A program made the position numbers and the translations under genes. A DNA stretch of 63,216 nt, filler included, from Asterionella formosa (lineage: Eukaryota), in the NCBI GenBank assembly GCA_002256025.1. It is 19 parts of 19 records of this genome, joined end to end, with 100 filler letters (N's around TTAATTAATTAA, not from the genome) between each part and the next. Parts side by side here need not be neighbours in the genome. Positions count along the whole stretch, not along the records: positions 21,584 to 22,828 come from NKIB01003446.1; positions 22,929 to 24,173 come from NKIB01003447.1; positions 24,274 to 25,517 come from NKIB01003448.1; positions 25,618 to 26,861 come from NKIB01003449.1; positions 26,962 to 28,205 come from NKIB01003450.1; positions 28,306 to 29,549 come from NKIB01003451.1; positions 29,650 to 30,893 come from NKIB01003452.1; positions 30,994 to 32,237 come from NKIB01003453.1; 11 more parts are not named here. One strand, 5' to 3'. Below the pieces are notes generated by a model. That model did not search any database, was not told the DNA's origin, and saw only the letters and a list, made by a program, of their open reading frames with translations. This document shows positions 1 to 63,216 of this stretch, piece by piece (within the stretch, counting starts at the first letter, position 1; each line of letters starts with the position of its first letter).

Positions 1-163
1 TAGTGTAGAGTGTTGCATACTGTGAAAGTATCAAATTTGTTCACATAACCATCGTTGTGCATCCATAAATTACATGAAAATGCGCCATTGGCGACTTCCC
101 TTCTCCTTGTCAATATTAATGTTATTAAATAATTCTTTTACTATTGTTTTGTCTACTTCGTGC

Positions 164-310
164 TTAAGGTTCCTGCATTTGAAGCCCTAGGCAAAAATAA
201 AATATTGCTTTGGGCTGCCAAAATTCTCTGGAATTAAGAATTTTAATGAGCTAATTTTGAATGACATGATTCCGGTTGAAATATTTAAGCCTGTCGAAAT
301 TGGCATGAAG
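164..310 (+). repeat. Dispersed repeat, probable DNA-transposon terminus (copy 1)
   Basis: TTAAGGTTCCTGCATTTGAA...GAATGACATGATTCC is ~145 bp similar to 17354-17500; its first ~25 bp recur at 21304; all three start at TTAA-GG. Confidence 0.6.
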
Positions 311-1721
311 ACATGAAGATTCCTTCTCAAATTTTCTAAATATTTATATATATACATTCTTCATTGCGCAACAAATGTATATATTCTCAATAGTACGATA
401 GATTAATCCCGTGGAGTTCAGCTGATACCTAGTAAAGGATGCTTGTGCTTCGCTGGTGATGGCTGATGGTGATGACTAATAATGTGTTGGTCTGTTATTG
501 CTATTCAATGCACCCAACAATTGCCATCTTCACTCATATTTCATTGGCAGTATCGTAATTAAACAAATCAGAAGGCTGAGTAATAGAAAACTCGTCGTAT
601 GTACGCCGTAAGAATTCACGGAAAGGTTTAACAGATTTTCTTGTATTTCAGCAATTTGGCAATATCAAAACGTCGAAGATGTCCTTTTCTTTGATTCTAG
701 CCTTTTGCAGTCTAGCACATTTTTCGGCACTTGCTGAACATGCGTACACTGCCTCGAAGATCCTTCATTGCTAAGGCCTCATTACTTTCTGGTGCTATAC
801 TCATTGGAGAAAGCGCCAATGCCTGTAAGTCATCATAGTGGTTCTCACCTCCATACCATGTTTACCTTGTTTTTTCTTCAAGGTGACCGAGATGTTGGTG
901 GTACGGACATGTCATCGACGGCAGCGGATATGAAAATCCAAGCGAAGAAGACGAATTCTCGTTTGGAGAGAGGTGGATTGTTCAAGCTGGCCTAGACACT
1001 AAAAGAAGAAGAACAAAGTCGCTTGAGTAGCGCTCTTGCTTTCTTTTCTTACGATGTCAGCAGTGCACCGAAAGGAACACATCTTTAGGTGGTAAAGGAT
1101 ACAACAATAACTAAAGTGCAACCAAGAAGTAAAACTTCAATTGGCTGGTCCAATTGGTGGTGAACTCAGACGAAGTTAGATGGCAAATGGCAAAGGGAAT
1201 GACAAAAATCAAAAGTATCCAAAAGAAGTAAACCATCAAGGAAAACATCGATGACATACTAGTAATCAGTTCGCTCACAACGATTTTTTTCTTCTTAGAT
1301 TGAAACAAATCGGAATTTCTGAGCTAAATAGTAATTATATATAAGAATCTTCAAGGGTTACTTCTGGTACTCCTTGCATATGATATATCCCAGCTGTCGT
1401 AGTATGTGAAATGTATGATATTGCAAATACAGCGGTACCACAGTAGGCTGTTGCATCAGCCAGGCGTGATAATGACTGTGACCATGTATAAAGATTTGAT
1501 GATACATATGTTCATACTAGTATTGGCAAGGCTATCAGGGAGTCAATATATCACCTGGTGTAGTGATATATAAGAAAGATTGAGTCTTAAAATCGGTGGT
1601 AGTAGACTCCACTAGGAACGAGGTAGTAGGATTGAAAGGACCAGAAGATGACAGATTGTAGAGGGATCCAAGGTTGTGTAGAACTTAAGTAACAAACGGT
1701 TTGGGAAGGTCAAGAAGTGTG

Positions 1722-1789
1722 GATCTTGTAGGGATCCAATATGGTAGATCTTGTAGGGATCCAATATGGTAGATCATGTAGGGATCCAA
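1722..1789. repeat. 25-bp tandem repeat, ~2.7 copies
   Basis: Unit GATCTTGTAGGGATCCAATATGGTA; a further partial copy near 1657. Confidence 0.8.
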
Positions 1790-3231
1790 GGTGGTGGAGT
1801 AGTAAGCCAGTAGACTATGTAGGAATCAAGTGGCAAACTAATGAAGTGCCGGCACCATAGACTGAGTAGTGAAACTATAGACTCCTAAGGTAATGGTAGA
1901 GAAATGCCAGTAGCAAGACCAGAGGTGCTGGCAGTAGGCTGTGTATGAATGTACAACCTGGTACCATAGACCTGCCTAATTCTTAGTAGCAGCAGCATTG
2001 TTGTGCTGTCATACCAGTACTATGCATAAAACTTGGTACACAGTCTGGTAGCATCGCTAAATCCCCACCGGCAGTATCATGGTACAGAACCACCTGATGG
2101 CTGGTAATAGTAGGTAGACTACCAGGTACACAGCCTGGTGCTGATAAGCATCATCAAATTTGTGCAGTTCTGAAAATCAAACCCATGTTTACAAAATTCT
2201 AGTGGTGTTCAGCAATTGGAAGATGGTTTGCTTATCAAGTTCAACAATCAGTGACTCTATTCATTGTTGTCAGCAGCCAGCTCCTATTGGTGATGACCTA
2301 GCTACAAGTCAAGCACCAGAGGCACCACAGTCAACGACATGGGGTTGAAGCATCACACCACTAATATTCAGTATGCTGTTTAATTAGTATAATGGTATCA
2401 TTAAAAAATGATACCTTTACCTTCGTTCGATCTATCATTGGAATGAGAAGACTAGCTATGGACTGAATCAGTTTGTTTCTTGTTCATTGCTATATTCATA
2501 TTGTGAGTTTTTCGATATATGTGTGTCTTCACTTTGAATTTGCCTTCTTTGAATGGTCCACATTCAAGGACCTTAGCTATTTCTGCCAGATAGCATGTGG
2601 GATAAATTTGAAAAGGTCATTTGAGTGGAGTCACAAGAGTGATCGACTGGGATTATGATCCTGCTCCAAGTATTATGTGGATGTAGTGTGTTTGATGTGG
2701 CTATCAAGTACCACAGAATTTCATTGGGAAAGGTGCTGATGACTTGATTGAGCTAAAAGTTGAGATGATCAAAATGGAGCTTAGTGTTAAAATAAATTAA
2801 AGCAGAAAATTAGGTTCAAGCGTTTTCTGAAGTACTATGAATAAGTACATACCAGTGATCATAAAAGCACCAGCTGAACGTGAAGCATAGACATAAATTA
2901 CTCAAGAGTACTATGTCTGTAGATAATTTAACGGAGTATCTCTAGTTGCAGAGCTACTTAAGGACGAGGACATGCCTATGCAAATACAAACAATGCAAAA
3001 TCTGTTCTTTTAAAACTATTCCTGTGTATTTCACTTGGTACTGGTACCAGTAGTGATCAGTCATGCTGGTGGACTAGATGACTTCTAATTTACCTTACCG
3101 GTATTCATAACGACATGAAAACACGCATGTCTATTCTGCACATTCTACACCAGTTATGCAGTTGTTGCCTTCTAGTACTGTTTGCATGAAATTGATGACT
3201 TTCTTTACTGTTTCTAGTTTGCAGACTACAT

Positions 3232-4347
3232 TTATAATCCTAGCTTGTTCATCTTTTTTGCCATGCTGATGATGTCAACATTGCCACCACAAAGAATAAC
3301 AGCAACAGTCTTAATTTTGGGAGCACTGTATTTGCAGTTGAATTCGTCTCCCATCGCAACTGCCACACCAACACCAGCACTTGGTTCGATGCACACCTTC
3401 AATCGCTCCCAAACCATCTTGGTTGATGTTAAGATTTCCTGCTCAGATACAGTGAATATGTCATCAACCAAATCCCTAATTATTGGCCACGTATTATTTC
3501 CAAGGGTGGTCTTTAGCCCGTCAGCAACGCTATTCAATGCGTTGTCTGGTGCGTGTTTCAGCAATTTTCCAGCTTCAAACGATCTTTTAGAGTCATCTAA
3601 TACCTCGGGTTCTGCAAGGATGATCTGAAGTGTTCAATTATGACTAAGTTTCCAATTCTTGGTCAAATTCTTTCACGAAGTGCTGACAAAATCGCTTACC
3701 TTGACATTGCCGCCAAGCATCCCTCTCAATACAATCGCGTTCCCAGCTGCTAGCCCCCCACCTCCAACTGGAATAATAACAGCATCCAGATTCTCATAAC
3801 CTAGTTCCTGAAGTTGCTCGATCAATTCCAAGCTGACCGTTCCTTGGCCAGCAATCACCCTGGGGTCTTCACTTGGATGGATGAAACTGGCTCCGGTCTC
3901 CCTTACAATCCTGTCGGCTTCCTCTTCTCTAGCTTCATTCGTATTATCCACCAGAATAACTCTAGCGCCATATCCTTGAACGGCCGCCTGTTTTATGGAT
4001 GGTGCATTTCTTGGCATGACAATGGTGGCATCCACATTCCGTTCGACTGTTGACGACATTTTTGCAGCAAGGGCCAGGGCCTGCGCGTGATTTCCCGATG
4101 AATGAGTGACGACCAGTAGAGGTCCGGACGATGAGGCGAGTTCAGTTTTGACGGCATTCGTAGCTCCCCGGAACTTGAACGATCCAGTCCGTTGCATAGC
4201 TTCCGCCTTGAAGAACAACGTTTTGTCGTGGACATTGAAAGAAGCCGATGTGAGTAGCGGTGTTCTGTGAGTAATTCCTTTTATATGCTGTGCTGCTTCC
4301 TTGACATCGTCCAAGGTAATGCAGTACTTTGTTTCCGCCTCCGCCAT
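3232..4347 (-). CDS. Serine racemase / threonine dehydratase-like PLP enzyme, 2 exons (4347-3700, 3624-3232), ~346 aa
   Basis: PLP lysine motif TGSFKFRGA, SSGNHAQA, PVGGGGL, VADGL, IEPSAG, LCGGNVD; 75-bp GTAAG..CAG intron 3699-3625 joins the two ORFs in frame. Confidence 0.9.
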
Positions 4348-4814
4348 GATTGACTAAGATACCACGTAGTGAGGGAGGGTGGCAGATTGGATTGGTCACG
4401 CAAGCGAGGCCGGTAATGATAAAAGACAACCATCAAGCAGAGGAACTACAAATGATGTACAATAGCTACCAGTACCGGTACGCACGTTGCTATACAGCAT
4501 AAGGACGAGCTATTTTCTAGTTATAAATCGTGCGGGCGCGCATTAAATAAATGGATGTATGTATTTATGACATGGCATTCCATTTTTTATTAGACTGCCG
4601 GTACTGGGCTACAATTTACAAATAAACTGTATATATGATTAGGAGTCAATCATCTTAAAATACCGGTACATTCATGGTGCGTGTTATAATTCCCTACAAT
4701 CACTCCAAGGCACTGCCTGTCGCCATTGCTGCTCCGCCCTTTGCGCTGCTCGCTGTCACCAGCTCTACAGTATCGGTAACCTAAAGCCTTACCTTACATT
4801 AGCACTGCAACAGT

Positions 4815-6620
4815 ATGGACTTGGTTGAAGGATCTGACGATTCCGAAACGGACCTTAAAGCAGCCCCGATCGCGAGGAAAGCAGATCGGCGGTTTCTGAA
4901 TGCAGCGCCCACCCCTTCTGTGCTAGCTGGACGATCATCAACAGAGTTGGCAGTGCACTCGTCATCGAAGCCAAAGGTGGGGGCCGTCATACTTATGAAC
5001 AATCCAACCAAAGCTGTCCTCTACCAACCTCTCCAAGGACCTCAAGCGATGGACCCCAGGAAAAAGTCGACAGACAAGCCAGGTGACATGCAAGCGAACG
5101 TTCACTTTGATGAAACGACCTTCCATGAACAACGCACGGCCTTTCAAAGAAGTGGACAAGCCTTAGCTCCGAACGAAACTGGAACGATAGTCACACGAAC
5201 GACGTTGGGTTATACTTCCAAACGGCTCGAGCTTCTCACGGGGCAAGAACTGAAACGCAGCAAGCGACCTAGATTTGAAGACGACAAGGGACCAATCACG
5301 CTTGTAGAAAATGATGACGATGAAGCGACATATGGTATCTGGGGACCTCCGGGTAAAGAAGAGCTATATCAGCAAGAAAATGCAATGTCGGAGTTGGCTA
5401 GGGGAGGGGAGGAATCATTGGCACCAGAGCAGCTAGCTGAACGCCAGTACATTGCAGATCGCGACAAGCAAAAAGGCGCGATCGAGGAGCTACTAGAAGA
5501 ACGACAGGATTTTGATCGCATGGTAGAACGAAAAATGTCGCATTTGCTGCCTCCGAGACTGCAAGGGGCCGAAGAGATATTTCAAGCGTCCTCAACCTTT
5601 CACGGCAAGGAAGCTTTGGATTTCAAGGGACAGTCTTGGATGGCTCCGCCAGCGGGGTTAGGATCGGCAGTCAATGAAGATTTAGAAATGGATCATCACA
5701 AGTGTTTTATTCCGAAAAAGTGCATTCATCGATTTACGGGGCACAACAAGGGCGTACACAGGATTCGATTATTTCCAAGAACTGGTCATTTACTTTTGTC
5801 TGCTGGATTAGACGGCAAATGCAAAGTCTGGTCGGTCGAAGCTAGGCAGATTATGCGAACCTATGTAGGACATTCAGCTGCGGTTCGTGATGTGCAATTC
5901 AACCACAACGGAACCAAATTTGTGTCAGCCTCCTTCGATCGGTACTTGCGCTTGTGGAACACTGAAACGGGGGATGTTTTGCAGACTTTTACTAATCGCG
6001 CAGTCCCATACGTTGTGAAGTTTTACCCTCATGACGACAACTTCTTCGTGGTGGGGTGTTCCAACAACAAGATTGTCACGTATAATGCGACTACAGCGGA
6101 AGTTACACAAGAATATTCGCACCATCTCGCACCTGTCAATGCCATTATTTTTGTCGAAGACCATGGGACCAAGATGGTCACTACGAGTGACGACAAGAAG
6201 GTGCTTGTTTGGGAATGGGACATTGGCGTCCCAATCAAGTACATTTCGGACCCAACTATGCATTCCATGCCAGTTTTGACATTGCATCCTGCGAAACAAT
6301 TCTTTGTCGCGCAATCACTCGACAATACCATATGTGTCTTTCAAGCCCATGATCGATTTGCTTTGCAACGAAAGAAAAAATTCAGTGGGCACATAGTTTC
6401 GGGTTATGCGTGTGATATTTGCTTCAGTCCTGATGGACAATTCCTAGTCAGTGGAGACGGTAATGGCAAAGTTTGTTTTTGGGATTTCAAGCGAGCCCGT
6501 TTGCTACAAAAGTTCAAGGCACACGATAAGGGTCCAGCCATTGGATGCGTGTGGCATCCACTGGACCCCAGTATGATGTTCACATGTGGATGGGACGGAG
6601 TCATCAAAATGTGGCAATAG
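4815..6620 (+). CDS. CDC40: Pre-mRNA-processing factor 17 (WD40 splicing factor)
   Basis: C-terminal WD40 propeller with PRP17-typical CFIPKKCIH..GH.KGV, GHLLLSA, QEY.HHL, PIKYISDPTMHSMP, GHIVSGYAC, TCGWDG.IK.W. Confidence 0.93.
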   Translation: MDLVEGSDDSETDLKAAPIARKADRRFLNAAPTPSVLAGRSSTELAVHSSSKPKVGAVILMNNPTKAVLYQPLQGPQAMDPRKKSTDKPGDMQANVHFDETTFHEQRTAFQRSGQALAPNETGTIVTRTTLGYTSKRLELLTGQELKRSKRPRFEDDKGPITLVENDDDEATYGIWGPPGKEELYQQENAMSELARGGEESLAPEQLAERQYIADRDKQKGAIEELLEERQDFDRMVERKMSHLLPPRLQGAEEIFQASSTFHGKEALDFKGQSWMAPPAGLGSAVNEDLEMDHHKCFIPKKCIHRFTGHNKGVHRIRLFPRTGHLLLSAGLDGKCKVWSVEARQIMRTYVGHSAAVRDVQFNHNGTKFVSASFDRYLRLWNTETGDVLQTFTNRAVPYVVKFYPHDDNFFVVGCSNNKIVTYNATTAEVTQEYSHHLAPVNAIIFVEDHGTKMVTTSDDKKVLVWEWDIGVPIKYISDPTMHSMPVLTLHPAKQFFVAQSLDNTICVFQAHDRFALQRKKKFSGHIVSGYACDICFSPDGQFLVSGDGNGKVCFWDFKRARLLQKFKAHDKGPAIGCVWHPLDPSMMFTCGWDGVIKMWQ

Positions 6621-6655
6621 GTTATTATGATTAATGCAAGTGATAACTGCTCTTG

Positions 6656-7714
6656 TTATCGTCGCTTATAGATGCAAGGCTTGGCCGACCACTCCAATTT
6701 GTCGTCTGGCTTTTTTTGGTTCTTTTTGCACTCGATTAGAACAAACATTGTGTTCTTCTTGTCAATCTTATTGGAGCTGAACCCTAGTTTTTCAAGAATC
6801 TCAATAAAATCGTTCAGTTCATCAGTTTTTGCCTTCGATTCAAACCGAGATCGGACCTCAGCAATCTTGAGTGTCCCCTTGTCCTTCAATACACGGTGAG
6901 CCTCTCGAATAAAGTCCGCCAGATTCGTTCCCATGAGCGACAAACAAAATACTGCCACATCCACCGTCTTGGCCTTCAACGGAACATTAGCCATGTCACA
7001 GGCAGTCACCAGATCGCAAGATGCCACCAAGTCGAAAGATTCGATTTTAAAGGGACACTTGCCCTTGTGATTGACGCCGATGAGTTTCTTAGCAAGCTCT
7101 GCATCTCCACAACCGAAGTCAGCGACTATGCACTCATCATGTTTTTGAAAGTTGGAGGACAGCCACTTGACAATGACATTGACAGGATTGACAGGCCACT
7201 GCTCCACTTGCGTTCGAAAGCCTTCATGATATTGATCGTAAAGCTCTGGTTTCGAAGAAAAACGACTAAAGGCATCCTTCGAAGTAGTCGTGTAGAGGTC
7301 TTCGTTGAGCTCGCGAAAGCGAGCACCAGACAATCGAGAGACGAAAGACTGTTGTAGTGCCGACTTCTGACCCTTGATTTGAAGCTCAGGCGACACAGAT
7401 TCCTGCACGATTGAGTCCACCTTATTGGTGGGATTCTCGGCGCTCTGTTCTCTCTTATCTTTTTTATTTTCTATTCTTTGCTTTCTTTTTGAGACCTCTC
7501 CTTTTCCGGCAGATTCTACGTCTCCCGCGACGTTGGACCCCTTCGCTTCTTTCGCCTTTATGGTTCGCATTCGCTTCTTTTTGCTCTTGCTCCAAGCATC
7601 GCTTGACGCTTCTCTCTTTTCACCGTGAATCCTCTTGAAAGTGGGACGTGTGACTTCCTTCTTTGGTGCTTTCTCAACTTTGGAAGAGGCATCTGAAAGC
7701 TTGCGTTTCGCCAT
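6656..7714 (-). CDS. RRP8: rRNA-processing protein 8 (25S rRNA m1A methyltransferase)
   Basis: LSGARFRELNEDLYT, YHEGFRTQV..WP.NP, ADFGCGDA, FCLSLMGTN, C-terminal KPCIYKRR; start placed at MAKRK (7714). Confidence 0.93.
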   Translation of the reverse strand: MAKRKLSDASSKVEKAPKKEVTRPTFKRIHGEKREASSDAWSKSKKKRMRTIKAKEAKGSNVAGDVESAGKGEVSKRKQRIENKKDKREQSAENPTNKVDSIVQESVSPELQIKGQKSALQQSFVSRLSGARFRELNEDLYTTTSKDAFSRFSSKPELYDQYHEGFRTQVEQWPVNPVNVIVKWLSSNFQKHDECIVADFGCGDAELAKKLIGVNHKGKCPFKIESFDLVASCDLVTACDMANVPLKAKTVDVAVFCLSLMGTNLADFIREAHRVLKDKGTLKIAEVRSRFESKAKTDELNDFIEILEKLGFSSNKIDKKNTMFVLIECKKNQKKPDDKLEWSAKPCIYKRR

Positions 7715-7793
7715 TTTGTTTGGTTCTGGTGGAGGACAAATCTCACAAATGGTACGGTTGTTTTTTGTAATGGCTTTTGATGCATTCAATTTA

Positions 7794-10700
7794 TGTTAGA
7801 ATGTATCATATATTGATCCCGGTATATATTATAAACTATATATATCTAAATATTATTCATTGGATCGAAAAGTTGGGCGGAAGATATGATTGGTTGGTGG
7901 GGCCCTTTGTCAATCCCTGGGTACGACATGCCACGCAAGCGCCATACAGACAGTACCAGCGTAGCCACCAGATCCAATACATACCAGCATTGTGATAATC
8001 ATGCGCTGACCACAGATACAGAATAGTCATAATATTGTAGCTCACCTTTGTTAATGACAAGGTTCCCTTCAACAGAGCTACAATATCTGTTCACCCCCCT
8101 TTGTCGCTCTTGACGTTGTGGCCCCTTTTCATTGCCATCTCATGCATGTGCCTCCTTCGTCACTCTTGACATTGTGACTCAAAAAGAACTTGCTGTGCAT
8201 CCCTCCTGTTCCGTTTTCCTTCACCATGACTTTTTCCTCCACTGCACCTGTTTTCCCCTTTCCTCATCCCCTCCTCGCGCCAATGGATGGAAAGCCTGCG
8301 ATTTTCACTGTGGCTCAACTCCGCAAGGAGGTGTATGCCAATGCACGCTCCGTCGACTGCACTGGTGGAGGCAGAGCCAACGGTTTCCTGGGTATTGTCA
8401 TGCCTGCCGCACAGTATCTTCTTCGCGCTGGCGAGGTTTTTGATCTTCCAGTGCATCCTGGAACTCAACCATCCCATCTGGCAACCGCCACTCAGGCGCA
8501 AATCACTGCTGCTAACCGGCAATATGATTGTTTGATAACACGCCACTTTTCGCCGATATGCCCAGGTTACTGAGGCATTGCGTCAACAAATTCTCACAGC
8601 TGTCGATTCTACATATTACAATGTGCTTGAGGAAGATACATTTGGATATGCAAATGTCACCATTCTTCGGTTGCTTAATCATTTAGAAAACAATTATGCT
8701 ACATTGACAGCTGATGATTTGGAATTGAATTGCATGCATTTATCTACTACATGGGATCCCGAGGAGCCAATCGAAAATCTGTGGGTTTGAATCAAATACA
8801 TCTGTGCTGTGGTCAATGCAGGTGGTGAAACTCTCTCTCAAAGCACCGTTATGAGGCTTACTTTGTCTGCCCTGGAACGAACTGGCATATATTCACATAG
8901 TATCCGCATGTGGCGTGATCGCCCTGACCTGGAACACACCACATTGAGCACTTTTCGTTCCCATTTTGTTCATGGGAACAAAGAACGCCTTCGTCTTCTC
9001 ACTGCTTCCACAGCTGGTTATCGTGGCACCCATGATGCCTTCCAGACTCATGATTCCACACCTACTACCAGTATTGTGGCGGCTACTCAAGTGATTCCTT
9101 CTGTCCATAATTCTTTCTCTTGCAACAGTCTACAATTGGGATATTGCTGGACACACAGCAGTCTAACCAAAAAGCACAAACATACCAGTGCAACATGCGC
9201 ACATCCTGCTCCTGGCCATCATACCCATGCCGCATTAGACAAACGTCTGGGTGGTAGTGCCAGAATGTTCAGCGATGTCACCAAACCTTCTTGCACCATT
9301 CGTGCGCCAACCAATACAACTTCTCCCAGCACCCCACCTTCCAATGTGTAACCCCAAGGGGAGCAAGTCGTAGCGGATAACACTATTAATGCTAGCTTAT
9401 CTGTTATGCCGGCTTGTCCCCCCATCACTCTAATTGCCGATTCTGGTAATTCTGGAAATTTTGCCACCTTTGACCTACCTGTGCTAAACAAATGCCCCAC
9501 TACACAACCCATCACAATTCAACTCCCAAATGGCGACCAGGTCTTCTCCACTCATGAGGCTGAACTTGATCTTCCTGTGCTTCTCCCTGATGCAAGACAT
9601 GTGCATCTAGTTCTTGGTTTCCATAATTGCTCATTACTTTCCATTGGAGAATTGTGCAATGCTGGCTGGTTATGATGTCCACTTCACCCGAACGCACATA
9701 CATGCCTTGTTAGATGGACGTTGTATCTTACAAGGCCACCGATTTACCACCACAAAACTGTGGCATGTCCCGTCCACTACTGGCACAGCCACGCCTACTA
9801 GCCCGCGCGCCCTCATATCCCATACATTCTGCTGCCACCGTGATTGGAACTCATAAAGCGGCTGACTTAGTTGCTTTTGCCCATGCAACCATATTCTCTC
9901 CTGCCCTTTCGACCTTGTTGTAAAAGGCTCTATCCAACAGCTTTTAAACAAATTTCCCTGGCCTTACATTGAATATGCTCCGTAAGCATCCACCCCACTC
10001 CATTGCAACCATCAAAGGGCAGCTTGACCAAACTCACCAAAATCAGCGGTCAACAAAAATTATAGCAGCTCCCATTCCCTGGGAATGGGAGCTTCCATCC
10101 CATCCCCTGACAACAATGAATGCACTACCAACATGCACCCTTTGGGCATTGATACTACTACTAACATGTGTTTCGCTGCAGTCATCACCACCCCAACTGG
10201 CCAAATCTGATCAAACTGGAAAATTCATCCTGCCGTCCAGCACTGGCAACAATTATGTCATCATTATTTATGATTATGACAGTAATTTTAATTTTGCCCA
10301 GCCTTTTTGTAATTGTACAGCTGCCTGCCTTCTTGCCGCCTTCAAACACCTCCATATCCGCCTTTGTCAAGCAGGCCTTCGCCAAAAATTGCAAAGATTG
10401 GACAATGGATGTTCTACCCTCCTCAAAGAGTTGTTACTTGATGTCGAATCCATTGATTTTCAATTAGTTCCTCCGGCAGTTCACCATCGAAATGCCGCCA
10501 AGCATGCCATAAAGACTTTTCATAATCATTTCATTGCTGGGCTTTGTGGTGTTGACAAGGATTTTCCCCTCCACTTATGGGATCAGTTAATAAGCCAAGC
10601 TGAACTTACATTAAACTTACTCCGTGCTTCCCGCATTAATCGCAAATTATCTGCATGGGCACAGGTCCATGGCATCTTTGATGACAATCGCTGTCCATTG

Positions 10701-11505
10701 GCGCCACCAGGCTGTTGTGTTCTTGTGCACGAAAACCACAAAATCGCACCACCTGGTCCCCACATGCTCTAGACAGATGGTATGTTGGCCCGGCATTGGA
10801 TTCATATTGGTGTTACTGTATATGGATGTGGGACACTTGCACCACATGCATCTGTGACACCGTGTCATCATGGTTCCCCACCAAGGTTGTACTTTCTACC
10901 AATTCTTCGACTGATCTCATTGCAACAAGTTTGCAGGACATTGCCCATGCCTTAAATCATCCAACATCCCCCTCCCCAGTCACCCCCCTTACTACCACCC
11001 AAAAAGCTGCCCTACAGCAGATCATCGAAATTCTTTCTACCGTTCTTCCGCCCATCTCTCCCACTATTCAGCCACATCCTGTCCCTCCCCCCCCCATGCA
11101 ACATCACTGAGGGTGGCCATCACCCCTGGCACAACCACTGAACAGCATAAAGTGGTTCTCAATGATGACAACCCCATGCACTCCTTGGACTCAACCTGTA
11201 CAGATCCACTGAGGATGATGCCCCTACAAATAGGCACTGTCATTCCTATGGATCTACCTGAACAGGCCACTCCCCCATGTGTGTCTTATCGTGATGCTGT
11301 TGCACACAGTCGAGGCCATTCACCACCAGCTCACCCCATTGTGGCCACATATGCAACAGTCACTGGCCGTCAAGGTTGTCGCAACCGTCAAAAGCAACGC
11401 CATGCCACCCAGCTAGGCATTAGCTGTACCACTTGTTATTCCACAAAACAGTCGCATACAACTCCCCCCTACACAAGAAGCTGCTCTGGTGGCACAACTT
11501 GTTAG
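7794..11505 (+). mobile_element. Degenerate diatom-type (CoDi-like) Ty1/Copia retrotransposon: putative 5' LTR, gag, protease, integrase; no RT/RNaseH seen
   Basis: Frameshifted ORFs: gag (GGGRANGFLGIV, YCWTH zinc-knuckle-like), protease IADSG, pre-integrase HATIFSP, integrase DQTGKF..YDYDSN..RLDN..NAAKHAI..LHLWD; LTR-like end TTCAACA at 8074; LTR start (TGTTAG 7794) uncertain. Confidence 0.85.
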
Positions 11506-13015
11506 TGACCCCCTCCCCCCTTCCCCTGACATTGCATTCTGTTTCCATGGCACCTTTAGGGATCTGCATGGCTCAGGTTTTACTGTTATTGGAATGCCTT
11601 TTTCGCTGTACAGTATTACAAATTTATTGCCATGAGTGAATGACAAACTCAAACGATTATTTTGTCAATTATGCGAAGTTTGAATGTGACAAAGCTAGAG
11701 TCTGTGCTTCACTTAAATTGATCCTTACATGGAGAGAGGATGGATTGTATGACGAAGCCAAGGGATTGTATCCTTTTGACACCGAAAAACTTGCTCCTGA
11801 CATTGCATTTCAGCTTGGACCCTTTGACAACATTTGACCTAGAAATTTCTGGCAGACAGTTGACATTGTGGTGTTGTTGAGAAATGAGCTGCGAAGGGTG
11901 CAAGGATGAAGAGATGATGGTAAGGGCTTCGTCATTGTAGGACAATGTCGAAAATGGGGTTGCACTGCTCGAAAAACAAGCTCGAATTGACATAGTGCTG
12001 CCTAGAAATCTTGATATCATTTATTGCAACGGATACTAGTTAGACTCCTAAAGTAATGATACAATAATACTCCACTACAAGGAATAGCTTTGTCATTTTT
12101 TAGTTCACTAAAAAACTTCACTCTTTCGGTTTTTACTGTGTTCTAACTTACACAACTACACTTGCGCTCCTTCCAGACAAAATCATGATATTTCTTCATC
12201 ATCAGAGTCAAAATCTTCACGAATGACATGGCTGAAAACGGACGAAGTACTTGTTCCAGAGCCACATTTGTTCCATTTTGGGGGGCGTTCAAATTGCAAT
12301 GTTGGTATGGGAGAGATCAATTACGGGCGCAAAGGAAGCAGCATCATTAGAATGTCAACATAGATTCATGTCAATGTCTTCTAGAGTACCTGGTTATGAC
12401 ATTGTTGGATGGTGCATCAGCAAAGAACGCAGACAAGCGACACCCTGGATTGAGTGCACTCAGCTGAACTGATGGTTGCACTCTGTTTCATGTTATAGCC
12501 ACCATGTTAGGAAGGAAGAGTGGCTGGTTGTTGTAAGTAGCCGACATTGATAACTGTTCACTGAAATATTATGATGATGCTAAAAATTATATTATTTATA
12601 TCATATACTGTACATGATTTATATACCAGTATCATAATCACCACACACAGACCACCAGCACAAGATGCCAGCCCAGCAAACAGCACTGAAAACCCACCCT
12701 CAACGAAATTTTGATTGGCTACACTAATAGCACATCATGGTTTAAAGCTATATCGAGATTCTGAGCTCCATTTTGCAGATAAAAAATGTCTCTTTTCCGG
12801 GTTTTCAATCAAAAAAGATGCTTGGATAGATTTCAACATCATATCCCTGGGTTTGCTTATCAGTAAGTGCTAAGCAACTCTTCATTCTTAGTTCATAGAA
12901 ATACTTTTAGCTCACTGTGTTCTCAAAGACGGAATCAGTTAAAACATTTTTGTAAGAGCAATCCATATCACCTTGAAGTGACATTAGCTTTTTGACACAG
13001 GTGCATGTTCAATTC

Positions 13016-14441
13016 TTATTTTTGTACTTCCTCTCCCTTTGTATATTCTATCAATTTCGGAACCAAGAGTGAACCCACTATCAGCTGCAGTGGATGAATA
13101 AACATAATAGGGGCACAATATGCAGCCATGTTTGGATTTCCCTCAAAAATTGTGTTTACTAGTGGCAGACCAAAAGCCAAAGTCTTATGAGATGCACAAA
13201 ACATTGCTGCAACTGTTTCACCACGACTCAGACCCCAAAAAGGTTGTTGGAATACTTTGAATAGTATAGTCAATGATGCCATATGTATTGCTGGTAAAAT
13301 ACCTAAAAGTGCCAATGCATGTCTTGCTTCTAAGCCCATTCCCTTTGAGAAGGCATTGCAGAATGCATTCCACACAATCCCAAGGAGGATCAACTCTTGA
13401 AGCCGCTTGAATTTCTTTGAGTTCTTCTCGTACACATCTTTGGCTTTTGTCTTGCGAAGAACCTGTCCCAAGGCTATCAGTAGCAGATGTTAGCCAGCTA
13501 ATCAAAGAGGCAATCCAAGCAACATGTATTTTTCTTCTTACCAACAGGAAGTAATACTTTATTGCAGAGTTTGAGCACCATGTCAACAAAGGGAAGCTTG
13601 ATCGACGCTCCAAAGAATCGTAGAAGTAAAGCTGGTGTCAAAAAAATACCTCCAAGATTGCTGATCACGACATTGCACAAAGACGATGCAACATTACCAC
13701 CAGCAGCTGCTGTCAGGAAAATGCACATGTTGATGGTAGTAGGTAAACAAGTAAGAATGAGTAATCCATCAAGGAGGGCAGGAGGAAGGAAATAAGGGAA
13801 AAATGTAGCAAGAGCACTTTTCAAGGGAAGGCCAACAATGAAAGGCCATGCAGCAAACGTAACTAATTGCACGGCGAAATTCAGCTTAAAATTTGAAGCT
13901 GCTTCCTTCAGCTCCGACACCTCAAGCGATAGCCCCGACAACAGAAAAATACATGTCACACCAAACTTCCCGATGAAAAGGTCTGGTCTAAGAAGTCCGC
14001 CGTCTCTGCCTAACTACACCAAATGGAGACGCAGGGTGAGCGAATTTGTACGCAGGGAAGGAGACATCGAAACACGTCTTCGCAACTCACAGCAGGGAAG
14101 GCCCGGGCCATTGAAACAGCAACAACCATGCCGATCAGAAAGAAATTTTTATGAAGAAAAAAGCCGAATTTCGTTGCAAAACTAGATAGTTGGGCAGAAA
14201 ATGAAACGCTACTGCTGTTTCCCTCTTCTATGGCGCTGGGATTTTCACCTGCATTCACTGCATTCTTCATTCTCGCTTCTGCACGTCCAATCTCAACGGG
14301 ACGTGAGTTTGTCAAAGCGTGACGACTTCTCCCAGCGGACGCTGGTCCAGAGAACGCATGAAAATGAGAGGCTAGAAGAAGGAGAAGAAGTACCAACAGA
14401 GGTGATCTCCGCAGCCCGCATGGTGGTCCCGATGACAACAT
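13016..14441 (-). CDS. Plastid-targeted sodium/metabolite cotransporter (SBF-like, BASS4/SLC10A7 family), 3 exons (14441-14091, 14013-13542, 13473-13016)
   Basis: [43 protein letters not shown] introns of 77 and 68 bp restore one frame; signal peptide ending HAF. Confidence 0.88.
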
Positions 14442-14678
14442 TTGGCATCGAACGGTGTGGATCGGAGGCAGTCCTACCGGAATAAGTAGATAATAACGAG
14501 GAAGTTTTAAAATAAAAATATTTATTGGTCCAAGTTATGAAGAATGTTACCTACCAGGTACGGCATGTACATGCTATTGGTACCTGGTGCAAGTACTCAG
14601 AAGTGTGCCTATTCCTACAATGCGTTACTGAAATCAACAAGATATGTAAAACAGAAAATCTCCGTTGCATCATAGTGG

Positions 14679-14750
14679 GGGGGCGTAGCTCAGTGGTAGA
14701 GCGTCTGCTTCGCATGCTGAATGTCGGGGGTTCGATTCCCCTCGCCTCCA
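14679..14750 (+). tRNA. tRNA-Ala (anticodon CGC)
   Basis: Cloverleaf: acceptor GGGGGCG/CGCCTCC with G3:U70, D arm GCTC/GAGC, anticodon loop TTCGCAT, T loop TTCGATT, discriminator A. Confidence 0.93.
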
Positions 14751-14957
14751 AAATCAAGCCTAGGTTTTTTCTTTTGATGACTTTTTCTTCGTTGTGTCGG
14801 AACGAAGTCAGAAGTAATAAGGACTTAATCAATTATTTAATAGCATTCATTATTTTGCTTCCTTGCTCGAGAAAGCACAAGTTTGCTTTTTGTCACCTAG
14901 CTATCATAACTACTGGTTTCTTTACTGTTGCTTCCTTTCCCACTTACACCTGCAGAG

Positions 14958-15138
14958 AATATAAGTTAGCACTTTAAATTCATTCATAATACACATTAAA
15001 AAACATACACCATTTAGTCATATGTCACTGGGAAGGGGACTTGAGCAATATAAGTTAGCACTTTAAATTCATTCATAATATACATTAAAAAACATACACT
15101 ATATAGTCATATGTCACTGGGAAGGGGACTTGAGCAAT
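14958..15138. repeat. 89-bp tandem duplication, 2 near-identical copies
   Basis: AATATAAGTTAGCACTT...GGGGACTTGAGC at 14958 and 15047. Confidence 0.92.
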
Positions 15139-15643
15139 TAAACCCAGGTTGAGGACAACATTATCAACCCTGATACATGGATTGTTGGACTGAGCATTGA
15201 TGGAAAGGAGATATGTGTTGAAATGAAAACTTAGTATCAAACAGGTTAGAACGACTGGTGCAGTCTATACACAGTATTTACATATTATGGTATAGGAAAA
15301 TGCCGACTGGAATTTCTTAAAATTTGAGTTGTGACAAACAAGTGAGTAAACAAAATGAGGATAGGTTTGTGCCGACAGACAGGTCCAGTGGAAACCCATG
15401 GGAAAGGATTCGCCTGGGTTTAAACGTTGACATAAATTGTTCTTCGAAGACCGTGACACCCTATTAATACGAACTTTTTATTCATAACGATTCATGGACG
15501 AAACGAGATCCAGGCTACGGTCTGCATTTTACAGAACAACAAACCCTTTTCACAGTTTCAAGGAACCAAGAGCAACGCCTATAGTCTTCGGGAGTTTCAA
15601 AGCAAAACGAGGACATGATATTATGTTTGCTTACCAATTTGGA

Positions 15644-17026
15644 TCAAAAGTCGAGGGGTGCATTTCCATGACCGCTTGAGGAACAACTGCCGGTGGTTGC
15701 TGTCTTTCCTTTCGGCTTTCCAGCACCAGATCGTACAGCACCGCCACTGACACTTCCACCCGCGGCATAGTCTTCTGGTGGAATGTGCAACAATGGAACA
15801 TGCAACTTTCGTCGATCTCGCTTTAGACCGTACACATGTGCTGCCGCTCGTTTGTTGAGTGTCAAGTCGGCGAAGTGACCACCTCCATTTGCAGTAGCCG
15901 CCGTCACAGTAGAAACCTTGACCAAGTGAAGAAGACCGTGTAAATGTCGGAATTCCGGTGGTGGTGGGTACACGACACGAGAGGCAAACCCTTCTGATTG
16001 CATAACAACGTCACTGGTGCGTCGTAACGATGTTAATGCAGAGGCCGACGAGCATTTCCAAGCCTGGACAGTGACCAAGACAACCACAGGAAGTTCATGT
16101 TGTCGAATATAGGCTAGAAAAAGTGGCAATGCAACTGACATCGTTGCTGGGTTAATTTGGTAGAGTAGTAGCCGGATGACCCTGCCATTGAAAGTAGTTA
16201 GTTTGTTCATTGTAAGAGCAACCAAATGACAAAAGAGAGTCATACCACACGACCGATAGTCTCTACAGACTCCATTGCAGCAGGAAATAAGTTCAGATGA
16301 AGCCCTGTCAAGAATAGTATTTCTCTGCTCCTTCATTCTACCCGACAAATCAAAAGAATGACAAAACGATTCTGCCCCAGTTGTTCGCAACATCGAGGAT
16401 GACGAGATTCCGAGGCGCTCTTCTTGCACAGTCTTTCGATATTGCCAAGCAATCGCAAGGCCCTCTTCTGCACTCTCTTCTTCAGTTTCTTCTTCCAACA
16501 TTTCCAGAGGAATTCCTTTCCCTAGTTCAAATTGACTGAAACGAGCGTCCTCTTTGTCCCAATGCAGGTTTCTGGGTAAACTGTCCAATAAATCCTGGAT
16601 CTGTGCCTTGGAAGGACCAGAAGTTGAAGGCGGAACTGACTGTTCCTCGTTGAAAGTGAGAGAATCTAAGATACCTATGCTTACATCGTCGTCTTCAAAG
16701 TACGGGATGAGGAGCGTTTGCTGGTGCGAAACCCCCTAACAGGCGGAAATGGAAGTAAATGAGCTCGTGTCAAAAGCAGGGTTATCGTGACAAAATGGAC
16801 ATACCTCAGCACACCAATACTTGATCAAACACAATGCCAGATCACAAGTCCATCTATCCTCTTCCAGCAGCAAACATGTCCCAAGAGGATGACCACCACC
16901 CAAAATAGCGTCCAAATCCCGCAGACCAACCGAAGTCAATGAGATGCCACCAGTCCATGCTTTCGTCCCTCGTTGACCAGAAATAGGTGATGCCTCTTGA
17001 CGCTTGCGCCGAAAAGATGACGACAT
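15644..17026 (-). CDS. ELP4: Elongator complex protein 4, 2 exons (17026-16805, 16735-15644)
   Basis: GLRDLDAILGGGHPLGT.LLLEED, LAIAWQY, FCHSFDLS, LHIPPE; 69-bp GTATGT..TAG intron in frame. Confidence 0.88.
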
Positions 17027-17353
17027 GGCACTTGCCGATAGTTGCGCTTGGGCGAGAGTAATAATCACATCGTTGTGCTATCAATTATACATTTTTGGGA
17101 ATACCGTACAGTACCCCGCCGGTATACATTTTTATGATATTTAAAGGGGAGAGAAATTTCTGTGGCTGTAAAGTTTACCGGTACCGGTAGCCGCACCCCC
17201 CCCCCCAGTACCTGGTTGACTGCTGGTCAGTACTACATACTAGTACACCGGTAGGGAATCCGTCCCAGATACCGGGTACCGGTAGCTGGTTTCAGCGAGG
17301 TAGGGTACCTGGTACCTGGTACCTGGTACCAGGTAGTACATGTGAGACCAGTG

Positions 17354-17500
17354 TTAAGGTTCCTACATTTCAACCTTAAGGCAAAAATTAAAAAATTGCT
17401 TAGGGTTGCCGAAATTCCCTGGAACTAAGAATTTTTATGAGCTATTTTTGAATGACATGATTCCATTTGAAATATTCAAATCAGTGGAAATTTGCGCATA
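17354..17500 (+). repeat. Dispersed repeat, probable DNA-transposon terminus (copy 2)
   Basis: Aligns by eye with 164-310. Confidence 0.6.
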
Positions 17501-20138
17501 CATACATTGATTCCTTTTCGAATTCGCTAAATATATATATAAACATTCTGCATTGTTCAATGTATATATAGTAACCTATACCGGTAATACAACGATCAAC
17601 ATATATGTGGCATACAAGCTGGCAGCATGGCAAATTTTGTTGATGACTACCAGTAAGAAACAAACAAATGCAACAATCCACCATGAGCGAAATTACACAT
17701 CACAACGATGACAATGGCAACAATTAATTTAACTACAGTCATGACAGTTGTCCTACAACCTGTCAAGACCAGTTGATTGTAGAGTCGGCTGTGGAGGGAT
17801 ATGAGGATCGCATCTTTTGCAAATACTGAGATTTTGGTTGCCCCGAATGTCAGTGCCAATGGGATGAAGTCGAAGAGTTGGCAGAAAAGTTGAAGGTGAA
17901 TCCATTCTCAGCAGAGTGAAGGATGAAGACATTACGGCATCAAGAGCCCGCAATCTTCTATACAATCATTTAATCAGAATTTTCTGTGGTCCATTGGATA
18001 AGGTGTTTGGATGCAAGTTCCTGACTGTTGTTTGAAGGGAACAAGTACACAAACAAAGAGCACACTGGCTTCAAACCTGTTTCTAAACGCTCTAAATCTA
18101 GAAGTGATAAGTTTATTTGACTATTTTCATTCATTTTATTGTTAGCATCAATCTGAAATCTGAATCCTTTTTGGAAATTCGTTTCTATCCAAGGAAATCC
18201 CATGTATCCTGCAACCGTTGATTGTTGTGTCCTCTGAGAACTTTGTGTGGCAAGCGAAATACAAAGCATCTGTCTGACCTGTCAGAAAGTGATAGCTAAA
18301 CTTGAATCTGCAAGAAGCGATAACACCAAAGACAATGGTGAGATAACAAATAAGGAAATTGAAGCAAAAACTTTTCAATCAACAAACAGTTTATTTTGGG
18401 TTGTTATCATGAGGCGGGATTGGGATTTGGTGATGCAGACATCATTTTTTCTGCAATGAACTTACCGATTCCAATTGGTTACTGGTCAATGCAAAGAAAA
18501 GTTCTGTGCTGTTGAAGAGCTTGTTGGGAAAGCCCAACTGGAAACAACAGCTCTTGCGTTCGTCTACAAAAAAAAACTATCATATTTCCATGATGCATCA
18601 TAAGATTGTGATCATCTGATCATAATATTTCGTTATATCATAGAAAATAATTTTGATAAATGGCCTTGTAATTCAAATAGTAACCCTTTTGACTACATTT
18701 ATTTAATTATTATATGTATTGTTTCTATTAGATTCCTGTATTCGAATTTCTTGGTAGGATAATGTACCAGCTGAAGTAATGTGATTTGGCTCGTCATTTC
18801 CATCCATCATTACTCTGATTTTTGCAACAACAACGAAATTCTAGCGATGACAAGTGGAATGATTGTTTGCAATAATGACGTCTTCAATTGTTGGTCATGT
18901 GATCATTACTATATCTTTGAGTAATCGTCATGTGCAGTGAAACTTTGTTCATAATCATTCAATTAAGAGTTTACAGAGAAGAAATCATTCGAACTAGAAA
19001 TGGTTCCGCAAACAGCGCACACTGTGAATCCGTTTCGTCGACCACCAGCATTACAATCTCGCCAATCATTCCGTAAACAAACACATTCTACTTGTTCTCG
19101 TTGACATTTTCAATTCTCACATGATACGACACTACATCTACTATTGAGATTCAGCATAGAAGGAGATACGAAAATGTAACAGACTACTGTCCACATAGCT
19201 ATAGTTATAGAGTGATTCTGATTACAATTTCTTTTTCATGTCGCTCGTTTCTGCATTTGGCATGCTGTACTTGTATTTACTATTGAACTTGTCCGCATCT
19301 TTGATACCATCAAGAGAGCGAAAGCAATTTGCTCTCTTCATTGTTGTTTGCTCCTGAAAAAGTCGGTGTCCGTGTCATCCTCATCAATAGAGGGACAAGT
19401 GTCCTTCATCATTGCGGTTTGCCGCTGGAAAAATTGGTACCCGTGGTGTCGTCATTCGCTCGTTGGAACCACTGTCCGTTGCCTCAAACCTGATTAGAGT
19501 GTGTGTGAATGTGCACTGTCGACTTGTTTACATTACAGGAGTGGCTTAGCTACTAAAGTGTGTGTTATAATATCATACTCCGTAGTATGATGCAGAATAC
19601 TACAGTTCCCAATCATCTCGTCATGATTGATAAGATGATAATGCGATATCATGATAGGTTTACATCGATGCATACATCACCAAAGCATGATACGTAAAAT
19701 TGAATAAAGTATATCACATGCCTATGATATATTGATCATGGAACCATGATGTTTTCTTAAAATGTTTATGATCTAATTTTGATCAAAATATGATCATGTT
19801 AGAATAATACAATGACAATAAAATACAATAAAATATGTACGCAAGTGTTTTCGATACATCACAGAAAATAAATAAATAAATAAATCATAATTATGGTACT
19901 TAATATATAAATTCGACTTTTAATGTATTCAGTAAAAGACAACAGTTAATATGATAGTATTCTACGGTGGAAAGGATCTAAGTATACGGATGTGTTGATA
20001 TGCACATCACTATAATATGATTTGTGATATGGATTGATGCATATCACATACCGGTATCCTCCACAACCAGCCATCACGTTCATTGTCGTGTCGTTTTTCC
20101 TTGTTATTATATATGTATTGTGTAAACACTACGCTGGC

Positions 20139-20238
20139 NNNNNNNNNNNNNNNNNNNNNNNNNNNNNNNNNNNNNNNNNNNNTTAATTAATTAANNNNNN
20201 NNNNNNNNNNNNNNNNNNNNNNNNNNNNNNNNNNNNNN
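20139..20238. other. Artificial contig linker, first of 18 (others start at 21484, 22829, 24174, 25518, 26862, 28206, 29550, 30894, 32238, 52472, 53816, 55159, 56506, 57849, 59192, 60534, 61876)
   Basis: Identical 100-bp N44-TTAATTAATTAA-N44 with stops in six frames. Confidence 0.99.
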
Positions 20239-21950
20239 AAACTTCCCCAGGTAAGCACACCATTGTTTCCAGTTTCATATGCCAAAGTGCCCATCATTGT
20301 AAACTGACTATCATAATGCTCACTCACACCTTCATTGTTGTCATCTTCTTCCTCCTCGACAATTTTATATGAATTATGAATGAGATTACTGGGAAATAAC
20401 AAGGCAAAGCTGCCATCAGCATTCAAGAGTTGGGGTTTAGTAGGGCCACAATGGTCAGGTGTCAATGTAGACACCATGGTTGCAGTTGATGGCTGAAAGA
20501 GGGACGAACCAGAAGTAGTATACATACTAGTAGTACTAGACTTAACTTCTAGTTTAGCACTTTGTTTTAGTTCATTCTTCACTTGGTTAACAGATATCCA
20601 AGGGAAAATGCATTGCTTAGCTGATACTGTCCTAGAAATAGCACCATAAGGCATTTTTCCACCATTCTTAGCCTTCTTAGCTTATAGCTCCCTAATCACA
20701 TTGTTAAGACAAAACTGAACACTGACCAACTCTTCAGGAGACAATTTCTTTCGAGGCAAGGCATTGCCTTGTCGAGGCGCTTTCGAGGTCATGGTGTTGG
20801 TGTTGTGATGGGTGATGGGTGATGGGTGATTGTTGTATGTTTGCATTTAATTTTTGTACTCATAATTCGGGCGCACCAGGAATTCCTATTTGACGTTTTC
20901 CATTAATGAAATTATCTCTTTATTATGGCGCACGAGCGAAAGCGCAATGCCGTCGTAGTCATATTAAATAAATTTTAGAGGATACTAAATTAGTTTTCTA
21001 GAGGAGGAATATTCACATACCTGCATACGTATATAAAAGGTGATGCTTGCTCAATCGAGTAAACGTGAAAATATCCAATTTTCGCAATTTCACGTCGACA
21101 GCAACCTTTGGGCGATAATACCTAATTAACAATGTACACAATGCAACAATACAAGTACGGAAGTATTTACTCGCTATATAAATCTGAACAACTCGTTCGT
21201 GACAATAAATAGCGTATCTTGTAAACTAAGTTCAAACCGTGCGTTTACTCCGTTTAGCGGTGGCTTACAGTTCAAAAGTCGCCGTAGCGGTGGCTTACAG
21301 CTTTTAAGGTTCCTGCATTTGAACCCCTAGCTCGAGGTAGGGTTAAAAAAATTATATTAAGTCAGAGTAGTCAAACATAGACTTCTTACGAGTAAAACGT
21401 AAATGTATATCGCTAAACGGAGCTTTCACCAATACACACCCTTTCCACATGCTTAAATACAGTCATTTATCAAAGTAGGGGTANNNNNNNNNNNNNNNNN
21501 NNNNNNNNNNNNNNNNNNNNNNNNNNNTTAATTAATTAANNNNNNNNNNNNNNNNNNNNNNNNNNNNNNNNNNNNNNNNNNNNATTTAGACCGTTCAATT
21601 GCCGCAAGGGTTTTGGTAGCAAATTGTTTAAGCCCCTTTTTTGGTTGGGAGCTCTTCATGTGTACCGGTACATCATATGACAATAACAATATATCATATA
21701 TATATACAGAGTACCAGTAGCAGGTAGTAAGTGATATACTGGGGGTAGTCGGAGTAGTAAACTAGCAACAGAACACCATATGTACAGGACTGTTGCTACT
21801 GCAGTGGGACAGTAAATCATCATAGTTTTAGGATCATATGATCGTAAAACTAAAAACCAATAGAACACCATATGTAGGACCAGGCTGATGAGTTACTACC
21901 GGTACCAGGTAGTACGTCTACATCTTTTGTCAGCACCTTTAAGTAGCACT

Positions 21951-22082
21951 TATGGTTATGGTGGTACTATGTTTTTCCCTATTATTTTCTGTCGCAGCTC
22001 TGTAAAGGCTGCGATGTACGGTTATGGTGGTACTATGTTTTTCCCTATTATTTTCTGTCGCAGCTCCGTAGAGAGGCTGTGA
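21951..22082. repeat. 66-bp tandem duplication with a hairpin in each unit
   Basis: GGTTATGGTGGTACTATG...TCGCAGC-N9-GCTGCGA repeated at 21954 and 22020. Confidence 0.88.
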
Positions 22083-22657
22083 AAGTCAAAGCGCTGCCCC
22101 CCCCCCCACCCATTACTGTGCGTTGCAACGGCCCGCAACAGGGTGGCTGTGGTTATGGAGCAGGGGGTAGAACGCCACAACATGACGAAGTCCCAAGGAT
22201 CATGAATGGGAAGAAAACTTTGCTGCATTCTGGTGGTACCATTGGACTTGGGAAACAGCGAGGAAGGTTGTATCCCGCCGTATCAAACGGTTTCGAATAA
22301 GAGGAGTTGGAACGAAGAGATGTGACAAGAACTGCCCTGACACTTCTGTCCGACTTGGTCGATGGATGTCTCCCGCCTATTTGTGACTTCCTACGCAACA
22401 CAACAAAACTTGCCAAAACGACGAATCAAACGGGTTTCGAATATGAGGAGTGGTTGGAACGAAGAGACTTGTCATAAACATGACACTTCTGTCCGACTCA
22501 GTCGATGGAGCAAAAGAAACGACACCAGCGTCCGGTTATTTGCAAATGGCTGTACTTGATTAAAAACAAATAACCATTTTGTTAGTAACTATTTATGAGT
22601 AAATACAAATTCTTACTTCCATCTTTCCCCATAGGAATCAAGCAAAAACGAAACTAG

Positions 22658-22828
22658 TCCTGACGAGGAATACTGTATCGTCGATCCGGAAAGTGGGGAA
22701 CTCATTCGTCTCACAGTAGCCGAAAAGGAGCGTATCTTTCTGGACGCGCTTCAGTCCTACGATGCCACTGGAAGGCAAATGCTCAAGGATGACGAGTTTG
22801 ACCTATTGAAAGAAGATTTGCAATGGAA
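22658..22828 (+). pseudogene. PGRL1: PGRL1 gene fragment inside a repeat
   Basis: Translates PDEEYCIVDPESGELIRLTVAEKERIFLDALQSYDATGRQMLKDDEFDLLKEDLQW, matching the PGRL1 YC..E.E..FL.ALQS.Y..G...EFD.LKE.L.W region. Confidence 0.8.
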
Positions 22829-22928
22829 NNNNNNNNNNNNNNNNNNNNNNNNNNNNNNNNNNNNNNNNNNNNTTAATTAATTAANNNNNNNNNNNNNNNN
22901 NNNNNNNNNNNNNNNNNNNNNNNNNNNN

Positions 22929-23090
22929 CTTCTTCCTGCAAGTTAGTCTCAAAGAATCGTCTTGACTTGGCGTCGTAAGCGATTTCTCTCGTTCCGCTCG
23001 TAATGGTGATCTTTTCGTCGCTTCCTTCTTCGGCCATTAAAAGTGGACCAGCAACGGCCACACGACCAGCTGTTGTCGTTGTCTTCCTTA
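22929..23090 (-). pseudogene. PGRL1: PGRL1 N-terminal fragment (transit-peptide end and mature start)
   Basis: Near-identical to 59512-59670 and 28780-28884, where it runs into the PGRL1 motif. Confidence 0.72.
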
Positions 23091-23254
23091 AAGTTCGATG
23101 ATCTTAAATTCATTTACCGGTACTGTCCCGCTGTAGTAGCAGCAGTCATAGACATATGTATATGGTGTTCTATTTATACAATCCTAAAACTATGATGACT
23201 TACTATGGTGTTCTATTGCTTGCTTATTACTCCGACTACCGGTACCGCTTTTCA

Positions 23255-23613
23255 GTTTCACGATCATACAATCCTAAAGCTATGATGATTTGCTGTCCCA
23301 CTGTAATTGCAACAAACATGAACATATGGTGTTCTATTTGTTTTTAGTTTTACGATTATACAATCCTAAAACTATGATGATTTACTGTCCCACTGTAATT
23401 GCAACAGTCATGAACATATGGTGTTCTATTTGTTTTTAGTTTTATGATCATACGATCCTAAAACTATGATGAATTACTGTCCCAATATAATTGCAACAGT
23501 CATGAACATATGGTGTTCTTTTGGTTTTTAGTTTTATGATCATACGATCCTAAAATTATGATGATTTACTATCCCACTGCAGTAGCAACAGTCCTGAACA
23601 TATGGTGTTCTGT
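23255..23613. repeat. 92-bp minisatellite, ~4 copies
   Basis: TATGATGA recurs at 23281, 23373, 23465, 23557; reverse-complement copies at 21770-21875 and 59292-59450. Confidence 0.92.
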
Positions 23614-25517
23614 TGCTAGTTTACTACTCCGACTACCCCAAGTATATCACTTACTACCTGCTACTGGTACTGTGTATATATATATATGATATATTGTTAT
23701 TGTCATATGATGTGCTGGTACACATGAAGAGCTCCCGACCAAAATAGGGGCTTAAAGAATTTGCTACCAAAACCCTGGCGGCTATTTAACGGTCTAAATA
23801 ATTAGTTTCAACGGACGTAGAAAATATCGATGCAAACAAATTTCAGAAACAATTCCGGTACACGTAGTCATGGAAAACAATGGACTTATAGTGCATTGAG
23901 TATTTTCGAATTATGTATATGCGAGTATGATCATCTCAACCATATCAGATGTTCCATATCGAGAGCGCCTTTGAATTTTATAAATGTATAACACTTAATA
24001 TATATATATATTTACAAATTTTATTTCTACATCCATGGCATATATTTTTTTGAAATCGTTCTGTCATGTTAACAAACAATGCCTGCTGCTTCATGAAAAG
24101 ATACGTCGTAGTAAAGCACATTAAAAGAAAAGAAAATTTTCGCAATACATAACGAAAAACATTGTGACTTCGANNNNNNNNNNNNNNNNNNNNNNNNNNN
24201 NNNNNNNNNNNNNNNNNTTAATTAATTAANNNNNNNNNNNNNNNNNNNNNNNNNNNNNNNNNNNNNNNNNNNNCTAATCTCACTACCGCCAGTATATCAC
24301 TTCCTACCTGCTGCTGGTACTCTGTATACTATATATGATAAAATGTTATTGGCATATGATGTACAGGTACACATGAAGAACTCCCGCCCAAAAAAGGGGC
24401 GTAAACAATTTGCTACGAAAATCCTTGCCTATGAAATATATACAAATGGGTTATGATATACACCAATTGAATGGTCTAAATAATTAGTTCCAATGGACGT
24501 AGAAAATATTGAAGCAAACAAATTTCAGAAACAGTACCGGTACACGAAGTCGTGGAAAACAATGGACAAATCATGCATTGAATATTTTCGAATTATTTAT
24601 ATGCGAATATGATCGTCTCGACAATACCAGACGTTCCATATTGAGAGTGCCTTTGATTTTCATAAATGTACGACACTTGTTGTTATATTTATTTATTTCC
24701 AAGTTTTATAGCTATATACGTTGCAAATATATTTGAAATCGTGCGTTCTGTTCTGTTAACAAAATATGCCTGCTTCATGAAAAGAAATATTGTAATAAAG
24801 CACATGACAAGAAAAAAAGGAAAGTTAACGCAATAACAAAAAACATTGTGGCTTCGACACATTGCGCCTTCGAAGAATGGAGTATGTTTAAGGTAATGAA
24901 GCCATCAATGTGGTACTTGGATGTTAAGCGTTGGGAGGCAGGACAACAACAACTTGTAAACTAAACGCACATTTCCTGTTTTCTCAGTTGAATCAACAGC
25001 TCGTTTCGCTTATTGGGGACCACCAATGTAAAACAAAACAAAATTGCTAAGTGCTCTTGTCATTGGACCTATTCACTTCTGATGGAACATAACTGACGGA
25101 AACGCAACTTCACCTCCTCTCAAAGTTAAGCTAACGAAAATGAATCGGTAAGTTTTATTCGGCAACATTGGAAACCTGAAACTTACTTATTCAAGAATTT
25201 ACTGACATTTTACTATTACAGACTTATGCATCGCTCACTTGCTTTGATTTGGCTGTGGTAAGTGAAGCGATCAAGAGGATACAATGGAATGGCGTGATCT
25301 TTGTCAGTGTAACATGTCTAGCTAACAAGTCGTTCCTTCTCATTGTTACTGTAACTGCATAGAACAATAAAACCGATCAAACGGAATAGCCGGCGAGTTC
25401 AGAATGACACTAACAGCAGGGAGAGAGACGCAACTTTAGTAAGGCATTGCTTGGCACAAGATTCAGAATAGAGGAAGAAAAGGGCGCGACAGGAGTATTC
25501 ATTGAGACAAGTGGAGA
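23614..25517. repeat. Body of a multi-copy interspersed repeat family (spans two contigs)
   Basis: 23620-24173 ~ 24290-24860 ~ 28885-29350 ~ reverse complement of 21584-21770; 24985-25517 ~ reverse complement of 26330-26861. Confidence 0.85.
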
Positions 25518-25617
25518 NNNNNNNNNNNNNNNNNNNNNNNNNNNNNNNNNNNNNNNNNNNNTTAATTAATTAANNNNNNNNNNNNNNNNNNNNNNNNNNN
25601 NNNNNNNNNNNNNNNNN

Positions 25618-28205
25618 ATAAACAAATTTGGGAAGAGAACCTTGTTAATAATGGGTTGTATGAACAATTACAAGATAGATCAACTAAATTCACAATAAGG
25701 TGGAATTAGAACAGAACAAGGTTTTAGTACACTGAGCTTGTCTAGAAAGGCAGGCAGTAGTACTAGCATTGCAGTCAGACTGCAGAAGAATTGAACACAC
25801 TTGCAAGCGGATCAAATGCCTGATGGTGCTGAACTTTCTCTTAAAGCTCATGCGGCCATTACGTCTGCAAATAAAAAGGATCATGCACATAGGATCAAGG
25901 TTATCGTACGCTAAGTGGCACAGGATTTTCGTATATATGATAATTTTTGGATCAAAAATATTATCAAGGTATCTTGTAACTATGATGATTTATTAATATT
26001 TTACCGACCTTGAAGTATAATGATAATAAGAACATTATCATCACACAATGTATATAAACTGATCAACAACATTTCCCATCAATATCATAAACCTTCTCAT
26101 TTTATTTTCACTTCTCGTGATCGCCCGATGTAAATTATAACTACAACATATCCTAAAACCAGCGCAACTCTATGCTATCATGTGAATTGTTTCATCGTAA
26201 ATCTATCGTAAACATGATCATAATTCTAATCACAAGCATTGTTCAAAATAGATTGAAATGGATCGTAATTTAACTATCAAATTAAGCAATGCTATCTAAT
26301 AATCTACATGCCAGCGACCCAACGTTTCTCTCTCTACTCGGCTCAATGTATATTGTTCCTGTCTGGCCCTTTTCTTCCTCTTTTCTGAATCTTGTGCCAA
26401 GCAATGCCTTACTAATGTTGTGTCTCTCTCCCTGCTGTTAGTGTCATTGTGAAATCGCCGGCTATTCCGTTTGATCGGTTTTATTTTCCTATGCATGCAG
26501 TTACAGTAACAATGAGAAGGAATGATTTGTTAGCTAGTCATGTTACATTGACACAAGAACACGCAATTCCATCGTATCCTCTTGCTTCACTTACCACAAA
26601 TCAATGCAACTGAGGATGCATAAGTCTGTAATAGTAACTTGTCAGCAAATTCTTGAACAAGTAAGTTTCGGGTATCCAATGTTGTCGAATAAAACTTACT
26701 GGTTCATTTTTGTCATCTTAACTTTGAGAGAAGGTAAACGTTTTGTTAGTTTTGTTCCAACAGAAGTGAATAGGTCCAACGAGCGACAAGAGCACTTACG
26801 CAATTTGGTTTTGTTTTACATTGGTGCTCCCCAACAAGCGAAACGAGCTGTTGAATCAACTNNNNNNNNNNNNNNNNNNNNNNNNNNNNNNNNNNNNNNN
26901 NNNNNTTAATTAATTAANNNNNNNNNNNNNNNNNNNNNNNNNNNNNNNNNNNNNNNNNNNNATAAACAAATTTGGGAAGAGAACCTTGTTAATAATGGGT
27001 TGTATGAACAATTACAAGATAGATCAACTAAATTCACAATAAGGTGGAATTAGAACAGAACAAGGTTTTAGTACACTGAGCTTGTCTAAAAAGGCAGGCA
27101 GTAGTACTAGCATTGCAGTCAGACTGCAGAAGAATTGAACACACTTGCAGGCGGATCAAATGCCTGATGGTGCTGAACTTTCTCCCAAAGCTCACGTGGC
27201 CATTACGTCTGCAAATAAAAAGTATCATGCACATATGATCAAGGTTATCGTACGCTAAGTGGCACAGGATTTTCGTATATATGATAATTTTTGGATCAAA
27301 AATATGATCAAGGTATCTTGTAACTATGATGATTTATTAATATTTTACCGACCTTGAAGTATAATGATAATAAGAACATTATCATCTCACAATGTATATA
27401 AACTGATCAACAACATTTCCCATCAATATCATAAACCTTCTCATTTTATTTTCACTTCTCGTGATCGCCCGATGTAAATTATAACTACAACATATCCTAA
27501 AACCAGCGCAACTCTATGCTATCATGTGAATTGTTTCATCGTAAATCTATCGTAAACATGATCATAATTCTAATCAAAAGCATTGTTCAAAATAGATTGA
27601 AATGGATCGTAATTTAACTATCAAATTAAGCAATGCTATCTAATAATCTACATGCCAGCGACCCAACGTTTCTCTCTCTACTCGGCTCAATGTATATTGT
27701 TCCTGTCCTTCCCTTTTCTTCCTCTTTTCTTAATCTTGTGCCAAGCAATGCCTTACTAATGTTGTGTCTCTCTCCCTGCTGTTAGTGTCATTGTGAAATC
27801 GCCGGCTATTCCGTTTGATCGGTTTTATTTTCCTATGCATGCAGTTACAGTAACAATGAGAAGGAATGATTTGTTAGCTAGTCATGTTACATTGACACAA
27901 GAACACGCAATTCCATCGTATCCTCTTGCTTCACTTACCACAAATCAATGCAACTGAGGATGCATAAGTCTGTAATAGTAACTTGTCAGCAAATTCTTGA
28001 ACAAGTAAGTTTCGGGTATCCAATGTTGTCGAATAAAACTTACTGGTTCATTTTTGTCATCTTAACTTTGAGAGAAGGTAAACGTTTTGTTAGTTTTGTT
28101 CCAACAGAAGTGAATAGGTCCAACGAGCGACAAGAGCACTTACGCAATTTGGTTTTGTTTTACATTGGTGCTCCCCAACAAGCGAAACGAGCTGTTGAAT
28201 CAACT
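25618..28205. repeat. Two near-identical 1244-bp contigs (25618-26861, 26962-28205) of the same repeat family
   Basis: Same length and ends, differ only by scattered substitutions. Confidence 0.95.
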
Positions 28206-28574
28206 NNNNNNNNNNNNNNNNNNNNNNNNNNNNNNNNNNNNNNNNNNNNTTAATTAATTAANNNNNNNNNNNNNNNNNNNNNNNNNNNNNNNNNNNNNNN
28301 NNNNNAGTAGTGTTCGGAGAAATATGATGCAGTTTGAAGGAGAAATGGAAGAGATCTAACCGTAACACATATACCTAGCTGTTAGTAAATGATAACTAAT
28401 TTCGTATCTATGAAACAATGCATTTGCAGAGGCTGTTATTTCTATATATCTCCAACGTCTGCGCGTCCTGCCAATATCTACTCATTACCTCAATCGTTTC
28501 GACTGGTGGCATCGAGTAAAACATTTGCGAGAACGAATGGATCGATGGGATATTGATCACAAACAGGAAGAAAC

Positions 28575-28884
28575 ATTCATGACAACCATGTCAGATCCGT
28601 TCCATTGCAAATCTTCCTTCAATAGGTCAAACTCGTCATCCTTGAGCTTGCCTTCCAGTGGCATAGTAGGACTGAAGCGCGTCCAGAAAGATACGCTCCT
28701 TTTCGGCTACTGTGAGACGAATGAGTTCCCCACTTTCCGGATCGACGACACAGTATTCCTCGTCAGGAATGCATTCTTCTTCCTGCAAGTTAGTCTCAAA
28801 GAATCGTCCAGACTTGGCGTCGTAAGCATTTTCTCTCGTTCCGCTCGTAATGGTGATCTTTTCGTCGCTTCCTTCTTCGGCCAT
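28575..28884 (-). pseudogene. PGRL1: PGRL1 fragment with a 2-bp frameshift
   Basis: MAEEG..CIPDEEYC..FLDALQSYYATGRQ, then AGGCAAGCTC instead of AGGCAAATGCTC, continuing LKDDEFDLLKEDLQWNGSDMVVMN in another frame. Confidence 0.8.
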
Positions 28885-30993
28885 ATGATGTACCGGTACA
28901 CATGAAGAGCTCCCGACCAAAAAAGGGGCTTAAACAATTTGCTACGAAAACACTGGCGGCTATTTAACGGTCTAAATAATTAGTTTCAATGGACGTAGAA
29001 AATATCGATGCAAACAAATTTCAGAAACAATTCCGGTACACGTAGTCGTGGAAAACAATGGACATATAGTGCATTGAGTATTTTCGAATTATGTATATGC
29101 GAGTATGATCATCTCAACCATATCAGATGTTCCATATCGAGAGCGCGTTTGAATTTTATAAATGTATAACACTTTATATATATATATATTTACAAATTTT
29201 ATTTCTATATGCATGGCATATATATTTTTGAAATCGTTCTGTCATGTTAACAAACAATGCCTGCTGCTTCATGAAAAGATACGTCGTAGTAAAGCACATT
29301 AAAAGAAAAGAAAATTTTCGCAATACATAACGAAAAACATTGTGACTTCGACACATTGCGCATTCGAAGGATGAAGAATGTTTAAGGTATTGAAGCCATC
29401 AATGTGGTAGCTACTTGGATGACAATCGTTGGGAGACAGGCAGCACAACAACAAATTGTTAACTAAACGCAGCCACATTTCCTTTTTTCTCAGTTGATTA
29501 AACAGCTCGTTTCGCTTGTTGGGGAGCACCAATGTAAAACGAAACCAAANNNNNNNNNNNNNNNNNNNNNNNNNNNNNNNNNNNNNNNNNNNNTTAATTA
29601 ATTAANNNNNNNNNNNNNNNNNNNNNNNNNNNNNNNNNNNNNNNNNNNNAAATGATTTATTTCAAGCAATGGAACTTCCATTGCTTGAAATAATTGACTC
29701 TGTTCAGAAAAGGTCTCATTCTGGACTTATTCAGTTTCCAATCCAATTTTTTTCTTCCAAATGAAAATCAAAAGTTTAATAAACTTCAAATGATTTGTTT
29801 TTATCTTATTCCTTCCTTGTTTTATGCCTACTGTACATATTTTCTAAATCCCTGGTACTATAATAAGTGCAAAACAGCATAAACTTGTTGTTGAACCTCC
29901 ATAATAAGATAAACCTCCCTAAAGGATTCAAAAAGGTCATACTTACAGGAGCAAACAGGGTGTGCCTTGTTTATAGGGAGATTACACTGTCAATGAAACC
30001 TGCTGACATCATCAATACCTCACCCTTCTATTTCATCACTACTTTTACATTTCACATCATGATCAGGTTCGAGATTCATACATACACATACATGCATGTA
30101 ATGAAGCAACGATTGGCTGAAGCAGAAATATTTCGAAATTTATCTTTGATAGACATATATATATATATATATATATATGGATAGTACGGTAGAATATGAG
30201 AACTCCAGTTATATTCTCTGCTGACATCATCGATAGTACGTCATTCCTCATCTCTGACGTCTATAGGTTCTCTATTTAACAGATACTAGAGTCTACCTGT
30301 ATACTGTATACAACGATTGAAGTGACATACCGGTAGTCGACTAGTGACTTCATCAATTCAAGACGATGTATATCCTATATTTCTTGGACACTTTGTACGA
30401 CTGTTATACTAAACAGGTGAGTTTTTCTTGACAAAAATAAGGACAGTATGGTGGGACCAGAATTTACCTACTACCTGGTACCAGTACCGTAGCTTTGTCC
30501 TTTGGGCGGGTCGGGGCCAGGGCAATGAATAATATTGTACCTTTCTTAACACAAACTTCCTTGCTTTCGTATATTTGGTGTGCTTACGTGGCAGCAGTTA
30601 AGTAAACTGGTGGTTGCATGCTTGCTGACATCATCCTTCTATTTTCACATCATTTGTCCAATTCTCCTCAGGTACCAGCGACCAGTACCTGGTACCAGGT
30701 CCTGTTTAAGAGATTCCTACCTGGTATAACTTGTACGACGAACAAGTGACGCAGAACCTTATCATGATTAATTCTACTACCTGGTACCAGGTACCGTACC
30801 GGTGGATATACCGGTACGTAATTTCAAACATGAGAACACGCTGACAGCATCCATACGTCACCCTTCTGTTTTCAATTCACTACCTTGTAACATNNNNNNN
30901 NNNNNNNNNNNNNNNNNNNNNNNNNNNNNNNNNNNNNTTAATTAATTAANNNNNNNNNNNNNNNNNNNNNNNNNNNNNNNNNNNNNNNNNNNN

Positions 30994-31965
30994 TTGGAGA
31001 ATTGTTGGGATGTCTGGTTGCATAAGGCAATGATGAAAGGTCATGAAGATGATACTACTCCTGCACCAAAATACGTTTATACCGGTTCTGGAGGACAGGG
31101 AAAGAGATATGGGGACTGGGACGCAAAGGGATATGCCAGGTTCAACAGCCTGTATGACATAGTTGTTCATCAAAGGACAACTGCCATGAGCAGGCAGTTG
31201 GAGATCAGCTTTAAGTCGAATCTTCTTGCTTATTTTGGCTGGATTTCCACAAGGTAAGTCACTTTGGGGAATTGAACAAAGTGGAATTGCTGAACTGATG
31301 TTCATGGAAAATATTTACTAACTGATGGAAATTTTCATTGAAGTTACGCCAGGGAACAACAGTATGCCTGCCATTAGAGTTCGTAATGATCTAGTGGCCA
31401 TTTCTCTTCCAGTAACCACAACTCCGGCATCTTCCATCAGTGGATTGACTCCACAAGTTAATTCAGCAAGAACTTCAACGATAACAACTGGTAGTACTAA
31501 GAGTGCAAAGAGTTCAAAGAGTTTGAACGTGATTATTCACTTTCCCCCAGACCAAGTCAAGGATGCCGCAGATTGGTACTTCCAAGAGATGAAGAAAAAG
31601 GTGTATGTGGAGCTTCGGATGAAGAAAAAGAGTGAAATTTATAAGGCTTGTATTGATCAGAACATTGCACCCCTAGAACGTTTTGGAGGTGAAATTAAAG
31701 AAGGATGATGAATGATGAGAGCAGCATTAAAAAGTTCGAGGATGTTGCAGCAAAGGGCGAGAGGAAATACAAAGTGGCTAAGAAGAAGATCTACGCAAAG
31801 TTGCACAGGGACTTTTACAGGTTCAAGAAAAGCAAAATAAACGAAGAATCAGTGGAGACGACAGATGAAAGAATCAAGGTGGCAAATGAAACTAGGAGTG
31901 CAAATGAGTATTTCAAACGGTCAATGAAAGATGTTGCAAGACAATTGAACTTCACTCCAATTTAG
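30994..31965 (+). other. Fragmented ORFs of unknown function, probably repeat- or transposon-associated
   Basis: Three consecutive + strand ORFs on a short AT-rich contig; no catalytic motif recognised. Confidence 0.3.
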
Positions 31966-32529
31966 TGAAAATGAATTTCAATTTTGACGAATTGACCATT
32001 GTCAAAGGGAAAATGAAGTAGGAACCAAAATTATTAATAATATTACTGATTTACTAATTCAATCGTTGACAGCTACTCATTCTTTGCTTGATTTTGACTT
32101 ACTAGCTACTAGTTTGGCGACATGCATTGAATGTTATAATATGCAACAGCTGTTTCTAAACATATTTACGAATTCAATCGTTGACAGCTGCTCCTCCTCT
32201 GCTTTTTTTCTATATTGTACTTGTTAGAGCGAGTTACNNNNNNNNNNNNNNNNNNNNNNNNNNNNNNNNNNNNNNNNNNNNTTAATTAATTAANNNNNNN
32301 NNNNNNNNNNNNNNNNNNNNNNNNNNNNNNNNNNNNNTAGTCTTTGATCAAAGGAATCACAGGAACCCTTGAATACATTGCCATGTTTGTTGTCTTCTAA
32401 TTCGACTCTTTTTGAATTCAAAGTGAAGTATCTAACTAGAAGTAGTAGTATTTGTTGAATATATGAGCTTATTAATTAATCCTTATGTATAACTCATTTC
32501 CTGAACTGACATCAAAGTATAGAATGGGT

Positions 32530-32620
32530 GTTAGTCGAGTTCTCTCATTATTGAATTCCGATATATTTGACATAACCCCAACTCTATATATATCTGTATC
32601 GATGTGCAGGATTGCTCACC
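32530..32620. repeat. Dispersed ~90-bp repeat, second copy at ~60695-60788
   Basis: GTTAGTCGAGTTCTCTCATTATTGA...GCTCACC in both contigs. Confidence 0.8.
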
Positions 32621-32804
32621 ACCTACCACCTCGTCCATATACCGTAAACCACAAAAAGCTTTGATTTATTTTGGTACTGCCAGGGAACCTGGAATCTGGA
32701 CAATATCAGGGGGTTGCGGTACAAGACTCACGGGTTTGACTATAAAGAGAACTGAGCTAAATTGCTCTCTTCCGGCAACTTGGAGAAATAAGAATAGGGT
32801 ATGA

Positions 32805-32906
32805 GGTACCTGCAAGTTGCAGTAATTTGCTGAAACTAAAGATTTAGCTTTCTTTATCCCATATAAAATTGTTTTTTTCAGCAAAATGACCGTAACTTGC
32901 TGATAC
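32805..32906. mobile_element. MITE-like element with ~30-bp imperfect terminal inverted repeats
   Basis: GTACCTGCAAGTTGCAGTAATTTGCTGAAA pairs with TTTCAGCAAAATGACCGTAACTTGCTGATAC; second copy at 43243. Confidence 0.65.
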
Positions 32907-33067
32907 ATACCATGTGCAATGTGACCAACGGTTTTGTTTTCAAACGGCTATTCTTGTCGAAATAAATATACCGGTATAACGGGAGACCACTTTGACAAGG
33001 CAGTGAGTGAAAAGTACCTTCACAATTTCGCGCAAAAAAGAAAGGTCGCACAAAGCAACTCCTCATC

Positions 33068-34209
33068 ATGTCGTCGTCTACTTTGCCGTTCAGTTTGTCC
33101 CTCCTTTCTAATGAAATCCTTGGTGACAAGTTTGCAACAAGAAGACCGCTAGGAGATCTCAGCGTCAACACAACTCCTGCAAAGGTAAGCGAACATGCAC
33201 GATGATGATTGGCACAGTGTCGCGGTGCGCCTGCTACACCCATCAGGATCCTGCAACGACCAGTAACGACGGTTTTCGGAAATTTCTCGTTTGACTCAAA
33301 TTCGATTCTTTTGCACATATTACTGACTGTAGAATATATGGTTGGGGTTCAAATTTCTTTTGTCACAATGAATGTTTGGGCGGAGCATGTTCGCATCAAT
33401 TCAAAGCATTCAGATATTCGGCTGCGTATACTTTTGAATATTCAAGTTCCTGAGTATCGGAAAAATACCGTTTTCGTTGTCGTTTTTTCGTACGAGAGAC
33501 CTACAGGGTATTCCCGGATCGCGCTCGCCAATCACGATGAATTTTGTTGAAGCGAGGAGAAGTCGTATGTGACGATTCCTTTCCACGACAAGTATCGACA
33601 ACTCCAGTTTGCACGACAGGAGTATAAATTCATGATAAATAGCCTATCAGTGATTTGTTTCACTTCACACACAATTCATTTGAACAATCAAAACGACTCA
33701 CTTCTACATCATTTCTCCTTCTCAATTTAATTACCATGACTGCCACACCTCGTATCCTCGGTTGCGCGATGAACCGAAATAATTCTGCTTACCACCGAAC
33801 AAACATATTTCAGCCGGGCAAAAGCAAAATGACACCCTCCACCAACACCGCTCCGATCCAATCTATCAGGAGCTCGTCCTGCGAGACTTGCGATGCGAGA
33901 GAACGAACCAAGAAACCCTTAGATAAGGAGCAAGAAATTTCGTCCATCTTTCGCTCAAGCCCCGTTGTTGACGAGGAAGAAGACTCTGATTCTGACGATC
34001 TTATGGCTTTGAAGCGAGCAACTCCAGTGTTCGATGTCGACGATGAGTCACCATTTAAGCGCTTGAGACGAACATCCTCTTTTGATGAAGAAGACGAGAG
34101 AGATGAATCAGATGAAGTAAGAGTCATGTCCAATATGCTGTCCTGGAGTGATGTCCTAGTAGAAGGGGACAACGGATATTCCGTTGCTTCAATCATGCGT
34201 GCTCGTTGA
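33068..34209 (+). CDS. Unknown disordered acidic protein; proposed exons 33068-33184 and 33814-34209, with an N-terminal D-box-like motif
   Basis: ATG exon ending AAG/GTAAGC; phase-0 TTTCAG acceptor at 33813 enters the open ORF; splice model is inferred. Confidence 0.45.
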
Positions 34210-35355
34210 GCATTCACAGCGGGACAATCAATGAACTATTATTGTAAACAATGGCCCGAATATACACACGTTACAAATTTTTATCATAATATATAAAAAT
34301 GCATCCAAAGCTCAGTTCTTTGATTGAAATAGTAGCGCCATGACGAGATAGATTGTTGAGGTTTTATAACTTCATGGTTCTCAGTCGACGGGTGGCACAG
34401 GGGACACGTAGAGGGTTGTCGTACTGGTTCAAGGCATCGCCCCTAAAATTGTTTCCATCCATCGAAACAGGCGGACCTGAGCTCCATCGACCCACTCATA
34501 CTCTCATCAGAATTCCAGGAGTTAAAAGCAATTTCAATGGTCAATGGACTCCAGCCAGCCATACTACCTTCTGTGCAAGCGTGTACCCTGTAATTCTAAC
34601 GTGAGCTGGGGTGGAAATAATTGCCAGTCCATTGGATTTTTGTCAATATAATATGAATATAGAAAACTATTTCTGGCTAAGATATTTGAAATGATGTCCA
34701 TGAAGGAATTCTTGCAATTAACAAGATTGGGAGGAAATTTTTTAGAGAGGCCTGCTGTGTCAAGGAGGGAGCCTGTGGTGGCCTCCAGTTTGATCTTCCC
34801 AGTTGGTTGAATTGCGATTTACAACTTCAACAAACAATAAGTAATTCCGATTCAACAGCCTGATGGAAATTTCTGCCTGTGACAGGGTTGACACAGGCAT
34901 TGGTGCTGTCACTATATTTGTTTTACTTCATGTATCTGCTTGTTTCATCTTTTCCTTCCCAATCTATGGTGACATATACCTACACCACGGTGTGTATTGT
35001 GTAAGTTGCTACATACAGTTAGAGAAAGGGGCAATCTTAACAGAGATATAATATAATTCTTATTTCATCGTTAAAAAATCTTTGCAGAGAGATATTTCAC
35101 AAATATATCTCAGTAACGGCAAAACAGTCAGCCATTTTCTTTGTGTCTTTCCTAACATGTGCATCACCCCAGACTAAAAAAATCAGCGAAGTTATAGAGA
35201 TGTGGTACAACCACTCCTGCTGCACATCATCACCGCCTTCCACCTGCATCCAGAGTGGCCTGTCAAGACTACTGATGCTTATGCATGTGGTCGCAACTAC
35301 TACACTCATGCCTCGGCTCCTGAACAAGTCAAATATGAAGAGGCCGAGGAGTGAC

Positions 35356-35775
35356 TTATTGGTCTATGATGTTATGGACCAAAACTCATTCAACCATGTC
35401 CAGATATGGTTGAAGGAAGTTGAAGAGAATGCCGAAAAGGATTGCTTAATCATGTTGGTTGGAAATAAGGCTGTTTTGAATGACCGGCAAACCGTATTTG
35501 TGAGAGACAGGCAATCCTTTGCTCGCAAGAATGGCCTTATGTTCATCGAGATGTCAGCCTTGAACTCCACTGGAGTTGACACAGCTTTTCAAAGAATTCT
35601 CCAGGAAACTTACAAAAACACAAATCAAAAGGAAATAAAGTCAGTGAACGTGAAGGGCGAGGAATTGGAATATGGTGTGGGGGGACAATTTCAAGCTGGC
35701 CGTGTTCAAGCAATTTCATTATCTGCAGCAGAGCCTGATAAAATTCGAGCACAAAAGGAAGGATGCTGTGGCTAG
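35356..35775 (+). pseudogene. 5'-truncated Rab GTPase (Rab11-like) pseudogene
   Basis: LLVYD..SF..W.KE..IMLVGNK..FIE.SAL..VDTAF, C-terminal GCCG prenylation motif; lacks G1-G3; NKxD reads NKAV, ETSA reads EMSA. Confidence 0.82.
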
Positions 35776-36142
35776 ATTTGCCACACTAATCAGGATTTTT
35801 ATTGTATGCAAAGAATTCATATGATGCCAAGTGTTGTCTGCGTTTGTGTACCGCAATTTCGGAATGATAAGAATGCCCTACAGTACATATATAGAAATGG
35901 AGGACTCGCTTGTGCGTCATCACCCATTTCGAGCTAAACAGGAATGGGCGTTGGTAGCAAGTTTGATGAAACATGCATGTTTCGCTTCTTCTGCAGAATG
36001 AGAATCGCCCCCTTATTCAGTCACGCTGGGTATTCGTCTTAACTGACAAGATGCTCATAATCAAATTTATATGATCTGAAAAAGGTTGTTCAAACTGACA
36101 TACTTTTAATTGCTATCACAGCGAACGAGAAAGAATCGAATC

Positions 36143-38344
36143 ATGTTCGGAATGCATGACGGCAGAGATGACGGAAACTTTGATGGACTCCAAACTATGG
36201 GCATCTTGAATGCTCTCAAGACTGGAGATGTTCGTGTCGATATGGCTCTGGCTATGTGCATTCCTATTGTATTGCGACTACTTTTTTCCATGATATCTCG
36301 TATCGACAAGGTCTTTGTCATCGATGGTTGGAAGAAACTATTGCGATGGCGTCAACATCCCCACGAGCGCTTCATCGTTCACCGTTCCACTTTTAATTCC
36401 TGGGGAGGTACGACCAACTTAGACGAGGATACACAAAATGCTGTTCTAATCAAGGCCATTCACCTTTATATTCACCATAAGTCAAACCTCAATCTCAAGT
36501 CTGCTAACTTGGACTTGACCACAATGGACAGCAAGGCCAACAGCGCCTACTACGGAGGATATGACGACGACGAAGACTCTTCATCACAAAAAACTGTGGC
36601 TGGTATGCTCGACAAGTACAAAATTATCAAGAAACCTCCTCATTTCCAGTGGCACCAAGTAGGTATGTATGGTTTTCCAGCTGCCGCAGTACGATTGAAG
36701 ATTATTGACGAGGAAGATGAAGGAGAAAACAGCAACGAGGGACGGAATCGACCAGGCAAGCGTACAGTTACCCTTCATGTTGCATCAAACCGAGCTGAGT
36801 CGAATGATGCATTTATAGATGGCGCATACAAATGGTATATCGACCAACTCAAGCAAATGGAAGACAACTCACGTTATCTCTACGAACTCAAATCCCTTGG
36901 TTCGAGCACAGAATGCTCTGCAGGTGATGGCGGTGATGGCGGAGCTCCCTCGACAGCATGTGTATACGTACGTTACAAGCTCAGCGATGAGAAAACGTTC
37001 GACTCTCTCTTTTTCCGTCAAAAGGAGATTTTGTTGAACTTGGTCTCTCATTTCATCAAGAAGTCAGGCAAGTATGGAATCAAGGGTTACCCTCACAAAC
37101 TTGGGCTGCTCTTGCACGGGAAACCAGGAACCGGGAAAACTAGTCTTATCAAGGCTCTTGCTCAGCACACCGGTCGATCCATCGTTAATGTATCTTTATC
37201 CAAGATATCAACCAACTCGGAGCTCATGTCGGTGTTCTTCGACAATAAGTACTATATCCAAGGAGAGAATATTCCAGTTAAGATGGGTTTCAAAGATGTC
37301 ATTTTTGTCATGGAAGATATTGATGCAGCCAGTAAAGTTGTCAGACGTCGAGTTGGGAAGAAATCAGATGAATTTACTTCATTCGCTCCATCTGAGCTTC
37401 CAACCCCAAAATCTATGTGGCGAATGCTGTTGGAATCCACGGACAGTGACTGTCAAGCGTTGGTAAAAGATTTGATGGAATTGAGCGACCGTCTCAGGGA
37501 AGAAGCGACCAAGGCTGAAGTGTTGATGGCACTTTCCCAGAGAATGATGGTCTTACCGGGTCTAGGGTTCGTCGGCGAAGGCGGTGGTGATGTCACTAGT
37601 CGAATCGGCGATGATGCATGTCAATCTGCAAATAACATGATGGATTCCTATTCGATCGTAGATCGATTTGTTGGCACGCATGCTCGTGCTATCAAAGCCA
37701 TTTTGGATTCGGGTGCCACTGTTGACGACGACTTTGTCGCTACCTTGCTTGGAATATCTCCAAACACACTGGTTCCCTTCAAGGCATCAAGCGGCGCTGT
37801 GCAATTCCCTGCCCCAGAGGAGACCCCAGTAGTCAGCGACGAAATCATGATGCTCGATATGCCGAAAGAGTTAATGGACTTTTCTCCAAGAATAGGAGGA
37901 GCAAAGACAGATGCAGTAATGGGGCCTTCCGCTATGGGAAGCTTGTGGAAAGCCAGCAAGGATCAATTGAACTTGTCTGGCCTTCTCAATGTCTTAGACG
38001 GAATTGTTGATACCCCGGGAAGAATTGTTATCATGACAACAAATCACCCTGAGATGCTTGATCCAGCCTTGATTCGTCCTGGAAGAATAGACAAGAAAAT
38101 TTTGCTGGGCTACATGGCACCCGACGATGTTATTAGCATGCTAGAGCACTACTTTCAAGTGAAGCTCAGTCAACATCAAAAGAATCGCATCAATCGTGCT
38201 ATGCGAGCCCCGATTCAATTGACTCCAGCTGAAATCGAACAATTAACTGCTGAAAATGACGAGATTGAAGACATGCTTTCAGTCTTGGAAGCGAAAGCTT
38301 CTGTGCCAGAGCGAATTCGGAAAATTTCAGATGACTTATTTTAA
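36143..38344 (+). CDS. BCS1-like AAA+ ATPase
   Basis: [14 protein letters not shown] (Walker A), FVMEDID (Walker B), [31 protein letters not shown]-terminal hydrophobic segment. Confidence 0.88.
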
Positions 38345-39146
38345 GTACCAGTACTCGTTGGTAACAATGCAAACAAGGCAAATATTGTGGCTCCTTGGTG
38401 TTATCCTCTGCGGCCATTCGTAGCAGGCTTTGCAAAGTAATCCAAGCTAGTTCTCGTCATCTTTTCGCTCTACAGTTTTTGGCCGTCCACACTGTCTACC
38501 CATTCATACAGGATCAATCATTATTTCTCCTCGAAAGTAATTAGGTAACAAGGAAAGAACAAGAATGCTTATAGAACAACAACGAATTCTCTATACCCCA
38601 GAGTTTTTTTGTGCGGAGTATAGCTAGATTTTCATTGAAAATGAGACTCTTTTTCTTTTCCTTCGTACACTTTTTGCGCGCTCGAAAAATATCTCCACGG
38701 AAGAAAGCTGCGGCAATGGGAGCTGTACATAGAATTCGAATAATAGTCGCCACTTTCGAACCAATTGGAACTATACTATTGAAGGCAATATTTTTTGCCG
38801 GGACACCAACAGTTGATTCAGACAGATAACGTTAAGGATCTCGTATCATTTTGTTTGTTCACCAACAAAATCGATCACAATTACCTGCTCGTCCAAAGGA
38901 ACAGTCAACGGCTCATTTAAACTTTAATGAGGACTGAGAATGAGCTTGGGACTCTGGAACACCGTTCTGTAAGCTCGCACAGGTACAGCCAGCAAGTCAA
39001 GTCCTTCATGTACGTAGTCAATATGTCGGGTCTCCACAGTGCATCGAAAAATCAAACCCGAAGCTCATAATGACGAGGGGCGGAAGTGACATGCAATGCC
39101 CAATAAAACGTGAGTTACTCTTACATATCAAGTGGTCCTGCTTGCA

Positions 39147-40460
39147 CTATACTCCCACCGTTCCTTCTGAGGTCAGGAGACCCAAAGACATGACAGAATT
39201 GACGGCTTCTTGATCGACCGCATCATTCATCTCATTCTTTCGCGGCGCAGGTAGCTTCTTGGCATCTCCTAAGAAATCGTCCACCGGTTCATCACCTGGC
39301 TCCATCTCACTATATGTCTGAATCAAGTCCAAATGCTTGACCAACGCCTTAGCATTAGCCTTTTTTGTAGGATTCTTCACCATAGTTCTTAATCGTTTCT
39401 TCGAGTTTTGAATGTGTGTCTTGAAGAAGCAACGAATTCTGTCTCTGAGAATCTTGTCGGTAAAGCGTGATCCAAAAATCCATCCGTACTTGCTGGCTTC
39501 ACTTCTGATCTTGATAACAAGCACATTGTTGAAATGCTGCTGGTCCTTGGATTGGCACATTTTCGTAGATAGGTCGTAGTACTCCCGCATATGCTGTCGA
39601 AGAACAGTTTCAAGCGGGGGATATGTTCCCCAGAAGAATCCTTCTGGAATGGCACTGCCTCTTTGCGGCCATGTTGTCGGTGCCGACCTGGGGTTGATTC
39701 TGACCAAAGCCATGGTAAGCAATAGCTGCTTGGCGACTTGAGGTGAATCAATGACTTGAGCGGCGAGCTCAGCAGCTTGCTGCGCCATACCTTGCGACTT
39801 TTTGTGTTCTTGCTCCCGCTCGTGTTTGCGTTTCTTCTGCGGCGAGAGACTCCTTGCTTTCTGCCTCGAGAATGATTCCAAGGTGAAGCCCAGAGCCTTT
39901 GCAGCATTGGGATGCAGTGATTTATGCTCGTGTGCTGAGAATGCCGAAGTTGAGCGACGGGCGGATCTGCGATAGGAAGTCGTCGCTGCTTCCATGGCCA
40001 GCAAGAGTTCCTCGTGCTCTTCCAGCGGGTCATTGGTTGCGATCGCCTCCTGGTCTTCCAGCGCTTGCGCAGCGTCCATGAGACAGCTGAGCTGCGAGTT
40101 GGTCACCGAGAGCTGCGATGGCAGCGTATCTTCCTGAGTCAGGAGTCCCATAACACGAGCAGTAGCTGGGTCGAGCAGCAGCGACGACTGCGTTTGTGAC
40201 AGGCCTTCGATCTCTTGGCTGAGAAGGGATTGCGACCCCATGACTTGGTTCAGAGCCCCAGATTTGTCGAGGAAACCCAGCCGCTGATCTTCGTCCTGCG
40301 AGAAGGAGATCTGAGAGGAGGGAATTCCTTCCACATGGTCATCACTGGCATTGCGGCGGATGGCAGATTCGGTCGTGTTGGGGGAGTCCGCGTCCGATCC
40401 ATCAGAGACATCGCCGTCGTCGTTCAGCTGAACGCGCTGCTTCTTTCGCAAGTTTTGCAT
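39147..40460 (-). CDS. Unknown, probably nuclear protein with an S/TQ cluster, basic NLS and ordered C-terminal domain
   Basis: Open 437-codon frame from MQNLRKK; PQKKRK; C-terminal PEGFFW..YP.LE..LRDRIRCFFKTHIQNSKKRL block; start uncertain. Confidence 0.75.
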   Translation of the reverse strand: MQNLRKKQRVQLNDDGDVSDGSDADSPNTTESAIRRNASDDHVEGIPSSQISFSQDEDQRLGFLDKSGALNQVMGSQSLLSQEIEGLSQTQSSLLLDPATARVMGLLTQEDTLPSQLSVTNSQLSCLMDAAQALEDQEAIATNDPLEEHEELLLAMEAATTSYRRSARRSTSAFSAHEHKSLHPNAAKALGFTLESFSRQKARSLSPQKKRKHEREQEHKKSQGMAQQAAELAAQVIDSPQVAKQLLLTMALVRINPRSAPTTWPQRGSAIPEGFFWGTYPPLETVLRQHMREYYDLSTKMCQSKDQQHFNNVLVIKIRSEASKYGWIFGSRFTDKILRDRIRCFFKTHIQNSKKRLRTMVKNPTKKANAKALVKHLDLIQTYSEMEPGDEPVDDFLGDAKKLPAPRKNEMNDAVDQEAVNSVMSLGLLTSEGTVGV

Positions 40461-41183
40461 GTCGGAAGTGATGCAGCTGAGACGGCAAGAAAGGGCGGGG
40501 AGGATCAAGGGAACAAGAGGCCAACACTTCACTCCGCTGACGCTCACGGTGTGCTCGAACGAGAGTTCACATAAAACGCGTATAGGGATGATAGCCATGA
40601 CAGGAGGAGTTTGCCTCGAGAATGTTGTACCGACCATGTAGAAATCAACGACACGATTGGCTGCAACTTCTTGGAGAAAACGCCGCGTTGGCTGCAAATT
40701 CTGCGGCATTTGTTTCAAGTCAAATTTGCCTCCAACACCTTCAGCCATGCATTTGAACTTGATGCCAACATCCAGACGACGAAAGCATGACAGAGACAGA
40801 ACAGATGGCCGGCGGCGGAGCGACGACGCAGCCACACAGACAGCAGGACCAGACAGGCAGCAGAGTTCGTTTTCCGAAGCCATCAAGGACGGGTGGATGG
40901 ACCGACTAGATTCTTTCTGGATCTCACGCACAAAACGGGACTGACTGACTCATCAGCAAATGGTTTGAATCATAATAAGAAGGTTCATTTCGTATACCGG
41001 TACAGGTAGTAGGCCTGTTACTCGCTCATCAACGAGAACGGTATTTTCAATTGAATTGGCTGGGCGCCACCTGGATTTGATTCACTCATTCATTCTTCAC
41101 CCTCACTGGAGAAGCTAACTCACACCTGCTCAAGCTCTCACATCGTGGACGTTGGAGTCAAAAAGTCGCTTCCGTTTGGCAAC

Positions 41184-42206
41184 ATGATGAGTGGATCACT
41201 CTATCTATTTTGGGCAATCGCCTCCATTATGCACAGTGCCGCTGCGTTCACTATCGACAACGTTCACCGACAAAGCTCATCTGCTCTGTGCGTCGGCGGG
41301 GGATACCTGGACAACCTCGCTTCTCCTTCTGAACAGCCTCTGTCGTCCAGCCAGGAGAACAAAGAGGAGCCTTCTGCCACATACGCAAATAATTCCTTGC
41401 TCCAATTGCTCCAACTCGCTGCTGCTACTGGTCGCGGAGAATTCGCCTCCGCGCACCAAAAAGAAACCGCGGCACGCTACATTGACCAACTCGAAGCTAA
41501 TAACCCCACCGCACAACCCACAACTACATCCTCCATTCGCGGTACGTGGGAACTTGTATACACGGACACGCAACTCTTTCGATCGTCGCCCTTTTTCATG
41601 GCAGGTCGGGCCGTCTGCACAAACCAAGACCAGGCCAAACAATATGATTGGTTCTGTGACATGCATCGAGCGGCGCTGGCCATTTCAAACATTCTAAATG
41701 TCAGACAAATCATTACTGCTACCAGCATGATTAGTGAATTTGAAGTCAAGGCAGGTGCAATTCCTTTCTTGAGGGACTTCACGCCTTTCTCGTATTCAGG
41801 CGGAATGCCAGTAACGATTGGTGGTGCAATTGTTAGTACCGCAGATATTACGCCAACAAACAATGGCAAGGCATGGGAATTGTACATGGATACGGTACAA
41901 ATCAAAGGGTCGAACATACCAGGCATCCGACAGCTACTGGATCAAAGTCTTCAGCTACAATCGCGACGATTGGCATCCGTCTTGGAATCGGCCATTAGTG
42001 GGTACAAAACCCCTAAGCCTGTGTTTGAAACGACATTTCTTTCCAAAACTATTCGGATAAGTCGAGATCAAGATGACAAAGTATTTGTCTATGTCAAGGT
42101 CTCCGACAAAATGGAAGCTACGGACTATTCCAATGTCATGCCAGACTTCGGTGTGACCAAACTCTTGGAAGGCTTCAACGATGCCGTTACTAAGTTTTAC
42201 CTGTAA
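41184..42206 (+). CDS. Plastid lipid-associated protein (PAP/fibrillin family)
   Basis: Signal peptide plus AAAFT; TGRG, IDQLEANNPT, GTWELVYT, TTFLS..IRISRD..FVY. Confidence 0.85.
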   Translation: MMSGSLYLFWAIASIMHSAAAFTIDNVHRQSSSALCVGGGYLDNLASPSEQPLSSSQENKEEPSATYANNSLLQLLQLAAATGRGEFASAHQKETAARYIDQLEANNPTAQPTTTSSIRGTWELVYTDTQLFRSSPFFMAGRAVCTNQDQAKQYDWFCDMHRAALAISNILNVRQIITATSMISEFEVKAGAIPFLRDFTPFSYSGGMPVTIGGAIVSTADITPTNNGKAWELYMDTVQIKGSNIPGIRQLLDQSLQLQSRRLASVLESAISGYKTPKPVFETTFLSKTIRISRDQDDKVFVYVKVSDKMEATDYSNVMPDFGVTKLLEGFNDAVTKFYL

Positions 42207-42367
42207 TGATGATTAAATAATTAAAATGGTTCAAACGACAGCATCTACTTAGACTAGACCTTGTCACGTTATATTGAAAATTCAATTTGTAGCAAAAATT
42301 CAGAACGCACATTTCAAGGGAAATTGTCAGTTCGATTGTGGCCATATTTGATCCCAAAATGAAATTT

Positions 42368-43123
42368 TTATCGTTGCACACCTGGATCTTCTGTCCTTTG
42401 CCATAATGCCAGCCCCCCACCACCTCCACGAGCCGTGGCAATGGTATCATCTGCGGATATCCAATTGAAAAAAGCCTGTTTGTCTCGCTTGGCATTCTCA
42501 ACATTAGATTTTGACCCCAAACCAGTGCTGGCTCCTAGTTGAGCCGCATCTCCTTGCTTCAAGGGAACGTTAAGAATGCCAAGGAGCTTGATCAGATCAA
42601 AGTCAAATTCTAATTTCCTCTTCTTGAGATCGAACTCAAAAGTCCCAAAAAACTTTATTAAACAAAATTCCCCAACATAAATACCGTTGGATATCTGCAT
42701 CTCCTTTGTATCAAAGGATTGAACTGCCTTGAGAGGAAAATAATTGATTCTGCCCATGTTTTGTTGTGTCTTTGCGGTACCAGTTGTAAATACAAGGCGC
42801 CAATGTCCATCCAGACAATTCAAGACTTCTTGTGCTGCAGATTCTCCTTCAATCTTCACTTTTTGTCTCATTAGCTTTTCAAGAGACTCTAGGGCTGCAA
42901 TCACTTCATTGGGATCCTCCGCTTTTGTAGCGACTGCCTTGTTCAGTATCACTTTTGCGTCAGCAATCGGAATGTCGTACTCGCTTGCTGCTGTGGACTC
43001 GAGGATCGACAACGCAGCACGCGCCGCAACAGCAGGTGACCTAGGAACTACAAAGGCTTGCGTGGGAGAAGCAAAACACAGGCTAAGAAGGCCGATGGCG
43101 AGATAGCAACTGTTCCACGCCAT
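42368..43123 (-). CDS. Plastid-targeted protein, divergent fibrillin-like
   Basis: Signal peptide plus QAFV; LDGHWRLVFTTG and C-terminal ARGGGGGLALW resemble fibrillin strands. Confidence 0.7.
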   Translation of the reverse strand: MAWNSCYLAIGLLSLCFASPTQAFVVPRSPAVAARAALSILESTAASEYDIPIADAKVILNKAVATKAEDPNEVIAALESLEKLMRQKVKIEGESAAQEVLNCLDGHWRLVFTTGTAKTQQNMGRINYFPLKAVQSFDTKEMQISNGIYVGEFCLIKFFGTFEFDLKKRKLEFDFDLIKLLGILNVPLKQGDAAQLGASTGLGSKSNVENAKRDKQAFFNWISADDTIATARGGGGGLALWQRTEDPGVQR

Positions 43124-43242
43124 GATCACCGGAAGACTTTATAAAGTGACAAAGTTGCTTTTAAAATCTTTTTGGATTTCACACCTCAACTTTAGGATCA
43201 TCATACCGACAAAGCGATGTACCTACCAGGTACCGGTACACT

Positions 43243-43328
43243 GGTACCTGCAAGTTGCGATAATTTAGCTATCTTTATCCCATATAAATTTTTTTATTTA
43301 AGCAAAATGACCATAACTTGCTGGTACC
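43243..43328. mobile_element. MITE-like element, internally deleted copy
   Basis: GGTACCTGCAAGTT ... AACTTGCTGGTACC (13 of 14 inverted match); core shared with 32805-32906. Confidence 0.65.
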
Positions 43329-43693
43329 TGGTCCCAGGTACCGTCACCCAAGTAGTAAAATAAGTAAAGTCGAAAAGGTAAAACAGCACTCAGTACCTGG
43401 TCCCTGGGACCCGAGTCGTACATATGTAGGATACCGGTATACGCTGGTATCTCTATAGTACGTTACCTAGTACCGGCATGCTATACGTTGCTGCACGACA
43501 ACAATGCATATGATTGCGTTCAGTTTCATACCAGTCATGCATACTATCATGCTAATTGAGGATGTACCGGTCCTACCTGGTAGGATGACTGATACCAGGG
43601 TGTTGTTTTCATACGGGGATATTATTTATTTTAGAGCGAGCTCATGATGTCCCTATCATTCGTGATACGAAACTGTTCCGCTACGTATATATT

Positions 43694-45040
43694 TTAGTCC
43701 AAAGCCAGCGACAACAAGGTGGAAAAAACACCCATCATCACCCCAACGACACCCACCACAGAGGCCCCAGAAGTACCAGTAGCAACGGCACCAGTTGGAG
43801 CACCAGAAGGAGTAGCGGTTGGTTCAGCTGTAGCAGTGTAATTTGCTTCCGTGTACACGACAATCACATCCGAGGTCCGGAAACAGTCGCACGATGCATT
43901 GTATTCCACCTGTCCCCCAAAGGTGAAAACTTTGTTTTCAATATCCAACGAGACCGCAGCAAAGCGGAACCTAAAGTCTGCCATGTCAGATAGGAGCGAC
44001 CACGTGTCACCAGTCAAGACCTCAATTTCATCGACAGCCACTGTTTGCTCCCAAATAGAGGGGTACTCTGTTTGGTTTACAATACACTTTGTGTCAAATG
44101 ACTTTTCTCCACCAAGGGACAAGAGACGACCCTTCAAAAATACTAATCCCTTTTCGGCACAAGGGACATTCAAGACGGCGGGTAGAGTTTCCCATCGGTC
44201 CGAAACAATATGGTACCGTTCGAGAGAACCGAGTGGAGCACAAAAGATGTCGTCGTCCGTCCAACCGCCCGAGACGTAAGTAAAGTTGCCATCTGTGGCG
44301 GCGGAAATGTCACCACGGCCAAACCCGAGAGGCGCAGCATTCTTTTGAATCAAAGTGAGACTAGTTTCGTTGAAAGAAAACTTGACGAGCTGATTTGTGG
44401 CATTGTAATCACTATCATAGCCGCCGATAGCGTAGACAGAAGTTCCCGAGCTGAAGGAAGCAAGGTCTGAAGTGACATCAGTGAAGTTTCCAATTGTTGA
44501 CCACGTATTAGATGCAATATCAAAAATCTATTTTCAAAATGTCGTAATCAATGACAAAGTACACATGAGAGAAAAGAAAAGTGAGTTCTGGCCAGTCGGA
44601 CAGCACAAATTGATCATCAACGCCAATGGCCAAAAAAGAATACTCACATCAATCTCCGGAATCAGCGTATCAAAAAAGTCACGCCCACCAAGGATCCAAA
44701 GCTGGTTGTTTACAATAGCCGAAGCATGGCGGTACCGTCGGCGAGGCATTTGGGGAAGCTCCACGATTTCCTCGTTGATTGCGTCGAATTTGTACACGTA
44801 GCTGCTGATGGAGTTGCACGCGTAAACGTTGGCATTGGCATCGAAGGTATTTCCAAGTGGATCGTCGCATCCACCAGCAATATAGATTGTTCCATGCGGG
44901 TTATGCACAGAAGCAGAGTGATCGGAGATCGCACGAGGGATGGTAGTGGCAAGGACCTCGAATTGGACATCATTAGTCAAGGCGACAATTTTAAGTGGCG
45001 CACTGAGGCAGACAGCGAGTGCGAGAGCGGCAAACTTCAT
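43694..45040 (-). CDS. Secreted kelch-repeat protein with putative GPI anchor, 2 exons (45040-44648, 44527-43694), ~408 aa
   Basis: MKFAALALAV signal; kelch motifs IYIAGG, LWILGG, YVSGG, LLSLGG, VFTFGG; T/P/A-rich spacer, TSGA, hydrophobic tail; 120-bp GTGAG..TAG intron in frame. Confidence 0.85.
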
Positions 45041-45711
45041 TTTCTTTCCACTTATGGGGCTAGAAGGATACTGTTGATAGTATGGGGTTGTAAGCTCTCT
45101 CCGGTTCTGTTGAGATACAACGCGTTTGAAAGAACCGGCAAAGGAAACACGTTGCCTTGGCAAAAAATGTGTGGTCCTATTTTAGGTCTACCGGTAGGTT
45201 AATTGAGATGTGTGGCCGGCACACGTAATAAATACTAGTACCCGGTAATCGACTAAAATAGCACCAATGCATATGCCGGTAAGCATACTGGTACCAGGTA
45301 CCTGGCAGACCACCAGGTTTGTTGCTGGTTGTTCCTGCAGTACCGGTATCCTGCCTCCCAAAATGTGCTGGCCTGATCAACGTTCAAGTTGTGGTAAGGT
45401 ATCTTTTTTATGATAGATACGAATTATGTAAGAAACATAGAAAGATATGATACATACAGTCGCATACATGTTTATCTCAACCGGTAGTGCATTCTTGTTT
45501 TAAATATCACCCTTTGTACTCATACGGCATTCTTGTTTTGATTATCACCCTTTGCACATATACGACTGCGATCATAAAAGATCCTCCTCGACAAACATTG
45601 TCACGGATCCCTCGACGTACATTCCGGTCGGGCTTGACTGCAATTTATATTTCATTCACATCTGATCCTTTCACTTCGATTTCCAATCCATTCTACTACA
45701 CTTCGCCACAA

Positions 45712-46302
45712 ATGAAGGATGCACTTACTGTAGTTATCCGCCCACTCCAAGTGCAAGATTGCGCTGCTGCTGCTCAAATCTGGCGAGACGGACTTGAACA
45801 ATCGGCTGCGAGCATCAACATTCTTCTGCGGCCTTGTTTCGCCCATTACATGGCGGCGTACGGGGACGAAGCCATGAGTGAAACAGGTGATGTCGGTGTC
45901 AACGGATCCAATCTGCCAGTGTTTTGGAATGGCACCGACAGAGTCATGCTGTGCGCCTTTTTGAGTGAGAATCCAGACACTTGTGTCGGAGTTGTTGGGG
46001 TCAAGATCGGTCCTTCGTTTAAGGACGAGGAGCCAGGGGCCACCGAAGCATCCATTTGGCGAATGTCCGTAGACGGGACCGTCCGAAGACGAGGAATTGG
46101 GCTCAAGTTGATGGAGGCAGCACAGCAATGGGCGAAGGAACATGGTTGCACAAGTATGGGTCTATGGACCGTCAACAAAATCGCTGCTTCGTTCTATTGT
46201 GACAAATGTGGATTCGCGGAGGTACCAAATCAGTGTAGCTGGTATGCTGCCAATATCAAGCTCACTCCGAATGTCCTGAGGTATACGAAAGAATTGGCGT
46301 GA
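45712..46302 (+). CDS. GNAT family N-acetyltransferase
   Basis: IWRMSVD..RRRGIG.KLM acetyl-CoA motif, A..FY..CGF; start placed at MKDAL. Confidence 0.88.
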   Translation: MKDALTVVIRPLQVQDCAAAAQIWRDGLEQSAASINILLRPCFAHYMAAYGDEAMSETGDVGVNGSNLPVFWNGTDRVMLCAFLSENPDTCVGVVGVKIGPSFKDEEPGATEASIWRMSVDGTVRRRGIGLKLMEAAQQWAKEHGCTSMGLWTVNKIAASFYCDKCGFAEVPNQCSWYAANIKLTPNVLRYTKELA

Positions 46303-47120
46303 AGCGCATCACACCTAGAGAAAAATGAATGTATGCACACAAGGGCCAATTTGGCTAGTGAACATGTTCAAATCACTTGCATTATTGTGCTTCCCTCCAC
46401 TTCCTTTGCGTACCAGGATCATTGAGCGCGTGCTCCATATTGGAAGCTACTAACTTTTTTAAGTGTATTAGTACTAGATTCCATTATTGACAGTGACCCT
46501 AGACTGTCAAAGGATGGACTGAAAGTAATATCACGCCAACGATTTAATGAAAATTAAACATCCATCAACTCGATGGAACAGCACCAAAACATTCAAAAAA
46601 GAAACCGAATGACCTTGATGGAAGATATTCATTATTCGGAATGCAAATGCCTAAAAAAGCGGAGATCTGGAAAATCCCTCTGGAGCCTTCATTCATGCCA
46701 TCCCGCATTCCACACGAGAGGCTAATTTCAGAGCATGGCGAAACTGTTTGGCAACTGACTTTTACCTTAGAATAAATAAATGCGATTTAAGGAAAGGATA
46801 GGATCAAACGTAATAAATTGGCGAAACAAGGCGAATACTCTTTCCAGGAATTCCAAGATAATCTCAAGAGGGAGGAAGAGCACCCTTTTCATTCAGCATC
46901 AAAATGGCATCGAGATTGACAGTATCGGTGCTTGATTGAGTTATATTAAAGGAAGAATGTACAAACAGTAGGTCAGAACCTGACTTTTGGCCCGCTAAAC
47001 TTTTCCACAATTGCTGTTTCTTTTTATCGTCTACCGGGTAGAACGTTGCTGATTTCATTTGTGAAATAGATGATTGTGCCATTGATGCGAATAATTCTTA
47101 TCGTGGGTCTTCGCCAAAAA

Positions 47121-48311
47121 TTAAGCCTTCCGATTCTCCCAGACCTTTAAATGAGTATCTTCGACCCGATAGTTGCCATCTTTATCAAATCTCAAGTCTT
47201 CTAGCCCTCCATCCCCGCCTTTGGTAGCAATACCAGCGAAATGTCTCCCTGTCGCTGATGTTATGATTGTGTGACCAAACGTATTTTTCAAAGTCTCTCT
47301 GAGCTCAAGTGAGTGATCTGCGTAAGCATCGAGATATGGTTCTGTGGCCCGAATCAAACTAAACAAGAGCGGATTCGCCCGTTGTTTCGAAAAGCCTGGC
47401 GATTCAAAGTCCATTTCGCAAAACCAAAGTTGACCCCCTGGCTTCAAAATGCGATGAGCTTCTTGGATAATGTCGCGAGTAATGCTGTGTGGCAATTCAT
47501 GAGCAACGAATTGGAGATTGCAAATGTCAACCGAGTTGTCTTGTTCCTTGGTATTAGCAGCATCCCCAACACGATAGTCGATGCGAGCGTCATTCGTTAT
47601 TGTAGATACCCATTCCCCTCCTTCTTGCCTACTTTTCGGGGACAGTTTCAGCAAGGATTTGCCCACTTGAATAAAGTATGGACTCAAGTCAATTCCTATA
47701 ATTTTGGATGCCTGAGGATACTTCCGAGATATTCTTCTGGTACTCATACCTGTCCCGCAGCCCAAATCAACAATAACGTCCCCATCTCTTACATGTGCTC
47801 CAATTTCATCCAGAGCCACTTCAAAGGAAGATCGAAAGGCCGTTTCACCGTCTTTCCCATACGCTGGAAAGTTTCGTGCTCCGACTGCTGCACTCGCCAG
47901 TTCCACCTCCAAAGCAGCCTCCCAACACAAATTTCCGTCTTGATAGGCATGGAAGGCCTGCTTATAGTACTCCGGTACATGGGAAATATCCATATCGACC
48001 TTGGCCTGCCATGGGCCGTCGTTGGCTGCCAGCCAGGCCTTGCAGTAATTCCATTCAATGCCATTCTCTTCTGCCGTGGATACAATCTTTTGCCGTGCTT
48101 GCGGGACCAGAAGAAACGTCCAGAGGGGAGAGTTCAGTGCTTGATCTAGCAGCCATTGGCCGATTCCAACACGAGGTTGTTGTGCGTAGGCCACCACGAT
48201 GAGCGCAGAAAGACCACGGCGTGGTTGCGTCGGAAAAACTGTAAAAGCTGAAGCGCCCTCCAACGAAAGGGAGACCAAAAGGGAGGCAAGGGCGACCACA
48301 CAGCACTTCAT
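47121..48311 (-). CDS. Plastid-targeted class I SAM-dependent methyltransferase
   Basis: Signal peptide plus ASAFT; VDLGCGTG, GIDLSP, FVAHE, RILKPGG. Confidence 0.9.
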   Translation of the reverse strand: MKCCVVALASLLVSLSLEGASAFTVFPTQPRRGLSALIVVAYAQQPRVGIGQWLLDQALNSPLWTFLLVPQARQKIVSTAEENGIEWNYCKAWLAANDGPWQAKVDMDISHVPEYYKQAFHAYQDGNLCWEAALEVELASAAVGARNFPAYGKDGETAFRSSFEVALDEIGAHVRDGDVIVDLGCGTGMSTRRISRKYPQASKIIGIDLSPYFIQVGKSLLKLSPKSRQEGGEWVSTITNDARIDYRVGDAANTKEQDNSVDICNLQFVAHELPHSITRDIIQEAHRILKPGGQLWFCEMDFESPGFSKQRANPLLFSLIRATEPYLDAYADHSLELRETLKNTFGHTIITSATGRHFAGIATKGGDGGLEDLRFDKDGNYRVEDTHLKVWENRKA

Positions 48312-49123
48312 TGTCAGGAGAGTGGTACCTGGTAGTTTGATTTAAGTCATAAAATTCAAGAATGGACTTTGCATTACCGGTACATAAATAGTAGTCTACA
48401 TATGAATATGTTTTTATTATTATCGGTAACTACCGATGCATAAAAGAGGATGATGATGATATCTATCTATTGCTATTTTACATACCGGTACATTCAATAC
48501 TATATTACCGGTATATGAAAAAAACTGGTCGGTATCCATGTTGACAACGGGTAGACTACCGGGTACGGTGTTAATTATGTATCTGTACGTCTGAATCTGA
48601 ACTTCTGCCAGTCGTCAAATACCGATAGTAATTCCACCAGGAACCGGTGGGACATACCGGTATATGAAGCACAGATAAACACCGATTGGCAAGGCAAAAC
48701 TATCGTTTTCGTGCACCATTACATAGGTACATACATAAATACATATGCATGATGTATGAGTGTCGACACATCGACAATGTCATGACACTACGCACGATGG
48801 AAATTATTCATATTCGTATGTACATCCACAACGGCAAAATTCTACATCATGTGTGTGCCGGTAAATGGTCATTCATCGCTCGTCATTAGGAACCAAAGGG
48901 GCAATAGTGTATTTGCTTGCTCGGCCGGATGGCTCGTAAATAGCTCGAGGACAGGTTGAGAACAAAAAGTATACAAGGAATTGTTGGACAATAAATTATT
49001 TTTCTGCATATGATATACCGATAATCAGGTTGCTCATCATTCCCTACTCCAGTATTGATAAGTCTCTGTTGTACTGGCCTGATCGATTGCCAAGCACCTC
49101 GTCTTGTAAACTAAGTTACAGCC

Positions 49124-49909
49124 ATGTGTGGAATCCGCCAAGCATACGCAGTTTGTTGCAAGTGAGTTTTGTTTCAACAAGGTTACGGGTTTTTATTGAT
49201 GCGCCACTATTGAAACTTGAATGTCTCACTCACTTGGTCATTTCGCGGTGTTCTGCACAACAGGTGGATCCTCTTTGGATTGGCAATAAGTGGCGTGGTC
49301 CTATCTTGCATGTCAGCAGCCAGCTGCCACTTTTTAGACTTCAAGAGCCCCGATGGAACGATTGGCTATGCTGGTCTGTTTCGGTTTCACGATCCTACTA
49401 CGAAGAGCTGCATCCAATACGACCAAATACAGTCCTTTGATGAATCTGAAACTGCAGCCCGGTGGGGGGCAACTATGGCTCCCCTCTTGGCGGGAAGTGC
49501 TTTGTTACTGTGCATGTTTGAATTTTGTCTCTGCCGCTTCCCGTGCTCGCGACTGTTAATTGGTGCGTTTTTCATGGCCGCACAGGTTATGCAAGGGCTT
49601 ACCTTTCTTTGGTTGAATTCGCAGCGATTGTGCAATGGAGATATTGTAAACACCATGCTACACCAAGATCCATGTACACCAAATCAAGGAAGTGTCTTTG
49701 CAATCGTTGCCTTGCTGTGTTTCTTCTTTTGTGGTGTTTTGGTCTTTTGTACGCCCAAACCTGAACCCATGAAATCGCGTCATCAGAATGGGGATATTGA
49801 AAATAGCACAGCAGGAGGTAAGATTAAAGACGAGGATACTGGGAGTGTTGCTATCTGGACTGTTGATGACAAAACTTCAAAGCGCAACGACAAGGCATCG
49901 TGGGCATGA
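49124..49909 (+). CDS. Four-TM membrane protein of unknown function, 2 exons (49124-49161, 49264-49909)
   Basis: Four hydrophobic segments with a Cys-containing first loop (GLF..C), claudin-like topology; GTGAGT..CAG intron gives MCGIRQAYAVCCKWILFG. Confidence 0.72.
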
Positions 49910-50448
49910 GGAAGGGTGATCTTGGCCCGTCACATTTCTTTTGCTCTTGTCCGACCTGGCGTAAGGAGGTTATTAGCAACGTGCATAAATGGCGCACATA
50001 AATAAAAAGACTAGGGTAGAACCGATAGTTCTATTGTTTTACATTACAATTATAGACTGAAGCACGACTAAAGGGGGTTTCGACTGCTTTTGGAGTACAG
50101 GCATGCAAGCCCATAGGAAATGTTCAACAGCCTTGTCGGGAAACACCAAATACCGTTGCAACAATTTTCAGTGGGAAGTAGAAGGAGGATTGGAATCGGG
50201 ACACAGTTCAATTGCTTCGTCATGAAGGAGATATTTAAATGCTTTTGTCTACCGGTACTTCTGAAAGAGTAATAAAGCTGATACACAGGTAAAATGCGGG
50301 GAAACAGGAAACAACGACGACTGAAACACTATCATACCGGTATCATTGAGTATTCACCTGATTTGTAATTGCTAGATTCTGAGATAAATCATCTTGTCTA
50401 GTTTTGCTTCATTATTATTCATATTTATAGCTCGACAATACTTAGCAC

Positions 50449-51121
50449 TTACAATGGATTCGAGGTATCCTTCTCTCTGTTGGGGCTTTGCTGCATAATA
50501 ATTTCATATTTGAGATCTTGGTACCTGAAGGAAGATTGGTCAGAAAAAGAGTTGACAGGGACCAGATTATGAGAGTTCACACAGTCTGCAAGTAGACCAA
50601 TGCTAAGGTACTTACGCAATCTCAACATTGGTCGGCCAGAACCCTGCTGCTTTCTTGCGTCGGATGGTCTTGAAGAGATCTTCCTTCTTAATTCCTGTTG
50701 GTAGTCCTCCTGTCCGGTAGACATAATCCGTCAATTCTTTCAAATCTTGAATCAGCTCCTCTTCTGTTTGACTAACAGTAGAAAGTCGATCAATAACGAC
50801 ATTGAATCTCTCCCTGATGGCACGTTGTTGATTCCTAAACTCTGCAGCTTTGGCTTCATTGGCCTTGAATTCTTCGGTTGGTTCTGTCAAGTAGGCAGGT
50901 CTAGGTTCAGCATGAGCTGCTACATGTGGTAGCAGCATTGAAAAGCCAAGTAAAGAAACCGATGCTTGGCTCCACCAATCACGGCGAGATGTTTCCGCAA
51001 GTGCCGTTGTTGTTGTTCTTGCTGTGCACTGCGGAGCTCTTGGAGGAGCAAATGCAACCACGGCATGCGACATGAGGGACGCAAGAGCGACGACAACAGT
51101 GCCGCTGGAAGTGAGCTTCAT
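50449..51121 (-). CDS. Putative thylakoid-lumen protein, 2 exons (51121-50616, 50524-50449)
   Basis: Signal peptide plus VAFAP, twin-arginine SRRDW, hydrophobic stretch, AHA cleavage site; GTAAG..CAG intron in frame. Confidence 0.8.
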
Positions 51122-51900
51122 GATGATGCTGAGTGTAGTAACTATATACGCGATATGTATAGAATGTTGTATGTTATATGTGGTGCGACGACAGTATACC
51201 GATGGAGTTGATGATGCTCCTTCCATTTGCAAATGAGAATCAAGGATGTCAGCCACCGATTATTGCTAGTGTGCGCTTATTGACCACGCACGAGATCTTT
51301 TCTACATACATAAACAATAGTAAAAGATGATGAATTGATGGGTGATTTCAGCTGCCAGTGCCGGTATGTAGTCGTTGGAAGAAATGCGTGTCGACGGAAA
51401 ACCAACGGTGCTTGTAGCAAGTACGGTGCCAGTGCTCCGGTAAATAAATTTCTCAGCATTTATGGCAAGCATAGTGCGTAGAGTACCCGGTACCTGGTAC
51501 CAGGTACGTAAAGTTCTGCCAACTTGTTGAAGCTGATGTTATATGTATATTTCCTACTCAAATGGTTTATATTTACCGGGAGTTATTTATACCAAGTCTG
51601 GACTTGAGTCCAAAGTCTGACGCCACCAAGTCAGACTTGATGACAAATAACCACGGTTATTATAGTAGAGCAGTATTAATAACCTGGTTATTATATACCA
51701 AGTCAGAAACACTTTACACTATTATCCAGTGATGAACATCAGTATTGAACAGATTGTCGCTCACCATGATTATAGTCTTACCGGTGATACTACAGTACTG
51801 GCACCGGTATGGTAAATCCAATATTGTAGTAATTCTATCTTCCATTAAAATCACAAAACCATCATCCCAATCCATTCCTCCTGCTCCGAAGTCGTCATCA

Positions 51901-51945
51901 TCGTGATCGTGCTCATGCTCATGCTCATGCTCATGCTCATGCTCG
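51901..51945. repeat. (GCTCAT)n hexamer microsatellite
   Basis: About 6 GCTCAT units preceded by TCGTGA variants. Confidence 0.9.
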
Positions 51946-54039
51946 AGGCATAAATTCACGCCTTGTATCATTTGTCATTGTGGATTCTTTTTAGCAGGAG
52001 TGCGATGAGCCTTGGCTTTGCAGAACTTTTTCAAAAGCGACTGCTGTGAGAGCCACACCTCCTCGTCGTTGCGTTGTTGCTACGCAACCACGTCGTCTTC
52101 ATGTTATCCTTTGTTGTATCTTTTTGAGTGCACATTCAAATACAAATGCAAGGAACGTCGGCCTTTTTTGCACTTTGCTACAGATGCTCCACAAGTTTGC
52201 AAACATGAACCTTTCCGTTGCAGGCGATGACACAAAGGTTTTCAGGCCTGTCAATCGATGAAAATTGGTTGATAATTATGACATACAAAGCGGTTTTGTG
52301 ACTGCTCATCATCGCATGGCGGCTGCTCTGAATCCTAGAAGGACAGAGGAGGACATGATATCCTTTCATCATGATGCATGCAAAATGGTACTATTTTGAA
52401 TCTCTGGCCCAAATTAAACCTGAAACCGGGTTCAACATTGTATTGACACACTGCACAGCTGAATTTTCTTCNNNNNNNNNNNNNNNNNNNNNNNNNNNNN
52501 NNNNNNNNNNNNNNNTTAATTAATTAANNNNNNNNNNNNNNNNNNNNNNNNNNNNNNNNNNNNNNNNNNNNTCAGTTCTCTATGACTGTACTTCTCATGT
52601 CAGCCAGAGAATTGGATGGTGAATGTGGATTGGGTTAAAGATTTCCATTTTGGCCCCAGTCACATCTGGTGATTCAAGTTGAAGTCTACAAAACAATTGG
52701 TGATTCCAGGGCTTCCAACTCATGTTTTCGTCTTTCTTCTCTTTGTCTTCATTATCTTTGTTATCACAAAAATTATTGCTTTGAGCAGCACATTCGCTCA
52801 GCTTTGGCATAATTTCTTCATCAGTGACTTTTTTTATTTCTGTCTTCTTTGTAATTCTTGATAATTTTTAGCATATCGCCATTCTTGTATTCTTCTTGCT
52901 TCATGCACTGTAATTGCGCTCACTGCAGTAAAAAAGGGGTTTAACTTCTTTATTTCTTTTCTCTTGTTGCTGTCTTTACATGGTTCTCCTTCTGTTTGTG
53001 TTGGGTTGATACCATTGCCAAGAATTCCCCAATCTGTGTGTAGTGTTGTGTAAAACGCCGAATCAATATCCATGTAAGTGAGGTTTTCACTGCTCCTGCG
53101 TTAAACTTTGTTCGCTTTTCCATCTCCTCCTCCTCTTTTTGGATCCTCTTTCTGTCGGATTTCATTACTATCTTACTATGGTTTCATCCAACATGTATGA
53201 TTTGTTCTTTCTTTGCTTCATTGGCCGCTTGGATAGCGCCTTTCGTCAAGGTTGAATCGGTCGTTTCTAGGAATTATTAACTATCTGGAGCCAGTGATCC
53301 TTGTATCTTGTGCTGTACCACTAAATTCTGTGATCAGCACTGTAGTACTGTGGTAGTCTTTCGTAAACTCGCCTTTATACTTGGCAAAAAAGTGTGTCTT
53401 CTCGACGATATTATATTATATGGCTAATTCTTCTTCACGAAATAGGCAGGGTTGGGATTATTGATGCAAGCTGCATCATTCCCAGTGACTTTCAAAGCAG
53501 TAAAAGATTTCTCACAACTCTTGAGACTGGTACTACCAAAGGATGCACGAAAGCGTCTATGATCGGTCGGTTCACAAGTGTTTCGAGCTTGCCGCTCATC
53601 TAAGCAAGAAAGATGAAGACCCATGAAAAGAAATTCAGGAGAAGATAGATGAAATACTACCATTGTAATGGCAACAGAAAGAAAAAAGTTAGTATGATTT
53701 ATAGCCCATTTGTACTCCCCTATTTCTAGGTAAGTATTTCATTGTGCTACCTGCCGACAAGACCTGTGCTTCCCTAGTTTTGTTAGCATAGTAAGTGGCT
53801 GATGAGTCCCCAACCNNNNNNNNNNNNNNNNNNNNNNNNNNNNNNNNNNNNNNNNNNNNTTAATTAATTAANNNNNNNNNNNNNNNNNNNNNNNNNNNNN
53901 NNNNNNNNNNNNNNNTCTATTTCCGTTTAGACATTCCTCAGACTACCTAGTCTTCGGACACCTGTCGACATCAACAGCCTAACAGACACACTCTGACACC
54001 CTCCCCTGTTGATGCTCGACATACCACATCATCCTAATG

Positions 54040-54421
54040 TGTTGTCAAGAATATAGCATCAATGGCTATAATGAGTCACAAGGACTGTGGACTCGACTAT
54101 AGTCCAATGAGTCAAATGGTGCGTTCCCATGTCAAGAAGCTTGCTAACGAGATTGATGTCTTAGATCAATCAGAAGAAGGTTTACATCAACGAAAAGGGA
54201 ACACAAAGAACAGGTTCTCGAAGTGTGATGAATGGGATTGAAACTTAGTTTTAGTTTAATCTTATAATTAAGAAACAGTGAGAATTGACAGAGTAAGGTC
54301 AATAGCGAAAACTAGCACGAAGGCTAGCAGCAGAAAGAAGATAACAATACTAGTGGTATAGCAGGTAAGTTCTACGTAAGAGGAACCCGTCAGACGGGAA
54401 GGAGTACGAGACCTTTCAACA
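54040..54421 (+). mobile_element. Putative 5' LTR of a Copia element
   Basis: TGTTG...TTCAACA termini, TATA-like TTATAATT near 54262, ends 44 bp before the gag ATG. Confidence 0.65.
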
Positions 54422-54465
54422 CGCTTTAAAGCGTTCACTTTAAGGCCACAGGCTACTCAGGAACC

Positions 54466-55158
54466 ATGGGAAGTGACGAAGACACGTCAGTGAGGTTGCC
54501 GACATTCGATGGGCAAGATGCTAAATGGCACATGTGGAAAGCGAAGTTTCTCGCATACGCGTGCTACAAGAACTTTCAAGGAATACTTAACGGTGACGAA
54601 CTACCAAGAGGAGAGAAAGACCTAAAGGGCGATACGATCGTGTTGTCGGATGCTGACGAGAGACGCATCCGAAGGAGCAACACAGTTGCTTACGCAAGTC
54701 TGATAATGGCATGCCAGAGTGGGCCATTTGGACACGTAAATAATGCAAGAAGTGCCGAGTTTCCTACCGGCAATGCTAAAGAAGCATGGGACAAGCTCAT
54801 TTCTACGTATGAGTCAGGCAACATGGCGAATGTCATTGCCTTGTCCCACCAATGGACGAAGTGCACTCTAGGGGAAAACGAGAACCCCGACAGCTGGTAT
54901 GTGGAGTTGGATCGAATCCGGGAACGATTGGGCAATACGAGCTCCGCCGTTTCGGATGGTGCCTATGTGGCACACATGATCAACAACCTACCTGAAAGCT
55001 ACAAGAGTTTGGTAGTAGGAAGGTTCGGCCTGGCGCGCAACACGCTAACGGTCGAAGAGATTAAGACAGACATCCGGGACTACTACGATCTATATGTCCG
55101 GGATGACGTCAAAACGACTAACAAGAACAAGAGTGAACAGGCCTTCTACACGAAAGGG
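54466..55158 (+). mobile_element. Copia gag (UBN2-type), cut by contig end
   Basis: LPTFDG..W.MWK.KFLAYA, GNA..AW..L, ENPD.W, INNLP.SY; uninterrupted frame. Confidence 0.85.
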
Positions 55159-55435
55159 NNNNNNNNNNNNNNNNNNNNNNNNNNNNNNNNNNNNNNNNNN
55201 NNTTAATTAATTAANNNNNNNNNNNNNNNNNNNNNNNNNNNNNNNNNNNNNNNNNNNNAAGTCCGTATGGACGAGGTCGCCGATACATACCGGGTAGTGT
55301 CTAGCTTAAATAAGTCATATAAAGACATGGATGTATTTTATATAATTTGAGTAGACAACTCGGTGACACGATACCTGTGTATTACGAACGTACCCGAAAA
55401 TAAATCAACTCTCAGCGCAACCTTTTATGGCCATA

Positions 55436-55712
55436 CATATAGTCGTAGCTGTGTCCTGCACTGGTAGTTAACTAGCCCCTTCGACAAAGCTCGCGATGTA
55501 CATATACCGGTACTTGAGTACAGGGTAGACTGGGTACCAGGTACCAGTACATATAGTCGTAGCTTTGTTGTGCACCGGCACCTTCGACAAAAAAGCTATG
55601 TAGCGATGTACCGGTACTCGTTTAGACTGGGTACCAGGTACCTGGTACATAAAGTCGTCGCTATGTAGTGCAGTGGTAGTTAACTAGCACCTTCGACAAA
55701 GCTCAGTATATA
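55436..55712. repeat. Degenerate ~100-115-bp tandem repeat, ~2.6 copies
   Basis: CATATAGTCGTAGCT...CCTTCGACAAA...TAGACTGGGTACCAGGTACC recurs. Confidence 0.75.
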
Positions 55713-56909
55713 TACTGCCTTGTATAGAGTGGGTAATACCATCACCTCTAATAGCTTTGTCATGAAATGAAAGCCCTTGTTGTACCTCCCCAGTTTTCTA
55801 GTAATATGCATGTTAACATGCAAACCATGAAACTACTAGGAGATAAAATAGTTAATAACAATTGAGGTACTAAACAAGCAAAGTAAATACTAAAGACATT
55901 GCAAATTTCAAAATTTCAATGAAATTATCTAAACACACAGTAGTGAATGCCCACCAGTGCAACAATCTTTTATCAGATGCATGAGTATGTATGTCACTGT
56001 TTGGTCTTGGCCATATGGCTCATAAATTCGGTCTAGCTATTGCTGTGTTTGCAGGAGTAGTATCACCAGCACAAACTAGCATTGCAACTGTCTCCCACAG
56101 AATTTAGCACCAGCAGTAAATAAATTTCAGTCTACTCCTTTCAACCCTTGTAAATAGCCTTTCTGGCTTTTGCCCTCCAATCCCAACCTCCCATTCCTGT
56201 CAAAGAACAACTAGCATCTTTGGTGTCTTAGCCACTACTATTGTACTAGACTGGATCAACAGCCATTTTACTTTCCAAATCGTTTTACTTTGGGTTAAAG
56301 TACTGAAAGACTATTTAGGTTTAAGCAAATGATGGAATCTAATTTAATCAAGACAACGTTAAGCAATATTTTTCTTAAACTTTGTAGACAAGCATGCACA
56401 GTCCTTAATTCATATGTAGATGACTGCATGTGTCACTACAGAAGGAAAGAGATTTACCAGCATTAGTCTACTGGTACTATGTTAACAATATGCTGGTAAT
56501 AACAGNNNNNNNNNNNNNNNNNNNNNNNNNNNNNNNNNNNNNNNNNNNNTTAATTAATTAANNNNNNNNNNNNNNNNNNNNNNNNNNNNNNNNNNNNNNN
56601 NNNNNCCAAAAAGAAATAACGAATATTTCCACTCCACCATGATAATCAGGACGCACCCGCGAATGCGAATTATATAAATATATAACATGCATAACATAAT
56701 GTGTAACATTTTACATGACAATCACTCTGGTAAGTACAAAAACAGTGCCCTTCTACATATTCATATCAAAAACAAACAACCAGTACTTACATATTCATTC
56801 CCATACCAGTTTCCATCTGTAGGATTAGTCATACTGCGTACTACAGTTACATGTCCAGCCCTAGAGGGCTGGATGCTCTATAGGGATGACGCCTAGAGGC
56901 GTCTTCCCT

Positions 56910-57848
56910 TTACCCTAACCCTAACCCTAGCCCTAACCCTAACCCTAAGAAAAAGGTTGGTGATATATGAGCGTACAGAACCTTTTTTTTACCTGTCACC
57001 ATGTCTGAGGAAAGATCCTCACAAGCTCTAATCATACAGTTTAGTTTTCCAAAAAGTTCTAGATAGAACTCACTGTATTTCTTACAAGAAAGGATTGCCT
57101 TTTGTTCCTCCTGATCGTCAGAATCCTGGCTTGTTTTTTCAAGTAATATTTTCAATATTTCCTGATGCTTGGTTGTGAGTTGAAAACTAGATGCTTGATT
57201 TGACTTCTTGTCTTCAAAAGATTCAATGAGAATCTTAATACGTTCATTGTCTTCTTGTGTCTTTGCGATTAGCTTGACCAGATCTTCATGTACAATGCGC
57301 TCATTGTCTCCTTTTGTATTGGTGCCTTCCTGTAGCTGATTAATTAAAAACCTATCTTTGACAATGGGATTAGTTGGATTGTTACTGCTTGGCATTGGAG
57401 TGGTTGGGGAAGAAGGATGTGCTGCATTTGTTGTTGTTGTTGTTGTTGTTGATGATGTTGGCTGAGTTGTGTTGGCTGCTGTTGGTTTGCGGTTCTTGTT
57501 TCCATCAACCACTTTTTGAATATCATCTAGTAAATTATTATCAATTGAATTATTATCGAGATCAAGTGTAGTCAAGACAGTATTGACCCTGAGAACCTCT
57601 GCAATGGCCCTGGCTCCGTTAACACCAATTTTATTACTTCCGAGAACAAGTGTAGTCAAGACAGTATTGTCCTTGAGAGCCTCTGCCATGGCCTTGGCTC
57701 CATCAACACCAATTTTATTACTTTTGAGATAAAGTGTAGTCAAGACAGTATTGACCTTGAGAGCCTCTGCAATGGCCTTGGCTCCGTCATCACCAATTGA
57801 GTTGCGATAGAGAGAAAGTGTAGTCAAGACAGTATTGACCTTGAGTGC
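56910..57848 (-). CDS. Partial RNI-type leucine-rich-repeat protein, 5' end beyond the contig
   Basis: 28-aa (84-bp) repeats L..N.IG..GAKAIAEALKVNTVLTTL, Thr-rich linker, coiled-coil-like region; 3' end runs into a telomere-like repeat, so the true end is uncertain. Confidence 0.8.
   Translation of the reverse strand, partial: ALKVNTVLTTLSLYRNSIGDDGAKAIAEALKVNTVLTTLYLKSNKIGVDGAKAMAEALKDNTVLTTLVLGSNKIGVNGARAIAEVLRVNTVLTTLDLDNNSIDNNLLDDIQKVVDGNKNRKPTAANTTQPTSSTTTTTTTNAAHPSSPTTPMPSSNNPTNPIVKDRFLINQLQEGTNTKGDNERIVHEDLVKLIAKTQEDNERIKILIESFEDKKSNQASSFQLTTKHQEILKILLEKTSQDSDDQEEQKAILSCKKYSEFYLELFGKLNCMIRACEDLSSDMVTGKKKVLYAHISPTFFLGLGLGLGLGLG
56913..56948. repeat. Interstitial telomere-like repeat (CCCTAA)6
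   Basis: Six units, one of them CCCTAG. Confidence 0.92.
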
Positions 57849-57948
57849 NNNNNNNNNNNNNNNNNNNNNNNNNNNNNNNNNNNNNNNNNNNNTTAATTAA
57901 TTAANNNNNNNNNNNNNNNNNNNNNNNNNNNNNNNNNNNNNNNNNNNN

Positions 57949-59191
57949 ACCTGGGTTACACATTCCTCTCTCTGGCGAAAGCCAGCCTGGGCTCGGCTAA
58001 ACAGCCCTCGAGATTCCGCTTCCACATTTATCCTGGTACCAAGGATCACACACCCCACCTTGAGGACAGTGGCCATGAGCGAAATCCCCCGATAGTTGTT
58101 CATATCAGCCAAGTCCCCTTTCTTAGGTATTGAGACGACCAGTGACTCAGCCCACGACTGGGCCACCAGTCCCCTCTCATACGCAAAGTTGAGTAGGGTT
58201 CCTAGTGAGTCCGTCATTGGAGTGGATGGTGGCGGGGTGGGCTCCTCTTCCCGATAGTTTTGAAGGTGGGAAAGTAGGGCCCGTTCCTCCGCCAAACATG
58301 CCTGTAGCAGTTCAGTGGGTATCCCGTCACCGCCCGGAGCACGATGGCTCTTCATCTTCCTTAGGGCAGTCCAAATATCGTAGGTTGTGAAGGGTTCGTC
58401 CAGCGAACGGATCCCCTCATTTGCCTGTGGGTGCGGGTCAAATTTCTCCCAATATTGGGCCTCCTGGCTATGACCGGTTTCATCTGCTGCTAGAGAGGCA
58501 TAGTGCGCTCCCCAGGCCTGATGAATATCAGTCAAAGCTGTCAGCAGGCGTCCGTCCGGGCCAAGGACCGGTTGGACACCTGCGATGCTGCTCTTCTGGC
58601 GCCATCCTGCAGTCGCTGAGGCCCACCGCCAATAGTGGCGAGGTTTCTCGCGCATATTGACGTGAGCCTCCCTAATTGCCTTATACCATGCCCGCCTACC
58701 CGAGAGGCGGATCACCTTCCGCGCCCTCTCTTTGGCAGCCTTGTACATGTCCCCAAGCCGTGCTACATCTTCACGGTCTCCTCGCGACTCCGCCCTCCGG
58801 GTTTCCCGGAAAATCCTCCTTCGGGTCTCAATCGCCCGACGTACCTGTCCTGTCACTCTTGGTGGGTTTTGTCCCGCCACCCGTTGGTGGAGGTTCAGGT
58901 CCTCTGCCACCTGGTGACATGTTGTAGTGAACTTCTTGGCCATACCATCCAACCTTTCCTGGTGGTAACTGGTGGGGTTTTCGAGTGAATGTGAACACTC
59001 GATTACATCCTCCAGGTCCTCCTCCAGCGAGTCAGCTAGTGGCTGCCAATAGTTACTACTAGCCACGGTTACTTTGAGTTCCTTCTCCTCCATCACAATC
59101 CGCCGGTACAGTGATTCCGGCCGTGGTGGGGCAATCCCCATCTCTGGGATTCTGGTAAGCCCAGGTAGGTCCGCAACAACTGGGAAGTGGT
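57949..59191 (-). mobile_element. Non-LTR retrotransposon (LINE) ORF fragment, start of the RT domain
   Basis: RAPGGDGIPTE, W..S.VVSIPKKGD...NYRGISL, QAGFR. Confidence 0.9.
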
Positions 59192-59511
59192 NNNNNNNNN
59201 NNNNNNNNNNNNNNNNNNNNNNNNNNNNNNNNNNNTTAATTAATTAANNNNNNNNNNNNNNNNNNNNNNNNNNNNNNNNNNNNNNNNNNNNTGATTGTTG
59301 CAATTACAGTGGGACAGTAAATCATCATAGTTTTAGGATTGTATGATCGTGAAACTGAAAAGCGGTACCGGTAGTCGGAGTAATAAGCAAGCAATAGAAC
59401 ACCATAGTAAGTCATCATAGTTTTAGGATTGTATAAATAGAACACCATATGTCTATGACTGCTGCTACTACAGCGGGACAGTACCGGTAAATGAATTTAA
59501 GATCATCGAAC

Positions 59512-59766
59512 TTTAAGGAAGACAACGACAACAGCTGGTCGTGTTGCTGGTCCACTTTTAATGGCCGAAGAAGGAAGCGACGAAAAGATCACTATTACGA
59601 GCGGAACGAGAGAAATCGCTTACGACGCCAAGTCAAGACGATTCTTTGAGACAAACTTGCAGGAAGAAGAATGCATTCCTGACGAGGAATACTGTGTCGT
59701 CGATCCGGAAAGTGGGGAACTCATTCGTCTCACAGTAGCCGAAAAGGAGCGTATCTTTCTGGACGC
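59512..59766 (+). pseudogene. PGRL1: PGRL1 fragment truncated at FLDA by a junction
   Basis: MAEEG...CIPDEEYCVVD...EKERIFLDA, then switches to the sequence seen at 22483. Confidence 0.8.
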
Positions 59767-59895
59767 ACACTTCTGTCCGACTCGGTCGATGGAGCAAAAG
59801 AAACGACACCAGCGTCCGGTTATTTGCAAATGGCTGTACTTGATTAAAAACAAATAACCATTTTGTTAGTAACTATTTATGAGTAAAAAAATTTC

Positions 59896-60533
59896 TTACT
59901 TCCATCTTTCCCCATAGGAATCAAGCAAAAACGAAACTAGTGATGGAGGGATACGCTCTGTACCATTTGCTTTTGTGTTAATGGCATTTCCGAATCTTTT
60001 GCAAATAGCAACTGAGTTTTGCTCTGGAGTGGAACCAAGCGACAAATACATGTGAAGTCTCAATGCACCATTGCTTAGGTGATTATCCATAGCAACTGCA
60101 TGAACTGTATCACCTCGCATTAAGAAGATGTACTTGAAGGGAATGCGAAGAAGCATCGCATGTTGGTTTACATGTTCCATGGCATGTTGCTTGAATTCCG
60201 CTTTACCTGTACCTTTTCGATCTAAAATGAGGTTAGACTCAAATGACTCGCCATCCCAGACATTTATAGAGAAACCACCAGCACCTAGGGACATATCCAA
60301 TCCCCAAGGAAGGCACTTTTCGAAGTCATTGACTACCAGTTCTGCCTGCTGATAGTCAAAATGTGGCTCCTGAGGAACATTTGAGTGATTTACAGCAGTG
60401 TGCAACAATGTACAGGTGTGAGGCATAGTCTTCCTGACATAAGTTGCGTCACTTACAAGTGATTGCAGCACAGAACCGGAAATGACCATAGACAAAGTTT
60501 TCCAAAACATGTCGATATTGTTGGAAAGTAATG
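59896..60533 (-). CDS. Partial 2OG-Fe(II) oxygenase-like (PhyH/cupin-type) protein
   Basis: QEPHFDY (HxD), LMRGDTVHA (distal His), ALRLHMY (Arg); 5' end beyond the contig. Confidence 0.55.
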
Positions 60534-61370
60534 NNNNNNNNNNNNNNNNNNNNNNNNNNNNNNNNNNNNNNNNNNNNTTAATTAATTAANNNNNNNNNNN
60601 NNNNNNNNNNNNNNNNNNNNNNNNNNNNNNNNNTTATTTGTTAATCCTTGTGTGTAACTCGTTCTCCAAGTCGACACCAAAGTATACAATGAGGGTTAGT
60701 CGAGTTCTCTCATTATTGAGTTCTGATACATATATGATATAACACTAACCCTATATACATCTGTATTGATGCGCAAGATCGCTCACCTTGTACTGTAGTA
60801 GACGCTACCGTATTCCTCCTCCTACCTGGTACCAGTACCGCTACTACTAAAACGAAACAGATGCATGCCACATGATAGCGGGTTGATGGTGAGACAGAAA
60901 CATGTTACTTGTACTCCAGGTACCTGGTACCTATGCATGTATTGTGTTATGTCATGATGTAAACCTACACCGCCATTACACATGTAAAAATGCTACCTAC
61001 ATGTGGAGATATTATGATTTGCTGAACCCCCAATGTGGAGCGACTTATGATGCAGAGGGTCCATGTGGAGTTATTATGTCCGTGGATATATTGAGAGGAG
61101 GTTTACGGTATATTCATCAATGACCAAAATCCAGTACTGGTAAGTACTCCTGACAATAGACTTCTTGTAAGGGCCACTTATATCTGCACCTAAATGCTCT
61201 CACCGGCCATAGTCGCTTTGTTAGTTGCAACTTTAGGTACAGCCTTTGATTTTGCTTTAGCCAAGAAGAAAGCACATCCCTCACATGGCTGGTGTAGGGC
61301 TCAACTGGTCTCAATACATCTAAGACGCCGTTTACGGCACTTTTTCGAATTTATGTGTAAAGTGACGTAT

Positions 61371-61450
61371 TTATGCTACTTTTTTAAAATATTATGTTAC
61401 TTTTCTAAAATATTATGTTACTTTTTTGAAATATTATGCTACTTTTTCCC
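61371..61450. repeat. 21-bp tandem repeat, ~4 copies
   Basis: Unit TTATGYTACTTTTTTRAAATA. Confidence 0.88.
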
Positions 61451-61975
61451 TAATTTATTCGGGTTAAACAAAAATTTATTTCACTTATCGAATAATTATG
61501 TGATCACACCAATAATTATGTGTGTTCGTGACAATATATGTTGACCAACTAGCCATCGCAACAGTTTAAAAGCGAAATTATGCTGCTCTGCCGCAATATT
61601 ATGCTGCTTTCACCATATAATGAACGAAAGAGTCGCCAATTCCGATTCACTTATTATTTTTTCCGCTCCGACATATTTCTTTGATCTGAACTGGCAAAGA
61701 ATAACACATGCAAGAGGAAGATTCACACTGTAGAATTCAGCACACGTAGTAGTAGTAGTTGATGTTGTAGACACATAATTAAGTCATTGTTGATTGTAGA
61801 GATTACAATAGCCTGCCAGATTGGAAATAAAGCACCGTTGGTACTTGTTGAGCATCGTTGAGCATTGCATGTCTCNNNNNNNNNNNNNNNNNNNNNNNNN
61901 NNNNNNNNNNNNNNNNNNNTTAATTAATTAANNNNNNNNNNNNNNNNNNNNNNNNNNNNNNNNNNNNNNNNNNNN

Positions 61976-62606
61976 CGGCGATGCTTTCTGGCAGCAGGTA
62001 GGAATTTTCGCCGGAACTCGTGCACTTGTTGGCAGCGAGGTTCGTCATGCCGCGCGGGCTTTCCTCTGAGATGCAGGCGGGTTTTCCGCCGACGACAATC
62101 ATGATGGTCGAGGACGAATGCGCATAAGGCGCCCAAATCTGGCCGCGGTCTGTCTGGATCGGCCAGCTTTTCAGATAAAGATACGTGCCAGCAAACGACA
62201 CAAGCATTCCAAGCGCGCAGATCGCCATCGCCGTGCGCCGGGACAACGCTCTCACTTGCAGCGCAGGCAGCGGGCCGGGCTTTATCGTCAGTCGATATTC
62301 ACCTTTGGGAATGGACAAGGCACCAGCAGGGCCGGGATCATTTTCCGAATAAAAATCCATCAGCTTGGCTCGCAGCCGGTGCATGTGCACCCTCACCTGA
62401 GCTTCAAGGCCGGCCTCCTGCGCGTCATCGCCGAAGATCTGATAGGCGATTTCGATATCTTTCGGGGGCGTCGGTCTGCGGGCGTGGCTGACAAGATAGT
62501 CGAACAAGGTTTGCAGCGCAGGGGACCGGCTCAACGCGCCGCTCGCCTTAATGCGCGCAGCCTCTGCCTCGATTTCGTTCACCACGGCCATCCCTTCCCC
62601 CGTCAC
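61976..62606 (-). CDS. Bacterial membrane-anchored winged-helix transcriptional regulator, 3' end cut
   Basis: LFDYLV..KDIEIAYQIFG..VRVHMHRLRAKL..IPKGEY.L then one TM helix; GC-rich, intronless. Confidence 0.75.
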
Positions 62607-62959
62607 ATTGCCCCGTGTGCGTTCATGGATTTTTCAACCGCACCCTCTTTCGGGAAGCTCCTGATCCTGCGGCGAAAATTTCCGTTTCTTCACAAAGATC
62701 AGACCCGTTTCCTTTACGCTTTTCATCCCATGGTTGGAACCCAAAAAGCGCTGCCAGTCAGGTATCAAACCATTAAGCCAGCCGGGTAAGGGGAGCATCC
62801 CATCCAAAGCCGCAAGGGCGCAAGGCGGATGTTACACCCGCCTGTTACAAACTGTTACCTTCCAAGAAACCACATGAATATAGACTTGGGATGAGGCGGG
62901 CAATAGCCTTCAAAAAGGTTAGACAAATTGGTCTCTAGCTGGATTTCGGGTTGGCTGTC

Positions 62960-63216
62960 ATGGCGGCAGGCAGTGCCCAATCGGCACCTCCCCCATCACC
63001 ATTTGCCCAGCCAGAGGCGACCATAAACGCCATGCCCGACGGCACGGCCAGCCCGCAGCCGGCAGCTAGCGGGGAGATGATGATCGATCGCAACCTTGGC
63101 ACCATTGGAGATCACCCCTTTGCGCTGAGCGCACAGTTGCGGTCTGGCAACACGGACATGACAGCGCCGGCACCACGAACCGCTTGGGGGGCACCCGACC
63201 TCAACGGCATTTGGGT
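62960..63216 (+). CDS. Partial bacterial hypothetical protein, probably exported
   Basis: Open frame from ATG 62960 to window end, ending APRTAWGAPDLNGIW; true start uncertain. Confidence 0.5.
   Translation, partial: MAAGSAQSAPPPSPFAQPEATINAMPDGTASPQPAASGEMMIDRNLGTIGDHPFALSAQLRSGNTDMTAPAPRTAWGAPDLNGIW

Follow-up and report, generated by a model that had tools for sequence, protein, structure and literature searches.

PGRL1-like sequence amplified among Plavaka-type transposons of the diatom Asterionella formosa

Transposon and PGRL1-like sequences in the window

The window, a stretch of 63,216 nucleotides from the diatom Asterionella formosa (assembly GCA_002256025.1), comprises 19 contigs with N-spacers between them. 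It holds four pieces of a PGRL1-like coding sequence, 94–97% alike among themselves, which lie beside arms and interiors of two transposon families, A and B (Table 1). A sequence-only reading had divided the gene into P1-P2-P3 and a second, oxygenase-like locus into X0-X1-X2; P2 does measure 90 bp and X1 some 175 bp, and both junctions between the two lie where it had put them. The pieces that it delimited are real, but PGRL1 homology starts at 59534 instead of 59512 and ends at about 23069 instead of 23090, the extra bases being transposon sequence. The PGRL1 observation lies far outside what chance would give and is much larger in extent than at first sight.

Table 1. Features of the window, with positions along the whole stretch
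Feature	Position	Strand	Basis
Family-A right end (TIR at 18561); contig without PGRL1, outside the span of the sequence-only reading	18561..20138	-	84% to C7471 7077-8897
Family-A left arm and one unit of the ~92-bp tandem array	21584..21879	+	96% to two-ended family-A copy C7471, positions 1543-1823
Family-B interior X0+X1 (X1 = 22483-22657)	21880..22657	+	91-95% to family-B reference 3607-4346
PGRL1 cDNA P2-P3; X1|P2 junction at 22658 (1-nt overlap, a shared T); exon-exon joint 22754|22755	22658..22828	+	96% to spliced native gene
PGRL1 cDNA 5' part, with 6-bp duplication, after capture junction	22929..23069	-	
Family-A left arm, tandem array ~23121-23615	23070..24173	-	
Family-A left arm; contig without PGRL1	24274..25517	-	83% to C7471 467-1698
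Family-A left terminus (TIR CGTCTGCAAATAAAAA at 25862) and arm	25862..26861	+	sharp boundary, unrelated flanks in aligned copies
Second copy of the 25862..26861 left terminus, same flank, 98.8% identical; allele or assembly duplicate	27206..28205	+	
Family-B interior 'P4', not PGRL1, following P3 at the common P3|P4 junction	28306..28575	-	98% to B 1208-1478
PGRL1 cDNA P1-P2-P3; exon-exon joint 28672|28671	28576..28884	-	96% to spliced native gene
Family-A arm joined to PGRL1 internal ATG by deletion, 3-nt overlap (ATG)	28885..29549	-	
Family-A arm up to 5' capture point (A2007, 1-nt overlap G)	59292..59533	+	
PGRL1 cDNA, 5' end through P2; P2|X1 junction 59766/59767 (0-nt overlap, singleton)	59534..59766	+	
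Family-B interior X1-X2	59767..60533	+	96% to B 4164-4925; X1 then X2 in family-B copies examined
3' part of family-B 2OG-Fe(II) oxygenase-like ORF (HxD...H motifs)	59896..60531	-	

Families A and B are both Plavaka-type terminal inverted repeat (TIR) transposons, with ends CGTCT..AGACG and CATCT..AGATG, respectively, TIRs of 13–22 bp and 2-bp target-site duplications (TSDs). Their TIR motifs have 632 exact matches for A (16-mers, genome G000) and 538 for B, against 0 for controls. The TSD is present in six of ten two-ended copies (4/7 A, 2/3 B; binomial P 1e-5) and absent from the other four. The Plavaka transposase domain PF18759 was detected in family B (E 1.3e-10, 41.4 bits against a cut-off of 26.3), and the C(2)C and H(3-4)H motifs defined in PMC12730594 can be made out by eye when the family-B ORFs of contigs C6077 and C12103 are translated. 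The two short transposase fragments of family A itself have no Pfam match, and contig C1251 of this family contains a frameshifted homologue 65–70% identical to a PF18759-positive ORF. Among the 12 + 6 Plavaka loci examined, we found no intact autonomous family-A element or transposase; the only related one among them, C12973, shows no A terminus in the part examined. Nor did the loci examined for junctions include an empty A deletion derivative that had lost its interior and lacked PGRL1.

Pack-MULEs have Mutator-type long TIRs and a TSD of about 9 bp, and Helitrons have TC...CTRR ends with neither TIR nor TSD. The element found here is neither: the ends and TSDs are of the Plavaka type, with TIRs too short and TSDs of the wrong length for a Pack-MULE, and their very presence speaks against a Helitron.

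On alignment, the "oxygenase locus" X0-X1-X2 corresponds to the ordinary colinear interior of Plavaka family B. This family carries a 2OG-Fe(II) oxygenase-like gene, as had been suspected for the second locus: a consensus built from 31 sequences shows HxD...H motifs, and the Atlas score to "2OG-Fe(II) oxygenase family protein" is 0.94. The best Foldseek matches of its structural model (pLDDT 56) are such oxygenases and cupins, at E 0.003–0.01 and none at E <= 0.001. The 461-aa ORF matches no Pfam family at E 0.1, TET/JBP included, and TET/JBP proteins are absent from the fold matches listed. In none of the other Plavaka subfamilies represented by the loci examined was this ORF found.

The native PGRL1 gene and its spliced copy

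The native PGRL1 is a single gene with one 85-nt intron, which occurs once in a search of the whole genome; a second record of the gene (P0002) has the intron too. RNA origin is marked by this one intron only. Three genomic loci of other diatoms have a GT intron at the same codon, and six predicted proteins continue into an intron there, so that its position can be taken as ancestral and conserved in other diatoms.

The native protein has 330 residues, with cysteines at 280, 283, 308 and 311; in Arabidopsis PGRL1 the cysteine spacing is 3-25-3. These paired C-terminal cysteines are accompanied by a plastid presequence and hydrophobic segments (judged by eye), a feature set that includes the transmembrane and cysteine features given for PGRL1 in PMC8294387. 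The PGRL1-like identity first proposed for the pieces agrees with the automatic Atlas name of the 79%-identical protein P0003, "putative PGR5-like protein" (score 0.98, 238/256 features). The name PGRL1 does not appear among the best 120 of 563 sequence matches, which are unnamed algal proteins; Pfam and PDB searches returned no match for the protein and nothing useful for the window's PGRL1 and X2 pieces.

In 44 of 44 distinct joint contexts the intron is precisely missing and exon 1 runs into exon 2, which indicates that the amplified sequence is a spliced, mRNA-derived copy of the native gene. The founder cargo comprises 944 nt of spliced PGRL1, from the end of the transit peptide to 62 nt past the stop codon, and thus nearly the whole coding sequence without signal peptide or poly(A); neither promoter nor signal-peptide sequence nor distal 3' DNA came with it. 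Both its splicing and its near-complete coding sequence had escaped the sequence-only reading. The cargo replaces the family-A interior, of which 4.4 kb is missing relative to C7471, or 6.3 kb, including the transposase region, relative to C1251. Family A abuts PGRL1 directly at both ends, with zero foreign bases. The copies thus show the precise intron loss of LINE-type retrocopies but not their poly(A) and flanking TSD in an intact target, the 3' end joining the transposon directly, and they do not retain the intron that capture from genomic DNA, as in Pack-TIRs and Pack-MULEs, would have kept. An LTR-mediated retrocopy was rejected, both flanks of the cargo being family-A DNA transposon.

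Amplification, junctions and origin of the cargo

PGRL1 pieces lie on at least 193 contigs besides the native one (four match lists; contigs, not loci), in accordance with the high amplification suspected at the outset. These contigs are A/B mosaics and deletion derivatives. Five run from an A TIR into PGRL1, each with a different flank, and others from PGRL1 to a right TIR; none of the contigs examined shows PGRL1 within a copy that has two TIRs and a TSD, the ten two-ended copies being without PGRL1.

The junction X1|P2 defines a subfamily: 51 places carry it, as do 5 of the 25 metagenome loci, and a contig of run X14 bridges it. A run X4 contig, with 29 letters to the left of the junction where 31 were needed, was not counted as bridging, nor was run X1, which may be the window's own source, counted as independent. 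P2|X1, in contrast, occurs in one place in the assembly and in none of the 25 metagenome loci, and is not among the 15 joints, of 30, that are listed for four public runs. The breakpoints of the two are 90 and 175 bp apart, and the earlier reading of the junctions as reciprocal is not supported; P2|X1 is best read as a late one-off deletion. P3|P4 also occurs in metagenome loci L219 and L237, the latter reading X1|P2-P3|P4. Independent metagenome contigs show not only X1|P2 and P3|P4 again but also the junction at the 5' capture point and the splice joint, the last of these being present in DNA runs X14 and X4 as well. At least ten other junctions exist in the family. Upstream of X0-X1|P2 lies the left arm of A or B, not X2. 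The A-PGRL1 cargo has, as these mosaics indicate, passed in pieces into the second family, B. Junction overlaps of 0–3 nt are at chance level and therefore no proof of template switching; the mosaics and many junctions nevertheless fit the second option of the sequence-only reading, template-switching products of a gene-capturing element.

The account that we consider reasonably probable is that PGRL1 cDNA was copied into a broken A element during repair, followed by transposition and template switching. A break inside an A element, at an excision gap or a fragile site, would have been filled via 1–2-nt overlaps with PGRL1 cDNA that the reverse transcriptase of a retroelement had made, or with the mRNA itself. 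The non-autonomous product may then have transposed in trans, and switching of template between A-PGRL1 and B copies would later have given P3|P4 and X1|P2, the latter by a back-jump within a P3|P4-type element and recombination with other subfamilies. Both forms would have been amplified by B or A ends, P2|X1 being added late as a single deletion.

A two-step origin, in which a retroelement made an ordinary PGRL1 retropseudogene elsewhere and a Plavaka element later copied its middle by DNA gap filling, with the remaining steps unchanged, is possible but rather doubtful. Copying of an internal part would leave cDNA ends without poly(A) or TSD, as seen; bat Helitrons are described as capturing pre-existing retrogenes (PMC4224331), and Pack-TIR gap filling as DNA-templated (PMC8277862). 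Yet at every PGRL1-bearing locus mapped, the piece borders on A or B sequence or on the end of the contig, and 12 of the 18 near-fixed coding differences between founder and native gene are synonymous, which argues that the template had not long decayed as a pseudogene. Very unlikely is a genomic template from an intron-less PGRL1 allele (an intron presence/absence polymorphism), with no reverse transcription tied to capture: about 20 near-fixed sites do distinguish the founder from the native allele of the assembly, and some of its amino-acid states are shared with the full-length protein P0036, but the ancestral intron position, the intron in P0002 and the restriction of the capture to coding and proximal 3' sequence speak against it.

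Because P2 and X1 are shared between the two contigs, it had been suggested that a unit bounded by X1 entered the PGRL1 fragment and duplicated 90 bp, so that the contigs would represent its ends or the reciprocal products of one event or circle. This is scarcely credible, given 51 places against one, the colinearity of X0-X1-X2 with family B, the arm found upstream in place of X2 and the many further junctions; reciprocal products would have breakpoints in common, and a circle was rejected on the same grounds. That the whole family is an assembly or amplification artefact is implausible, even in a fragmented assembly of a high-copy repeat, since junctions recur in independent metagenome contigs and DNA runs and the contigs that run from a TIR into PGRL1 differ in their flanks. 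An artefact is possible, if less likely than not, for the singleton P2|X1 alone, with its one occurrence.

Related elements and fate of the copies

Gene capture by TIR transposons is usually viewed as DNA-templated, and a TIR transposon spreading an mRNA-derived gene copy is unusual, a variant on known gene capture. Pack-TIRs, Pack-MULEs and Pack-CACTA likewise have host sequence replacing part of a TIR element, short breakpoint overlaps and later multicopy transposition, but are captures at the DNA level, whereas the diatom cargo is spliced and far more amplified; this main animal survey of TIR gene capture filtered out intronless copies (PMC8277862). Bat Helitrons also spread mRNA-derived gene copies by a DNA transposon, but are rolling-circle elements, and four of the cases there are insertions of the LINE-1 kind, with poly(A) and TSD, in an element that is itself intact (PMC4224331); in the TIR element of the diatom there is neither poly(A) nor TSD and the interior is replaced. 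LTR-mediated retroposition likewise lets a retrocopy truncated at both ends replace internal ORFs and be amplified as a non-autonomous copy, but involves an LTR retrotransposon with its own reverse transcriptase and a median microsimilarity of 6 bp (PMC5131818), against a DNA transposon, 1–2-nt overlaps and no reverse transcriptase found here.

The described Plavaka elements of the CMCT clade, PlavakaA and PlavakaB, share the PF18759 transposase, short TIRs and 2-bp TSD with the diatom families (PMC12730594). The 5'-CATCA..TGATG-3' ends of PlavakaB resemble those of family B in four of five letters, and neither these nor the 5'-TGT..ACA-3' ends of PlavakaA match family A (CGT..ACG), the latter being absent also from B (CAT..ATG); the diatom host and the host retrocopy are further differences. 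TET+ Plavaka in the same account have an oxygenase cargo too; the diatom oxygenase has no match to TET/JBP in Pfam. Red-algal Plavaka, with accessory genes PAG1-3, likewise have a putative 2OG-dependent oxygenase among them, and the pairing in family B is therefore not new in kind; unlike for the diatom elements, the available text describes no host-gene capture there (bioRxiv 10.1101/2025.02.11.637652).

A spliced, near-complete coding sequence has thus been amplified to about 100 or more copies by one TIR family and handed to a second, providing a natural test case for cDNA-templated break repair and for the formation of mosaics between Plavaka families. In diatoms, small RNAs have been mapped to transposons that are methylated and to some genes (PMC4247016), so that the present system lends itself to a direct test of silencing of a photosynthesis gene, essential and single-copy, by its captured copies. 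We consider improbable the combined reading that the hundred-odd, probably methylated copies arose by direct host-mRNA capture, through RNA- or cDNA-templated repair of the transposon's own break with no retropseudogene step, that some keep an open frame for presequence-less PGRL1 behind the element's leader, and that their small RNAs or transcripts tune native PGRL1 and hence cyclic electron flow. All 30 bins are covered in RNA run X15, which, consisting of contigs, is silent on transcription and strand. The JGI proteins P0001, P0027 and P0038 combine transposon-type N-termini with native-type C-termini; they may be co-assembly chimeras and did not enter as evidence of expression.

Among the 66 loci aligned for substitution analysis, against 193 PGRL1-matching contigs, copy-specific substitutions include 58 synonymous changes against 53 +/- 6 expected under neutrality, and no selection was found (P = 0.2). 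CpG positions account for 49 of 106 transitions while making up 86 of 879 positions. The copies look neutral, drifting with an excess of CpG changes and no sign of function, and are probably methylated passengers.

Spliced PGRL1 copies inside family A

The four PGRL1 pieces that the sequence-only reading described in the window (19 contigs separated by N-spacers) are present, and the P2/X1 and X1/P2 junctions (slashes mark junctions) lie where it placed them; the edges of the pieces shift, with homology beginning at 59534 and stopping near 23069. Searching the genome (15,436 contigs, 68.4 Mb) with one piece as DNA query gave 270 candidates, and all 40 that were scored are 96–100% identical. 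The union of four match lists holds 194 PGRL1-matching contigs, or 193 without that of the native gene, a figure that is a lower bound for contigs and overestimates loci because the assembly contains near-identical duplicates. Window contigs 25618–26861 and 26962–28205 are 98.8% alike and share one flank. The name PGRL1 is putative, resting on the automatic Atlas label of a 79%-identical relative and on a cysteine pattern, whose spacing we take to be that of PGRL1. Named relatives of the protein are diatom proteins, and no named plant match stands among the best 120 of 563 sequence matches.

Sequence comparisons revealed that the captured cargo is spliced. The native intron (85 nt, GT-AG, phase 0) directly follows the DALQ codons and occurs once genome-wide; the repeat loci examined run straight into exon 2 in 44 of 44 distinct joint contexts. 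The exon joint is spanned by 57 of 66 aligned loci, and the remaining nine stop at most 20 nt from it. Over 83 alignments, the copies and the native gene share a median identity of 96.2%.

Upstream modules end sharply at CGTCTG(C/T)AAATAAAAA, beyond which flanks are unrelated between copies, and the same motif closes the opposite end of this Plavaka-type element, family A (632 exact matches in the genome, none in the control). The family is defined by two-ended copies on contigs C7471 (8.9 kb) and C1251 (10 kb), the latter carrying a frameshifted homologue 65–70% identical to the genome's best PF18759 match. PGRL1 cDNA meets A at reference position 2007 (1-nt overlap) and returns to it at 6438 (2-nt overlap). 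The stretch that it displaces amounts to 4.4 kb in elements of the C7471 type and 6.3 kb in those of the C1251 type, where it takes in the transposase region. Five contigs with five different flanks lead from the left terminal inverted repeat (TIR) into PGRL1, and further contigs lead from PGRL1 to a right TIR; no contig examined holds a PGRL1 copy with both ends. Family-A termini often lie 50–1500 bp apart (loci L132, L137, L144, L145, L156 and L209), which suggests nested or local insertion. The family-A ORF of locus L202 has, by eye, a cysteine-protease-like motif, presumably Ulp1-like, and no Pfam match at E 0.5.

Family B and the junction lineage

The supposed oxygenase-like locus does contain an oxygenase-like ORF, but modules P4, X0, X1 and X2, in that order, form the interior of a second Plavaka-type transposon, family B (about 10 kb in a composite of two contigs). 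Its ends are CATCTAAGCCGCG (538 exact 19-mer matches, none in the control), and its Plavaka transposase scores 41.4 bits against a cut-off of 26.3; other Plavaka transposases of the genome are 56–63% identical to it. The second ORF has HxD...H motifs, with 2OG-Fe(II) oxygenases as closest matches; its predicted structure has a pLDDT of 56 and a weak best fold match (E 0.003). Target duplications (TSDs) of 2 bp flank four of seven two-ended A copies and two of three two-ended B copies (combined P about 1e-5). Another type of terminus, the third, occurs at window 61317, L191 and L170; it reads CATCTAAGACG... and is related to family B.

The PGRL1-bearing loci examined were mapped onto A, B and the PGRL1 mRNA. 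The founder form is A/PGRL1(full)/A, shorter forms rejoin A at 7042, 7109, 7119, 7730 or 8067, and the major form is PGRL1/B1208 (that is, P3/P4); X1/P2 forms continue into several different right parts. This A/PGRL1/B anatomy is shown, and the observation as such is real. In the PGRL1 mosaics L094 and L095, L107, L112, L105 and L033, ends of family B lie outside sequence of family A, and right parts of B are fused to right parts of A (A8447/B9098, A8518/B9659), which suggests cross-family hybrids that transposed. L003 and L008 have an extra back-jump junction, from B1324 to A1977, yielding tandem PGRL1 pieces.

Origin of the copies

Probably, a break inside an A element was filled from PGRL1 cDNA or mRNA, and the product would then have transposed in trans, its copies being reshuffled with B via template switching. 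We infer the repair step, where the reverse transcriptase (RT) came from and which transposase mobilised the product; LTR retroelements could have supplied the RT. Overlaps at the five junctions measured are 0–3 nt. The main rival, a retropseudogene step before capture, is possible but less likely. The longest copies (944 nt), which extend from native position 6000 (transit-peptide end) to 4972 (62 nt beyond the stop), carry no poly(A). An intron-less PGRL1 allele as template appears quite improbable. The intron is old, because GT stands at the same codon in three of 25 metagenome loci, all from distant diatoms, and six predicted proteins read into the intron at that point. Near-fixed coding changes between copies and native gene, read from the alignment, are mostly synonymous (12 of 18), and the template was therefore a functional allele.

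A 90-bp duplication, one of two options in the sequence-only reading, is scarcely credible. The 90-bp P2 and 175-bp X1 common to both junctions are the segments between four unrelated breakpoints. X1/P2 has 51 matches, recurs in five of 25 metagenome loci and is bridged by a contig of public run X14, with 34 and 37 letters on either side. P2/X1 matches once, in the window's own contig, and is absent from the 25 metagenome loci and the joints listed for public runs; its simplest explanation is a deletion within a P3/P4 element, or else an assembly chimera. A back-jump within a P3/P4 element would give the order X1/P2-P3/P4, which one of those five metagenome loci shows. An artefact is very improbable as an account of the whole; the splice joint is bridged in DNA runs X14 and X4, and the 5' capture junction occurs in one further metagenome locus of the 25.

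Later substitutions in the copies are neutral (58 of 193 synonymous, against 53 ± 6 expected, P 0.2) and created four new stops. CpG sites account for 49 of 106 transitions and 86 of 879 positions, a load consistent with methylation. In two long copies, which lack the plastid signal, the frame is still open over 296 and 304 aa, upstream of the internal Met through to the stop, because the copies are young.

Fungal Plavaka elements have TSDs of 2–3 bp and ends TGT..ACA or CATCA..TGATG (PMC12730594); family B is near the latter, whereas family A fits neither. Pairing of Plavaka with an oxygenase has been described in red algae (bioRxiv 10.1101/2025.02.11.637652) and also in fungi. The PGRL1 system works like a multicopy Pack-TIR, but its cargo is intronless, a class removed from the Pack-TIR survey (PMC8277862). 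Its interior-replaced structure resembles LTR-mediated retrocopies (PMC5131818), and bat Helitrons amplify retrogenes, called the first such case in any DNA transposon (PMC4224331). Listings of open-licence literature showed no diatom case in which a TIR transposon amplifies a spliced host gene, which is weak evidence of absence. Small-RNA action of the copies on native PGRL1 would be plausible in a diatom (PMC4247016).

Other features of the window

Coordinates of the native gene, transposon features and other window features
Feature	Location	Strand	Remarks
Native PGRL1 gene	G000:C12690 6111-5034	minus	330 aa, one intron
Family-A right end, TIR at 18561	window 18561-20138		runs off end of 20-kb contig
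Family-A ORF	L202:3313-3927
Copia-type gag ORF fragment	window 54430-55158		PF14223, E 1e-12
Leucine-rich-repeat ORF	window 56913-57848		84-bp tandem units
Contig with 413-aa open frame	window 57951-59189		56% GC
150-bp repeat common to two contigs	window 32469-32620, 60634-60787		82% identical

The 413-aa frame has no Pfam match. Window 1–20138 and 32338–52471 are ordinary contigs with many genes, which encode WD40, methyltransferase, PAXNEB/Elp4, AAA ATPase, PAP-fibrillin, Kelch and GNAT proteins.
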